Shown: piece after piece, positions 1 through 64,000 of the stretch
Numbering within the stretch: position 1 is the stretch's first letter
Layout of the letters: each line of letters begins with the position of its first letter
DNA from: Protoeuglena noctilucae
Taxonomy: Eukaryota
Assembly (NCBI GenBank): GCA_958009085.1
Contig: OY253682.1
Location: 62,001-126,000 of the forward strand
Length of the DNA: 64,000 bases
Direction of reading: 5' to 3'
Notes under the pieces: generated by a model
Databases searched by the model: none
Seen by the model: the letters and a program-made list of their open reading frames with translations, nothing else
What the model was told of the DNA's origin: nothing
Program-made: the position numbers and the translations under genes

Positions 1-98
1 GGCCTGCTGGGCGCCTATCCCGCCTGCAGCCCTTCGCTTTCCCCCCGGCCGCGACGCATCCCCGCCCGCTGAACCCCTCGCTTTCGCGGCTCTCGCAG

Positions 99-739
99 GG
101 CGCGCTGGCCGAGAGGTTCGCCGCGTCGGAGGCCTCGTCGTCAGAGGCGGCCTACTACCTCAAGAGCAGTCGGTCCCTGGCGGGCCGCGCCTCTGCGGCC
201 TCGGGGATCCATGCTTTCAACGGCGCTCGATGCGCGGCGTGGGGCGCAGGCGAGCCGGGCGAGCGCGGGGACGCCAGCCCAGGGGCGGGCCCTGGCCTGC
301 GTCCTGCGGCCCTCCCCGCGGCGCAGCGGGACCCGGGGGGCCCCTCCGCCCGCGCCACCGGCCCACTCGCATCTCCGCGGCTCTTCCCGCAGCCCCGGTC
401 CCCGGCGCGTCCCGCCGCGTGTCGGTCGCAGCACTGCAGGCGTCGGACGCGTTCGAGCCCCGCCACAACTCCAACTCCCGCGACCGGGAGATGAAGGCGA
501 TGCTCGAGACGGTGGGCTTCCCTACCCTGGACGCGCTGGTGGAGGCGACGGTGCCCAAGGACATCGTGCGCCCGGCCCTGCAGCTGCCCTTCGCGGACCA
601 GCCCATGACCGAGACGCAGTTCCTGTCCCACATGGGCCAGCTGGCGTCGAAGAACGTGGTGAACAAGTCCTTCATCGGCATGGGCTACCACGGCACCCAC
701 ACGCCCACCGTCATCTTGCGCAACCTGCTGGAGAACCCC

Positions 740-780
<41 letters not shown>

Positions 781-3645
781 CCAGGGCCGCCTCGAGTCCC
801 TCCTCAACTTCCAGACCATGGTGGTCGACCTCACCGGCATGCCCATGTGCAACGCGTCGCTCCTCGACGAGGCCACGGGTGAGGATGGGGGGCGGTGGTG
901 GGGTGACACATCACACTGCAACACCTGCGTTGCGACCGAGGGTGCGCCAGATGCACCACACCTCATTCCCGCTTTCGCTGCGACTGATAGGCTGCCGTGG
1001 TGATCCATCGCCCTCGCTCCCACCCCGCCTTTCCCAGCCGCACCATATCATCGCCCACGCCCCGCCCCGCCCCCGCAGCCTGTGCTGAGGCCATGACCAT
1101 GTGCTCCGCGATCGCGCGCGGCAAGAAGCCCAAGTTCTACATCTCCGAGCTGTGTCACCCCCAGAACATCGCCGTGTGCCAGTCCCGTGCCGATGGGCTG
1201 GGCCTGGAGGTCGTGGTGGGTGATCACCGCAAATTCGACTACAAGGCCCCCGACGTGTGCGGCGTGCTGCTGCAGTACCCGGCGACGAACGGGACGCTCG
1301 AGGACTACAAGGAGGTCGTCAGGTGAGAGGGGAGACGTGCGGGGGGTCGCTATGAGGGGCGTGGCACAAGGGGCGTGGCGTGAGGGTGCCGTGCTGGGAC
1401 TGTTGCGGGACGGCTTGCACAGCGAGAGACGCCCCGGCTTGCTTCGTCTCTCCGCAGGGCTGCGCAGGTCAGCAAGATCAAGGTGTGCGTGGCGACGGAC
1501 ATCCTCTCGCTGGTGCGCCTGGAGCCACCGGCGTCGTGGGGCGCAGACATGGTGGTGGGGTCGACGCAGCGGTTCGGGGTGCCGATGGGGTACGGCGGCC
1601 CGCACGCGGCCTTCTTAGCGACGTCCGAGGAGTACAAGCGCCTGATGCCCGGCCGCATCATTGGCGTCTCCCGGGACGCCGACGGCGACGTGTGCCTGCG
1701 CATGGCGATGCAGACGCGCGAGCAGCACATCCGCCGAGACAAGGCCACGTCCAACATCTGCACGGCGCAGGCGCTGCTGGCCAACGTGGCGGCCATGTAC
1801 GCCGTCTACCACGGCCCGGAGGGGCTGGGGCGCATCGCCGACCGCGTGCATGGCCTTGCGGCGGTGTTTGCGGCGGGGGCGGACAAGATGGGCCACGCGC
1901 CCGTCTCCCGCCACTTCTTCGACACGGTGACGGTGGCGGTGCCGGACGCGGACGCCGTGGTGGCTGCCGGGCACAAGCTGGGGGTGAACCTGCGTCGGCT
2001 GGACGCCCGCCACGTGTCGGCCGCGTTTGACGAGACGCACGAGCTGGCGGACGTGGACACGCTGCTGCGCGCCCTGGGCCTCGGCAAGGCGCCGGCCTTC
2101 TCGGCGGCGTCGCTGGCCCCCGGGGTGGACGCGGCGGCCAGCATCGGCGCCCACGCCAGGCGCGGCCAGGTGCTGCAGCTGGACGTCTTCAACAAGTACC
2201 ACACGGAGCACGAGATGCTGCGGTACCTGAAGAAGCTGGAGAACAAGGACCTGTCGATGGTCCACTCCATGATCCCCCTCGGGTCCTGCACCATGAAGCT
2301 CAACTCCACCACCGAGATGATCCCGGTCACGTGGCCCCAGATGGCCAACCTCCACCCCTTCGCGCCGCCCAGCCAGGCGCTGGGGTACCAGGAGATGATG
2401 CGCAACCTCGCCGCGCAGCTCTGCGCCGTCACGGGTGAGTAAAGGGGGAGCAGGGGGTGACGTGGTGGATGCGAGTGGAGTGTGCAGGTAGCAACATTGC
2501 TGCGGCTGTGGGCGCCCACCGCTGCCTTTTTCGCCTTTCACACTGCGACAACTGCCCGGCACCCCGCCCTCTGCTGCCCCACCCACTGCTGTCCCACTGC
2601 GCCCCTCACTCTGTGACATTTGCCTGGCTTCCCTGCCCGCCCCCCGCAGGCTTCGACGCCATGTCCCTGCAGCCCAACTCGGGCGCGAGCGGCGAGTACG
2701 CGGGCCTGATGGCGATCCGCGCGTACCACAAGAGCCGCGGCCAGGGCCACCGCAACGTGTGCATCATCCCGACCTCGGCACACGGCACGAACCCCGCGTC
2801 GGCGGCCATGGTGGGCTACAAGATCGTGGCGGTGGGCACGGATAAGAACGGCAACATCAACTTCGAGGAGCTCAAGGCCCGCGCCGAGGAGCACAAGGAC
2901 CACCTGGCCGCGCTCATGGTGACGTATCCCTCGACGTTCGGGGTGTACGAGGAGGGCGTGGACCGCATCTGCAAGGTCATCCACGACAACGGGGGCCAGG
3001 TGTACATGGACGGGGCCAACATGAACGCCCAGGTGGGCCTCACGTCCCCCGGGCACATCGGGGCGGACGTGTGCCACCTCAACCTCCACAAGACCTTCTG
3101 CATCCCCCACGGGGGCGGCGGGCCCGGCATGGGGCCCATTGGCGTCAAGGCGCACCTCGCGCCCTTCCTCCCCACGCACCCGGTCATTCCCACGGGCGCC
3201 CTGCCGTCTCCTCCCAAGGAGGCCCACCCGTTCGGTACCATGGCCGCCGCCCCCTTTGGCAGCTCCATGATCCTCCCCATCTCCTACGCCTACATCTGCA
3301 TGATGGGGTCCCGCGGGCTCACCAACGGTGAGGAGGGATGCGCTGTGACAACGCAGCAGCGGGTGGGACGACGTGCCACGCATGCGCCTGCCCATCGCTG
3401 CTGCTCGTTTGCGCTAACCCTAACGGTGCATCCCTGCTCACATCTGCTCACTGCCGCTGACCCCACCTCACCCCGTCCCACTTGCAGCGTCCAAGCAGGC
3501 GATCCTGAACGCCAACTACCTCATGCACCGCCTGGCGCCCCACTACAAGGTGCTCTTCACGGGCCGCAGCGGCACGTGCGCGCACGAGTTCATCATAAAC
3601 ATCGACGAGTTCGAGGGCGTGTCCGCGGAGGACGTGGCCAAGCGA

Positions 3646-3678
<33 letters not shown>

Positions 3679-4062
3679 TCGTGGCCCGTCCCGGGCACGC
3701 TCATGATCGAGCCGACCGAGAGCGAGTCCAAGGCGGAGCTGGACCGGTTCGCGGAGGCCATGATCAGCATCCGCCACGAGATCCAGGAGGTGCTGGACGG
3801 CAAGTACCCCAAGGACAACAACCCCCTCCACAATGCGCCCCACACCGCCAAGGCCGTCCTTTCGGTTGACTGGGACCAGCGCTACCCCTACTCGCGCGAG
3901 AAGGCCGCCTTCCCGGCGCCCTACGTCCGCGAGACGGGCAAGTTCTGGCCCACGGCGCGCCGCGTGGACAACGTGTTTGGGGACCGCCACCTTATCACCA
4001 AGCTCCAGGACATCGGGACCATCGAGGGTGCCCAGGCCATGGTGGCTGCGGTGGGGGAGTGA
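99..4062 (+). CDS. GLDC: Glycine dehydrogenase (decarboxylating), glycine cleavage P protein, mitochondrial; 5'-partial, multi-exon (99-249, 393-878, 1079-1322, 1458-2434, 2650-3327, 3488-4062)
   Basis: Spliced exons give GcvP motifs: [82 protein letters not shown] (PLP lysine), [25 protein letters not shown]. Exon 99-249 follows an acceptor, so the start lies upstream of the window. Confidence 0.97.
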
Positions 4063-4425
4063 AGGGGGGTGACAAGGGGTCACGCGACGGCTCTGGGAGC
4101 GCCGCGGGTGCCGCTTGGGTCGGCATGCCGCGGAGGGGCGGGGGCAGTGCGTGGCGCGGCCCACGCCCGGCCATGACCGGGGTCGCGCGGGGTGGGTAGC
4201 GAGGCAGCTAGCAGCGGGGGGGCGGGAGGGGTCGCAGCAGGAATTCCCCTGCGCGCGGCCCTCGCGCCTGAGAGTCTCGGATTGAACGAATGATTCGGAT
4301 CGATGCGGGTCACGCCACGCCATGCTGCCTGCCACTGCTAGCCACGCTGCACTGCCTGCCAAAGGATGGGCCTCGCTCCCGTGGCACCCCACTATGTGTC
4401 ACACCCAGCATGGTCATTAGGGGGC

Positions 4426-5497
4426 CTAGAGCACCTCAAGAAGCTCGACGACGAGCTCGCAGCTGCTGCTAGCCGGGATCTCCATCATGCCCTGCGCGAC
4501 AGTGTGAAGAGACGATGCGGGTATGCAACAGAGGTGTGTCGAGCAATGCGTCACAGCATCGCAACACCAGCAGCCACTCGCCTTGGGGTAGGACAGCTCA
4601 GGTGGCACAAGCACGGCGCGCTTGCCCCCCTTCCGCATGCCCACCACAGCCGTGGACAAGGCAGGGGGCGGCGTGGGGCCCGATCCACCCGAGTACAGCT
4701 GATTCCCGGAACTCTCGGTCCCCGCGGACCTCGCCTGGGGGCAAGGGAAGGTGAGGGAGGTGGGTGCGTGTGGCCACGCGGTGACCAGCCTGGCGTCCCT
4801 GGTCACGCCATCAGAGACATGCCACATACTGTTAAAAGGTAGCTCTACGCAGGAGTCAAACACAAGCGGCGGGTCGCACCACCGCCGCCCCGCACCTTCC
4901 TCCCTGAGACCGATTCCCCGACCACGAACTCGAAGGGCTCAGCGACCGTGCGGTTGCCGCCCAGGGTGCGGGCCTGCCGGCTGGAGACCACCGTGATGCC
5001 CCGGAATGTCACATCGAAGTGCACGACCACCCGCGCGCCCGCCTCGACCGCGTCGCCACGGCCCTCCGCCAGCTCGTAGACCCGGAGCCCCTGGTCGCCG
5101 AGAGGCGTGAAATCCGCCGGATCAATCTTCCTCTTCTTCAGCTCCTTCGAGAACCTGAAGCAGCCGCAGATTCCGGATCGTATCGCAATCACCCTAGATG
5201 ATGCCATGCGGTCCACCGGGTCAGCATGCAGGCAGCTCCCCCCGCGCAGGGCACGAGGGCTGCGGTGGCAGGCAGCGCGGGATAAACTCACCCCACCGCG
5301 TCAGCTGCGGGAACACTGGCAAGAATGCCCAAGGCTGTCCCTCCCAGCAGCGCACCCCGGCGATTGACAGGAGCGGGCGCGTCCGGGCGCGCGAGGAGGG
5401 ATTGAGGACCAGGCCCCGCAGCACCGCGCTCTTGCTTGTGAGACCTGCAGATCGCAGTCCCTCTCACGGACGAGCGCCCCGTTAACAAAGCGGACAT
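4426..5497 (-). CDS. FKBP18: FKBP-type peptidyl-prolyl isomerase, thylakoid-lumen FKBP18-like; multi-exon
   Basis: GLRVYELAEGRGDAVEAGARVVVHFD, RTLGGNRTVAEPFEFVVG, GMRKGGKRAVLVPPELSYPK/GMMEIPASSSCELVVELLEV. The N-terminal region has a twin-Arg NRRGALLGG Tat-like signal. Start inferred at ATG 5497. Confidence 0.85.
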
Positions 5498-5911
5498 GCT
5501 CGCTGCTGACTCCCTCCTTGCCAATTGGCGCCGCTTTCGTTCTCTGATGTATGTTGTCGTATCGTCAACCTGGATAGCATCTAGTTCGCGCAGAAGGCGA
5601 TGGTTTCTGCTTACGGCTGGTCGGGCAAACCTTGTCTGACGACCGGCATGCCATCCCTGGCCGCGACCGCCGATGCTTGCCACTGCATGTCGTGATTGAC
5701 AACATTTCGTCCCGTGCCGTTGTGCGAAGGCCGGGGAAACCTTGTTCACTTTTTATCCGTCTGCGCACACGTCGCGACAGGCTTGGCGAGGCATTTTGCG
5801 TAGTTAACAGGGAGTTCGCATTCCTCGTGGGCGCGGGGCTATCTGCTTGGCGTCGGGGGGTGGGCATCGCCCCCACGATGGGCGTGTGAGGTCGCAGGCG
5901 CCACGGAAACG

Positions 5912-8691
5912 ATGGCGCGCGGCCGCGCACACGATCTGAGGGCGGGTGGATCCCGCAGGACGATGGAGACTTTCTTACAGAGTTCCCGCACGCGAGCTGC
6001 CGTGTCGTTGCGGCGCCGCGTCGTCCTCGCGGGCCCCGTGCAGCTCTGTGGCGGTGGGTCCTGCGCCTCCCGCGGCGGCTGCGCGGGCCAGCCGGCGCTC
6101 CTGCTGGGCGCACGCGCCGCCGCATCCGCGACGTTTGTGGCGCGGAGCTCGTCCGTGCGACTCGCTTCCGTCTCCGCGGAGGGCGGGGGGGCAGATGCGC
6201 GGCTGGATGGTCACGACAACCTGCTGAGCGCGATGGAGCGGGACCTCCTGTCCAACCGGTTCGTCGACGCTGCCAAGAAGGCTCTCTTTGCTCTAAAGGC
6301 AGGCACGGACGTCGAGGACGAGCGCGCCAAGCAAATCCTCAAAGGCACGGATGCCGCTTTGCAATGCCGCCCCTGCTCCGCCCGCTCTCGAAGGCCGGCC
6401 CTTCCACGGCGCGCCCGCTCGTTCTTCCGCAGGTCTCGTGGTGTCTGGCAAGTACGGCATGGCGGTGCGCTTCTTCGAGACGCACGCGGGGGAGACGAGC
6501 CGCCTGGGCTACTCGTCCGCGCATTTCGCCGTGGTGGCCTACGCCAACCTCGGCAGGGTCGGGGAGGTGTTTAAGACGATCGAGGACATGCGGGAAAAGG
6601 CAAGGCTTTGGCGCTGGGCCGGGTTACCGCGCCGCCCAGCCCGTCGCAAGCGCGGTAGCCGTCTCAGATGCACGTCTCAGAGTCTGCCCGGCCTCTGTTC
6701 TCCGCAGGGAATGCGGCCCAACCGTGCCACGCTCACATCCGCGATAACTGCGCTGTACAAATGCTCCAAGCAGCGGAGGGGCCTGGCAGCCGCACACGCT
6801 GCATACAGGTGCGCACCGTTGGACACCATGCCGCTGCGCCTCTGCACTCGCCGTCTTCGGCATCGGCGTCACCGCCTGTCGGTTCTTGTTGCAGGCTGTG
6901 GTCTGAGGTCCAGGCTCTCGAGGAGGGTCTGGACGAGGGGGCGGCGAGGGCGGGGCTGCTAGCGTGCGTGGCCACGGGGCGGATGGACGAGGCGTCAAGC
7001 CTGGCGGAGCGGTGGTGCCGAGAGCGACCCGAGTGGCAGTCGGCGCGGACGCTCAACCCAGTGGCGCAGGCGCTGGCGAGGGGCGGCGGAGGGGCGGGGG
7101 CGCGGCGCGCGCTGGCGTGGATGCGGGGGTGCGGGGTGGAGCCGGACGATGCGACGTGGAACGCGCTGGTCGACGCGGCGGTGGACGGGGGCGGCTCCGG
7201 GGCGGCGGAGGAGGTGCTGGGGATGGCGGAGGCTGCGGGGGCGCGCGTGGGGGTCTGGGGCTGGAACGCTTTGGTGAAGGTGAGGATGGCAGCGGGCGCC
7301 GCGTGGCTGCAAAGACGCCGGCGAGCCGCGTGCGAGGGGCGTCTCCGCGCGGGCGCAGGGCCTGGCAAGCGAGGGGCGTCTGGGAGAGGCCCAGGGTGTG
7401 TTGGATCGGATGTGGGTGGCAGGAGCGGAGCCCAACCACGTGACATACGGCATCCTAATGGCGGCGGCAGCAAAGGGCGGGGGCGCGGGGCAGTGTCGGG
7501 AGATCTTCGAGGACGCGGCGGCCAGGGGTGTCAGGCGAGGGGTGGCGGTCTCGGGGTGGGTGCGAATGGGCCCCTGCATGCACGTCCTTCCCCTTCACAC
7601 GAAATGTCTTCCTCCCTCCCCCGCAGTTTCGGGGCTCCCGAGTGGAACGCGTTGATCGCGGCGCAGGCCAGGGAGGCGGGCCCGGGCGTGGACGACGCGT
7701 TCCGGACGCTGGGTCGCATGGTGCACGCGGGGGTGCAGCCGACGGCTGTGACGTACAACACCCTGATGGCCGCGTGCGCGAGGGAGGGGGACCACGCGAG
7801 TGTCGTGCATCTCTTTTCGACCATGGAGGAGGCGGGGATACAGGCAAGTGTTGGGTTGTGGTGTGTTGCGCACATGTGCTCGCTGTGCATGTGCTCGCTG
7901 GCTGGGAACACCAGGCCGGCACGAGACCCTGCCAACGCGCCAGCCTGACCCTCTCTTGCTGCTTCCGCGACAATCTGGCCTTCCTGCGTCAATGGGGCTT
8001 CGTCCAAGGTCCTGCCGGCCCCCAACAGAGCCTTTCCACCGACTCCCCGCTCCCGCAGCCGGACGCCGCGTCCTATGCGTCCCTTATGCGCGCCCACGCC
8101 GGCGCCGGCGACATGGCGGCGGCAGAGGGGGCCCTGGCGCGGCTGAAGGCGAGCCCGGGGGCAGCGTTGGATGCAGTCCCGCTCTGCGTGCTCATCGACG
8201 GGTACGCGTCCCGGCGGGGGGACCTGGGCCGAGCGGAGGCGGCGCTGGAAGAGCTGCTGTCCCTGCACAAGCGGGGGCGACTGGCCGGACCCGGGCCCGA
8301 GTCTTGGGGGCCGAAGGCGTTTGGGGCGCTGATGAAGGGGTACCGGCGGGAGCGGGACCTGGAGGGCGCGCTCAGCGTGGTGCAGCGGATGGTCGGGCTG
8401 GGCCTGGAGCCCGACATGAGGGCGCTGGACGGGCTGGTGGACCTCTGCATCCTCACGGGGAACTGGCGCAAGGCGGCGGGCGTGGTGCGGGCCATGGAGG
8501 CCGCGGGGCACCTGACGCCGGCGCAGGAGCAGCGGTGTCGGGAGCTACTGGGGCGCCTGGAGCGGGGGGAGCGCGAGGTGCGCGACGTCCTGTACCGGCG
8601 CGGCCGGCCCATGGCGGGGCTCGAGGTGGAGCGGGCCAAGTTCTGGCTCGGCCTGCCCAACCGGTACTACTCGGACACGGGGTGGCCCTGA
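5912..8691 (+). CDS. Pentatricopeptide repeat (PPR) protein, probably organelle-targeted; multi-exon, start at 5912 or 5963
   Basis: Repeated PPR motifs: GMRPNRATLTSAITALYK, GVEPDDATWNALVDA, GAEPNHVTYGILM, GVQPTAVTYNTLMAACAREGD, PDAASYASLMRAHAGAGD, GLEPDMRALDGLVD. C-terminal ERAKFWLGLPNRYY. Confidence 0.9.
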
Positions 8692-9297
8692 CGCGCTGGG
8701 ATGGCATATATCGCGCGTGCTGGTCTCGCGGGCGCCCTTTGAACGGGGTTGGAAACTTGCCAGACATCGCCAGACACGACACGATGCGTGATCCGATCCG
8801 CATGTTCCGCAGTCTGTGCATCTGCATTGTGCGTCTTTTATCGCATCGACGGTCGGAAGGGGCGCCCCGTCGTTGCCCGGCGCCCTAGGCATCCCGACCC
8901 GCGCAATCCGGGCGCCCTTCGGCGCAGCGGCCCCGCTCGTGTGGACGACGTAAATTAGTTATGGACATGTGAGTCCCCTGACGTCTTCCATGCCTCCCTC
9001 TCGTCCCGGCGAGGGGATGTGGGGCACAAGGGGAACAAGGGGCCATTCTGCGACATATTCTCGCTCGATTGTCCTGACAAGGAGTCTGGACTGGTATTGC
9101 ATCCAGCGGCGTGCGTCGCACATCATTGTGACGCCCCTCCGGGTCGCTCGGCCCTGCGCCGGGCGTGCGTCCCCGTCCACCCTCCCGGGGCCAGCTGGCG
9201 CGATCCGGGACGGACGAGACAACAGTTTCTTGTATTGTTTATTTTCCAGTTGCTCACATCGAGATTATCCACCAATATACCCCGATTTCGCGACGCC

Positions 9298-11194
9298 ATG
9301 GGCCTCGGGGGCGATGCGCGCGGGTTAGGGCGCCCAGCGTCGCGCGTGGCGCCTTTTCCTTCCCCCTGGGGCATCCCGTGCATGTACAATATTCCCAACG
9401 ATATGCACATCGCTCCCGGGCCCTGCGAGCCCCGGCCCCCGCGACGCTCCCACGGCAACCTGATCCGCCCCCGCCCGCGACCGCGGGACGCCTCCCGGGC
9501 CCGCCTTTCCCCTTGCAGGAAGAGCAAGCGCATCAGCAAGCGGCAGGATGCCCGCGCGTCGTCCAGCCCGGTGTTCAGCGCCGAGTGGAGCCCGGAAGAG
9601 CAGCGCAGGCTCGAGGACGCCCTCGCGCGCTTCCCCGCGGACTCCTACTCGTCGCTGGAGCGATACGTGCGCGCCGCGGCGGAGCTAAAGGAGAAGAGCG
9701 TGCGCGACGTGGCCATGCGCGTCCGGTGGATGCAGCGCAAGGTGGGGCTAGCCAGGGCACTAGTTGCACCGCACCGCAGCAGGCCCGCCCCGCGCTTTGA
9801 CCCCGCCCCGGCCCCCGCGATCCCGCAGGACGCCGCCAACGCGCTCGCCGGCGGCGCGGCGGCGCGCAAGCGCAGGGAAGCGCCCGCTCCGGGCCCCGCC
9901 GGGCCCGTGCCACCACGCCCAGCACGCAAGGAGGCCCGTCCGAGCATCTTCGCCGTGCCTCCGCCCCGGGACCTGCCGGCCGCCGCGGGGTCGTCTCGTG
10001 GCCCCGCTCCCGTGCCCGTCCCGCCTGGCAGCCACGCGCACATGCGCCCACCCCCCAGGTGCGGCCTTCATCTGCATCAACATGCAGGATGGTCAGCAAC
10101 GCGCGTGCCTATCTCCATTTCCCACGTTGATCTCCCTCCCTCCCCGCAGCATGCCCCTCCCGACGCCCTCGTCGCTGTCCATGTCGGCCCCAACGCGGCC
10201 CACGCACGCCCCTCACCCGCACCCGCACCCTCACCCTCACCCTCACCCGCACCCGCACCCTCACCCTCACCCCCCGATCCCCGCCGCCCTCCTGGCCATC
10301 CCCCACTTGGACAGCTCCGAGGGCAAGCCGGGCATCGACGGCCCCATCGCTGCTCTCCTGGGCGCCAACGCCTCCCTCACCACCACCATCAAGACCAACC
10401 TCATCTCCCACCGTCTGGCCGAGAACCTCGAGCTCCTCGCGCAGTTCCGAGACAACGTCATCGCCATCCTGAACCACATGAACAAGATGCCGGACGTGAT
10501 GGGGCAGATGCCGCCCCTGCCGGTCCGCCTCAACGTCGACCTCGCCAACAACGTCCTGCCCAACGGACTCGCGCCAGCGTGGGGGTCCACCCTGCGACCC
10601 GCCCCGGCGCCCCACGCGGGACTGGGGCCCTTGGGGGCGGGGCCAGGGGCAGCGGCGGGGCCCATGGCAGGGCCGGCATCGACACCCCCCCGCTCCGGCC
10701 ACCTGCACGCGGCAGGCGCGGGGCCCATCGCGCGGAGTGCGGCGCCGGGGACGGCCCCACCGCCCGGAGCGCTCCCGGATGCCTCATCGCCGCGAGGGCC
10801 AGCAACGATGCAGGGGTGGGAGGCGGGGGCGGGGGTGCAGTCCCGGCCGGTGGGGCCTGGGGCAGCGGGGGTGGGGGGTGGGAGCCCGGGGCAGCCGGCG
10901 GCGTCGGGGGAGACGGGGGCTGGGTCGGGGCAGCGGGTGAAGTGGGAGGGGGGTGCTGCGGTAGGGGAAGTGGGGGCGGGGCAGGATGTGCGGGGAGGCG
11001 AGGGGGGGTCGGCAGGCGCAACTGGGGCTGCTGGGGGTGGAGGGGCAGGGGGGGGAGTGCAAAGCGCAGAGGGGGCCACGGGGGGCGGAGGGGGCGATGC
11101 GCCGAGTGGGGGTGGGGCGACGGGGAATGTCGCCGTGGGGTCGTTTGCGGGGGTAGCGGCGGGGCCCGGGCCAGCCGTGGTGGGCGGGGCATGA
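9298..11194 (+). CDS. Myb/SANT-like plus DUF3755 domain protein; multi-exon, start inferred
   Basis: WSPEEQRRLEDALARFP...AAAELKEKSVRDVAMRVRWM (Myb-like), and ENLELLAQFRDNVIAILNHMNKMPDVMGQMPPLPVRLN typical of plant DUF3755 proteins. ATG 9298 splices in frame via intron 9324-9518. Confidence 0.82.
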
Positions 11195-11457
11195 GTGGCC
11201 CGAGCGGCATTGTTAGTTAAAGCGTCGGAGCGTATTGTCCGGCGCGGCGGTCCCCAAGCCTCGCCCAGCGGGGGTCGCGTGGCTTGCGGGACAAGAGCAG
11301 AGGCGTATACTTGCGCCTAGCCTGGCCCCGGCATTTGGGTTCGTTGAGGATTTCATTGAAGTCCGCGGGGCGCATGGCAAAGAAATGGCCTAGAACAAGG
11401 CTGTGGGAATCTACGAATACCTAGTAGATATACCGATAGACAGGTCCGTGTGTCTCG

Positions 11458-11462
11458 TTACA
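11458..11462 (-). promoter_or_regulatory. Candidate TGTAA polyadenylation signal of the LRR/coiled-coil gene
   Basis: TTACA on the plus strand, about 100 nt past the stop at 11564. UGUAA is the known chlorophyte poly(A) signal. Confidence 0.5.
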
Positions 11463-11563
11463 ATTTGCACATACGTTGAGCATTGCATCTGAATACGAGA
11501 CGCGATCGAGCTAGCTTATGGACGAACGCAGCCCGACTAACATGCGTCGCCCACCCCGCCCTC

Positions 11564-14500
11564 TCATCCCCCTTGCCCCAGCCCAGCCCACGCGCCCCCA
11601 CCCGCCCCGCTGCTGAGTGTCCTGCCCCATACACGCCTGGACGCAGCCACCCCCGCCGAGTCCTTTTGAAAGTACAGCTGCACCTGACCGTCCGCAGAGT
11701 CGAGAGTGCCCAGGGACCCCACCCCAGGGCCCCGGTGGGACCGCGATTGGCGCAGAGAAGCACGGGGTTCGCTTGGGGCGGCGAGGGAGGTGTTGGGGGC
11801 GAGGGAGGGGTCCGCGCGGCCGTCGCCGTCTCTTCCTGTCGCTGCGGCGCGCGATGGGGGGCGCGGGCGGGTGTCGAGTGTGGGGCGGGTGGCGGTCCGT
11901 GTAACAGTGGAAGTGTCATTGTTGGCGCCTGTGATGGGGACGAAGTCCTTCCTCGCGTGATGTAATATGGCCCTCTTCATCGACTGCAGCGTCCCTGGTC
12001 TCTCCTCTAAGTGGCGCTCCAGGGCCTGGCGCAGCTGCTCCACTGCGGGGGGGTGTGAAGGAGAGGAGAGGTATGGTCAGAGGTACAAGTAAGAAGTACG
12101 AACAGAGTGAGAGATAGAAGTCAGAAGCACCTAAGCCATTCCGATGCCCACCGGCAGCAACTGGAACGCCGAGTCAAAGAGTGCAGGCGTGTGTTCTTTT
12201 GCCATCCTCACCTGTTGCGTGCAGCGATGCCTCCCGCTCCGCCGCCGCCTCCAGCTCCCCCTCCATCCGCAGCACCTCTCCCCGCAGCTCCTCCACCTCC
12301 CCAGGAGCCGCGATCGGCCAAGGCACCGCACCCCACCGCCCCCGCCCCCCCCGCGCGTCACCCTCCCCACCTCCCCCGCTCCGCCGCCCGCCCACCCCGT
12401 ACGGGGCCGTTTCCTCGGACTTTTCGGAACTCACAGCCCCGCCCTGTGCACCCAGTGCACCCTGCATGCCCTGTGCACCCGGCATGCCGTTGTGAGTACT
12501 ACCCTGCACGCCATGCGCGGTTGTCTTCGGCTGCCCCACCGGCCCCGCCCCGTCCGTTGCCGCCCGTCCCCGCCGCTCCCTCGCCCCCGCGACCAGTGGC
12601 GCCGGCACCGCGCCCCCTCCCCCACCCTCACTGGACCCGCTCTCGCTGCCGACGCCCGACCCTCGCCTGTCCCCACGCGCCCGCCCCACCTGCTCCTCTG
12701 TGCTGACAGGTCCATCTGCGCGACGCCCTGCCACCGCTCGCATCCTCTGCCTCTCTTTGTCTCGCCTTCCGCTCTTCCTTAGCCTTGGCAGCGGCCCTCC
12801 TTGCAGACTCGAGGGCGGCTCTGAGGCGGTCGTTCTCTCTGTGGGCATCCGCCAGGGCAGACTCCAACACAGCCCTGGGGGGGTATGGGGAGACCATAGT
12901 AACAGTCAGCGTCAGTCAGCATTGGCGTCAGGAGTGAGGCGATGGACAGAGGCAGCAGGGAGCACTGTGCTCTGGCACTGTCATGGGGCAGTGTGGCGTA
13001 CGTGTAGCATACATATAGCATGTGAGTGAGTGTTGGCCTTTTCATCTCACCGCTCCTGCACGCCCATCTTGTCAGACCCGCCGCCCCTTGCCCCGCCTGC
13101 ATTGCCCGCCCGTGCAACGGGCTCCCTCACTCCTTGGGACTCTTGTTCGTCCATCATCGCCACCAGATCCGCCTCCGCCGCCGCCGTCCGCCTCTCCAAA
13201 GCGCCCCGCTCCGCCGCCCACCGCGTTCGCTCCCGGGCGATGTCTGCAGCCAGGCGCTCCGCCTCTCCCCGTGCCGCTGCCAGGGCCCCCTCGGCCGCCT
13301 CCGCCCTGCCACGCGCCTCACTCGCTTGGATTTCCGCTCTTGCCACCGCATCCCTCATACCGTCTCTCTCCCTCACCACCGCGTCTCTCTCAGCCCTGGC
13401 GGCATCTCTCTCTCTCCGCATTCCCTCCACCTCAGCCCTCGCAGCGTCCCTCTCCTTCACCATCGCATTTCTCTCAGCCCTCATCCCGTCCCTCTCCCTC
13501 GCCATCCCATCCCTCTCCCTTTCAGCTCTTGCCACCGCATCCCTCATCCCATCCCGCTCTTTCACCACCGCGTCCCTCTCCCCCTCCGCCCGCCGCTGCC
13601 CCTCCGCCGCCTCCGCGGCCCTGCCCCTCTCCGCCGCCACCTCTCTCTCCAACAGACCCATGGCGTGCTCCCGCCGACGATTCGACTCCTCCGCACGCGC
13701 ATCCGCAGCCGCAGCCGCCACCTCCAGGCGCCCCGCGCGCTCCCGCCACTCCCGCACCTCACGTTCCGCCTCCGCAGCACGATCCCGCCACTCCCGAGCA
13801 TCCGAGGCAGGCGAGCTCGCCCCCTCGTCATGGCTCGTCACATCCGCACTTGCACCTGCACTCGTAGTCGCACCCGCACCCGCACCCACGCCCGCGCCCG
13901 CACCCGCACTTGCACCGACACCCGCACCCGCACTTGCACCCGCATCCCCTCCCCTGCCCCCCCTGGCCATCGCCGCCCTCGCTTCCGCCGCCACCGCCCT
14001 CGCCCGCATCTCCCCCACCTGCCGCGACAGAGCCTGGCACTCCTCTCGCAGACTGGCATGCACAGCACGATACTCGTCCACCTGCTCAGTGCGCTCCTTG
14101 AGCAGCGTCGCCAGCTCCCGCACCCGACCCCGCGCACCCTCCTCCTCGCCCGCACCATCCTCTCCCACTCCCGCCCCTGCTTTCGCGCCCGCAGTGCCAC
14201 CCTCCATCGCCCGCACCCGTCCCGCCATCCGTGCCACCACCGCCCTGTGGTCCTCCCTCATTTTGTCCAGCGCGTCTTCCAATCGCTCTTTCCCCTCCAA
14301 ATGAGAGGCCTTCAGTGCGTCCTCTAGTCGCAGGTTGTCGCGGATGAGCTCCTGTGGGGGTATGTGTGGATGTGGATGTGGGTGTGGGTGCAGGAGTTGG
14401 TATGGTGCCACTATCTTCCTCAGCTCTCTGTCACTCATCAGTACCTTCCCCATCCCTCTCTCTCCCTCACCTGTATCTTCCTCAACGCGCTGTCCCTCTC

Positions 14501-17410
14501 CTGCCCCGCGTCCGCATGCAGCCTCCGGTACTCCTCGGCCTCCCCCTTCGCCCTCCCCAGCGCCTTTGTAGCCTCGGATAGCTCTTTGCTCTTCTCCGCC
14601 ACGTCTCTCTCCGCCTGCCGCTGCTTGGACCGGGCGGCCTTGGCCTCTGCCTCGGCCTGGCGAAGGCGGGCGTGCAGGGCGTCGGGCTGGGGGGTTAGGG
14701 GAGGGGTGGAGTGAGGGTGGGAGATGGGGTGGTGTGATGGTAGAGTGAATGGAGATGAGAGATAGGGGAAGAGGGTGAAGAGAAAAACGGAGATAATTGC
14801 CAACAGAAGAGGAGAATAACCACAGCGCTCGACACCAGCCCCACCATGCTCCATGCTACATCACCTTGACTGCTTCACTCCCACTCCCACCCCCACCCTC
14901 GCTCTCCTCTCACCTTGGTCCCCTCCTCTCTCGCCCCCTCCTTCGCCCCCGCAGCCTTGGCCTTGGTCGTCTCTGCCTCCTCCAGCCGCCGCGTCAGGTC
15001 ACGCACGCGCGCCTGCAACGCCGACTCGGACGCAGACAGCCTGGGGAAAGGATATGCTTGAGTCAGTAAGTAAGAAAGCCAATCTGCTGCTCTTGCCATT
15101 CCATGGTTTCAGCGACTATCTTACCCTACCCCTGCTCCCATCCACCGCCCCATACACCATCCCACCATCGCCCCACCCATCGCCAGGCCCCCACCTGCTC
15201 TCCGCCTCCGCCGCCGCCCTCCCCGCCCGCCCCATCTCCCCCACCAGTCGCCTCTGCTCCGCCTCCGCAGCCACCAGCCCCGCCTCCAACTCCGCCACGC
15301 GATGCTCCAGGTTGCCCCTTGCAGCGCACATCTGGCAATCACTGGCATCGACGGACATGACACCGTTGTCGTGCTCAGCCAATGGCCCCTGCTCTCCCTC
15401 GCGGTCGCTGCCGTCCTCGCCGTCGGCTCCGTAAGCCTCCGCAGATGCCTCGGCCTGTACACGGAGCAGGTGCGGGAGAGAGCGTTAGTGAACAGTGTGT
15501 ACATTCTTATGCAACACAATAGAGGGGCACTGCACAGTGCTAGGAAAGCACTCGTACAGCAGTCGCCTGCTATCGCTCGCGTACCAATCCCCATTCATGC
15601 CACCCAGCCCTCGCCTGCTCTCCCATCATCCGCAGGTACTCCATCACGGCCGGCAGCCCCTGTCGGAGGACCGAGGGCGGCGGGTGCACGAGGGGGTTGC
15701 AGCCCGTGGTGAGCCGCTTCAAAGCCTGGAGCCGGGTCAGCTGGTGTGGGAGGGCGGTGAGGGCGTTGTCGGCAACCTCGATCGTCGAGAGTGCTTTAGA
15801 GCACGATCCCAGGGTGGCGGGGAGCGCGGTGAGGTGGTTGTGGTGGACGGAGAGCGTCTGCAGTGACGCCAGCCGGGAGATGGCAGCGGGGAGAGCGGTG
15901 AGGTGGTTGTGGGAGAGGTGGAGGTCGCGCAGGCGCGGGAGGGCGCAGAGGGACGGGGGGAGGTGGGTGAGGGCGTTGTGGTGGGCGTGGAGGGTGGAGA
16001 GGGCGTGGAGGGAGGAGAGGGACGGGGGAAGCGACTCGATCTGGGGGGGCGAGAGGGACAGGGGTGGGGTTGGAGCAAGGCGTGAGGGCGATGAGTGATG
16101 GGATGTGGCTGTGGGTGGCAAGCACGCATGCGGCACCTTCATAGCCCCGCCTTCCTTGCAACGCAAGACATCGTCACCCCCACGCTTGCCGACCCCCTTC
16201 ATGCATTGCCAGCCCTGCCGTTCTGCAACACAACTGACCCACGTCATGCATTCCCAGCACCACCCTCCTCGCCTGGTTGTACGACACCTCGAGGCGCTGC
16301 AACCCCACGCAGAGGCCGAGTGTCCCGGGCAGCGACCGCAGTGCGTTGCGGGAGAGGACGAGCTCAGTCAGCGAGGTGAGGCGACCGATGGCGTCTGGGA
16401 GCTCGCGGATGTCATTCGAATCCAAGACGAGGCGGCGGAGGGAGCGGAGGCGGAAGATGAACTGGGGGTGACGGGGGAAGAGAGGTTGAGAGGTGGGAGG
16501 GTGGAGCGGCGGGTGGTGGAGGGGTGGCGTGGGTAGCAGAGCAGTGTGCAGCTAGGTCGTGAGAGGGGACACGCAGTGCCGCACAGATGTCGTGGGCGTG
16601 CCGCTGTCACATGGAGCAAGGGGCTGTGCCTGTTCCTGCAACAGCACGTCGCAATCGCCACCAATGCGCGCCCCCCACCTCTGGGACCTGCGTCAAGTGG
16701 CTGCCGACCACGGCCAGCTCCGTCAGCCGCGCGCCCTCATCACGCAAGAACCCCTCGACCTCCCCAGGCAGCTCAGACCACGACAGGTGCTCCAACGCCA
16801 AACGCCCGGTCTGGCGCGCCGACTCAAGCGCTGCACCCACGCGCGCCCGCGCCTGGGGGCTGCCCAGGTCGCTTGCCGGAGCTGCGGGCTCGCGAGCGGG
16901 GCCGTCATGGCCGATAGGGTCGCCGGGGTCCCCGGGATCGTCCCTTGCGAAAGAGGCAAAGGTCGTGACCGCAACCGGTGATGCTGGCTTGGGGCCCGCG
17001 CGGCCGTGGGAGCTGGTCAGGGAGCGCCGGAGGGAGCGGACGGAGGTGAGGGTTGCGGGAGAGGCGCTGCCTTTCATCGAAGAGACGGTGCGGCGGAGGG
17101 ACGCCGAAGCGGCCGAGGGCTGTGGCGCCCCTGATGCTCGGCTGCGCGGCCGGCTGCCCCGTTCGTCATCTGGGTCTCGACCCGAAGCAGTCCTGCGTGC
17201 GACAGAGGGGTTGCGATGACGCAAGAGGCGCGCAGAGGTGCGGGCGCGGGGTCCCTGCGGCACGGTCGCGTCAGCGAGGCCCGCGGACGGAAGCAAGCGA
17301 GGCGTCACGCGAGGGCATTGCCGCGGACGAGATCGAGAGCAAAGGAGAAGAAGCGACAGAAGATGGCGGGCGGGAAGTTCCGCGCGCGCCTTGTCTGCGA
17401 TTACATGCAT
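11564..17410 (-). CDS. Leucine-rich repeat protein with long C-terminal coiled coil; multi-exon, start uncertain (ATG 17077, 17410 or 17584)
   Basis: LRRs (LPDAIGRLTSLTELVLSRNALRSLP, LPPSLCALPRLRDLHLSHNHLTALP) with a cap NPLVHPPPSVLRQGLPAVMEYL. This splices in frame (GC donor at 15614) into E/A/R-rich heptad exons from 15.4 to 11.6 kb. Confidence 0.72.
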
Positions 17411-18127
17411 TCCGCTCACCAGGAACCTGCCATGGGGGCCAGCAGCGGCTCGGAACCTCTTCAATGGACGCGACCCCTCTCTTATCAATTGCGTCAGCAA
17501 CTGGGATGCGGGAGACTGCTGGCTGCGTGGGGAACGAACTGTGTACATTGTGGGGGCGCACAAGAAGCGCAAATGATCATGCACCCGTGGTTCTCAGTCC
17601 CTGCAAACGCTGACACAAGGAGAGTTCCTATACATGCATTCTCACCCATCAACAGACAATGCGGGATCGTGAGCAGTGCGCCGCAGTCTTAGAAAGTCAT
17701 GTCGTGGCTCGCCTAGACTCCACTCCCATCCGGTTGCCGATGCAACGCAAGAAACCATTACGCCAATCAACAACCGTGTTTGTGGACGAGCCGCACGCTT
17801 AGGCCAGCCCCGTGCGGGCCATGCCAGAGCGCGACACACTTCCCTGGCCCGCGCTGGCAGTGCGGCGCAAGGACTGAACGAGCGAAGCTCGCGGACGCTT
17901 TCTGCTTGCTACAAAAGCTGTGTGAGGCTGAGAAGGGACCCCTTCCAGGCGGTCCTCGACACAGAGGGAGCAGCTGGGAAGTGCCAGCCGCGCGAGCCCT
18001 CGCTCGTGTAGCGCTCCTTTCTTATTTTGTAATTGTCGTTGTTTGCTTCCTACGGCGGGGGTAGTGCGTCCTCACGAGTGCCCCGCTCGGCGCCTGGCCC
18101 GACACCTGCTAACAACACGGTCCTTGG

Positions 18128-21100
18128 ATGGCCGGGTGGGACGGATGGCGCAGCAAGGGGCCCAGGCATCTCGGTTGAGGGATGTAGGAAACTGTCGCGA
18201 TGCGCGGGCTGCCGACCGGCCCGCGAAAGCGGCTGGCGAGGGAGGTGTGGGGCTGCCCGTGTCCGCGCGCGCCGGCGGAGTCCGCTTGGTCTAGTAGGCA
18301 CGGCCCCGCACTGGCCACACATCGTTCTCCCCGCGCAGGTCGTGGACGGCTCGCGGCGATAGCGGAGAGCCCCGCGGGGCCAGTCCCAACGCGCGACACG
18401 TGCGCTGCGGAGGGCAAGGAAAACGCCGCCGACGGTGCGCTCTGGCCGAGGCGCGCCTGATGCAAAAAGCAAAGCTGTTTACTGCCAACCGGAACGCGCT
18501 GCGTGCCCCGCGCATCCGCAGAGGCCGGGGTCGGGGCCGCGTCGCTGCGTGCGAAAATCGACGTCCTGCGCCGCGAGTCCGAAATGCGCGCCGGGAGGGT
18601 CCCCCAAACGGACGGCGCCGGGGATCGTGAGGTTCCCATGTCGCTGCAGGCCGTGGTGAATGACCTCGTGGCAGACCCGGACTTCCACACGCGCGTGCAG
18701 TCCATCCTCCACGCCCAGCTGACCAGCACCAAGGACGGAGGTGGGGCATGCTCTAGCGGCCATTGCGCTGTGCGGGACGTGTCCTTGCGCCGGCCTCGCC
18801 TCGCGCAGCCCCAGAGGGTCACTGCTCACTGTCGTTGTGACGGACTGACCGCCCTTGCGCACCTCGCCATGTGCGCAGCTACCAAGGAGGGCCGCATCCG
18901 GGAGCTGGCGGACATGGTGAAGCAGTGCCGCAAGGTCCTCCGCGAAGCCATGGGCCGCATGGAGCAGCTGGGGGGCGCGGCACGTCAGTTCGAGACCGCG
19001 GCGGCGCAGGCCCTGGAGCGTGCCCAGAGAACTGACACAGCACCGGGGCTGTCGGAGCGCATTTCGGAGACGCAGGCCGCGGCGCAGATCAAGATGCTGC
19101 AGGCGGAGGTGCTGGAGGCGCGCACCGCATTCAAGAACCTCCAGGCGCAGGCGAGTGGGGCGCACGTGGGTGTGTGGGGTGCATGTGGGGTGCAAGCGAT
19201 AGGCGGCAGGAATGAGGGCCGGGTGTGACATAAACGGCATGTTCATGGCACTGAAGACCTCTAACTCCACCCTGTCAACCCCTCCCCTCTCCACTCCCCG
19301 CAGGCCCAGGTGCAGAGTGACCGCCTGACCGGCCAGCTGAGCGGCGCGATGCGGGAAGTGGACCGTCACAGGCAGGAGAAGGAGCTTGCGGAGCAGTTCC
19401 AGAGGAGGGCGGAGGAGAAAGCGGCGAAGGTGGAGTCGGAGGTGCGGCAGATGAAGCGAGAGTGCCGCGACCAAGTGCGGGCGGCGGAGGCCGAGGTCGA
19501 CGCCCTGCAGAAGCAACTGGCCGAGGTGAGGGGGACAAAGAAGGGTGTTGAGATGGATAGTGAGATCGACGCCCTGCAGAAGCAACTGGCCGAGGTGAGA
19601 GGGGGACAAATGGGGGGCTTAAAAGGGACAAAGGGGACGACGCACTTTGCATGTGGATGCAATCGGGTCTGTGTCTGCGACGGGGCGTGCCTGGTTGGGT
19701 TGCGTGGGTGGCACCGTGCGATCCCTGCCATGAACCCTCTCTCTAGCTTTTCTACCACCTCACAACTCACCTTTTCATAGAAAACACCGTCCCCGCATCG
19801 CAGGCCCAGCGTTCGCACCAGGCCGAGCGTGACCAGCTGGCGGCGAGGCTGGGGGAGGCGGAGAGGCGACTGGCGGAGGCAGAGACCCGGGTGGCGGCGC
19901 TGGGGAGGGACCTGGCCGATACCACACGGGCCAAGGCGGCACTGGAGGTGAGGGGCGATGGCGGTGGTACAGCAAGATGGCTTGACACATGCAGCAGCAG
20001 CAGCAGCGACCATCGCAATGGATCGCTCGGTGTTGTTCGTGGCACTGAGTGGAAAGTGCTTCATTATGACTGCTTAGCGTGTTGCAGTAGCAGAGATTGT
20101 GCTGTGTGTTGCGTGACCCGTTTCGTGCTGTGGCCGATCCCAGAAGGAGGCGGCGCAGCTGAAGGGCGCCAACGGGGGCCACCAGGCGCTGATCGCTCGG
20201 CTGGAGGGCGACGCGGCGGCGCTGTGGACGCAGCTCGAGTCGGCGCAGCGGGGGTGGGCGGCGGCGGAGGCGGCGCTGGGGGTGGCGAGGGCGGAGGCTG
20301 CCGAGTGGCGGGGGCGGGCGGAGCGGGCGGAGCGGGAGGGCGCTGAGGTGGCGGAGCGACTGGGCGCGGAGAGGGACAGCGCAGAGGCGGCGCGCGCGCG
20401 GGCGGCGGCGGAGGCGGCGGCTGCGGTGGAGGAGGCACGGGGTCTGCGGCGCGAGGTGGCGGGGCTGCAGGGGGAGCTGCGGGAGACCCGGACGGCCAAG
20501 GACCGGCTGAAGGAGGGGCTGCAGGAGGCGTCGGAGCAGCTCACAGCGCTGGGGGAGCAGCTGGCACAGGTAGGGTTTGGTGGGATGGGGGCACGGGCGG
20601 GGCTGGGTTGCAGGGTGGAAGGGCAAGAGTGGGTGGGGGGGGCAAGATGACTGGCTGGGGTGGTGGAAGTGGCAGGGATCTACACATATAGAGATGCTTG
20701 GTGCTTGTTGTTACTCACTGTGTACCTGTGTCCCCTTACTGTCGCAGGCGGGGCGCACGGAGGCGGAGTTGCGTGCGTCGCTGGCGAGCGCGGAAGAGGC
20801 GGCGGCATCTGAGGGGGAGGGTCGCAGGGCTGCGGAGTCGCGTGCCGAGAGGGCGGAGGCGGAGGCGGCGGAGGCGGTGGGGGAGCTGGAAGCAACGAAG
20901 AGGAGGTGAGAGGGTGTGAGAGGAGAGGTGGCATAGGGGTGGGGGTGGGGGTGGGGGTGGGGGTGGGGGTGGGAGGGATGGTCACATGTATGTCATGGGA
21001 GGAGGTCACCGTGCCCAGAGCGTCCTTTGCGTGTGTTGTGCCATGCCCAATGTCCTTTACAACTGGCAGCGGCAGGTTTGCCTCACGCCACCCATCTCAC

Positions 21101-23558
21101 CCCAGGACGACCGATACATGCTCACCCCGCCACCCCACTCTCTATCCACCCAGGGCCCGCGACGCCGAGACGAAGCTGGAGGCGATCGAGTGCGAATTAG
21201 AAACTCTCAAGGACATCGCGGGGGGCGGGGGCGACCAGAAGGACCTGCTCAACCGCCTCATCGCCAAGGTCGGGCAGCTGGAGGCGGCGGCTGCTGAGAA
21301 CGAGGCCAGGCGCCGGGCGCTGCAGAACGAGGTCCTTCAACTCAAGGGCAACGTGCGGGTGTTCTGCCGGGTCCGGCCGGGCAAGGCGGGGCCGACCGCG
21401 GTGCAGTGCCTGCCGGACCGGGCGTCGGTGGCGGTGGCGCAGGGGGGCAAGGACCACGCCTTCTCCTTCGACCGGGTGTTCCCCCCGACCGCGGGGCAGG
21501 CCGAGGTGTTTGCGGAGGTGGCCGAGCTGGTCCAGTCGGCGCTGGACGGCTACCAGGTCTGCCTGTTCAGCTACGGGCAGACAGGGGCCGGCAAGACCCA
21601 CACGATGCAGGGGCAGCCGGGGAGCCCGTCGGCCCGCGGGGTCATCCCCCGTGCGGTGGACCTGATCCTGGACAGTGCGGCTCGGATGGAGCGGCAGGGG
21701 TGGCGGTTCGCGTTTGAAGCGGCGTTCGTGGAGATCTACAACGAGCAGATACGGTGAGCAGTGGGTGGGTGGATGAAATGGATGAGAAGTGATGAGTAGA
21801 TACGGTGAGGGGGTTGGGTGTTGGGGGATGAGATGGGGGAGATGTAAGAGGTAGATACCGTGAGGGGGTGAGTGGGTGGATAGTTGAGATGGGGGACGTA
21901 TGAGCAGATACGGTGAGGGGGTGGGTGGGTGAGTGAGACGAGGGATGCATGGAAGCATAAGGCCTGTGCTTGCACGGCACACCTCTCCACACCCACTGTG
22001 CCTCTCCCCACCCCCATCAATCAACCCACAGCACGTCTCTTCACCCCAATCACTCAACCCACTGCCTCTCTCCCCACCCCCCACCCAGGGACCTGCTGGC
22101 GTGTCGCCGCGGCGGCAGCAAGATCGACGACAAGAACCCCATCAAGCACGACCCGGACACGGGGGTGGCTGTGGTGCAGGGGGCCGTGAGGGAGGCCATT
22201 TCGTGCTGCGAGGACGCGCACGACATGATCCGGAGGTGAGGGGGCTTGGGAGTGACAGACGGGACGGGGTCACGAACAATGAATGTCAGTACATGGGAAC
22301 GGTCTCTTACACCCTCTCCCTGGCACTCTGCCACACGGCCAACCCCACAGCCCCTCACCTCCCTCTCGCTTCCCCTCCCCAGCGCCACCCCCTCTCTCGC
22401 CAACCCCTCACCCCCCTCTCGCTTCCCTTCCCCAAAGCCACCCCCCTACTCCCTCATATCCCTTCCTCTCCCTTGTCCCACTCAGGGCCAACGCCGCGCG
22501 TGCCACCGAGTCCACGGCCATGAACGCCGAGTCCTCCCGCTCCCACTCGGTCTTCATGATGTACATCACGGGGACACGCGAGACGACGCAGACACGACTC
22601 ACAGGCGAGAGGGGCCATGGTGGGGGTGGCGACTGTGGTGCAACGGCTGTGCTGTGCTGTGCTGTGCTGTGCTGTGCTGTGCTGTGCTGTGCTGTGCTGA
22701 GCTCACCCATCGCATAGACACCTTTCTCCTGTCCCCTTCTCCATTGCCACCCTATCACCTCACACCCCCTGTGCCCCATCAACACCCACCCTCCCGCCAC
22801 CCCGCAGGCGCCCTCAACCTGGTCGACCTGGCTGGCTCCGAGCGCCTCGACCGCTCTCTGGCGGAAGGGGCGCGTGCCAAGGAGGCCATCCAGATCAACA
22901 AGTCTCTCTCTGCGCTCGGCGACGTCTTTGCTGCCCTCAGCGCCAAACAGACCCACGTGCCGTACCGGTGAGGTGCAGGGAGGGAGCGGTGCGGGCGGGC
23001 GGATGCGAGCTGGACACGCTTTTGCTCATTGGAATGGCCCTGGCTACCCCTGGCGCCCCTTGTGCCACACTGTAGTTAGTCACAGTCGCCCTCTACTACT
23101 ACACCTCGCTCCCCGCAACCGCCCACCTGCCTACGCGCACCCCCAGGAACAGCAAGCTGACTCACTTGCTGCAGCCGTGCCTGGGCGGCGACGGCAAGAC
23201 GCTCATGTTCGTCAACATCAGCCCGGAGCCCGACAGCGCGCACGAGACGGTCTGCTCCCTGCGGTTCGCAGCGCGTGTCAACCAGGCGAGGGGCGATGGG
23301 GGAGAGTGGCATTGCGAAGCACGAAATGCTTTGGTGCAGGGTAATCCCCAGGGTAAGGGTAAGGGTGAATATAGCTCCGGACAGTAGTTGCCACCTGAGA
23401 GCCATGTGCGCCCGTGGCCCGTGCAGTGCGAGACGGCGGCGAGGGGTGGGGCCCGAAGGACGGTGACGGTGGCTGGGGAGGAGCCCGAGGGGGCCAAGGC
23501 CCCGAGAGCCAGGCCCACGACGGCCCCTGCCACTCGTGCCAAGCGAGCCCGCGTCTGA
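18128..23558 (+). CDS. Kinesin-14 (C-terminal motor, KIFC1/Kar3/ATK-like); multi-exon, start uncertain
   Basis: Coiled-coil stalk, then neck [31 protein letters not shown]-loop [63 protein letters not shown]-terminal KEN box (GKENAAD). Confidence 0.93.
22646..22698 (+). repeat. (GCTGT)n pentanucleotide microsatellite in a kinesin intron
   Basis: About ten tandem GCTGT units visible directly. Confidence 0.9.
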
Positions 23559-24821
23559 CGGTGATTGGGTGCATAGGAGACACCATCACCCGATCACTCC
23601 CTGGGGCGTCAGTGCCGGTCCATGCAGGGCCACAGGCAGCTCTCTCGGATGCGTCGATTGGTCTGTGCAAACTAGACAACCCGTGAACCCTCTTCTGTCG
23701 GTCTTAGCTCCTGTCTGACGCTTCCAAACACGCTGTGACTGAAAACGTGCCGAAGTGAGAAAAAGTGTTTGATGGGTTAAGGTGCGGAGGCACGAGCATC
23801 GGAGACATCGCCGCCTTCGCTCGGCCGGTAGCGCACGGCCAGGAGCGCGGCTGCCAGCTGCCCACACACCGTGCCAGGCCGGCCCTGCCAGTGCCCCGCG
23901 CCTCGCCAGTTCCAACGGCCTGCTGGGCTTCCTGACACAGCGACGACCCCTCCGCTCCGCATATCGACCGGCCCTGCCTGCGAGGAGCAGCCCGCTCGCC
24001 TGCCGGCGCATCGGCGGGAGGTGCTGCTTCGACAAGATGCATGCGCGGGCGCACGGGGCCTCCTGCCCGCGCGGGTGGGGGCCCAGGTGCGGGCGGCGGG
24101 GCAGGGACGGAGAGAGCTTTGACAACGGAGCCGCGCAGGGTGGCGGGGAGCAGCAGCGGTGTCGCGCCGGTCGCGTGGCGAGGCAAGCGGAGACGCCTGC
24201 ATCTGCGGCCGCGCGATGGGGCTCCGGAGACGACGGGGGGTCATACGGAGCGGGGCGATGAGGGTATCGCGTGACGATGGAGGTCCGGCGGTGGCTGCGC
24301 GGCGCGGATGGGGCCGGGAGGCGAGCGTGGACTGTGACCTGCATGGGTCAACCTCTTAGGGAGCAATGCCGACGGGCCGCTGCCCGGGGAGGCCGAGCGC
24401 CGGGACGGCAGTTCCGCCTCCTACATCAGCTCGCGGCCGCGGGGAGGAGGAGCCGGGAACGAGGGATGGCCCGGTCTGTCGAAGGTGACGGCTTGGGTGG
24501 GGGCAGACGCGGCCGTCGGGGACGCGCGTGCGCGGCATTCGATACAAGAAAGAGGATGCGGGGCAGGGGGAGGCGCGGCGCGCTGTCGGGTGCGCCTGAC
24601 AGGGGTGCACCGCTGGGTCGGACAGCTGCTGTAGCCCGGCGGGTGCTCAAGAGGGGCGGAGGGGCGCGCGCGGCAGGACATTTCCATTGCGACGACGAAT
24701 ATATCGACCCGCGCGCAGAGCGATACGGATTATACGCGCTCGATAGGCTTCTGCCGGTATTGTGCTCTCCGGCGTTGGGTGGTGGGCCGTCAGGAGTGTG
24801 GGAAGTGGGCGGCACGTCAAG

Positions 24822-26996
24822 ATGGGGTGCTGTTCGAGCCGTGTCGCAGATGCACAGCGAGATGTCCGCCCCAACAACAGGGCCGTTGTGCCGGCTGAAC
24901 GGTACGCCCCTGCAGGTGAGTGGGGGTGCGTGCGGCAGTGTTATCGTGTAATCGTTGCGAGGGCGTCCGTAGCCGGGGGTTATACAGTCGGCAGTGCGAG
25001 GGCCGCGGGCAGCTTTTAGGGGGGGGCAGGGGGCGGGCAACGCGCGCGCGAAGGGCCCCGTTTAGACGATGGAGGAGATGCTTAGGTGTGCGGTGGCGTG
25101 GCTTTGCGGGCCGGGCCCGGGCGCGGGCGGCCGGGGTCACGGGGTCACACGCATCGTGCTCCGGCGTGGCCGCCGCGTGGGGGCTTTTCCCGGGCCCTCG
25201 GGCCCGGCGTTGCAGCGGATAGACCGTTTTGCGCGCTGAGAGGCTACCCTGGTGGCCGGGCGGCGGCCGGATAAGAGCGGGGGCAGGATGGTCTTCGCTG
25301 CATGCACTGAAAAACTGGGACCCACTGCGGAGGCGGAGGCTACTGGCCCTGTAGGTCCGGCACGTTCTTGGACTGGCGGCGACGAGTCTGTCTTTGTTGC
25401 GTTCGCAGTCGTCGTCGTGGAGCTCGGAGCGCGGAACGCGGGGGATGCCCAAACGCCCGCGACTCGGTCCGTGAGAGACCTGCCTCGCGTAATTCCCGAG
25501 GGTGTGGTCGACATCGAGGTGCGTGCGAGCGCTCATTGCATGCCACGCCTGACTGCCTGGCGTCCTGATTCGCATCGAGCTGTTCATGCCCAGCCGCACA
25601 CTTCGGCGCAGGCCCAGCGACCGCAGCAAACTGGGTCACTCGCGGACCGTCGCGCGGAATACTCCGTGCCGAGAGTCCTCGCGTCCACCGAGCATGTGGG
25701 AGATCGGAGCAGCCGCGTCGCAGGGGCACAGCCAGATGCCCGGCCCAACATCAGGGCCGCCGCACCAGCCGAAGTGCAAGCCCCTGTCGGTGAGTGGGGG
25801 TGTGCGTGCGGCAGTGTAATCGTGTAACTGTTCCGTGGGGAGGGCGTACGTAGCTGGGGGGCCTGCCTTGGCAGGGCGAGGGCCGTGAGCAGCGTTGGGG
25901 CGGGGCGCTGGGGGCGGGCAGCGCGTGGAGGCAGAGGCTCTCTCTGCTACCGGCCCTGCCAGTCCGGCACGTTTGCGAGCTTGCGGTGACAAGACTATCT
26001 CTCTGTTGCGATCGCAGTCGTCGCCGTGGGGCTCGGAGCGCAGGGCGCGGGGGCGTCGACGTCTCGGACGTCTACGCGGAAAAGGGGGAAGAGGAGTCGA
26101 GAGGCCCCCAGTGACCGGCCTCGCGGAATCCCCGAGGGTCTGGCCGACATCGAGGTGCGTGCAAGCGCTCATGGCATGCCACGAAGCTGCTTGCGGTTCT
26201 CGGTGCCACGCCGGGCGTCCCGATTCGCATCGAGCTGATGCCCAGCCAGCCGCACACTTCAGCTAAGGCCCTGCGTCCGCAGATTGACCAGATTACGGAA
26301 AATCGCGCTGAAACCTTCGTGCGGTGCGTCTCAGCACTCATCGAGAAAAAAGGAAAGTGGAGAAAGGTGCCGAAGAGGTTTAAATTGCCCAAAGCACACC
26401 TGTTTCTCCATCGCGGGGATGAGGTCCTGCTGGTCAAGCAAAGAAAGAGTGGCAAGCTCGGACTTCCCAAGGGCGGCTTGCAGGCCGACATCCACGACCG
26501 CGAGAGTCAGGCTTGTGCAAGCGCGACCTCGGCGCAGCTGCCCTATGTCCGCGGCGTCCGCATCGACAGATACAGAGATCTGCATAGCATGTCCGAGCAA
26601 CTCAGGAACGATCCTGACGATCGACTTCGCTTCTTAAAGGAGTGGGTGCACTGTTGCGTGAGGGTCATGGTGGCTGTGGAGTTGTGGGAGGAGACGGGGC
26701 TCACGTTTGCAGATCTAAAGGGGCCCATGACCCTTGTGTGGAGGGGCTGGGGCGTGGGGTTCACCGCGAGGGTGCGTAAAGGGGCAGTGAGCCAGCCCCA
26801 GGACCTCAATGAGATCGACTCTGCGCAGTGGAGGACCCGATCGGCCATACCAGGAATGCCGCGTGAGAACTTCAACAACATGTTCCACCGCGTCTACCGC
26901 GCGCTGTCCGGGCTGTGCCCCGTCACGCTCCACGACCATGGCCAGGGCTCAGGGTCCGTTGCGGTTGACGACGGCCTCATGGAGGTGGACGGGTAA
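24822..26996 (+). CDS. Predicted N-myristoylated/palmitoylated protein with duplicated N-terminal repeat and divergent Nudix hydrolase domain (exons 24822-24915, 25409-25518, 25627-25789, 26018-26154, 26283-26996)
   Basis: All four GT-AG introns are phase-compatible. Starts MGCCSSR. Last exon has VLLVKQRKSGKLGLPKGG ... VELWEETGL ... NEIDSAQW, which are Nudix-fold elements. Confidence 0.7.
24836..26282 (+). repeat. Diverged tandem duplication of an exon-intron-exon-intron block (about 24836-25626 vs 25709-26282)
   Basis: Shared strings such as GTGAGTGGGGGTG(TG)CGTGCGGCAGTGT.ATCGTGTAA, GTCCGGCACGTT, CCCGAGGGT.TGG.CGACATCGAGGTGCGTGC.AGCGCTCAT and GATTCGCATCGAGCTG occur in the same order in both copies. 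Confidence 0.88.
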
Positions 26997-27067
26997 AGGG
27001 CTAACTACTAGTGACCCGCCAAGCTTGAACGATGATCCGAATACGCGTATTGCTGTCCACGCATCAA

Positions 27068-29945
27068 TCATGCAAAGGAGCTGGACACTACTACGCCGCC
27101 GGCCCCTCTCCCGCCGTCGTGCCGCGGCCATACCCGACTTTCGTGCTCTGCTGCCTCCTGGCAGCTGCTCCTCTCTCGGAGCGGATCTCCTGCGAATGAG
27201 ACGAACACAGGGTGCTTGTCATCTGCATTTCCACATCTCAGCAGGAGATAAACATGGGCCACTGTGTGCGACCCCCCCCACAAGCATTGAAACACGATCA
27301 AAGCACGGCCCCTCGCCTCCGCCATCTCTCGGACGTGCTTTCGGAGCTTGCGCATGCGGGTGTTGGTGAACCAATCCGACACTTGCTTCGTGGTGAGCCC
27401 GCAGCACCGCCCCAGCATCGCCTTCTGCTCTGCGGTGTGAACCATCAAAGAGAGAGCCATCGATGCAACCCAGCTGGCACTGACGGGACCGCAAATCTCA
27501 CGCACATGGGCAGCATACTGAACATGTTACCCCAGGCGGGTGGCTATGCAGCATGGCACCTACACAGTAAGGCCCACGAATGGCGCACTACTAGTACTGC
27601 ATGCAGCCATCGGGGCCCTCACCCAATGAAGGGACAGGGTTCAGGAAGTGCATCCAGAACCACTCGGTCAGGACGTCCTTTGGCTCCGGCAGCGTCTTGG
27701 CCCTCCTGCGCCAGAACGCCTCGTCAGAGCTGAGGTTGCTGGCGGTCTTCGACTCCAGTTCCATCACCGGCAATGCGAGGGCCCTGCATCCGGGAACCAG
27801 GGTGCATGATCGTCACCGTCAGTTGCGGCAGGGGGAGCAGGGTGTGTGGACACTGGCCCATAGGCCGCATTACACTGTGGCTGCCGAGCGCCACAACACG
27901 TCCTCAGTCTCTCGCCTGAGCGCCTTTCTCCGCAGGGCGAGGAACTGCTCGCTCGACCACTGCTGTGCGGTGCGGATGGGACCCCTGGCTTCCTTGTCAC
28001 CGCTCTGCAGGGCGCCTGCAGAGACGGGCTGTGTGTCGCCAGCCGGGGCCGCCAGCGCTGCACCCTGCCAGGCCCCACGCAAGGCTTCGCGGATGCGCTC
28101 GTGCTCGGCGTCGAGCTTGGCCAGGAACTCCGCCAGTTGGGCCTGCGTGCGCGTGCCGCTCAACCCATCTCAGGTCAAGTCACATGGGCCGGGGCAGCAC
28201 AGACACACAAAATAGAGGACAGTGACGGCAGCACGGGTGTGCGAGCGCTGGAGGGGCTGTGCATCATTGCATTCAAGTGCCCGCCCCACCTTCTGTTCTG
28301 CCGTGATGGGGTGCAGGTCCCGGGCGAGCTCTGCGGGGTTATCCAGCGCCAATGGCATCTCAAACGGGGCTGCCTCTCCTGCCGCCCCATCGCCCTCGCT
28401 CTTGTCGCCGTCCACCAGCTCGCCCAGCACGCTCGCGATGGCCGCCGCCACCTGCGTGCCAGGCACGGGTACGCAGGCTGAACTGCGCGTCGACAGAGGC
28501 TCAGTGTTGTTGACGCTGCTGTGTTGCTTGCAATATGATAAAGGATTGCTATTCCCACCCTTTACTTCACTACCCACGCCCCGCTCGCACACAGCCCAGC
28601 GCGCGTCGCCGGCTCGCTCGCCTCCCGCTCGAGCCTGGCCCTGTGGCCCCCGTCGCCCTCCACGCTCCTCTCTCCCCCCGCGAGCGTCGCGTCGTCACTC
28701 TCGGATGCCGTCTTTCCCTCCTTGTCCTCTGCATCGAGGTCGCCCTTGAGCCACCACGAGCGGTCCAGGCCCGGCAAGCCACATGCCACGCCGCGCCTGC
28801 CGGTCGGCACCTCCACCAGCATCGGCGGGGCGCCCGCGCTGCTCCACACGCCCGCGCCCTCGCGCTTGCTCGAGTCGCTGCTGGTGTGGAGGGCGCTGAG
28901 GCTGGCGGCCCGGTCCAGCACCGCGGCATCGACGTCCCCAAGGCCATGGAGACTCGACATCGCCAGTGACCACAGCGAGTCGTGATCGACGTCGTGCGCC
29001 GCCCAGGCGCCCCACGACCCCGTCACGCCGCTCTTCGTGACGCCGGCGGGGCGGGCCGTCCCAGCGCCAGTGCCGGGGCGGACGGTCGAGGCCAGGTGAG
29101 CAAGCGAGTCGGGCTGAGGGGGCAAGTTGTTTGAAGAGAGTGACGGGGCAGCGGTTGGTGCATGCCAGGCAGGGTGAGCCGATTGAGATGGACGAGTCGC
29201 AGGCGAGTGCGAGCGGTGGCACCTTTGGGTCAGCGTTAGGCGCAAACGGGAGCGGCGCAGGTGCGCCGCCGTTTGCTTGTATGAGAACAGTGCCGGACGG
29301 TGTCGGCATGCCCGGGGCTGACCCAACCGCTCCCTTGGCAGGGCCTGCAAATCCTGAGAGTGGCGACAATTAATGGAGGGTTTCGGGGCCCGTGAGGGAA
29401 AGCTCGACACGCCGCGAGGGCATTGTGTGCGAGCTTGTGCACAGGCGCCACGCTTACCGTTGCTGTAGAAGATGGCGGCCAGTTTGGCGTGGTATTCAGA
29501 GACCTCAGAGGCGACCGACGCAGTGGAGCGGTTGAGGGCCAGGCCCTTGGGGTTCGGAAGCCATGGAGTCTGGGCCCCGGAGCCTGGCGGGAGGCGGGAG
29601 GTGGACTGGACGGCGCTGAGGGTGGAGCCACTGTTGAGCAGCCAGCTGAGGGAGAGTTCGTCTGCGCAGCGGTGGGCACCGGGGAGATTGAGGGATGATA
29701 TAGGTACCCAGCAGATATAGAAAGCGGCTTTTCTTACAGTAACAAGAGATAGAATGAAGTACGCAGCAGCCAGGCGCCTGCGTTGCAAGCGAGAGCGGCT
29801 GAGGGAACGATGCGGCACCTGTGCTCTGGTCGCCAGGCAGCGACTCCGCCATCGTCCGGTCTATGCCGTCGGTGTCGGGTGGCCGATTTGAATCGCCGCG
29901 TTCGCCAGATGCTCGATGACCGGGCGCTGGCGCTGGCGGGTGCAT
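27068..29945 (-). CDS. TALE-class homeodomain transcription factor, BELL/GSP1-like; about 9 exons, stop at 27091 or 27068 depending on the last intron
   Basis: Splicing intron 27430-27622 gives RRRAKTLPEPKDVLTEWFWMHFLNPVPSLEQKAMLGRCCGLTTKQVSDWFTNTRMRK, a homeodomain with the three-residue loop extension. Upstream exons (29945-29819, 29662-29458, 29354-29223, 29114-28622, 28451-28290, 28142-27916, 27783-27623; approximate) are phase-compatible. Confidence 0.85.
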
Positions 29946-30763
29946 GGACAACACGAAGGCGAGGTTCTGCGGGGAGAAACGGGGATTTCCATGGTAACAA
30001 ACGGACGAGAAACGTACGCGCTGCTTCACACAGTATGTGAGCGAAGCATGCGGCCTCGCCTCAGCGTACAGCCGTCGCCCGCCCTTGTCCTTCCCCGTGC
30101 TCGGCTCGCCCCGCCCCCGCCCTTCCCCCGCGGCCCTTGCTCCCGCGGACCCTGTGAGGGCAGAGTGTACCATCACCCGTGGATACTGCCGGAAGCGCTG
30201 CGTGAATGAGTGCCATGATTGGCGCGCGCAGGCCGGGTTCCATCCAACCGTCTAAGCCCCCACACCGTTCTGAGGAGGCGTCTTCGGCATGTCCCGTGCC
30301 CGCAGTCGAAGCTTAAATGCTACGTGATTCCTGTCCGTGGTGTGGCGAGGCGCGTCGCTGTCCCAGCGCGACAGGCGGGGGCTTGGAAGACGAGAGGTCG
30401 ATTGCCCAATTTTCTCAGTGAGCACCTGCTTTGACCGACCGCACGGCTGATTAAGCATAATGATGGCCATTGCGCTGATGTTTGCCGCGTTATACAGAAG
30501 TTCGATCGATGGAAGCGGGCAATCCCGAGTCCGACACACGGGCGAAGGGTTTTTCGGCGAGAAGGAGAGCCGCTGCAGGGCGCTTTCACGCGATCACGCT
30601 CGATGGGGACACGACAGCAGGGGGTGCGCTCCAGCTCCCCTCGCGCTACGTCCCAAAGCTGCCATCTCGAAGGAAGAAAGGAGCCTGCAACCTCAATTGT
30701 TCCCAACATTCATCCGTTCATGCGTAGGCTCCGTTGCGTGGCTCCGTTGCGTCCCCCTTTGCA

Positions 30764-33700
30764 ATGCTGGGGTCGGTGATAGAGGCTTACCTGGCGAGGG
30801 TGGGTTTGGTGGACCACCATGCGCACAGGTGAGGGCTCACTGGAGCGCGGACGCGCCCCGCCGCCTCATCTGCCGCGGCCGCGCGGAGGAAGTGGGCCGC
30901 CCAGCGTGGTCGGTTCGGCGGGGAGGCCGCGCGGGCCTGAAGGGGGGATGGCCCGCGTGTTCGCCGCAGCCTTGCAACGGAGGAGGCGTGGGGGGACATT
31001 TCGCTCGAGTCTGTGATGACGGAGGCCAGAGGGTGAGCTACCTGGCGACGCGCCACTGTGACGAGAGAGCCCGCGTGTCGCGACCGTGCGCGGGCCGCGC
31101 CTCGCCACTCTCTCAGCCACGATCCGCCTCGGATGGCGTCCGGGGAGCCGCATGCGCCCACCTCCCGCTGCAGGACTGCGCTTTTGGTCCAGGCGTCGTC
31201 CGTTCCAGCACAGACGAGGGCGCGCAGGATTTTGCAATTGCTGTACGGCGTTCAGGACCCCGATGATCTTGACGACTGCCGCGCGCGTCTCGGGCTCGTC
31301 GGGACGGCGCGCAAGGTGGGGGGCACAGCGTGCAATCAATCGCCCATGCCACCTCCGCCGCCGCGTTTGCGGGCGCGCGCTCGCCCCGGCCGGCCGAGCA
31401 TTTGCATTTTCCCTTCTCCATCGCAGTGTTTTGAGGGTCAATCGGTCCGCGCGCTGTTCGTCGACGACGGCGTTCCGAGCCCAAAGCTCCGGCCGCTGTC
31501 CGCCGTGGCGTCGCTCCTGCCAGCCGGAATCCCCGTCCACCGCATCGTGCGGGCTGAGGACGTCCTCGAGCAGATCCTGACGCTCTGCAGAGCCGTGGTC
31601 GTCGCCCAGACGGACGCCGCCCAGCAGGCGCGCTCGCCCCCGGCCCCTCTCCCGATGCCGCCGATGGTGCCGCCCGTGCCGCCCCCTCCGCCCCCGCCCC
31701 CGCCCCGCAAGATCAGCTCGCACCCGACCGCCACCTTCGCGCACTCGAGCGTCGCCGCCACGATGGCCGCCGCCAACGCCGGGCGCTTCTGGTCCGAGCC
31801 GGGGGAGCTCCGCCCCGCTCTGTCGATGCAGAGCAGCGCCAGCGCCCGCGCCCTCACCACCCCCGCGTTCGCGGCCCACTCCCCCGCCTCGGCTCTCGCG
31901 CGCGCCCTGGGCCCCGCGTGCGTTGACGCCGTCTCCGCCCTCTGCGCCCACGCGGCGCTGCTCCCCAGCGGCGCCGTGTCGCTGCCCGTCACGGCTGCCA
32001 CCCTCACGCTGCTGGGGCAGGCCCTGGCGGCGGCGGTGGACGCCGCCGTCGACGCCGGGGCCGTCGCCGTGAAGCTCGCGACGGCCTACCGCGCCCCCAA
32101 GGGCCTGGCCGTGCGTCCCAGGGAAGAAGCCGAGGCGGCGGCCAGGGCATCCGATGATCTGCTGGTCGGCCCCGGGGAGATGAGGCTCGCGGGGCACCCC
32201 ATCCTGGAGTGGCTCGGTAAGAGACGAGGATTGGGTGGTGATCATTGTCACAGTTAACACCGTGTTGGCGGCCTAGTGGTGCGGTCCTTCGTGTAACAAC
32301 TGAGCGACCCTTCATACGCCACCCTTCACCCCCCCCCCCGCAGTGCACCAGGCCACCCCACCCATCCCACCCATCACTCACCCCCACCCTTGATACCCCC
32401 CTCCCATCGCAGTGTACCAGGCCATCGAGGCCGCCGCGTCGTTAAAGGTCCCCGTGCAGGTCCACACGGGCTTCGGCGACGTGGACCTGCGGCTGGACCA
32501 GTCCAACCCGCTGCTCTTCCTGGAGGCGATTCGATTCGCCGACCAACGGGGCGTGCCCCTGGTGCTCCTCCACACCTCGTATCCCTTCTGCCGGGAGGCG
32601 TCGTTCCTCTGCGCCAACTACGCCTGCATCCACCTCGACCTCTCCCTCGCCATCCCGCTCCTGTCGTGGGCGGGCATGACCGAGGCCGTCGCGCAGTGCA
32701 TGCACCTCGCGCCCATCTGGTGCGTGCCCGTGCGACTGGGCGTGCGGTGGTGCTCGTGCATTGGCATATGCGTGGTAGTGTGTGTGTGCATGCGGGTCAC
32801 GACAGGTGTGGGCGTGTGTGTGCATGCGGGTCATTGCGCTCGTGCGTGTGTACCCATGCTTGCTCCCCTTGCCCTCGCAGCAAGGTCATGATGTCCACAG
32901 ACGGCCACACCCTGCCCGAGATGTTCTTCCTGGCCATGGCGTGCGGGAGGCGCGTCCTGGCCGACGTGTTAGCAGACATGGTCGAGGGGTGAGGGGCGCA
33001 TACGTGTGTGTGTGCGTGCGTGTGTGCGTGATGGGGCATGTGGCAGACTGATGCTGAATGGCAGGGTCGAGGGGTGAGGGTGCATGTCAGACTGGGTGCA
33101 TCTGACCATTGGCCCACCCAGCTGGCCACCACCGCCATAGCCCAACTCTCTTCCCTCCCTTCTCCCCCAGGGGCGACCTGGGTGCCGAGCAGGCATTGCA
33201 GCTGGCGGCGGACGTGTTTGTCAACAACGCAGCCAGGCTGTACTCTGCCGCGCACCTGCAGCCGGCACCGACGCCCACCGACGACGACAGGGCTGCCGCG
33301 GGTGCGTGTTTGTGTACTGGCATCTGACTGTGCGTGCGTGTGTGACATGGCACCTGCCTTTCATTGTTACTCTCAAGGGGCACTCGCATGCACTTGGCAC
33401 CAACACAGCCGCGGTCTCTCGCCATCCCTCACAGTCACTATCCCCCCTTACTTCACCTGCAAGCATCTCGCTTCCTACAGCCATCCTTCACGACCACTAC
33501 CCCCCCTTCACCCAACACCAACTGCCCAGCATCTCCCGTTTCCTGCAGTGGCGCTGGCGTCAGAGTCCCGCGTCCGCCTGGCCACGCTGGTCCGTCCCGG
33601 CGACAGCGCGACGCTGCGGTCGATGCCCATGCGGTGGCCCGTGCCGTCCATTGACTCTGAGGTCGGGGGATCGGGGCAGGTGCTGATGGCCGAGCGGCAG

Positions 33701-36700
33701 ATGGGGCGCATGAGCGGGGTGCGGATGGTGCGGCTGGTGTGGTGAGTGGGGGAGAGGGGCAGATGGGTGCGGATGGCGTGTGGTGGTGTGGCGAGCGTGA
33801 AAAAGAGAGGCCGTGCTTGTTCACGCCACGCTCCCTCACCGTCGCCTCTCTGCACCTTTTTCACCCCACTCGCACCTCCACCCCTCACCCCCTCCATCTG
33901 ACCCCATCACCCCCTTAGTCGCGAACCCCCACGATGCAACCACCCTTTCTGGTACTCTATACGGATACTAACACTCGTACCCACTCACCAACGCACTCAC
34001 CCCCCTCCCAACCCCCCAGGTCCGACTCCGCGGGCGTCCGCCGCTGCCGCGTCGTCACCACGGCGTCCTTCCTCTCCTCCGCCGTCGCCTACGGCCTGGG
34101 CCTCACCGAGGGCTGCATGGGGATGCCCCACCACCGCGACGGCGTGGTGGCCGCCTCTGGTCTCTCGACAGTCGGAGAGGTGCGGCTCACCCCGGACGTC
34201 TCCACGATGCGGCAGCTGCCCTGGATGCCCTCCCACGCCGTCGCCCTCTGTGACCTGCGCCGTGATGGGAGGCCGTGGGAGTGCTGCCCACGCACCGCGC
34301 TCAAGGCGGCGCTGAGGTCCCTGCGCACGGCCCACGCGGGGCTGGAGGTGCTCGTGGGATCGGAACTGGAGTTCCAGCTGTTCAGGAGGGCCGGAGCGGG
34401 GGAGCGGGGGGTGGGGGCGGGCGGGGCGGGCGGGGCGGAGGGGGTGGAGGGGGCGGGTGGCAGCGGGGAGGCGTGGGTGCCGGTGGATTGGAACGGGTAC
34501 TGCAGCACGGCAGCCGTGGAGGTGAGGGGCGTGGGTGGTCGATGTTCACCCAAGCCATGCCGTGTCACCTCACTCCCTCTCTCTCACCCTCTCGTCGCAA
34601 CATCTAGTATGTATATACTATGCATCTCACCACACCCATTTCCTTCCCCTCCCCCTCCCCCCCCAGTCCCAAGCCCCCTTCCTCTTCACCCCATCCATCC
34701 AACCCCTCGCACCCTCCCCCCCAGTCGCAAGCCCCCTTCATCTACACCCTGCTACTATCAATCCAACCCATCTCCCCCCCCTTCCCCCCAGTCCCAAGCC
34801 CCCTTCCTGAACGCCGTGGCTGATGGTCTCAAGGAGGTGGGGGTGCCGGTGCTGCAGATGCACGCAGAGAGCGCCCCGGGGCAATTCGAGGTCGTGCTGG
34901 GGCACCTGCCGGCACTGGAAGGTGAGGGAGAGAGAGGCATGACATAGGCGGGTGGGGTGAGAGAGGAGCGGGGGCGGGGAGAGGGGCAGCTTGACGGCGC
35001 TCTGCACACCACCCCTCAACCACGCGCATCCACCCACCCCCCACACCTCCACCTAACCACACCCGCAGCCGCCGACGCCCTCATTCTGGCGCGCGAGGTC
35101 ATTGCCGGGTGCGCCAGTCAGCGCGGCATGCAGGCGTCGTTCCTGCCCAAGACAGCGCGCGAGTGGGCGGGCAACGCCTCCCACCTCCACCTCTCCCTGC
35201 AAAGGGGGGGGCAGCCGGTCATGGCGGGAGGGGCGCCCTGGGAGATACGGCCCGAGGCAGAACAGGTGGGGAGAATTTATATGTAAATATGTAATTGGAG
35301 TTCATGCGTGGTGTTGAGTATGTGTGGGGAGTGTGTGTGGTCATAGCAGTGACAGCGTAGTGCCCTGGGAGATGCGACCCGAGGCGGAGCAGGTGGGGAG
35401 TGTATGCGTGGGTAGTACATGGATGGTTGGGATAGATGTTGGGAGTGTGAGCGGTGTGAGCGTCCCTCACCTCACCCTCACCTCACCTCACCTCACCTCA
35501 CCTCATCTCACCTCATCTCTCCCCTCACCTCTCGCCCCTCATCTCATCTCCATTCACCTCATCTCAATCCCCCCTCACACCCCCTGCAGTTCTTCGCGGG
35601 CATCTTCCACCGCATCTCCTCACCTCACATCCATTCACCTCAACTTTTATCACCTCACCTCCTCACTCGTCTCATCTCATCTCATCTCCCCCGCAGTTCT
35701 TCGCCGGCATCTTCCACCGCATCCCCGCCCTCTCCGCATTCACGGCCCCTTCTGCTGCCAGCCGCGAGCGCGTCAAGCCGGGGGCGTGGGCGGGGGCCTA
35801 CCACATATGGGTGAGCATAGCGTGGCATGGCATGGCTGTGTGGGTCATAGCACATGGTGAATGAGCCTGCCACATATGGGTGAGTGGCATGATGGTGTGT
35901 GGTCAAACCATATCATAGTGAATGAGCCTACCACATATGGGTGAATGGCATGGCGTGGCATGGCATGACGTGTGGGGAATACCGCATAGCAAATGGCTTC
36001 CATAATTGGCAGAACAGCGCAGCAACCCTTGATGACTGTGACTCTCACCAACCCCACCCACTCCACCCCACCTCCCCCCCCCAGGGCTGGCAGAACAAGG
36101 AGGCGCCCCTGCGCGCGTGCGGCACGCCCCACAACCCCGCGGCACTCCGAGACTTCGAGTACAAGCTCAGCGACGCCACCGCCAACGCACACCTTGCCAT
36201 CGCGGCGCTGGTCGCCTGCGGGGCGGCGGGGCTGGCGGGCAGGGAGACCCTGCCGCCGCCCACCGCCTACGACCCCTCCGCGACCGACGGGGGAGCAAAC
36301 CCAAACCATAATTCGAATTTGGACCCAAACTCGCAGCAGTCGCCACAGCGGCTGCGGGTGCTGCCCCAGACGGCGGCGGAGGTGGAGGCGGCGCTGGTGG
36401 AGGGCGTGGGGGGGCGGACACTGCCGGCGGTGGTGGGGAGCGTGGTGGGGGAGCGGCTGGTGGGGGCGTACCTGGGTGAGTGGCATGGGGTGTTGGTGAG
36501 GGGTGGGCATGCGTGGGGTAATGGGCATATAGAGCGCTTGGCAGTCGCAGAGTCGCAGCGTGCATTGCCTCAGTTCTCAGCTCTCTCCACCCCAGAACAT
36601 CACCGATTGCCATTCCCAGTTCCCACCTGGCCCACGCACCCTCCCCTCCCCGCAGCCGTCAAGCGCGCCGAGTGGGCGGCCACGGAGGGTCTGCCCTTCG

Positions 36701-36735
36701 ATTCCCAGGTCCGCCGCTTCCTTTTCACCTTCTGA
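30764..36735 (+). CDS. NodGS/FluG-like fusion: N-terminal amidohydrolase plus C-terminal glutamine synthetase I-like domain; multi-exon
   Basis: LVDHHAH metal motif, RALFVDDG, PVQVHTGFGDVDLRLDQSNP, VLLHTSYPFCREA, KVMMSTDG. Then the GS-like domain: GEVRLTPD, GSELEFQL, HAESAPGQFEV, GNASHLHLSL, NKEAPLR, FEYKLSDATANAHL. Confidence 0.92.
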
Positions 36736-36971
36736 GACGCCCGACTGGGATGCAGCGTCATCGACATCGGACACCCCACATGATGTCACGGTTCACCCGG
36801 GCCCCAGCACCAAAAACACCGCGTTGTACCACTCGCACGACGCAACCATCATGTGACGCGACGCCCCACCAACGCACGTCATACACCGCAAAGCAACGCC
36901 CCAGCACCCGTCGCGCGGCCTCCCAGCACCGCCGCCCCGCCGGGCGCACCTCCCACGGCGCAAGCAACGCC

Positions 36972-37015
36972 CCAGCACAGCACAGCACAGCACAGCACAG
37001 CACAGCACAGCACAG
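36972..37015 (+). repeat. (CAGCA)n microsatellite (reverse complement of the GCTGT repeat), followed by degenerate CAGCACTG units to about 37130
   Basis: Tandem CAGCA units visible directly. Confidence 0.85.
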
Positions 37016-38155
37016 AGGCCCCGACATCACTGGGCACCGCAACAGCACTGTAGCAGTGCGTGCGCACCAACAGCACTGCGCTGCAACAGCACTGCAGCAA
37101 CAGCACTGCGCCCCAACAGCACGCCACTGCGCCGGTGCTGGTCCGCCCCGCATCCGCCGCACCCCCCCGGCTCTCCGCCCTTTGCTGGCTCCCCTCCCCC
37201 GTCAGTCGCTGCCGCGTGCACCGACGAGCTCTCTGCCCCAGCAGGTCCTGTTGCGTGCATCGATGGGGCCTCTGCGCCACCGGACCTCCCTCCCGACCAC
37301 CCCACTCCGCCCCTCGCTGCTGCCGAGCCGGCCCCGCGCACCGTAGCTTTGCACGTCCAACTCTCGAGCCATACCCTCTCCCGCGACCCTCGCCTGTTCC
37401 CAGTGCCCTGATCGTCGTTTGTCGTTTGTCGTTTGTCGTTCTAGCCATGTTAGCCGCCTAGCTCTCTCTTAGCCCTAGACTAGCTCCTTTAGCGCATGTT
37501 GTGTTCTGGTTGTGTTGCTAGCCCCACCCCGCCTGTGTCCGTTAGACCTAGCCTGGTAGATCCTAGCCGCGCCACCCTCGCCCTTTCCGCGCCCCTTTGT
37601 TTCCCGTCGTTGGCGCCAGCATCGTCACCACCCCTGCGCGTATGCGTTCCCTCCGCGCAGCAGAGGCGGCAGAGGTTGTCCTCGTACCGCCGCCCGCACG
37701 CGCACACCCCACCTTTCGCACCCTCGAGGTCGACTGCATTGGGCCTTTCTCCGCTCTCCGTGGGGCGAAGTGTCCCCGCGGAGTGGAATCCGAGCCCGCC
37801 ATTCGCCGCGGGCGTGATTTCAGTCTTTGAGGGCAGTTTCCGTGCTTCGTTGAACTGCTGCAATACACGGCTGCCACGCCGGCAGGGTTGCCGGCTGCAG
37901 CATGCCAGAAGCAAGGCCGCGCCAGCGTTCCAAAACGCATTGCGCGCGACGGAGATCGTCATCCGCGAGAAGCGAGCCACGTGACAGCATCGAAGCGTCG
38001 CGAGGCAGCAGAGAAAGGGTTTTTCTTGTGCACCCGCGCCTGCGCGTCTCAGTATTGGTTTCCTGGCGCGTCGAAGGGCTTCCCTTCGCTCGACTTGCAG
38101 CCCTGCAATCGAAACATCGAGTCGCGCCGGTCTTGCCTGGTTCCGGCCGGCGGGC

Positions 38156-39868
38156 ATGTCGCGCGCCCCAGCTGTCGTCCGCATCAAGCGAAAGCGGGAC
38201 GCAGCGGCCCCCGATGTGCTCCTCCTCGAGTATGAGTCGACCGCAAAGCAAGTGAGTCGAATTATGCATCGGTCAGGCCGGCGCTTCCCGCAAATGGACC
38301 TTGCGCTGGGGGCGGCGGCCGACTGTTACGCCTGCAGCCATGCGTGGGCTCTCTACACGAGGCTTTTGCCCGCCCCTGCATTTCATGCGAAAACGAGTCG
38401 TTATGAATCGATGCATGGCCGCCTCTCGCGCAGGATCGGCTGGCGGCAGGCCTCGCGAGCGTGAGCCTGGCGTCGGGCGGTGCCGTCCAGGCCTCCGCGC
38501 CGACGGGCACGTCGACGCGCAAGTTCCGGCGCCTGACGACCGTCGAGATGGACAGCTACCTGAGGGACGCCTCCGTGGCCGGTGGAGTCCTCGAGCAGGT
38601 GGCGCAGAGGCTGCGACCCAAAGCAGCGAGTGCGCCCGCCGACCCCCAGCCGGTTTCCGCGGAGCCCCGCACCGGAGACGCATCCATAACTCCTTCTCCT
38701 GCCGTTGACTCGGCCGACGGGGGCGATGCGCTGCTCGCCGCTTTCCCGTGCGTGGACGTGGAGATGGAGCGGGTGCTGGGGCGCGCGGGGCCGGGCGCGG
38801 AGGCCGAGGGGACCGCAGGATCTATTCCTGAGACGCACGATATGGGTAAGTTCGCAGGGATCCGGCGCGGCCGTGTCCGCAGCACCGGCGGGCGCCCAGA
38901 GCTCGTTTTGCACATGCGTTTGGAAAAAAGCGGCCGCTGCGGCCTCCGGATCCCGCGCCCGCCGCGCCTGCAGTTTACGACATCTATTGCGCGGACAGCG
39001 ACGAGGACGGCGTGGACTGGGAGGTCCCCGCGGGCGGCGCGTGGGTGCCAGTGTTGTCGTTGGGCGATGATGGGGAGTGGGTGTTGGAGCACGTGGGCGC
39101 GGGGGCGGATGAGGAAGACGTCGGGGCGGTGGACGACGAGGATTCGAACGCAGGTGGGATGAGGCGAAGTGTTCGCGTTTGTCTGTGCGTTTGTCCGTGT
39201 GCCTGTCTGGCGGAGCAACGCCTTAGCGCCCGTCGCTGATTGAGGGAAGCCATGGTAGCGGTGTCTGCTGATCATCGCAGAAGATCATTGGGCGAATGAC
39301 TATCCCGATGAGCCGGGGGAGTCCGATGACTCGCGGGGCCTGGATGATGAGGGGTCGCTGGATGACCGCATGGGGATGAGGGGGGGTGGGCATGCGGGGG
39401 GGAGGGGGTCGTCGTGGGAAGAGGAGGTGAGGGGAGAGGGGTGAAGGGATTGAAGGGATTGAGTAGTGAGGGGTGAGGGATGTGAGGGGATGTGAGGCGT
39501 GGCAAGGGGTGGTGAGGGGAGTGCAGATAGGGAGATAGGGTGGAGTGGGGTGCAGAGGAGTGGGGCGGGTGGTGTCGTGCCATGGCTCTGCACTGCCTGT
39601 GCCCCTTCTTTCTAATCCATCATCCCTGCGTTCGTCGCACTGTGAACCAACCCCGGTCCCTTCGCTTGCTCAACAGGGCTCCGATCTCAGCAGCGGCGAT
39701 GGCAGTGAGAGCGAGTTCCGATTCAGCAGGCACGGGGGCCTCGGGGGCGGAGGGGACAGCGTGGAGGGGGGGGCCGCTGGACGCGTTTTGAATGCCACGC
39801 TGACTGGTTTTGAATGTGGAAGTAACTGTGAGCTGACTGCGGCATGTTTCGATTCAATGCGGCAATGA
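38156..39868 (+). CDS. IWR1: IWR1 / DMS4(RDM4)-like RNA polymerase II nuclear import factor; multi-exon
   Basis: N-terminal VVRIKRKR, a VYDIY motif and the spliced acidic signature DDEDSNA/EDHWANDYPDE typical of Iwr1. Confidence 0.85.
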
Positions 39869-39943
39869 CCTATCATGGCTGGTTGGCGCCACTCATCATG
39901 GCGAGACGTGGCTCATGAGGGACATGACTCATATGCATATATA

Positions 39944-42900
39944 TCAACTATGGTCCACCCCCATGTCTATCTCCACGGCCAGCCACTTGTGGTCTGACAT
40001 GGAGTAGTCGTGGTTGCCCAACGCACGCGACACCACGCGCGCCGAACGCACCATCACCCAGTCCAGCTTGCCCCTGCGTGACGAGGGGGGCGCAGTGGGC
40101 ATAGTGTTATGATATGAGAAGATCTCTTATTATATCTACAATACTTGGACATAACATGACCCCTCACCTGAGCAGGTTGAGCCCCAACACGCCCTCCCCT
40201 CCCGCCCCTCTCTACCCCCCACCCCCCACGCCAACCCCTCACCTGAGCAGGTTGAGCCCGCACAGCCGCTTGCTCGACACCTCGAGCGTCACATCCCTCC
40301 TGGCATCAAAGGGGTCCCAGAACCCCGGATTGAGCGCGTCGCGGCACGTTTGCGCGTCCGCCCCCCACCGCCGCAGATGCCGGTTGATGGGTCTCCCGGT
40401 GCCGTCAGCTGCCAGGTCGCGAGGGTCGGTGTCGTAGAGGGGGCCCAGGGGCTGGCCTCTGTGAGTGGGGAGAGGGGGAGGGGAGAGGTGAGGAGGGGTG
40501 GTGAAGAGGGGTGGTGAGGGTCAATGTGGTAGAGGGGTCCCAATGGCTGGCCTCTGGGAGAGGGGAGAATGGTGAAGGGGAGGTGAAGGGGGGTGGTGAG
40601 GGTGTTGTTGGTTTGAATGGAGAGGGGTGTTAGTGTCACACACACACCCTCACCTCGACCGCCTCATCAGCAGCAGGCACCCCTCGAAGCACCCCCCCGC
40701 CACGTCCTTCACCACCTCCAGAGGCTCCTCCTCAAACCCCGACATCCCCGTCAATCCACGCCGACGCAAGTGCACCTGGGAAGGGGCAGACACCAGCCCC
40801 GCACCCACAGTGCCACTCGCACTGGACTGTGTGGCCCACAGCCCATCACCCTCCCCACGCGCACCACCACCCACACCCGACTGTGTACCCCACAGCCCCT
40901 CTCCCTCCCCGACCCCACCCACACCACCACCCGGCATGTGGGTTAACACTGTCCCCTCCCCCCACGCCGCGCTGTCTGACGCAGCACCGTTGCCATCCCC
41001 AAGTGCAGCCCCCAACAGCGGCTGATCCTCTCTCTCGCGACGCCGCTGTGCCTCGTCACGCCGCTTACGCCCCTCTCCCTCCTCTGCTTTCCCTGCTTGA
41101 GCGTCCCCACCCTCTCTCCCTTTCCCGTTCGCACCCTCGCCCTCGCCCTCACCCTCGCTGTCACTGTCGCTGATAGGGCAAACTCCGTACTTAGCCCACT
41201 TATCCACCGCACCCGCATTGCCACTACGCCCACCCACACCCGCACCCACACCCGCACCCGCACCCGCACCCTCGCCACCCCCCCTCGCCCACAGCGACGC
41301 CCAACGACGCGACACCCACCCACCCCACGACGCACCCTTGTTCTGCACATCCCCACCCGTCACATCCCCCTGCCCACCCCCACTCCACATCATTGCTCGC
41401 CGCACCCTCATCCCAGGTAAGCAGCCCCCTCTCGCCCTCTGCTGCCCAGCCACCTCTTCTAAAGCCATTCTCCTAGACCCAGGGGATAAGCAGGAGCCTT
41501 GGTGCAGGCGATAAAGGTTTGAATCCTGGGGCATGCTCTGCGCCCCGCTCAGGCCCCCACCCCACGCCGCACTCCCCCCCATGTGAGCCGTGAGACCACC
41601 TGCATCGTTACTGACAGCCCCGTTCGCAGCCCCGCTTGCCCCACCGCTGCCCTCAGCCCCACCGTTCGCCACACCCACCCCATCCCCATCCGCCCCCCAC
41701 CGTATCTCCTCTTCCCTCGCACTGGGCACCGCACTCCCAAACGCCCCCTCCCACGCACCCCACTGCCCCTCAGTCCCTTCCTTCCCCTCTCCCCGCCTCC
41801 CCCACTCCGCACCCTCCCCACCCCCACACTCGCCCCCCAACGCAGCATCATCCCCACTCTCCCCCACCCCAGCATCACCCCCACTCTCCCCTATGCCAAC
41901 TCCAGCATGAACGTCACCACCCACCCCCACGCCACCCCCCCGCGGGCTGTAATCCTCCGTCCGCCCCCTGCCCCCATCCCCATCCCCCGCACGCCCCGAC
42001 CCCTCCTCTGTCCCTGCCTCCGACCCCCCACTCCCACGCTTGGCAACCACCACAGCTCCTACTCCCAGCCTATCACGGCTTGAACGATCGTCACCATTGG
42101 CTCTTAGCGTATCAAAGCCAGGGCGACCGTCATCACCCACTCCCCGCCCACCACCCTCCCGCCCCACTCGCTCCTCAGTCCATTCGCCGTCTTGCGAACA
42201 TGGCTCGAGATTGGGTGGTGGCGCGGGGTGGCGGTGGTGGGACCAGTCGGGCGGCAGGGTGAGACTGGGAGGGGTGTCAATGGCGTGATCGATGTTTGAT
42301 GTTAATGATGCGTGGGGCTGGGACCAGGGCCAGCCAGGCGCTGTGTGAGACGGGGAGGAAGCGGGATGGGCTGACTTGGACGGGTTTGGTTGGGAAGAGG
42401 ACGGTCCGGCTGTGTCGGGTCTCAGTCCCTTGAGGCGGGGGTCGTGGGAGAAGGAAGAGTCCATCACTGCGGGGGTGGGTGAGGGGCAATGGTAAGAGTG
42501 GGAGTAGGTGCCAGCTAGGATGGTGGGAGCGCGTGAGGTGCGATAGGTGGGAGTGGCAGCATGACGCGGGCCCACACCTCCCTCAACCCATTCAGATCTC
42601 TTGCTAACTGTAGTTTTGCTCACCTGGCAGCACGTAGTGTGCCCACACTTCGGCCTCCATCCACCCGAAGCTTTTGTACCGCAAAGCATCGTTGGCGTAG
42701 ATGGGTGCCAGTCTCGCCAGTCCGTGCGCCATTGTGTTGAGGTCACCTGACAGGATTTGAACGTCGCGGCCCAGAGAGGACTGGGGGTGGGGGGGGCAAG
42801 GGGGAGGGGTGTGGTTGGGATGTGTTCAAAGGAGTGGTAAGGGAGGGATGAGGGTGGTGTGAGGGGTGGTGATGGAGGGGCGAGGGAGGGCATCAAATGC

Positions 42901-44265
42901 CAGCCATCAACCCATTAGCCACCCAACTCATTCAACATATACCCACTTGCCACCGACCCATTCAGCATACTATAACCACCCCCCCCCACTCACATGCCGC
43001 CTCGCGTCCGCAAAGACGTCCGCGAGCTGACTGAGGCGATCCAGCGCCCCGCAAAAGACCTCAAAGTGAGCCGAATACGCCACCAATGGCCCCGCATTGG
43101 GGATTGACAGGCAGGCGCCCAAAGTCACGCGGCCCCCCTTGCGTGGCTCCACCAATGGCAGCACGTGCCATTTGTTGGTCCAGTCGATCGGCTGAGCGCG
43201 GTGTATTACTGCCCAGGCCTGCGGGGGCGAGCAGGGTGAGGTGGGGTGGGGCTGTGTGGGGAGGTGGGCTGTGAGGTGGGGTGGAATGAATGTGGCTGTG
43301 TGGTGCGGTGCGGTGCATACTCTGTCACTGTCATACTAAGTTCTGCGTCATCATACTGGCTCCTGTCATCATTCTGACTAATCCCATCCTGGTCTCGCCT
43401 CGTCGATGTCGAACCGCGAGAGGATGGCGTTGCCGTGCACGCCCCCTCCCTGACTGCGGGCGCTGCGCCAGGAAGACCGGTACTCGTGGAACTCCACCAC
43501 CATCGCGTACGCGAGGCCCAGCGATCGCGCGATCTCCACGCCCGTGTCTGCGCGCGCCGTCGGGGAAAGCGCGGGGCGGTGGCTGCAGCTGGAAAGCAGG
43601 CAGTGCTGCATCGACCCGCGCGCGTCGCTTACCGACTGAGCCGCTGCGCTCGCATCCCCAGTCTATCTCCTGAAGGTACAGGACGTCGGCGTCCAGCAGA
43701 CGAAGCTCGTCGATGATTGCTGGGAGCTCGTAGCCTCGCTCGATGTTCCACTGCAAAGGGCGGTCGCTGCGCCTGTTCCGAGGGCCGTGCGGACGGCGGA
43801 TGGACCCCGGCGATAGATTAACATATAAACATATGAAAACCAGCTTCTCGGAGCCCACACCTGCACGATGCGCACGGGCGCGTGGGGATCCCTGCCCGCC
43901 AGTGCCGCCCTCGTCGACGACGACCGGAAGTCGGCCCGCACGATCTCGAAAGGCTCTGCGGCTCAGATGAAACACAAGGATCGCGTCGTCACTAGGGTCC
44001 CGCATCTGACCGCACAGGCGACGCGCTATAGGCCCGTGCCCTTCGAGGCGAGCCTCATGAGCGCGACGCGCGCTGAGCTGCGCTAGGAGGGCTCCAGCGC
44101 GACACAGCTCTCGACATGCTAATTGAGATGCGCATGACAACGCTTCCTGCTCCTCGCTCCCCCGTCTCGCGCTGAGCTGAGATCTCTTCGGTGGAATAAT
44201 GCCTGCCGCCCGCTCCAGCGCGCACCTGGGTACGGCCCTCCGACGAGGCCCTCTTCCGCAGCCAT
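39944..44265 (-). CDS. Endonuclease/exonuclease/phosphatase (EEP) family protein with large low-complexity insertion; multi-exon
   Basis: VRIVQ/WNIERG, ADVLYLQEIDWG, HGNAILSRF, YSAHFE, a GDxN-like motif near 42750, GKLDWVMV and SDHKWL are the ordered EEP catalytic motifs. Confidence 0.85.
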
Positions 44266-44705
44266 GGCAGGCGACAGCGGGGTCAGACCGCCCGCGCGGT
44301 CCAGTGGCTATCCCCCGCCAACCCTAACGTCACTTTTGCGTCACGATGGGGGACGCTTCGCATTTCAAAAGCGCGACTCGGAAACAAGCAACCACGATGG
44401 ATCCGTCAACGCCGATTCAGCTGAGCTGGAGCCTCAAGACGCGCCAGAGAGCAAACGAGCTGGCAGCGCCTGCGCCAGTCGCTCGACATGGGCGCCCTGT
44501 TGAATGCAAATGCCCCTGCCTTGGCACGAGACAGAATCTCATAGCCCGTTTCTGATAGTGCGCCCCTCCCCGACAGCGTAAGGGGGGCGGGGTTTGTGGC
44601 ACGTGGATGCGTTGCTGCCTGTAATGTCGCCATAGCGTCGTGATAAGCGGTTGCGATAGTGTCGACGCTTCTCGCACCGTCTGGGAGGGCAGCTGTGTTA
44701 AGGAC

Positions 44706-47700
44706 ATGGAGGCGACGTCGCGGGAGGGTGCCGCGGGTGCGGAGTGGCCCCTGTCGCTCTTTCTGAGGGAGTTCCCGGAGATTTTCAAAGAGCCCGATGC
44801 GGGCGTGGAAGGAGATGCGGCTGGGGGGTCCGAGAGCGCCGCGGAGGCGGCGCCCGCGAGTGCGGACGCTGCGAACGCGGCCGAGACAGATGGGGCGGTG
44901 GAAGAGGGGGAGCAGGGGCCCGCCGGGGAGGACGGATTGGAACGGCAGCGGAGCGCAGACCCCTACGGTTACAAGGCCCGGTTGAGGGCGATCGAGGAGG
45001 AGGTGAGCGGGGTTCAGAGCGTCAGGAGAACATCTGCTGGGGGCCGCGACGGAGGTGGGCCGAGGGAGCACCTGTGGGACGCGCGCCATCACCCAGTTGC
45101 TTGGAATGACTGAATCAAAGCGCGCAAACTACCGTTCGGCGCTTGTTTTCCACGGAGCTTCGAATCCCACGCTCGCTTTCTTTGCGGCTTTGCGGGCAGG
45201 GACTCTCACCGCACGAGAAGCCTCACACGCATTTGGGATTCCATCATGTCACGCTTGACGTGCGCGCTTTGCGATGCGGCCCCTCCCATCGCGCGCGGAG
45301 GCTTGGCCCAGGACGCTTCCGTCGTGGCCCCCGTTTGCAGTTCGCGAGCGCGGTCCAGGAGGCGGATAAGATGGAGCGCTATCTGCATGAGAAGTACAGG
45401 GCAGCGCGCGAGGCGGAGGCGTTGGAGGAGGCGGAGAACGACGCCAAGTTCACGCCCATGTGGCGCCAGGTGCGGCTCCCGCTGTGTCGCGGCTCGCTGG
45501 GGCTTCTAGACTTCTGCCGTCAGCACCAAAGCAGTATGCAATCGCTGCAACGACTGGCACCTTGACTCGATCTCCGGGCCCCCGCGATGCCGCAAACGCG
45601 CCCGCTTTCGCCGTCGCACAGACGGGCCTGCCCATGAAGCCCTCTCCGCTGGACCTGGACCCCAACTACATGGCGTCGCTGCAAATGCTCGACTCCAAGG
45701 CCCTCCTGGACCGCCTCGAGTCGCATAAGCGGCGCGAGCTGGGTGAGCAGGGGGTCGCATGCCTCCGCCCACCGCTCCCGCGCCGCGCGTCGGGGCCGGG
45801 CGCGGACCGCGCGCCTCGTGACACCTGCATCTCTTCGTGTATATGAATGCGCAATTACTCGGGGCCCGCAACTTGCCTCCCCACGGCCGTCACGCTTCAA
45901 TTCCCACCCGCATTTTGCCGTCGCCCTTTCCTGAGCCCCGCCCTCGCCCCTCGCCCGCAGCCCCGCCCCAGACCCACGAGTTTATGGAGCCCGAGGCGCG
46001 TCTGAATTACCTAAACACGACGGCCGCGTTCGACAGCTACAAGGCGGCGCAGGGTCCGAAAGCGACCAAGAGCCGACTGAGACGCACAATGGAGGCAACG
46101 TGGGCAGCAGAGCAGGCCATGACGGGGGCAGGGCCGCCGATGCGGGGCACGGGGACGCTCTTCGGCCTCACATCCACCACCAGGTGCGGGGCGCAAGTTG
46201 GGGGGTAGAAGGGCGCTGTTGATTGCACGCGTGCGCATGCGATGGGTGGCCACTCTGCAGCGACCCTCGCTGTCAGCCCCACTCACTCTCTGCTCCGCAC
46301 ACGCACTGCTCTGCACCCCACCCGCACCTTCGACACCGCTTGCCCGACACACTCCCACCCTCATCCCCACTGCTACCCCCACCCCCACCCCCCCTCACCC
46401 TACTACCCCCCAGATGGGCTGACCTGCCCCCCGAGGAGGTGGAGGGCAAGATGCGCGTGTCAGAGCAGCGTCGGCGGGAGATGATGGCCCACATGGACAA
46501 CGAGCAGATGGACCGGGAGATGGAAGTGCTAAAAAGAATGAACCAGAAGGTGGAGTTTCGCAGGAACCCCCGGTTCGTGGAGGGGGCGCAGGCGGGTCTG
46601 AGGGACGCGGAGGTGTTGGCCAAGGGGGGCCTGCCGGCATTGCAAAGGACGCTGGTCGAGGCCGGGCGCATCACGCGGGGAGGGGCGGGGGCGAATTCGA
46701 GCGCGAGCGCGAGCGCGAGCGCGGCGGCGAGGAAGCACGCCGTGGTGCGGACCCGGGCGGCCATGGGGACATCGCTGCGGCACCCGCTGGCCAGCGACCC
46801 GGTGAGTGTGGGGGGGGGGAAGGAGGGGGTTGGGTAGCAGAGACATGGGTAGGGTTATGAGGGGCTGCGGCACCCGCCGGCCAGTGACCCGGTGAGGGAC
46901 TGGGGGGATGGGTGGGTGAGAGGGACTGGGTGCACACTAGTGGGGGTATGGGTGGCGTGGCCAGTGCTCATGGCAGCGTCGATGTTGGCTGGCAGTCACT
47001 GCTGGCAACGATGCACTCACTCACTCATTCACTGCCACACCCCACCACCCACCACTCAACCCCACCCAACACCCCCCTCACTCACCCACCCCTCACCCAC
47101 ACCCACACCCCCCCCGTCTCCCCCTTCCCCCCCCAAAGGGCCCCGGCGTGGTGGCTGAGCCCGGCCACGTGGAGTTCCGCGAGTACCACCCCGGCGGTTA
47201 CTTCGAGGCAGAGGTGGCTCTGCGGAACGTGTCGGGGGTGCTGAGGCGCATACGCGTGATGCCCACGAGGACGCAGTACTTCCAGGGTGAGAGGGTGTGA
47301 GTGGGTGTGGGTGTTGTGCATATACCTTATGTCTTTGGGTCCACTCTCACCCCAAGTCTCTTCCCCAACAGGTTCATCCTGTCACCCACCCTGACACCCC
47401 CTCACCCCCCCCCCCAGTCCAATCGGTGGAGTTCCCCGACTCGCCCACCGGCGTCATCGCCCCGGGCTTGCACTGCCTGGTCCGGGTTCGATTCTCGCCG
47501 GACTCCCTAGCGGACTACGACGACGCTTTAGAGGTCACCACGGACGTCGGGCCCCTCTCCGTGCCCCTGCTCGGCCGCCGCCCGCCCCCCAGCCTCACAT
47601 TGCTAAGAGATATTGATTGCGGGGCAGCGGTGGTGGGCAACTGGCGCGTCATGCGCCTGCCCTTCGCCAACCTGGGCGGGGATGGCGCATTCCGTCTCGT

Positions 47701-50700
47701 GCCAAGCGGCCAGCCCTCCCGCCCCCCCTCGCGGCCTTCCTTAGACGGCTCGTCGGTGTCGCTGGAGAGCGCGGGGGCAAGGGATCAGATGCGCGTGGGT
47801 GACTTTGTGGTGTGGCCGACGTCGCTCGACGTCCCAGCTGGGGCAGAGGCGGCGCTGTGGGTGGCGTTCCGCCCCTCCCGCGCCGGCAAGTGCTCTGCCA
47901 AGTTCCGCATGGTCTGCGACAACTGCAACGTGCGGGTGTTTGCGCTCAAGGGGACCGGGGCCGACGTGGAGCTGTCGGTGTGCAGGGTCGACCAGCGCGT
48001 GCCCCTGGTGAGGGTGAAGAGGGGTGGTGTGCATGAGACAATGTGATGAGATTGTAGTGGTGGCTTGGGGTGGTTGTGGTGGATGAGACTGGTGTCGTAG
48101 AGGCTGTCGTGGGTGTGCCGCGTGGAGCAGCGCGTGCCGCTGGTGAGGGGGTGGAGACTAGCAGTGGTGTAGTGATGAAAGTGGAGGTGTGTAGTGGTTA
48201 CGGTTGATGCTGTATTGTGCTGAGATAGCTGTCATCAGTGTACCTTCGCCTGCCACTCCCCTCATCCCTTACATCACCACCCACACTCCACCACCCCTCC
48301 ATCACCCCACCCGTAACCACCCCAGCCCAATGCCCCCACCCTATCACCCCCCCCGCAGCCAACCGAGGTCGTCTCCCTGGACCCCTCCCACGCCGCCACC
48401 GTCCTCACCGCCGCATCCGGCGCCCCCCCGCCCCGCCCCCTCCCCCACCCCCACCAGGACCTCTGGTTCGACCACGTGACCCCCGGACACTCCCGCGTCC
48501 GCACTTTCTGCGTCATCAACCCCTCCCCGCTCCCCGTCCCATTCCAGTGGCACATCGCGCCCCTGCCGCCCGCCTCCGCCACCACCGCCCCGCTCCCCGC
48601 CGCCCTCGCCACCTCCCTCCCCTCCACCACCACCGCGTTCTCGGTTCGACCCACGGCGGGGACTCTCAAACCCAAATCCGTGGCGGAGTTCACCGTCACC
48701 TTCGCCCCGACGGCTCTGGTGGAGTCGCGGCAGCTGCTTGCGCTGTTCGCTGACCTCAGCACACGTGGCACCTGTGGGGAGGAGGCGACGGTGGAGCATC
48801 ACGCGGCTACAGCGCGGGTCGGTGCAGAGAGCGGGGCCGCGGAGGGGCACGGGGCGTATCGTGCTGTGCTGGCGGTGGGGGTGCAGGGGTTCGGTGCGCC
48901 AGTGGATGCGGCGGTGAGGCCCGGGCTGGTGTGCGTGCCGGGCACCCTGACGCCGGGGCAGCCGTGGTCCGCGGCGCTGTCGATCGAGAACCGAAGCCCC
49001 GCGGACGCGAAGTGGGAGGCGGAGGCGTCGGACGCGTTTCTGACGCTCGGCGATTCTGGCGGCGGTAACGCCAGTGTGACCGCCAGTGTGACCGCCAGTG
49101 GCACGGTGCCGGCCGGGGGTGCCTGCGCGCTGCCCATCACGGTGATCGCCCCCGCCGCGCTGGGCGATCGCTCGGCGCTGATTCGGGTGCGCGTGCGGCA
49201 CGGCCCGTCCCTTTGCGTGCCGGTCCGGTTCACCGTCGCCGCACCGCGTGTGATCGCATCCCAGCCCGGCCTCGACTTTGGTCTAGTCCAGACGCACCTC
49301 CCCGCGTCCCGCACCCTCACCCTCCGCAACCTCTCCGCCCACACCCCTGCGGTTTGGCGCATATCCGCACCGAGCGACGCCGTGGTCGACCCCTTAGCCG
49401 CCCGTTTACTGGCCGGGGCGACCCTAGACCACGCCAGGCGGTGCCTAGCGAACGAGTTATCGCAGTACTCGATGTTATCGGGGGCGTCTGGGATTGAGGG
49501 GTTGCAGAATGGGAGAGAGGGGGAGGGGTGGGGTGGCGTGCCGAGAGTGCGCATGGGAGGCATGGCGGTGCGTCCCAGCGCGTTATCGGAGACTCTACCC
49601 CCCGGCGGCGAACGTAATGTGGAAATCACGTGCGTTCCATGCGCCGAGGGGGCTTTGTCGGCTTCCTTAGAGGTGGCGGTGGAGGGGGGTGACGCGTTGC
49701 TAGTCCCCCTGTCATGTGACTCCTTGCAACCGAGGCTCAGGTTCCACGCGTCGGTGTTAGAAGTGGGGGATCTGTATGTGGGGGTACCAAAGGAGACGGA
49801 GCTGATCGTGAGCAACTGCACGCCCTTCCCGACGACGTTCGCCTTTGATGAGGCGCACCACGGGGACGCGGGTGAGGGGATGAGGAGGGTGGGTGCTTGT
49901 GTGCTTGTGTGCTTGTGTGGGTGTGTGTGAGGGGTGGTGGGGTGTGTGAGGGATAAGGGGCTGGGTACTGGGTAATGCGGGTCTTCCTGCCCATTCCCCA
50001 CGACACCTCTCATCTACGATGCACCACCCCCACCCTCAGACTGCGTTCGTTTCTCCATCTCCCCCCCCACCAAGCGCGTCCGAGCCAACGAGGTCATACG
50101 CGTGCGATTCTCACTACTACCTCTACGACCCGGCAGAGCAGTGGCGTACTTCACGTGCCGCATCGACGGGGCAGTCGATCCCATGGCCGTCAAGGTGCAG
50201 GCCACCGTGCATGGGCTGCAGGTGAGTTGGGTGCGGGTGGGGTGTGCGTGGGGTGGGTAGAGTGGGGTGGCGGGTGAAGGGGGGTGGGGGTGGGGGTGGT
50301 AGCGTGGGTGGGGGTGAGGTAGGTTTGGGGTGGGCTGCATGGTGAGGTTTGTGGCTGGGCAGTCCTCACATCTGCCTGTGCAAGCTTGGTCACTCCCCCA
50401 CTCACCACCACTCACCAACTCCTGACCACTTACACTCCATATCTAAACTATATATTCAAACTGATATTTAAATCCCCCCCCAGGTCTCCTACCGCCTGGA
50501 GCGCGTGCCCACCCCCCCTCTCACCCACTCACACTCACTTAGACATCACCACTCATTCAAGCTCATTCCAACATTCAAACTTACATCAACATTCAAATCT
50601 CCACCCCAGGTCTCCTACCGCCTGGAGCGCGTCCCCACCCCCGCAACCCTGGAGGCGGGCGAGGGGGCGTCGCGCGTCACGGCCGCCCTCACCGCCGCAC

Positions 50701-53700
50701 TCACCCAGGACTCCCTCACGTTAACTCGGCCCAACCGGTTCGGCAACGCTCTGAACAGCCTGGGTATGACCAACACGGTCAGGGGGTCGCTGGCGTCCGA
50801 TCTGCTGCTGGCCGAGATTCGCAGGGCCGCCGAGGCGGGGTTCCGGCCGGACGAGACCAGGAGGGTGAGTGGGGTTGGGGATAGTGAGGTTATTGATTGT
50901 TGATAGTTAATGATTAATGATGTGTGATATGGGTGGTGGTAGAGCTGGTGTGGTGTCGCTTGGTGGGTTCCGGCCGGACCAGACCAGGAGGGTGAGTGGG
51001 GGTTGGGTAGGGATAGTGTAGCATTGCTATAAGTGATATCTACTTCCTTCAGCACTCCCTCTCCCTCATCCCCACTCACCACTCACCACTCACCCCACCC
51101 CCCTCCCACTCCCCCCCAGGCCCTCCAGGCCCTTCGGCCCCCGACCGTCATCGCCGACCCCTCCCTCCCCAAGGGTGACTACGCCAGATTGGGCGTAGGA
51201 AACGCAGTGGCGCAGCCGCAGCGATACCGACTCGTCGCCACCAATCTGTCGGCCATCCCGACCCGGGTGGCCGTGGCGTTCGAAGAATTCGCTGCCCACG
51301 GCTCGCCTGCTCTGGACGCCCTGTTGAGGCCCAGAGCGGGGCAGGGGGGTGCGGGGGATAGGGGTGCGGGCGCTGGGAATGCCAAGCGGCAGGGGAACGG
51401 GGGCGGGGAGGCGGGGGCTGCGGCAGGGCGGGTGGGGGGTGACCGTGATGGTCATCATGCGCACAATGGGGAGTGGGGGGGTGAGGGGGAGATTGACAGA
51501 GGCGATCGCAGTCCCTCGTCGCCGGGGAGCCCGCGGACCGACGGGGCGGGCACGGCGTCCACTTCTGGCAGCCCCGTCACCAGACGCGCCCGTGCCAGAG
51601 ATGGCAGTGTCGGGGGCGTGCGCCCGGCGGGGGCGTCGCTGGCGGACGTGGCGACGGCGCAGGTGCTCGCGGGCCGCGCGAAGCAGCGCGTGAAAGAGAG
51701 GGCGGCGCACGGGGGGGCGCCGTTCCGACTGGGCGGTCCCGGCGGGGGCGCCCCTCACCCCACCAGCACCGCCACTGGTCACACCACCCACCACAGTGGC
51801 AGTAACAGTAACAGTATCGCAAAGCACGTTGTCACGAGCGGCGGGGTGGGATCGACGGCCTACCGCAGCCACACAGGGCAGCGTATGGTGGCGGAGCAGG
51901 GGGTGCACATGCAGGGCCGCCGGGCGTTGTCCCACAACAAGGGGCTGGCGTTTGTATTTGAGAAGCAAGTGCTGGACTTGCCCCCCATGGAGGAGGTGGC
52001 GTTTGAGTTCACAGCACATTGCAACATGCCGGGGGTGTACGCGGACGTGCTGCGGATGCGGGCGGTGGGGGTGGAGGACCAGAGCATCCCGGTGCAGGTG
52101 AGGGGAGATGAGAGATGGATGAGTGTGTGAGAGAGGGAGGGTGCAGGTGAGGGGTGGGGTGGGGTGCGGTGGGTGAATGTGTGTGAGAGAGAGGGGGTGC
52201 AGGTGAGGGAGGGCAGAGGTGGGGTGGGTTGCGGGGGTAACGAGGGTTGCTGGGTGGCGCAGCGTGGCATGACCTCACCTTAGCAACTCCCTCCCACTCC
52301 TTCTTACCACTTCAACCATCCCCACTCATCCTAACGCATGCACACTCACCCCCTCCTATTCTCTCAGATCGGCTTTGTGGGCTCTGCGCTGGTGATGCAC
52401 AAGCACCGCAGGCACACGCACGGCTACGCCTTGGAGGGGCAGGACACCGACGTGGCCATCCACGCGGGGGACGTGACGAGGAACACGCAGGCGAGTGGTA
52501 ATGTAATACTGACTACCATCTTTAATTAGTAATCATATAGTGACTGGTATTTGGTGAAAACGACGCGGCAGTCCACACACACAGTCACTCCCTCACTTAC
52601 TCCCTCACTCCCTTCCTCACTCCCTCCCTCACTCCCTCCAATCACTCATATACACTTCCCATCCCCATCCACAGATCTCCAAGCAGCTCTTCGTCACCAA
52701 CGTCTCCCCCTTCCCGGTCCGCCTGACCTGGGACTGCCGCGCGGTCATCCCCGATGCACTACTGGCCACGTCTATCTCTGAATATGGCGGAATAGTGGCG
52801 CAGAAGAGACTGGGGGAGGAGGGGTCGGGGGGGAGCGTCGGGTTCGGGAGGGGGGCGGTGGCCAAGCGGCAGCTGAGGGAGCCGGGGGAGAGGTGAGGGA
52901 GTAGGAGTGACGGCGATAGATGTGATGTAGAGTGACTGACTGATAGTAGCCGGGGATTGCTCCACTCCATCTCTTCTCTCACCCTCACTCAACACCCACT
53001 AACCCCCTATCGCCCCCCTGCAGCGTGATTGTGCGTGAGCCGTCGATCGGCCTCCGCCCCCTGCCCTCCAATGCGTCCAAGGTGGTGGTGGGGGAGGACG
53101 GGGAGGGGTTGCCGCCCAGGAGGGAGTCGTCGGACAGGGGTGAGATGGGTGGGGGTGGATGTGCATGTGTTTTGGGTGGGTTTGGGGGTGGATGTGAGTG
53201 CATGTGGGGGTGTGCATAGGGTGCATGTGAATGCACGTGAGGGTGGATGTGGGAGTAGGTGAGGGATAATGGGGGTGGTGGATGTGGGGTGGGCATCCTC
53301 TTTCCTTCACTGCACCCGTGCGCTCACCCTTCCCCTGTCACCCCATCCCTCCCCACCCCACTCACCCCTCCCCACCCCTCTCACCCCCACAACCACCCAT
53401 CCTCCCCTCCCCCCCCCCCAAGACCGCGTGACCTTCCTGGGCAGCCCCGGCAGCGACGTGTCAGAGTCATCGAGTGAGGGAGAGGGCAGTGACTCGGAGG
53501 GTAGCCAGGACAGCCAGGAGGCGTGGGAGACGTGGAGGAGGGAGAGGGAGATCGAGAGGAGGTGAGATTAGATATAGATTAGATATAGAGATAGATATAG
53601 AGAGCATGTGTGTGTGTGGGAGACGTGGAGGAGGGAGAGGGAGATCGAGAGGAGGTGAGTGGATGGGTGTGGGTGTGAAGATGGGTGTGGGTGTGGTTGT

Positions 53701-53714
53701 GGGTTATGGTGTGC

Positions 53715-53752
<38 letters not shown>

Positions 53753-55935
53753 TTGCTCTGCTCCCCCCCCGCTCCCCCCACAACCCCCCACCTCCCCACC
53801 CCACTCGCTCCCTCCCCCACCCACCCACAACCCACAAACCCCCCCTTTCCCCCAGCCGCCCCCGCTCCCTCATCCGCCTCGACATGTCCCCCGGCCCCAC
53901 CGGCCGCATCCGAGTGTCCATCGACCCGGTATCGATCCCCATTGATGACCCCAACACCCTCGCCATTGAGCCAAGAGAAGTCGTGATCGCACCGGGCGCC
54001 ACCCACCCCTTCCACGTCTCCTGCACCACCAGCGGGGACCTGTCGGCTGGCCGAGTGTTCTTCTATGGAAAGCAGGAGCCCATATGGCCAGACGCCCATC
54101 ATGCACCGCACGCAACAACCACGCACGCAATCGACGGTGCCCGTCACGGCGGCGGTGACAACGCAGACGAGTCGACAGCAGCTGCGCGAGATGGAAAGCA
54201 TGCGATTGCTACCCACGCGGATGCAAATCACGCCAACGGCCACTCTCTTGCGATCACCCACAACGCCCACGCCACCGCTCGCACCGCATATGGGGCTGCG
54301 CCCTCTCACACCCCCCCAGCCGCCCCGCTGCGCGTGCACCTGCTCCCGCGCCCGTTTTCTGACAACTACGACTTGCTGTGCGTCGGGTCTTACCACCCGT
54401 GGGCCCACCGACCCGACTTGGACATGGGAGTGTTGCGGGTGCAACTGTCGATGACTGTGGTGGAGGCACAGCTAGGCACGGATGCAAGGGACGGCCTGTC
54501 CTTGCACGTCCACGCGAACCGCGCTCCGGGGGACCCCCAGTTCGCCCGATCGCTCACGCTCACCAACCACACCGCCACGCCCCTCGTGTTTGTGGCTGAC
54601 ACAAGGCAGCCCTTCGATCTTCTGGACCCCGTGCCCCCGCGGCCCGAGTGCTTTTTGGATCAGTCGGCGTTCCCATTCCCCGTGCGGAGGGGGCGGAAGG
54701 TGAGGGGGTGTTTGTGGGGGGTGGGTGGGTGTGGGGTGGTGGTGGGGGAAAGGGGTGTGTTTGTGGTTGTGGGGGGTGGGGTGCGGAGGTGGTGCATGCA
54801 TGTGGGGTAGTAAGGGATGCGGGATGGAGATGAGAAGGGGGGTGGGGGTGCCGGGGTCTATTACTCATACTAACGTATGCTCAATACCACCCCTCACTCC
54901 GACTCACCTCCCCTCTCAGGTCGTGCACCTCCTCCCCCACGAGTGCCTGGAGCTGCCCGTGCTGTTCCGCGAGCCCGAGGAGCAGGAGGCAGCGACCGAC
55001 GACTACGGCGTGGACGGGGAGCTGCTGGTCACCTTCGCCAACCGGGAACAGCAGGTGACGACTGTGGAGTGTTAGATATACATGGATAGATATGTGATGA
55101 TGTGCGGGTGATGAGAATGGAGGCTGCGTGTCATCCACCCCCACCACACGGCACGCCACACTCACACTCACTCTCACATGTACTCTCACTCTCACTCTCA
55201 CACTCACCCCCTCTCTCTGCCCCCCTCTCCCCCCCCAGGTCCTCCCCCTCCGCGCCCAGGTCATCCACCCGGAGCTCACCGTGCAGCCGGAGTCGATCAA
55301 ATTTGGAGCCGTCCACGTCCTCGCGCCCAAGCCAGCGCGCGTCGTGCTCACCAACCCCACCGGTGAGCGGTGTTTCAGAGGGAATGGGGGTGTGTGCATG
55401 TGTCTGTGTGTGTACCTCACCAACCCCACCGGTCAGCGGTGTTGAGAGGGAGGGGGGTTGTGTGCATGGCTTGTTGGTGGGCAAGTCAGTGGTCAACTCG
55501 GTTGTTACCTCAGTGGTGCTGTACACCCACATCCACTGCACTCCTCACCTACCCCGCGCATTCCACACCCACTCACCTACTAACCCCCACTTCCCCCCCC
55601 CCTACTCCACAGATGCCGACGCCGAGTGGGTGGTGGTCGAGAAGGGCCAGAAACCCCAGTTCCGCGGCGCAGCGGCCGCCTCACAGGGCCCCACCTCCGC
55701 CCAGATCGGCGCCTTCACCGTCGAACCCTGTTCCGGGGTCATACCCGGCCGCGGCCTGCTCATGCCGCGCAGCCAGGTGGTCAGCGTCACGCTCGCGCCC
55801 AAGCAGGCCGCGCCGGTGGCGAAGGAGCTCGTGTTTGCGGTCCGGCGCGGGCGGGCGTGCCGGCTGAGGGCGTCGGGGGTGGGGACGCACGACGAGGCCG
55901 AGGAGCACCAGAGGGCGCTCAAGACGCTCGCGTGA
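44706..55935 (+). CDS. DLEC1: DLEC1 / FAP81 (CFAP81) ASH/PapD-domain axonemal central-pair protein; about 20 exons
   Basis: FRRNPRF, VEFREYHPGGYFEAEVALRNVS, GVIAPGLHCLVRVRFSPDSLADYDDAL...RRPPPSLTL...DCG, MVCDNCNVRVF and further Ig-like ASH repeats (LDFG...RTLTLRN) match the DLEC1 architecture as I recall it. Confidence 0.88.
53717..53751 (+). repeat. (TG)n dinucleotide microsatellite at the G-rich/C-rich switch of a DLEC1 intron
   Basis: Uninterrupted TG run visible directly. Confidence 0.92.
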
Positions 55936-56089
55936 TTCGAACCGGGGACGTGTTGGGGGATACGGGTATGGTCGGGGGAGCGCATGGTGGTTTGCGCAGT
56001 CGGGCACAGCGACATGGCGACATGTGGCGTGCTGTGATTGGTGGCGTCAATGTCTTTCACTCGCGTGCGATGGTAGACCTAGCTCTGTC

Positions 56090-56094
56090 TTACA
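56090..56094 (-). promoter_or_regulatory. Candidate TGTAA polyadenylation signal of PHO88/SND3
   Basis: TTACA on the plus strand, about 285 nt downstream of the minus-strand stop at 56378. Confidence 0.4.
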
Positions 56095-56377
56095 GTTTTC
56101 GTTCATCGAGGGCCTCGCGTGGCTGCTCGTCATCGCGACTGCCCGGCCCTTGAAACGGAGCCGGGACTCGGTGCGACAACGTGCTTTCCTGCGCCAGCAT
56201 GCTGTTCCCTGCCAACGTGCTGTGCTTCCTCTGCTTCTCTTCAAACGCCGACCGGCCGGGGTCCCCGCCTCGCCAATCAACCACCCGCGCTGCGCTGCGC
56301 TCGTCAAATCCACCCCCGCTACTCATCCCCCCCACCCACCACGCTCCCCCTTGCCCGCACGCCCCTCCACTCCCCAT

Positions 56378-57610
56378 TCACTGGTCCTTCTTCCCCTCCA
56401 CCTCCCCCTCCCCCGCATCCTCTCCCGACTCCTCCCCCTCTCTCTCCTCCTCCTCTCCCTTATCAGCACCCTTGGCGTCCGCACCCGCCCCGCTCGACCC
56501 CGCGCCCGCGTCGTCGGTAGGCGCCTTGATCACCTTGCCCTTCTTCTTTTCCTTCTTTTCCTTCTTCTTGTCCTTGCGCTCCGGCTCGAGCATCCTGGGG
56601 GCGCTCCGGCTCGAGCATCCTGGGGGGATGGGTGGGGGGTGGGGAGTGACGCATGATGTGGCGTGTGATGGCGAGGTGGTAACACGAGGCTCGCTCGGGA
56701 GCATCGCTGGGTCAGTCATCATCAGCGGCTCTGGTTGATCGGATCAACCACTCTTAGAACACTCACTTGTCCTCGAAGTTGTTCATGTTGATGCCCAGCA
56801 TAGAGAACAAATCGCTCGTGGGGAACGGGCGCTGGCGGGTCCCCTCGGCGGGCCAGCCCAGGAGGTGGATCTGGAAGATCTTGTTGTCGAGGATCTCCAG
56901 CGGCGCCTGCACGATCTGGAGGATCGGGGCCAGCTTCCACTGGTAGTAAAGGAAGCCCGCAATGGCGGCGCCGAGGAGCGTGCCCGTGAACTCCTTCTGG
57001 AGCTGGGCCTTGTCGTAGTCCATTGCCGTCTTCTTCACGCGCTTCTGTAGGCAGGAGACGGGCGGGGGCGCGGTGGGGCGCGGCGAGGCAGAGGGGAGTT
57101 GGCCCGCTGACGACGGGCGGGGGCAGCGGCTCGCCTTGACGCCCGCCGCGTCCCGCTCGATCTCCGTCACTTCCGACATGTCCTTCTTTCGGTTGATGAT
57201 CATCCCGGACAGAACCGTGAGGGCCAGCTGCGGTGGGCGGGGAGGCGATGTGCTCGTAGGTCCCGGCAGCGGCTCCCGACGAGCGCGGATCGTTGGCCGA
57301 CGCGGCTCAGGAGACGAAGAAAGCGAGGCGAGCGCGCGGGACGGGCCAGAGGCCCCGGGCGAGCTCGCCGAGGGGCGCGCGCATCGTTCGGCGCGCTGGT
57401 GTCCCCGTGGACGCAGGGAGCGGCCGGGGGGGAGATCGGGCCGCGGGAGCAAACCTTGAGGATCACGAGGGCCGCGAAGACCTGGATCTGGATGTGCACG
57501 GGGAACGCCTCGTTGACGCGGGTGCGGAACATCATCACGCCGAAGGGCAGGACCATCTTCACGGTCGCCAGCGGAGACGGCGGCTGAGCCACCGTGCCTG
57601 CTGACGCCAT
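56378..57610 (-). CDS. PHO88: Pho88/SND3 family ER membrane protein (SRP-independent targeting); 4 exons
   Basis: Hydrophobic N-terminus, then TAMDYDKAQL...GFLYYQWK...PLEILDNKIFQIHLLGWPAEGTRQRPF, resembling the Pho88 core. Lys/Glu-rich tail ends in KKDQ (KKxx ER retrieval). Confidence 0.75.
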
Positions 57611-58058
57611 CTTCGCGCGCGCAACTCCTACGTGCGGGGCGTCCCTCTGAGAAGCGTCTCAGAGACTCGGGCAGCCGTCCAAGCGAACGGTGTCACGCGC
57701 TCGGTTCGTCCGCTGCGATAGATCGACGAGAAGCACCGTGTCGCGGCGACGCAGGTCCGTCTGAGCCGCTCTCGGTGCCAGACGCACCCGCTGACACCCT
57801 GACGTCAAGCGCGAATCGATGCCACGCTTCTTTCCAATCAGTTATGATGTCATGAAAGACATCCGTGCGTCCCGAAACCCTCAACTTGCTTCAGCATCGC
57901 GCCGCAGCCCTGTGTGCACTGGTCGCCCTAAAAGCCGCAGCGTTATCACACGTCCCGCGTAGGTAGCATCACGAGCGCGTCTCCGCGCGGTTCCGGCGGG
58001 CTCAGGGGGACCGGGGGGTTCCAGGCAGGGCTGCTGGTGGGAAACCGGTGTGGCCGGG

Positions 58059-59032
58059 ATGCGGCCTCTTACGGAGGAGGTGAGCTCGCGCAGTTGTAGG
58101 TGTGCGAGGTCACTAACACTCTCGTGCAGCTCCTGCGAGCGTGCGGGGACCTGCCGGCTGACGGTGCGCCGCGGCGGCCTGTGGTGGCTGGGGTGCTGTG
58201 CCGGACGAGGGCGGCCCTCCTGCGCGCAGGAGGCCAAGGTGGTCTTCGAGAAGCTGTTCAAGTTCATCGGGAAGAACATCCAGGCGAGTCCGGCCGCCCT
58301 GAGGCCCCTGCGCGGCGGAGGACGGGGCACGTTTGCACGAGGTCGCGCCCGCCGCTGTTCGCGTCCAAGGACGTCCGTTCATTCCCGTCCCCTCCGCAGG
58401 ATTTGGTCGGTCGCGGAGATGAGCCGTACTGCCTTCGTTTGCAAAAGAACCGCGTGTACTACGTCCGCGAGTCCATCATGGCGCGGGCGACCTGCGTGGC
58501 GCGGGACAACCTCTTCGCGCTCGGCACCTGCATCGGGAAGTTCACGCACTCGGGGAAGGTGAGGCGTCGGCATATGCTCATTCGTCACAACGGGCCTCAG
58601 AGTGCGGCGTGCCATTAAAGCCGGTCGGACGTCAGCGTTCAACCTAAGGCCTCTTGCCCAGCCTGGGATACTGCGGCACTTGTTAGGTGTTCCCAAGCAC
58701 TCACCGCCTGCCCTCTCGCTGCGCAGTTCCACCTGATGATTGGGGCACTGGACGTGCTGGCGCAGTACGCAAAGTACAAGGTGTGGGTGAAGCCCAGCGC
58801 CGAGATGCAGTTCCTCTACGGCAACCACGTCCTCAAGTCAGGGCTGGGGCGCATCACGGACGGCACCCCGGCCATGACGGGCGTGGTGGTCTACTCGATG
58901 AGCGACGTCCCGCTCGGGTTCGGCATCGCCGCCAAGAGCACGGCCGAGGCGCGCAAGATGGACCCCGCCGGCATCGTCGTGCTCCATCAGTCGGACGTCG
59001 GGGAGTACCTGCGCGCGGAGGATGAGCTGTAA
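58059..59032 (+). CDS. NIP7: 60S ribosome subunit biogenesis protein NIP7; 4 exons
   Basis: [74 protein letters not shown]. Confidence 0.96.
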
Positions 59033-59267
59033 TGCCGCCAGCGCCAGTCTGGCGTGCCATTTCACCAACTGGTCGATTGCAGACGCTCTTGGGTACCACC
59101 GTTGATATCGGGAGTTGTTCATAGAGTCCGGGGATTGTCTTGAAGAGCTCAAGCGTGTCTAGGGCTTTCAGAGCGCTGCCTGAGCAGCCCAATTGGTTCG
59201 CGTGCGCGCACGCGACGCTCAACCGGCCTCGGCTTTTCCGTAAACGAATACGGTGGTGTCGAGAGCA

Positions 59268-61019
59268 ATGCTTGGCGTCGCGCGCAAGGCACTGGCCGGC
59301 GCCACCCGCGCAGCCTCGCCGTGCAACGCTGGGTCCGGGGCTCTCCCAGCGCTCCTGGTGAGGCCGTACGAAGACTGTAAAATGAAGACACTGATGTGAC
59401 CCCAACGAGCGTACAAGAACAGCTCGAGATCCTTGTGCGCGGCGCGAGAGCGCCATCGTGCGTTGCGCTCCTCGTGGCGCTCCTCGCGCGAGCGGAAGCG
59501 CTTTGGGGCCAGAGGCTCTGGGTCATTGTGATGTGTATCCTGCATGTGCTCCATCTGTGTGATCAACACGTGATTTGGACGACCCTTGAGTTGAGGCGAC
59601 CCTTCTGCCTGAACGTGCCGCAGTCTCAGCTCCGCGGCAAGAGCAAGAAGGCCAATGGCGATGAGATCGAGGTGGAGGTGTCGCCCTTCGAGACGTACAA
59701 GATGGACGCGCCCTCGACCACCGTCAAAGTCTCCAAGGTGGGGGCGAAGTCGCAGCCTGGGTGTATGCTTCACAGCGCCCCTACCTGCGATCCCTGCTCG
59801 CCCAGCAATGAAGCTGACACCAACACCTGCCCCACTGACTCCCGCAGTCATCGCTGAAGGAGTGGTACCGCACCATGAGCGAGATCCGGCGCATGGAGAT
59901 TGCGCTCGACGTGGCCTACAAGTCGCAGCTCATTCGCGGCTTCTGCCACCTGTCGGACGGGCAGGAGGCGATCGCGATGGGCATCGCGGCTGGCTTATCC
60001 AAGGGCGACTCGATCATCACGGCCTACCGCGACCACGGCCACCACGTTGTGCACGGCGGCACGGTGCGCGAGGTGGTCGGCGAGCTGTTCGGAAAGGAGT
60101 GCGGCGCGAGCAAGGGCCTCGGCGGCTCGATGCACATGTACAGCAAGGAGCACAACTGGTACGGCGGCTGCGGCATCGTGGGGGCCCCTGCGCCCCTCGG
60201 TGTGGGGCTCGCCCTCCGCCACAAGTACCTCGATGACGGCCACGTGTCCTTCACTCTGTACGGCGACGGGGCTTCCAACCAGGGCCAGGTGTTCGAGGCC
60301 TTTAACCTCGCAGGGATTTGGGACCTCCCGGGTGAGTCCTGAGGCCGATGGGGCTCGGTTTGCATGCGGGACCGTCGCAGCACACGTTCAGCGCCGTCAG
60401 CCCAACGCTGTCACAACCGTTTGTCGGGGTCACAACCCGTTCGGTTGTTAGTAACCATGTCACACTGCAGAGACTCTCACTTCCCGCAGTCGTGTTCGTC
60501 ATCGAGAACAACCACTACGGCATGGGTACCAGCGTGGCCCGCGCCACGCGCGCCCCGGCCCTCTACAAGCGCGGGGACTTCCTCCCGGGCTTCCGCGTTG
60601 ACGGCATGGACGTGGTTGCCGTCAAGCAGGCCACCGAGTACGCCAAGAGCTACGCGCTGCAGCACGGGCCCCTGCTGGTGGAGATGGAGACGTACCGCTA
60701 CCACGGCCACTCCATGAGCGACCCGGGGTCGAGCTATCGCACGCGGGACGAGGTGCAGGAGGTCCGGCGCAAGCGCGACCCTCTCGCGCACCTCAAGTCG
60801 GTCATGCTGGAGCACGGGGCCGCGACGGAGGACGAGATCAAGGCGATTGACAAAGAGGCGAAGAAGACGGTGTCGGACGTGGTGGAGTCGTGCAAGCAGG
60901 AGAGGGAGCCGGGAGTGAAGGAGTACATGGCTAAGTACGCCTACGTGAACCCGTCGCCGTTCGGGAGGGGCGCCAGGGGCGTCACGATCGACAAGGAGTG
61001 GAAGTACGCCACTGGTTGA
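59268..61019 (+). CDS. PDHA1: Pyruvate dehydrogenase E1 alpha subunit, mitochondrial; 4 exons
   Basis: IRGFCHLSDGQEA, ITAYRDHG, GLGGSMHMY, TPP motif YGDGASNQGQ...ENNHYGMGT, TYRYHGHSMSDPGSSYRTRDEVQ. Basic N-terminal presequence from ATG 59268. Confidence 0.96.
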
Positions 61020-61074
61020 ATTGAGTTGAATTATAGCGCCGGCTGTTGAAACGCGCATGCATTCTTGGTGGTTC

Positions 61075-61653
61075 CTAAGACTCCGCGGCCTGCGCCTGGC
61101 CTCGCCGCGCCCACGTCATCGCGGCCCAGCTCCACAGGCGCAGGCTCTGCAGCGCCACGTCGCGGCAGGTGCTCTCCCCGCCGGTCGTGCGGTTGACGAC
61201 GCGGTGGCGGTCCGGGTCCACGCCGCGCTTCAGCAGCGCACGCACACACGCCAGGTGGCCCTCCTGCGCGGCCAGATACAAGGGTGTGACCTGCGAAGGC
61301 CGGGTGCGAGTGTGGGTGTCTCTGCGGCCTGGCACCGTGACAGCAAGCGCCCGGCCGCGCCCCCATCGTTCCCTTACTTTGAGCGCGAGCGCTCCTGATT
61401 CCGTGACCATGTCTACGGCCTCGTTGGGGTCGTCGCCGAGGTTGAGGCACCGCTCCAGCTCCTGCACGTCGCCTCTGGGGGCACGGAGACAGCGTTGGTG
61501 ATTCTTGCGTTATTTAATAATGTAATTTGTAATAACAACGCTGCAGATGATGTCGCTGCGGCGGCTGGTCGATCCGCGGCCAGCTGCATCTGCGCACCTC
61601 CACGCCAGCCAGTGCAGCCGCGGGAGCGCCGCGGGCCCTTCTTTCCGCTTCAT
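61075..61653 (-). CDS. Small ankyrin-repeat protein; 3 exons
   Basis: Spliced MKRKEGPAALPRLHWLAWR/GDVQELERCLNLGDDPN...K/VTPLYLAAQEGHLACVRALLKRGVDPD gives two ankyrin-like repeats, with phase-compatible GT-AG introns. Confidence 0.72.
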
Positions 61654-61769
61654 CTTGGCTTTCAATGCAGCAAGCAATTTGCATGCACCAGCCGACCGCG
61701 CGTGCAAGGCCCATCGACGGAACTCATCGTCGAGCGCAACAACTGCTGCACAGCACCCGCGAACGCCCT

Positions 61770-64000
61770 CTACTGGCTGGCGTACATGCGCTTGATCTGC
61801 TCGGCATACTTCCTCTTGATCTGAGGCCGGCGAAGCTTGAAAGACGGCGTGATGAGCCCGTTCTCGACGGTAAAGGCCTCCGACGTCAGGTGCACCTTCT
61901 TGACCATCTCGAAGCCCCGCAGGTGCCCCTCCCGCCCCGTGGCCTCCAGCTCCTCCATGATCCACTTGTTGGCAGCCGGGTGCGCGCACAGCGCAGCGAA
62001 GTCCCCCTCGATGCCGTGCCCGGCCGCCCATCCCTTGATGGTCTTCTCGTTGGGCAGCACCACCGCCACCACGTACTTCTCCGACGGCTGCGAACAGGAT
62101 CGCTTGAATTATTTACATCTTAGCCAGGTGCTAGCGCGTCTCCTCCGCCGCTGCGGGCCCTCACCTCTCCGTGGACGAACATCTGCTCCACCGCCGCGTT
62201 CTTCTGCAAGACGGACTCCACGTACTGCAGGGGCGATTAAAGTGCATTGAGTAAGCACAACTACTGCACCAGGAGCTGCTGCAGTCGTTCCAAAAGCACC
62301 GCATGTGATCAATCGGCTCCCTTGTCGCTCACCTCGGGTGCGATGTACTCCCCCTGCGCGAGCTTGAAGATGTTCTTGAGTCGGTCGATGATGCGGAGCG
62401 CCCCGTTGCTCTGAATCTCCCCCACGTCGCCCGTGTGGAACCATCCGTCCCTGCGAGCACCACGCAACGCAGCGTTGCGGTCCAGCCCTAACGTGCTGCG
62501 ATGTAGCCCTGCAAAACCCGACCAGCTCTTACTTGAGCGCGCTCTCCGTCTCTGTCTTGTCCTTGTAGTATCCCTGGAAGAGCCCCGTCCCGCGGATGAG
62601 GATCTCCCCGCGCGGGGGGTCCCCCCGAGCGTCATAGTCCATCTCTGGCAGACTCTCAAGACAGAATTCGGTGCCAGGGGTCGGGAAACCGACCGTCCCG
62701 AAGAAGTCCTACCACTCGGCGCCGATGAAGGACGCCGCGCACGTCTCTGCGCGGGGGGGCAGAGGGCAGAGGTGGGGGTGGGGGCGAGGGGAGCGCATGC
62801 CATGGCATGCCACACGGTGCGACAGGATGTCCACCCCAGCAGCGATAACACTGTAAGCTGAGCCAGTGCATCGGTGATAGTCAAGATGCGACTGCAAAGC
62901 TCTCCACAGCGCAGGCTGAGCCAGCGCACCTGGCAGCCCTTGCCAAAGCCCATTCCCTACCAGCCCTTACCGGAAAACCTTACCCCTCCCCCGCACCCTT
63001 GCTGGCACCCGTCACCCGTGAGCCCGTACCCTCATATCCCTGCCCATCCCTGCCCCCCTACCATCGCTCACCCGTAAGCCCGTACCCCTGCGCAAACTTG
63101 GCCCCCAGCGCCACACGCACGAACTCCTCGATGTGCGCGGGCATCGCCGCGGCGCCAGACACCACCACGCGCACCCGCCCGCCCAGCCTGGCGTGGATGT
63201 CAGAAAACGCCAGCCAGTCTGCCAGAGGCGAGGCGGTGTCCACGGGGAACCCCTCCATGAGGAAACTCCGTTTGCGCGAGAAGGCCCACTGGTAGACGGT
63301 GCGCCGCAGGACGCTCTTGCTGAGCTGCGACTGGACGGCCTGGTAGATGCGGTCGAAGATGCGAGGGACCCCGGGCAGCACAGTGGGCTGCAGCTTGGCC
63401 AGGTCATCCATCAAACCCCGCACGTGGCCCCGCCAGTACCCGATGGCGCATCCGCAGAAGGTCATCATGTCCTCGCAGGCCCGCTCGAAGATGTGGGCGA
63501 GCGGGAGATAGGAAATCATAACGTCGCCCGCCCACTCGATGTCCGCGCACTGCTTGGTCATGTGCATGAGCGAGAAGAGGACGTGCACGAGCGAGCGGTG
63601 CGTGAGCATGACGCCCTTGGGGTTGCCCGTGGTGCCCGACGTGTACATGATGGTCGACAGGTCGTCGGCGGAGGGCGGGTCCGGGGGGGCCGGAGACTCG
63701 TGGCCCTGCACCATAAACTCGCTGAAGGACGCTGCGTAGGGGGGAAAGAGAGAGTAATAAGTAAAGAACATGTGAGAGGCAAGGAACGCTGAGACTGTGC
63801 CATATCATAGAAGATACGCAACATTACAGCCAGCCAGGGCGGGCAGGCAAGCGTGTATCGGTGACTTACCCAAGCATGCACAAGCATGTGCAGGGGTGGT
63901 GCGTTATGTAAGGACCACGCATGCGCGCATCAGCAGTCTCTGCAATCTCTCACCGGTCCGCACATTCGTGGGGATCTTGGAGAGCTCTTCCTGCCCAGGC
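61770..64000 (-). CDS. LACS: Long-chain acyl-CoA synthetase; 5'-partial, multi-exon
   Basis: AMP-binding motif [76 protein letters not shown]. Confidence 0.95.

What the first reader, a model, noticed from the sequence alone, without database searches (positions are those of the whole stretch)
19497..63090. Pervasive 'junction echoes': exon ends plus their splice site are re-copied inside the adjacent intron
Seen: in at least 18 places a 15-45 nt string spanning a real exon/intron boundary recurs one to three times within about 25-160 nt, inside the same intron. Donor echoes (approximate positions): 19497/19566; 21743/21794/21902; 32980/33065; 35235/35362; 35796/35865/35925; 40234/40159 (minus); 46776/46865; 47990/48125; 50838/50964; 52091/52140/52196; 53523/53616; 55347/55416; 63069/63013 (minus). 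Acceptor echoes: 32339/32408; 34662/34720/34787; 35586/35693; 40435/40528 (minus); 50476/50604; 56575/56601 (minus). They occur in six genes (kinesin, NodGS, EEP, DLEC1, PHO88, LACS), on both strands, mostly in long low-complexity introns. Inference: a mutational or recombination process targeted to splice junctions that lengthens introns and creates spare splice sites. I know of no named element with this pattern.
Basis: partly seen in the sequence, partly recalled or inferred. Interest (0 to 1): 0.85.

Follow-up and report, generated by a model that had tools for sequence, protein, structure and literature searches.

The report
Splice junctions copied into algal introns
In this GC-rich marine alga about a quarter of the introns examined carry one to three extra copies of their own exon-intron border, a repeat type already named "mirage" minisatellite in lancelets and known from a few human genes, here unusually frequent and visibly lengthening introns.

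Summary
All 19 listed sets are in the sequence. An unbiased scan gives 51 local repeats against 0.23 in shuffles. RNA contigs show that only the outermost site, first donor or last acceptor, is spliced in the 6 sets they cover. Contigs from two other samples reproduce the copies.

They are tandem duplications of 49-136 nt carrying 7-48 nt of exon plus the splice signal. The copies decay as neutral DNA would. Subtracting them removes the length excess of their introns (270 vs 180 nt).

"Targeted to junctions" is only partly supported. Simulated uniform duplication already puts 65% of detectable events across a junction. Observed is 17 of 18 (p~0.005). Units also hold less exon than expected (21 of 22 under half; p~1e-6).

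A name does exist: "mirage" minisatellites in amphioxus (PMC3087553), and human F7 intron 7 (PMC1557585). This scan has already met the pattern in sea urchin, annelid, camelid and shark DNA.

New here are the host and the density: 20 of 77 modelled introns.

The parts
19493..19610 (+). Donor echo in the kinesin gene. Unit 69 nt. Donor GT at 19526, echo GT at 19595.
   Evidence: 34 of 34 nt identical ungapped; gapped score 81. The 69 nt are in frame with no stop. The spacer has GC3 0.62 and coding score 0.08, against 0.89 and 0.36 for the exon, so the first donor is inferred to be the real one. No RNA evidence.
21743..21931 (+). Donor array in the kinesin gene. Unit about 53 nt, 3.6 copies. Donor at 21754, echoes at 21805, 21860 and 21913.
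   Evidence: TRF: 73% matches, score 184. Self-alignment score 120. PWM scores: real 4.7; echoes 6.4, 4.3, 6.4.
32307..32424 (+). Acceptor echo in NodGS. Unit 62-69 nt. Echo AG ends at 32343; the real intron ends at 32412.
   Evidence: Gapped score 45. An RNA contig starts at 32412/3, and its loose letters map to 32186-32215. PWM: real 9.8, echo 10.4.
32980..33080 (+). Donor echo in NodGS. Unit 85 nt. Donor at 32989, echo at 33074.
   Evidence: 16 of 16 nt identical. PWM 7.5 for both. Junction from my gene model.
34627..34806 (+). Acceptor array in NodGS. Unit 58-67 nt, 3 copies. Echo AGs at 34666 and 34724; real acceptor at 34791.
   Evidence: TRF period 58, 2.6 copies. Gapped score 104. RNA contigs of X8 and X10 splice 34522-34791.
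35235..35400 (+). Donor echo in NodGS. Unit 127 nt. Donor at 35266, echo at 35393.
   Evidence: 39-nt block with 35 of 39 nt identical. RNA contigs splice 35266-35696. Only the block aligns, not the spacer.
35494..35743 (+). Acceptor echo in the same NodGS intron. Unit 107-114 nt. Echo AG at 35589, real acceptor at 35696.
   Evidence: 133 nt aligned at 76%, more than one full unit; score 96. RNA-verified acceptor.
35796..35952 (+). Donor array in NodGS. Unit 61-69 nt, 3 copies. Donor at 35811, echoes at 35880 and 35941.
   Evidence: Score 84. Spacer-to-flank similarity z=11.2. RNA contigs splice 35811-36084.
40159..40267 (-). Unit 75 nt. Real donor at the 40242 end of intron 40074-40242; echo near 40167.
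   Evidence: 26 of 26 nt identical. PWM 8.0 for both. Junction from my gene model only.
40415..40628 (-). Acceptor echo in the same gene. Unit 95 nt. Real acceptor at 40459, echo at 40554.
   Evidence: TRF period 95, 1.9 copies, 82% matches. Score 98. PWM: real 9.3, echo 8.8.
46774..46934 (+). Donor echo in the DLEC1-like gene. Unit 90 nt. Donor at 46802, echo at 46892.
   Evidence: 33-nt block, score 25. Gapped score 62. PWM: real 6.3, echo 6.2.
47965..48198 (+). Donor echo in the DLEC1-like gene. Unit 131-136 nt. Donor at 48008, echo at 48143.
   Evidence: About 100 nt aligned at 74%, of which 43 nt are exon.
50391..50642 (+). Acceptor echo in the DLEC1-like gene. Unit 119-126 nt. Echo AG at 50483, real acceptor at 50609.
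   Evidence: 39-nt block, score 35. 126 nt aligned at 76%, a full unit. PWM: real 6.7, echo 7.2.
50838..51007 (+). Donor echo in the DLEC1-like gene. Unit 127 nt. Donor at 50865, echo at 50992.
   Evidence: 37-nt block, score 33. Gapped score 75. PWM 7.5 for both.
52091..52229 (+). Donor array in the DLEC1-like gene. Unit 49-56 nt, 3 copies. Donor at 52098, echoes at 52147 and 52203.
   Evidence: Score 69. An RNA contig ends at 52097, and its loose letters map to 52368. PWM 8.0 for all three.
53523..53659 (+). Donor echo in the DLEC1-like gene. Unit 93 nt. Donor at 53562, echo at 53655.
   Evidence: 44 of 44 nt identical. The spacer is not alignable to the following flank in plain letters (z=2.7). 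The letters were read.
54682..54794 (+). Unit 49 nt. Donor at 54700.
   Evidence: Gapped score 47. 18 nt of exon at 67% identity.
55223..55266 (+). Additional set: two tandem acceptors 21 nt apart (55238 and 55259). Both are in frame.
   Evidence: TRF period 21, 2.1 copies. Letters. PWM 10.7 and 9.3. Which one is used is not known.
55347..55468 (+). Donor echo in the DLEC1-like gene. Unit 69 nt. Donor at 55363. The echo at 55432 carries GTCAG.
   Evidence: Score 77. Spacer-to-flank similarity z=7.3. Echo PWM is -0.1 against 4.5 for the real site.
56576..56626 (-). Its junction status is unverified.
   Evidence: TRF: 100% matches. It lies downstream of the Pho88 stop, at the start of a Lys/Glu-rich ORF in my models. 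No RNA was laid there.
63012..63090 (-). Donor echo in the LACS (AMP-binding) gene. Unit 56 nt. Real donor at the 63071 end of intron 62747-63071; echo near 63015.
   Evidence: 20-nt block, score 16. Gapped score 35 with 16 nt of exon. PWM: real 5.5, echo 5.0.
14412..14503 (-).
   Evidence: TRF period 30, 3 copies, 71% matches. The letters show that the echo has lost its GTGAG.

Best explanation
These are 'mirage'-type minisatellites: short tandem duplications (units 49-136 nt, 2-4 copies) that straddle an exon-intron border.

Steps that are shown:
1. A unit holding the last 7-48 nt of an exon (or the first 12-47 nt of the next one), the splice signal and a longer piece of intron is repeated head to tail.
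2. In the RNA contigs, splicing uses the outermost copy, that is the first donor or the last acceptor. The mRNA is therefore unchanged and every inner copy is simply intron.
3. The inner copies drift as neutral DNA.
4. Each event lengthens an intron of about 175 nt by roughly half.

Steps that are inferred:
1. The duplications arise by replication slippage or unequal exchange. This is favoured by the G-rich tract at the 5' end and the C-rich tract at the 3' end of these introns.
2. Duplications inside exons are purged unless they are in frame.
3. Duplications that carry much exon context are purged because the inner site would then compete with the real one.

Together with simple geometry (units nearly as long as the introns), these points make most surviving, recognisable duplications junction-spanning. 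No junction-seeking mechanism is needed.
For: Tandem structure.
- TRF finds arrays at 21743, 34646 and 40421.
- Gapped self-alignments cover a full unit or more, or three or more copies, in 7 arrays: 21743, 34627, 35796, 52091, 40415, 35494 and 50391.

Outer-site use. RNA joints and loose ends cover 6 sets.

Neutral decay. In the 14 alignments with at least 38 nt of intron, the exon-derived part is 87.9% identical and the intron-derived part 74.1%. That is a divergence ratio of about 1:2. This is expected if only one of the two exon-derived copies is free to change.

Cost of using an echo. Using an echo donor would bring an in-frame stop in 15 of 17 cases.

Geometry.
- The simulated uniform null gives a 65% junction share (805 of 1231 detected events).
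- For short units of 20-39 nt, where geometry predicts few junction hits, 0 of 8 arrays span a junction (1.2 expected).

Selective filter. 10 of 11 TRF arrays lying in my exons have periods that are multiples of 3.

Intron length. 270 vs 180 nt, and 173.5 nt after subtracting the units.

Intron ends are low-complexity. G falls from 49% to 16% and C rises from 13% to 53% from 5' to 3'.

Precedent. Amphioxus mirages occur at both 5' and 3' borders and do not disturb splicing (PMC3087553 passages; PMC3902484 passage). Human F7 intron 7 uses only the most upstream donor (PMC1557585).
Against: - The junction share is still above the null: 17 of 18 against 0.654, p=0.005. If long-exon placements are removed from the null it is p=0.0003.
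- The exon share of the unit is under one half in 21 of 22 alignments, against 46% simulated (p~1e-6). I explain this by selection, without a test.
- In about half of the pairs the spacer shows no clear similarity to the flank that a simple tandem duplication predicts: z<2 in 10 of 20 pairs. This includes the youngest pair (53523, 44 of 44 nt identical).
- Only 2 intron-internal arrays with units of 40 nt or more were found, against 17 bona fide junction arrays.
- No copy-number difference was seen between the window and the contigs of runs X3 and X6, although minisatellites are expected to vary.
- Most junctions rest on my own gene models.
Confidence: 0.6

Rival explanations
1. A mutational hot spot tied to intron ends. 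Breaks or stalled forks would occur at the G-rich and C-rich tracts beside the splice sites, for example through G-quadruplex or R-loop-prone DNA. Repair would be by templated insertion or out-of-register synthesis. Duplications would then truly start a few tens of bases outside the intron more often than elsewhere.
For: - Excess over the geometric null: 17 of 18 against 65%, p=0.005, or p=0.0003 with the exon-length filter.
- The outer edges of the arrays all lie 7-48 nt into the exon.
- Block-spacer-block cases have no second spacer: 53523, 35235, 50838, 46776.
- Arrays are about 3.5 times denser around introns than in unannotated DNA (19 vs 5, p=0.008).
- A G4 motif lies on the coding strand in the 5' half of 13 of 77 introns, and a C4 motif in the 3' half of 23 of 77. 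Motifs per kb are about 2-3 times those of exons.
Against: - Most of the apparent bias is reproduced by geometry alone.
- Exon-derived sequence inflates the detection of junction arrays. Only 8 of the 18 arrays, all in junction-array introns, remain at or above 42 on intron sequence alone.
- TRF, which needs contiguous similarity, finds 8 internal against 6 junction arrays.
- Only a minority of introns carry a canonical G4 motif.
- No breakpoints could be read, because no unduplicated allele is available.
Confidence: 0.25
2. The inner copies are kept by selection because extra splice signals help splicing, for instance by recruiting U1 or U2 factors or by serving as back-up sites.
For: - 15 of 17 echo donors and all 6 genuine echo acceptors tested are intact and as strong as the real sites.
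- Donor-like sites are enriched in the 5' halves of introns: 80 observed against 47.7 +/- 6.2 in shuffles.
Against: - The exon-derived part, which such a role does not need, is copied along and drifts at the neutral 1:2 ratio.
- One echo donor is already disabled (GTCAG at 55432), and the 14412 echo has lost its signal.
- As a back-up site an echo would give an in-frame stop in 15 of 17 cases.
- The donor-like enrichment includes the 17 echo donors themselves, and only mononucleotide shuffles were used as the control.
Confidence: 0.07
3. Footprints of a mobile element, either introner-like or retroelement-like. The spacer would be the insert and the repeated block a long target-site duplication.
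For: Block-spacer-block anatomy in about half of the pairs. Blocks are of variable length, as with target-primed insertions (this comparison is recalled, not tested).
Against: - No shared sequence family exists among introns. The best local score between different introns has a 99th percentile of 45 and a maximum of 56 in 500 random pairs. Only 14 of 5852 ordered pairs reach 50 in blastn.
- The spacers are 24-113 nt of local-type low complexity.
- Several arrays have 3-4 copies, or full-unit similarity.
Confidence: 0.03
4. Assembly artefact that doubled the junctions.
For: None found. The repeats are short, and the window may come from a metagenome assembly.
Against: - The copies differ from each other by substitutions and indels.
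- DNA contigs of run X3 (organism A) run through all 13 sets in 32300-52299 with 0 other letters and 0 gaps in the listed pieces. Run X6, a different sample, covers many of them.
- RNA contigs splice out the inner copies exactly.
Confidence: 0.01

Closest known systems
'Mirage' minisatellites of amphioxus (Adh3, globins BflGb6/BflGb9, troponin C, PGBD5). Sources: PMC3087553, passages; PMC3902484, one passage. The original Adh3 paper was not seen.
   Same: Tandem repeats whose unit spans an exon-intron border. They occur at either the 5' or the 3' border. The inner copies mostly keep the AG/GT signals. Regular splicing is not disturbed. Unit sizes overlap: 10-160 bp there, 49-136 nt here.
   Different: - The host is a unicellular GC-rich marine alga.
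- Copy number is low (2-4).
- Density is very high: 20 of 77 modelled introns in one 64-kb window.
- About half of the pairs keep similarity only in the exon-plus-signal block.
- The length polymorphism reported for mirages was not seen here (contigs only).
Human minisatellites whose first monomer spans the exon-intron boundary: F7 intron 7 (37 bp), 6-16 intron 2, CBS intron 13, LMNB2, PDGF. Source: PMC1557585, abstract and introduction passages.
   Same: The donor is reiterated inside the intron. The most upstream site is used and the identical pseudo-sites stay silent.
   Different: - Those are single loci with 5-25 copies and only 4 nt of exon in F7. Here there are many loci with few copies and 7-48 nt of exon.
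- Acceptor-side arrays are present here as well, with the last copy used.
- The scanning mechanism shown for F7 was not tested here.
Intron gain by tandem duplication of an AGGT-containing exon segment (the Rogers model). Sources: PMC3265369 passages; PMC2891723 passages.
   Same: Short intragenic tandem duplication is made harmless by splicing. Duplicated splice signals are the key element.
   Different: That model makes a new intron whose 5' end resembles the downstream exon and whose 3' end resembles the upstream exon. Here an existing intron is lengthened, and each inner copy matches the exon on its own side.
Introner elements of Micromonas and Aureococcus. The reference and a one-line mention were seen in PMC9481584; the details are recalled.
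   Same: A marine GC-rich alga, with repeated sequence inside introns next to the splice sites.
   Different: No shared element family among the introns of this window. Here the repeated sequence is the gene's own exon end.

Membership tests
Mirage / junction-spanning minisatellite | Head-to-tail tandem repetition of a unit | tested here: met
   Seven arrays show three or more copies, or an alignment of a full unit or more: 21743, 34627, 35796, 52091, 40415, 35494 and 50391. For block-only pairs such as 53523, 35235, 50838 and 46776 the spacer is not demonstrably repeated, so the feature is inconclusive for those.
Mirage / junction-spanning minisatellite | The unit spans an exon-intron boundary | tested here: met
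   RNA contigs fix the boundary for 6 sets. My gene models fix it for the rest. Set 56576 is unverified.
Mirage / junction-spanning minisatellite | Inner copies carry the splice signal, yet the authentic site is the one used | tested here: met
   Echo PWM scores equal the real ones in 15 of 17 donors and in all 6 genuine echo acceptors (a seventh site tested, 53800, carries no AG). RNA contigs use only the outer site in the 6 sets covered. Contigs drop rare isoforms, so low-level use is not excluded.
Mirage / junction-spanning minisatellite | Copy-number instability (VNTR behaviour) | tested here: inconclusive
   No inserted or missing letters, and no supported DNA joints that remove a unit, in contigs of X3 and X6 over 32300-52299. 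Contigs of two samples cannot show rare alleles.
Intron gain by tandem duplication (Rogers model) | The intron start resembles the downstream exon start, and the intron end resembles the upstream exon end | tested here: not met
   Every repeat pairs an exon end with a copy on the same side of the intron.
Introner / transposon-derived introns | A shared element sequence present in many introns | tested here: not met
   Inter-intron local alignment scores have a 99th percentile of 45 and a maximum of 56 in 500 random pairs. Only 14 of 5852 ordered pairs reach 50 in blastn.
Introner / transposon-derived introns | Terminal inverted repeats and a short target-site duplication of fixed length | not tested
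   No search for inverted repeats was run. The exon part of the blocks varies from 7 to 48 nt.

The most novel reading that the evidence does not exclude
In this alga the ends of introns are true hot spots of a duplication process that starts a few tens of bases inside the exon. Repeated rounds of it would be the main way introns grow. They would also be the source of the polar low-complexity make-up of the introns: G-rich and full of GTGAG-like motifs at the 5' end, C-rich at the 3' end. Much of the intron sequence would then be decayed copies of its own splice junctions. The process would also supply a steady stream of spare splice sites for intron sliding and new exons.
Probability: 0.2. 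Interest if true: 0.7.

Novelty: new member of a known kind. Interest (0 to 1): 0.4.

Why it matters
How introns change length, and where new splice sites come from, are old questions with few directly observable events. This window shows about twenty recent, datable events in 64 kb. Each adds 49-234 nt to an intron and a full-strength spare splice site. Together they account for the whole length excess of the affected introns.

If the same density holds genome-wide, the organism would be a natural system for three things:
- measuring the rate and placement of junction-spanning duplications;
- testing how a spliceosome working on short introns chooses among identical sites, the first donor but the last acceptor;
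- testing the proposal, made for amphioxus mirages, that such repeats seed new introns.

The finding also carries a caution. Most of the striking link to junctions follows from geometry and survivorship.

Tried and rejected
Steps that gave nothing or failed:
- No whole genome is held for this window, so no genome-wide scan was possible.
- The first run of my gene finder over-predicted, with 687 introns. It was replaced by stricter penalties.
- One search was an empty script.
- The search for homologous proteins with 'longer' on exon 51120-52097 found nothing.
- The search for related loci in metagenome contigs with NodGS exon 34021-34521 returned 71 loci at 30-53% identity. None was an orthologous intron-bearing locus, so no comparison with a sister strain was possible.
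- blastn self-hits missed the 44-nt perfect pair at 53523. I replaced blastn with my own Smith-Waterman.
- Earlier-notes look-ups by place found nothing for this genome.
- Six of the eight RNA loose-end strings do not occur in the window. I draw nothing from them.

Readings considered and rejected:
- In-frame alternative donors. Spacings are multiples of 3 in 9 of 17 echo-donor inserts, but 15 of 17 carry in-frame stops.
- Rogers-type intron birth. The copies lie on the wrong side.
- Lariat or cDNA origin. The exon end and GTGAG are contiguous only in DNA or in unspliced RNA. This is reasoning, not a test.

Papers. Searches for the pattern in algae found no report. The library holds only open-access papers and preprints, and supplements were closed.

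Full report
WHAT THE WINDOW IS

The window is 61-71% G+C. It is packed with short exons and introns carrying GTGAG...CAG signals. No whole genome is held for it.

Its DNA is found in full in runs of a coded organism A and in marine metagenomes. About 26-43% of its sampled words are found in marine metatranscriptomes.

Pfam on single exons confirms these genes:
- a kinesin;
- a NodGS-type protein (Amidohydro_2 plus Gln-synt_C);
- a DLEC1-like protein;
- Pho88;
- an AMP-binding (LACS-type) enzyme;
- the glycine-cleavage P protein;
- a UPF0113/NIP7-type protein.

The 'EEP' label was not confirmed on 6 short exons.

Yes.

I ran a scan that knows nothing about genes: direct repeats at offsets of 20-300, scored +1/-3, with score 15 or more.
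- It returns 51 hits, 34 of them not low-complexity.
- Thirty block-wise dinucleotide shuffles return 0.23 hits on average and never a score above 18.

Set 32339/32408 needs gaps (score 45). Set 56576 is a perfect 25-nt doublet whose junction status I could not establish.

Of the 8 'internal' hits that are not low-complexity, 7 are pairs between two inner copies of a junction array. One (32780) is independent. Of the 8 low-complexity internal hits, one is independent (22351), one belongs to the 35796 array, and 6 are microsatellites. No hit copies exon sequence without the junction into an intron.

I found further sets at 54682-54794, 14412-14503 (degraded) and 55223-55266.

ARE THE BORDERS REAL, AND WHICH COPY IS USED?

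RNA contigs from two metatranscriptome runs splice out 34522-34791, 34922-35068, 35266-35696 and 35811-36084. Loose ends join the exon ending at 32216 to 32412/3, and 52097 to 52368. This covers six echo sets. In every one the first donor or the last acceptor is used.

Contigs drop rare forms, so occasional use of inner copies is not excluded.

The other borders come from an exon-chaining gene finder that I wrote and trained on the window. It recovered 3 of 3 RNA-verified introns used as a check, but it is imperfect. It merged genes, missed a kinesin exon that I added by eye, and left 40.7-42.6 kb unannotated.

ARTEFACT?

No.
- The copies differ by substitutions and indels.
- DNA contigs of run X3 cross all 13 sets between 32300 and 52299 without a difference in the listed pieces.
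- Run X6, from another sample, covers many of them.

ANATOMY

With 150-nt flanks, 22 junction alignments score 30 or more.
- Units are 23-136 nt, and 49-136 nt for the 17 with score 42 or more.
- The exon part is 7-48 nt.

Seven arrays are plain tandem arrays. They have three or more copies, or similarity over a full unit or more: 21743, 34627, 35796, 52091, 40415, 35494 and 50391.

In the others, similarity is clear only in a block of exon end plus splice signal. In 10 of 20 pairs the spacer shows no convincing likeness to the flank (z<2). The sharp end of many blocks lies in the G run after GTGAG or the C run before CAG.

Where at least 38 nt of intron align (14 alignments), the exon-derived part is 87.9% identical and the intron-derived part 74.1%. 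That is about a 1:2 ratio of divergence. It is what neutral drift predicts when one of the two exon-derived copies is held by selection.

Inner signals are intact.
- 15 of 17 echo donors score like the real site, and one is GTCAG.
- All 6 genuine echo acceptors score like the real ones; a seventh site tested at 53800 carries no AG.

If an inner donor were used, 15 of 17 would bring an in-frame stop. The exceptions are 19595, which would add 23 residues, and the disabled 55432. For 19595 the spacer has non-coding composition, so I take the first donor as real.

IS THE PROCESS AIMED AT JUNCTIONS?

Three views.

(a) Strict ungapped scan. 17 junction arrays against 2 independent internal ones.

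(b) TRF, which needs contiguous tandem similarity. 6 junction against 8 internal arrays, the internal ones at 72-82% matches and of low complexity.

(c) Gapped self-alignment with other introns as the background. The 99th percentile of scores between different introns is 45.
- At score 42 or more, after merging overlapping alignments, 17 of 18 arrays with units of 40 nt or more span a junction.
- 0 of 8 arrays with units of 20-39 nt do so.

Geometry matters here, because the units are nearly as long as the introns were.
- An analytic null expects 10.2 of 18 (p=2.5e-4) and 1.2 of 8.
- I also ran a simulation: uniformly placed tandem duplications in 46 array-free introns, the observed unit sizes, neutral decay, and the same detector. 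It gave 805 junction and 426 internal events detected, a share of 0.654.
- Against that share, 17 of 18 has p=0.005.

Junction arrays are also easier to detect. When only intron positions may align, 8 of the 18 arrays, all in junction-array introns, still reach 42. Two introns owe their score to internal arrays.

Two residues remain.
- The exon share of the unit is below one half in 21 of 22 alignments, against 46% simulated (p~1e-6).
- A whole-window scan finds 17 bona fide junction arrays plus 2 internal arrays around 18.3 kb of introns, but only 5 in 18.5 kb of unannotated DNA (p~0.008 with my rough exposure estimate). Four of the 21 rows that labels 'junction' are diffuse coding repeats, and I did not count them.

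EFFECT ON INTRONS

The 20 echo introns have a median length of 270 nt and the 57 others 180 nt (Mann-Whitney p=0.004). Subtracting the duplicated units gives 173.5 nt. The units sum to 1951 of 18267 intron nt.

MOST LIKELY MECHANISM

- Shown: tandem copies across the border; use of the outer site; neutral-looking decay; intron lengthening.
- Inferred: origin by slippage or unequal exchange in the G-rich 5' and C-rich 3' tracts (composition gradient); purging of exon-internal events (10 of 11 exonic TRF arrays have periods divisible by 3); and purging of units with long exon context.
- Not settled: whether the intron ends are true hot spots, and what the block-only pairs are.

WHAT IS KNOWN

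The pattern has a name. [quoted passage not shown]
- They are described for globin genes at both 5' and 3' borders, with units of 10-160 bp, regular splicing and length instability. They were proposed there as a source of new introns (PMC3087553, passages).
- PGBD5 and troponin C are further cases (PMC3902484, one passage).

Human genes with a minisatellite whose first monomer spans the boundary include F7, 6-16, CBS, LMNB2 and PDGF. In F7 only the most upstream donor is used (PMC1557585, abstract and passages).

The Rogers model of intron birth by duplication of an AGGT segment is related but predicts a different layout (PMC3265369 and PMC2891723, passages).

Earlier notes of this scan report the same pattern in sea urchin, annelid, camelid, shark and other animal DNA. 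One of them reached the same 'small intron' geometric explanation. Those notes gave me the two paper leads, which I then read.

My seven searches found no report in an alga. The library is open-access only, and supplements were closed.

VERDICT

This is a real feature of a known kind in a new host, at unusual density: 20 of 77 modelled introns, both borders, both strands.

LIMITS

- One 64-kb window.
- My own gene models.
- RNA and DNA evidence from contigs over 20 kb only.
- No sister genome.

Noticed in passing
all 68 modelled introns of 120 nt or more: Strong polar composition on the coding strand. G falls from 49% in the first tenth to 16% in the last, and C rises from 13% to 53%. Donor-like sites are enriched in the 5' halves: 80 against 47.7 +/- 6.2 in mononucleotide shuffles.
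   Followed up: partly
window 53567-53615 vs 53660-53740: The A/T-rich spacer (AGATAT-like) between the two perfect 44-nt copies aligns to the following (TGGGTG)n tract once A and G are merged (z=3.1; 19 A in 49 nt against 5 A in 81 nt). One copy looks as if many G had changed to A. A/T-rich patches also sit in the spacers at 35274-35300, 50890-50925 and 50440-50475.
   Followed up: partly
window 19526-19594: The 69 nt between the kinesin donor and its echo are in frame and free of stops. The inner donor would therefore add 23 residues to a coiled-coil region. My gene finder chose it, but composition argues for the first donor.
   Followed up: partly
window 55223-55266: Two strong acceptors lie 21 nt apart, made by a 21-nt tandem duplication. 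Both keep the reading frame, a difference of 7 residues. Which one is used is unknown.
   Followed up: partly
window 56576-56626 and 56384-56593 (minus strand): A perfect 25-nt doublet sits at the start of a Lys/Glu-rich open frame with high coding score and no Pfam match. It lies just downstream of the Pho88 stop codon in my model.
   Followed up: no
exonic tandem repeats at 10211, 13343, 13499, 13583, 15888, 19849, 20318, 20402, 21282, 34399, 36427: Tandem repeats lying in my exon models have periods of 24, 84, 30, 27, 69, 21, 24, 21, 26, 33 and 27. Ten of the 11 are divisible by 3, as expected if one duplication process is filtered by the reading frame.
   Followed up: no
window 36468, 39027, 46699, 46731, 47865, 51171: RNA contigs of X8 and X10 leave the window at these places with letters found nowhere in the window. 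They could be unmodelled splicing to exons outside my models, chimeric contigs or related genes.
   Followed up: partly
window 36969-37635 and 49642-50308: The word depth of run X3 rises to 291 and 489 against about 90 elsewhere, and that of X6 to 89 against about 8. These stretches hold simple repeats, (CAGCA)n at 36973 and G-rich arrays at 50239-50334, that probably recur across the genome.
   Followed up: no
window 40746-42648: My gene models leave this stretch unannotated, although RNA contigs cover 42058-42466 and exons of the same minus-strand gene flank it. It holds two tandem arrays, 40813-40940 and 41744-41939, which may be further intron arrays.
   Followed up: no

Follow-up and report, generated by a model that had tools for sequence, protein, structure and literature searches.

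Introns of a marine green alga carry short copies of the exon ends that border them, each with its splice site. The window, by which we mean the whole 64,000-nucleotide stretch of DNA analysed, contains 21 such echoes of 9-39 nt at 18 junctions, in 17 of its 87 modelled introns (about one in five). Both donor and acceptor sides carry them, with one to three copies per junction. The echoes are real and fixed in three DNA runs, and one RNA run fits the use of the outermost splice sites, with the echoes skipped. Their exon-derived parts differ far less from the original than do the intron parts duplicated with them. In our judgement there is about an even chance that the majority of echoes were left by break repair in which a diverged counterpart of the locus served as template and end joining completed the process.

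The NodGS-type model (1070 aa) is open from start to stop, its frame supported by Pfam PF04909, PF16952 and PF00120. The DLEC1-like model (~2280 aa), with Ig-like DLEC1/CFAP domains, is likewise open from start to stop and Pfam-supported in its frame. Neither of the two EEP exons tested matched Pfam. These genes and all the echoes are placed as follows.

19562..19594, + strand: donor echo, kinesin gene intron 3; 33 nt, V>I
21794..21804 and 21902..21912, + strand: two scored donor echoes, kinesin gene intron 7; Q>stop and identical, respectively
within 21794..21912, + strand: third donor echo of kinesin gene intron 7, shorter and unscored
30764..36735, + strand: NodGS-type gene (amidohydrolase plus glutamine synthetase), 14 exons; echoes in introns 4, 6, 9, 11 and 12
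32344..32355, + strand: acceptor echo, NodGS exon 5; 12 nt, Y>H
33065..33073, + strand: donor echo, NodGS exon 6; 9 nt, identical
34667..34683, + strand: acceptor echo 1, NodGS exon 10 (true acceptor 34792); 17 nt, no differences
34725..34739, + strand: acceptor echo 2, NodGS exon 10; 15 nt, one synonymous difference
35235..35265, + strand: true end of NodGS exon 11 (donor 35266), in agreement with RNA depth arithmetic
35362..35392, + strand: donor echo, NodGS exon 11; 31 nt, four third-position differences (three synonymous, one I>M); bridged by an X4 contig
35590..35616, + strand: acceptor echo, NodGS exon 12 (true acceptor 35697); 27 nt, one synonymous difference
35865..35879, + strand: donor echo 1, NodGS exon 12 (true donor 35811); 15 nt, Y>C
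35926..35940, + strand: donor echo 2, NodGS exon 12; 15 nt, identical, outer boundary common with echo 1
39940..43587, - strand: partial model of a gene that we take from its motifs to be EEP-like; open frame, RNA contigs; echoes in modelled introns 4 and 5
40168..40184, - strand: donor echo, EEP exon 40243-40458; 17 nt, identical
40421..40458, - strand: true start of EEP exon 40243-40458
40516..40553, - strand: acceptor echo, EEP exon 40243-40458; 38 nt, six differences, three synonymous and three not (D>H, T>I); bridged by X4 and X7
44706..55936, + strand: DLEC1-like gene, 19 exons; echoes in introns 5, 7, 9, 10, 15 and 18
46864..46891, + strand: donor echo, DLEC1 exon 5 (true donor 46802); 28 nt, L>P plus one synonymous difference
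47977..48007, + strand: true end of DLEC1 exon 7 (donor 48008)
48112..48142, + strand: donor echo, DLEC1 exon 7; 31 nt, four synonymous differences plus D>E; bridged by X4 and X6
50484..50516, + strand: acceptor echo, DLEC1 exon 10 (true acceptor 50610); 33 nt, one synonymous difference; bridged by X4, X6 and X7
50965..50991, + strand: donor echo, DLEC1 exon 10 (true donor 50865); 27 nt, E>Q
53616..53654, + strand: donor echo, DLEC1 exon 15; identical at 39/39, with an AT-rich spacer unlike the intron after the echo
55416..55431, + strand: donor echo, DLEC1 exon 18; 16 nt, identical
56601..56619, - strand: acceptor echo in a perfect 25-nt tandem unit; the spacer is only 6 nt, so the flank is not scorable
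63016..63031, - strand: donor echo, acyl-CoA synthetase intron; 16 nt, one synonymous difference

A retained GT or AG is part of the definition of an echo, and a GC-followed candidate in LRR intron 7 was excluded from the tally as chance-like. Echoes exceed chance: among 7482 non-cognate exon/intron pairs, a score of at least 8 was reached by 0.7-0.8% and one of at least 12 by at most 0.01%. All eight exon-like pieces that local alignment detected in introns were junction-anchored echoes; it found no unanchored exon pieces there. The exon-derived part is at most 39 nt at 18 of 18 junctions (joint chance ~1e-6 under uniform breakpoints in the unit), and three exons have echoes at both ends (permutation p = 0.018, or 0.073 within genes). 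Introns with echoes are longer, with a median of 274 against 168 nt, and the protein is unchanged. Transposon target-site duplication is out, as lengths vary from 9 to 39 nt and no element is common to the spacers. So is tandem or mutually exclusive exon duplication: each copy has one splice site and is not a whole exon with both, and inclusion of both copies in mRNA would leave an open frame in only three of 21 cases, none of them seen in RNA.

The clearest clue to the origin of the echoes, stronger than the codon tally and missed by an earlier, sequence-only reading, is the gap in divergence between exon and intron. Across 20 echoes, exon parts mismatch at 5.9% (~94% identical) and co-duplicated intron flanks at 22.5% of aligned columns; the whole unit thus fails as one copy of one age. 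Five long, near-identical echoes have four differences in 159 sites against 27% flank mismatch. None of the 20 flanks falls below 8% mismatch, a class that simulated same-age tandem duplication fills to 23-54% (with up to one indel per substitution and a substitution rate not raised in low-complexity intron DNA). Nine of the 20 outscore 95% of unrelated introns, so the flanks are homologous but old. Intron-only tandem repeats nearby can remain alike (ungapped matches of 30/34 and 22/24), and there are no young perfect tandem copies among the echoes with a scorable flank.

The codon tally had been the starting point of the sequence-only reading. The echo/exon pairs that it cited are present, in the frames it gave and within a few bases of where it put them. 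Its DLEC1 example has five differences, four synonymous and one D>E, and all four NodGS differences do lie at third positions; one of these (ATA>ATG) is a replacement, I>M. The three synonymous EEP changes also stand (one is at a first position), with the omission that homology continues through D>H and T>I. Replacements in some echoes had been rightly noted as L>P and E>Q, and the Y>C at 35865-35879 missed. In total there are 26 differences in 460 sites, 16 at third, seven at first and three at second positions; 15 are synonymous and 11 are not (pN/pS 0.23). The claimed excess holds against its uniform expectation, with p = 0.003 for third positions against one third and p = 0.0002 for synonymous changes against their share of sites.

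Uniformity over codon positions is nonetheless the wrong null for comparing an exon with its copy, because the working exon too keeps fixing synonymous changes. The argument that neutral decay takes no account of codon frame was incomplete: either copy can change, and since the changes fixed in the exon are mainly synonymous, a synonymous share of 38-43% is expected without any diverged allele. Against a neutral echo and a constrained exon, p is 0.036, or 0.093 with transition bias. Without the three most diverged echoes, five of 11 differences are synonymous (not significant). In the 12 echoes at junctions that the sequence-only reading did not cite, one of five is synonymous. With a lenient mismatch penalty (looser end-trimming), 18 of 38 differences are at third positions, with p = 0.05 against uniformity and 0.16-0.7 against the proper null, and adding the LRR intron 7 candidate gives 16/32 synonymous. 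The codon signal rests on three echoes and fades with looser trimming; taken by itself, it makes a marginal case. A C-G swap signature (6/15 synonymous, 3/11 non-synonymous) was dropped as not distinctive. Two distant DLEC1 homologs (32-40%), from a protein search with the DLEC1 exon, carry D at the D>E site; the change therefore arose on the echo side, which fits decay equally.

How could an old flank come to be joined to a young-looking exon end? We propose that a break occurs in an exon, at most ~40 nt from its end. The broken end would invade a homolog (the other allele, a mating-type partner or a hybrid parent) at the exon homology and copy the homolog's exon end, splice site and 36-110 nt of intron. 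Re-annealing would then fail, because the other end has less than 40 nt of match before the introns differ, and the break would be closed by end joining. One-sided invasion, named in a title that PMC4888836 cites, is a related repair route. The incoming exon end would become the working one, leaving the resident end and its old splice site stranded in the intron as an echo. Such a scar would be near neutral, since the spliceosome takes the outermost sites, and could become fixed and decay. In mammalian cells, gene conversion that has copied past the available homology is completed by joining at microhomology or by the addition of nucleotides (PMC5104497). The AT-rich filler in some algal spacers is at most suggestive of such an ending.

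The diverged template, the repair pathway and the assignment of the older copy are our inferences. Capture from a diverged allele, with the echo as a former exon end, had been suggested from the codon tally, where it is marginal; it gains independent support from the divergence of the intron parts, with no young flank among 20, from intron-only repeats that can stay alike while echo flanks are old, and from the 39-nt ceiling. The pN/pS of 0.23, the anchoring of every piece and the exons with echoes at both ends point the same way. Counting against a diverged template, the synonymous excess reaches only p = 0.04-0.09, comes from three echoes and is 1/5 in the uncited ones, and no donor haplotype was found in runs X4, X6 and X7. 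The ceiling could instead reflect selection against longer decoys. Protein and metagenome searches yielded no close relative: none of 84 candidates reached E<=0.001 with NodGS exon 11, and a metagenome scan with the DLEC1 exon gave three distant loci with best segments of 29-53% identity, two of which (L001 and L003) were AT-rich and unusable as outgroups. A mating-type location was considered, and nothing in the window supports it. We offer more tentatively the extension that exon-intron borders genome-wide may be homology cliffs, where recombination between strongly diverged haplotypes ends uncleanly; exon ends would routinely be replaced, and thousands of introns would hold a fossil of the displaced allele.

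The main rival is local duplication from the same chromosome, by patch or microhomology repair or by slippage, which we hold to be a real possibility, if short of an even bet. Junction-spanning copies would simply be the neutral and visible ones, and the synonymous lean would come from the working exon. The intron parts would diverge faster through rapid turnover of G-rich and C-rich low-complexity DNA, or the exon part would be re-homogenised by short-range template switching. The tally is compatible with this at p = 0.04-0.09, and at 0.16-0.7 with looser ends. Intron-only tandem repeats of like size exist, one perfect 25-nt unit is present, multiple echoes of one junction have common boundaries, and filler rich in AT (up to 69%) makes up some of the spacers. 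Rice, too, has repair-made tandem or near-tandem insertions of 10-1000 bp, as reported in the part of PMC7407515 open to us. However, plain local duplication predicts the young, near-identical flanks that the window lacks, and the 39-nt ceiling does not follow from it alone. Continuous homogenisation should bring pN/pS near 1, by our own derivation, which the synonymous excess over site share rejects.

Selection at the RNA level, with echoes kept as decoy or helper splice sites while the intron around them drifts, we judge improbable. It would suit the superior preservation of exon-like parts and the lack of detected unanchored pieces. The kept GT or AG is built into the definition of an echo, however, codon-aware differences are left without a reason, and 70 of 87 introns do without an echo.

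Still less credible is the suggestion that echoes are alternative exon ends, still translated. Three of 21 (19562, 50484 and 55416) would give an open in-frame insert, and rare isoforms may have dropped out of the contigs. The other 18, including the three most diverged, bring a frame shift or a stop. Splicing was deduced from RNA contig ends and depth arithmetic; in run X9, canonical splicing fits at introns with 10 echoes, in contigs to which rare isoforms are invisible. Predicted and observed depths were 6.52/6.48, 2.27/2.31, 0.44/0.44, 1.89/1.89, 0.73/0.71 and, less cleanly, 6.13/6.44. The open-frame echo at 50484, the only one of the three within 34001-54000, has no RNA cover.

An assembly artefact, with two haplotypes written in tandem, is the least credible of all and already largely refuted, even though a marine metagenome sample may be the source of the window and codon-type differences resemble those between alleles. 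Of the 13 echoes in 34001-54000, 12 are bridged by X4 contigs (1.5-12 kb) with no other letters, and two studies agree. The sequence-only reading had itself raised such mis-joining. For the thirteenth, the spacer-echo join lies within a 109-nt contig. At least seven of the 13 are bridged in X6 and at least two in X7, among the 30 of 1744 pieces listed. Runs from the two studies hold 0.95-1.00 of the window's sampled words, with echoes unchanged in contigs; X13-X23 were left out, having next to no words in common with the window. No second allele was found at 85% likeness in X4, X6 and X7, which show one other letter in 20 kb. The three runs, themselves nearly monomorphic overall, have no variation in echo copy number, and in none do echo variants appear as exonic alleles.

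Duplicated splice junctions are known as single oddities, and here they affect 17 of 87 introns, beside donors as well as acceptors. If the cause is repair from a diverged homolog, echoes are a mark of cryptic recombination that could be counted across the genome, and they point to a mechanism for intron growth and the exchange of exon ends that leaves the protein unchanged. Their near-identical competing splice sites would also offer natural pairs for studying outermost-site choice by the green-algal spliceosome. Should borders be homology cliffs, echoes record past sex or hybridisation in a lineage that now looks clonal, and recombination drives intron growth and junction turnover. Under plain local duplication, exon-like sequence outlives its low-complexity neighbours in introns, and the warning against a uniform codon-position null still stands.

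No description of this pattern in algae was found in the literature, most subscription papers lying outside the search. The host organism groups with the Pedinophyceae; the main text of a pedinophyte genome preprint mentions 'intron' once, for chloroplasts, its supplements lying outside the comparison. The parallels below draw on the accessible parts of each source. In human F7 intron 7, a 37-bp VNTR spans the exon 7/intron 7 boundary (PMC1557585); there too the intron repeats the exon end and donor, and splicing takes the donor furthest upstream and leaves the copies silent. F7 has one many-copy array with pseudo-sites identical in sequence. The algal echoes number one to three at each of 18 junctions, lie beside donors and acceptors alike, show coding-type differences and have intron parts that have diverged strongly. 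A known single exon-intron junction duplication that includes the donor likewise copies one junction, but is fresh, longer and disease-causing, with aberrant transcripts, whereas the echoes of the alga are fixed, are shorter and are passed over in splicing. Segmental duplication that creates introns (PMC3265369) also brings in splice signals at a single stroke; it gives rise to a new intron, whereas in the alga existing introns are lengthened. The rice insertions (Vaughn and Bennetzen, summarised in PMC7407515) resemble echoes in size range, local origin and filler, but are same-chromosome copies, identical at the start, for which no exon/intron gap is expected. Gene conversion between mating-type gametologs of volvocine algae (PMC4856071) indicates that copying from one haplotype of a gene to a diverged one can occur in green algae, although the accessible text describes no junction duplications and nothing puts the window in a mating-type region. 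Non-canonical termination of gene conversion (PMC5104497) resembles the repair that we propose in that copying proceeds beyond second-end homology before joining. Its tracts are kilobases long and copied from the sister chromatid in mammalian reporters, whereas those in the alga span 50-135 nt, the template that we propose is a diverged homolog, and homology would run out at the exon/intron border.

An echo is a short, unspliced second copy of an exon end and its splice site, lying inside the adjoining intron; each is named here by the coordinate of one of its ends. Echoes were sought by ungapped extension from each exon-intron junction against all positions of its intron. A score of at least 8 was reached in 0.7-0.8% of 7482 non-cognate pairs, the chance level. 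Requiring this score and an intact GT or CAG/TAG left 21 echoes, which lie in 17 introns and belong to 18 junctions, 12 of them donors and 6 acceptors; 17 of the 21 scored at least 12. They are spread over six genes, chiefly the DLEC1-like gene (6 of its 18 introns) and NodGS (5 of its 13), and occupy longer introns (median 274 versus 168 nt). Three exons are echoed at both ends (p=0.018; 0.073 within genes). The count may be a floor because weaker copies scored too low to be included: DLEC1 exon 11 has two donor copies of 7 nt (52141-52202) and exon 9 has one of 10 nt (50332-50341).

These junctions come from 15 gene models or part-models in a eukaryotic window of 65% GC with spliceosomal introns. 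The 87 introns (73 GT-AG and 14 GC-AG) have a median length of 180 nt. Their junctions rest on open frames rather than RNA, and 14 GC starts in 87 is a high share relative to other eukaryotes. Pfam backs the frames of NodGS, DLEC1-like, kinesin and AMP-binding models (8 of 10 exon translations matched); two EEP exons, the two tested, had no Pfam match. All frames are open except for one in-frame TAG in an acyl-CoA synthetase, and the LRR gene tail was modelled separately. Small genes near 4400-5500, 23700-27000 and 61080-61500 are left out of the model set; scanning the entire window without anchors turned up no more echo-like pairs at junctions there, bar a longer duplication at 25387-26330. 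Several features of these models merit separate mention:

12500-12690 (minus): frame change in the LRR/coiled-coil gene, from a missed intron or an indel
25387-25700 and 25994-26330: duplicated segments ~610-655 nt apart, roughly 85% identical with intron-like parts included, upstream of a reading frame that, from its motif, is presumably Nudix-like
27290-29460 (minus): homeodomain gene, which we take from its motif to be TALE-like, which in green algae is a class linked with the zygote programme
40776-42466 (minus): open Gly-rich low-complexity stretch of 563 codons in the EEP-like gene, with an RNA contig over its first part (42206-42466)
62709-62711 (minus): the TAG, within a long-chain acyl-CoA synthetase exon that is otherwise open; possible causes are an error in the sequence, a null allele and an overlooked small intron, and the site lies beyond 34001-54000, the stretch compared with contigs of the sequencing runs

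The glycine decarboxylase protein is nearest to chlorophyte proteins and groups with the one Pedinophyceae protein included in a quick 34-row tree (SH-aLRT 99). By this one gene, the organism groups with Pedinophyceae, at class level only. A sequenced pedinophyte is described as having 70% GC and a strong bias in codon use (10.1101/2021.10.04.463119). Introns in the window are rich in G over their 5′ half and in C over their 3′ half, with skews of +0.44 and -0.51 where an echo is present and +0.27 and -0.36 elsewhere. At fourfold sites of echo-rich genes, C makes up 55% after acceptors and G makes up 59% before donors. Both biases could reflect pairing across introns.

A stronger pattern than the codon-position tally is a divergence gap between the exon and intron parts of the copies. 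A tandem copy taken from the same chromosome has a single age throughout. Exon parts mismatch at 5.9%, whereas the co-duplicated intron flanks of the 20 scorable echoes, with the splice-site hexamer excluded, mismatch at 22.5% of aligned columns. Ungapped similarity extends a median of 7 nt on the intron side versus 17 nt on the exon side. In the five echoes that span 27-39 nt and differ from the exon at no more than one site, the flanks mismatch at 27%. Same-age duplication was simulated over three age ranges with 0-1 indel per substitution; long near-identical echoes then had flanks mismatched at ~6-7%, and 5-14% of them reached 16%. Flanks below 8% mismatch number 0 of 20 observed versus 23-54% of all simulated echoes. 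Many flanks are nonetheless homologous but old, since 9 of 20 outscore 95% of unrelated introns. Intron-only repeats nearby retain long matches (30 of 34 and 22 of 24). No exon part is longer than 39 nt, although whole units run to 135 nt and exons to 660 nt; if breakpoints were uniform, this ceiling would have a joint chance of ~1e-6, with the cut-off set at the observed maximum and selection ignored.

The features agree with a homolog, close in its exons and far diverged in its introns, as the template that was copied, an origin to which we give about an even chance. A break would occur near an exon end, and the broken end would invade the homolog at the exon and copy on through the splice site and into the intron of the donor. 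The other end would offer less than ~40 nt of match, short of the length required for annealing, and would be end-joined, so that the echo would be the displaced resident exon end. A break further inside the exon would be repaired by ordinary annealing, with no echo left behind. Parts of this scheme have precedents: gene conversion that runs out of homology ends by end joining in mammalian cells with sister templates (PMC5104497, in part), and conversion between diverged haplotypes is described at volvocine mating loci, not in this alga (PMC4856071, in part). Likewise outside this alga, haploid stages dominate and sex is rare in Mamiellales (PMC13308817, in part). The sequence-only reading had offered diverged-allele fragments, former exon ends or still-translated alternatives; copying from a homolog joins the first two, with the donor haplotype as the missing piece. 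No such haplotype was seen in the nearly monomorphic samples, nor a close relative in protein and metagenome searches. Some echoes probably arose from the same chromosome, as with a perfect 25-nt unit at 56601 and boundary-sharing repeats at 35865 and 35926. A substantial possibility, short of even, is local duplication, after which low-complexity intron DNA turned over faster or the exon part was homogenised in episodes; it is compatible with the simulation, which covers same-age copies.

Echo and exon differ at 26 of 460 sites, of which 16 are third, 7 first and 3 second codon positions; 15 of the differences are synonymous (pS 0.137, pN 0.031). The third-position and synonymous excess proposed from sequence holds against a uniform null (p=0.003; 0.0002), but reaches only p=0.036 (0.093 with transition bias) against the proper null of a neutral echo and a changing exon. 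That null expects 38% synonymous differences (43% with transition bias) because the working exon also changes after copying, mainly synonymously. Ten of the 15 synonymous differences fall in echoes 35362, 40553 and 48112; the remaining 18 echoes have 5 of 11, and the 12 at junctions that had not been cited have 1 of 5. The EEP echo, cited for three synonymous changes, had been cut before D>H and T>I. Trimming matters: stricter penalties give a third-position p near 0.004, and lenient ones, which probably run into unrelated flank, give 18 of 38 (p=0.05). Exon synonymous change may be slower than neutral, since fourfold sites are ~85-90% G or C versus ~60% GC in introns; the null would then move in favour of the excess proposed from sequence. 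The codon signal is thus real against uniformity and suggestive against the proper null. The original observation is borne out in part, and its interpretation gains partial support from different grounds, namely intron-flank divergence.

Selection at the RNA level that keeps the echoes is improbable, and their use as translated alternatives is more improbable still. At 18 of the 21 echoes, the three most diverged included, splicing at the echo would break the reading frame or introduce a stop; at 19562, 50484 and 55416 the added piece would keep the frame. For introns holding 10 echoes, contig depth multiplied by exon length was compared with bin depths in one RNA run, X9. Canonical splicing predicts 6.52 and 2.27 in NodGS, where 6.48 and 2.31 were observed; echo use would give 7.86 and 3.43-4.41, respectively. 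Predictions are exact for DLEC1 (0.44 and 1.89) and close for EEP (0.73 versus 0.71; less cleanly, 6.13 versus 6.44).

Least probable of all is an assembly artefact. Runs from two studies, P1 and P2, contain 0.95-1.00 of the words of 30701-40700. Within 34001-54000, contigs of DNA run X4 span 12 of 13 echoes with zero other letters, and a 109-nt contig carries the spacer-echo join of the thirteenth; runs X6 and X7 span at least 7 and at least 2 of the 13 among the pieces listed (30 of 1744). The sole other letter among those listed for these runs in the 20 kb is T>G at 51847, in one X7 contig at depth below 5. The echoes are therefore genomic and fixed in the sampled runs, and diversity across samples is very low. 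At 85% likeness, the contigs of the three runs over 34001-54000, from which rare variants drop out, showed no exonic allele of the echo type.

Exon duplication and intron birth by segmental duplication (PMC3265369, in part) were rejected as descriptions of the algal echoes. The available portions of an intron review (PMC3488318) and two repair reviews (PMC7407515, PMC4888836) do not describe the junction-echo pattern, and no algal case was found in the literature searched. There are closer counterparts: the FGG junction duplication has the same anatomy (PMC9052919, in part), and the F7 intron 7 VNTR has downstream donors that are silent, as the algal echoes appear to be (PMC1557585, in part). 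A plain tandem copy is of one age throughout, a test that the algal echoes fail. Such a tandem is seen by eye at L001:1785-1975, in an unrelated AT-rich DLEC1-like locus from a metagenome, where the acceptor occurs threefold in ~61-nt units with near-identical intron parts, in contrast to the diverged intron parts of the algal echoes.
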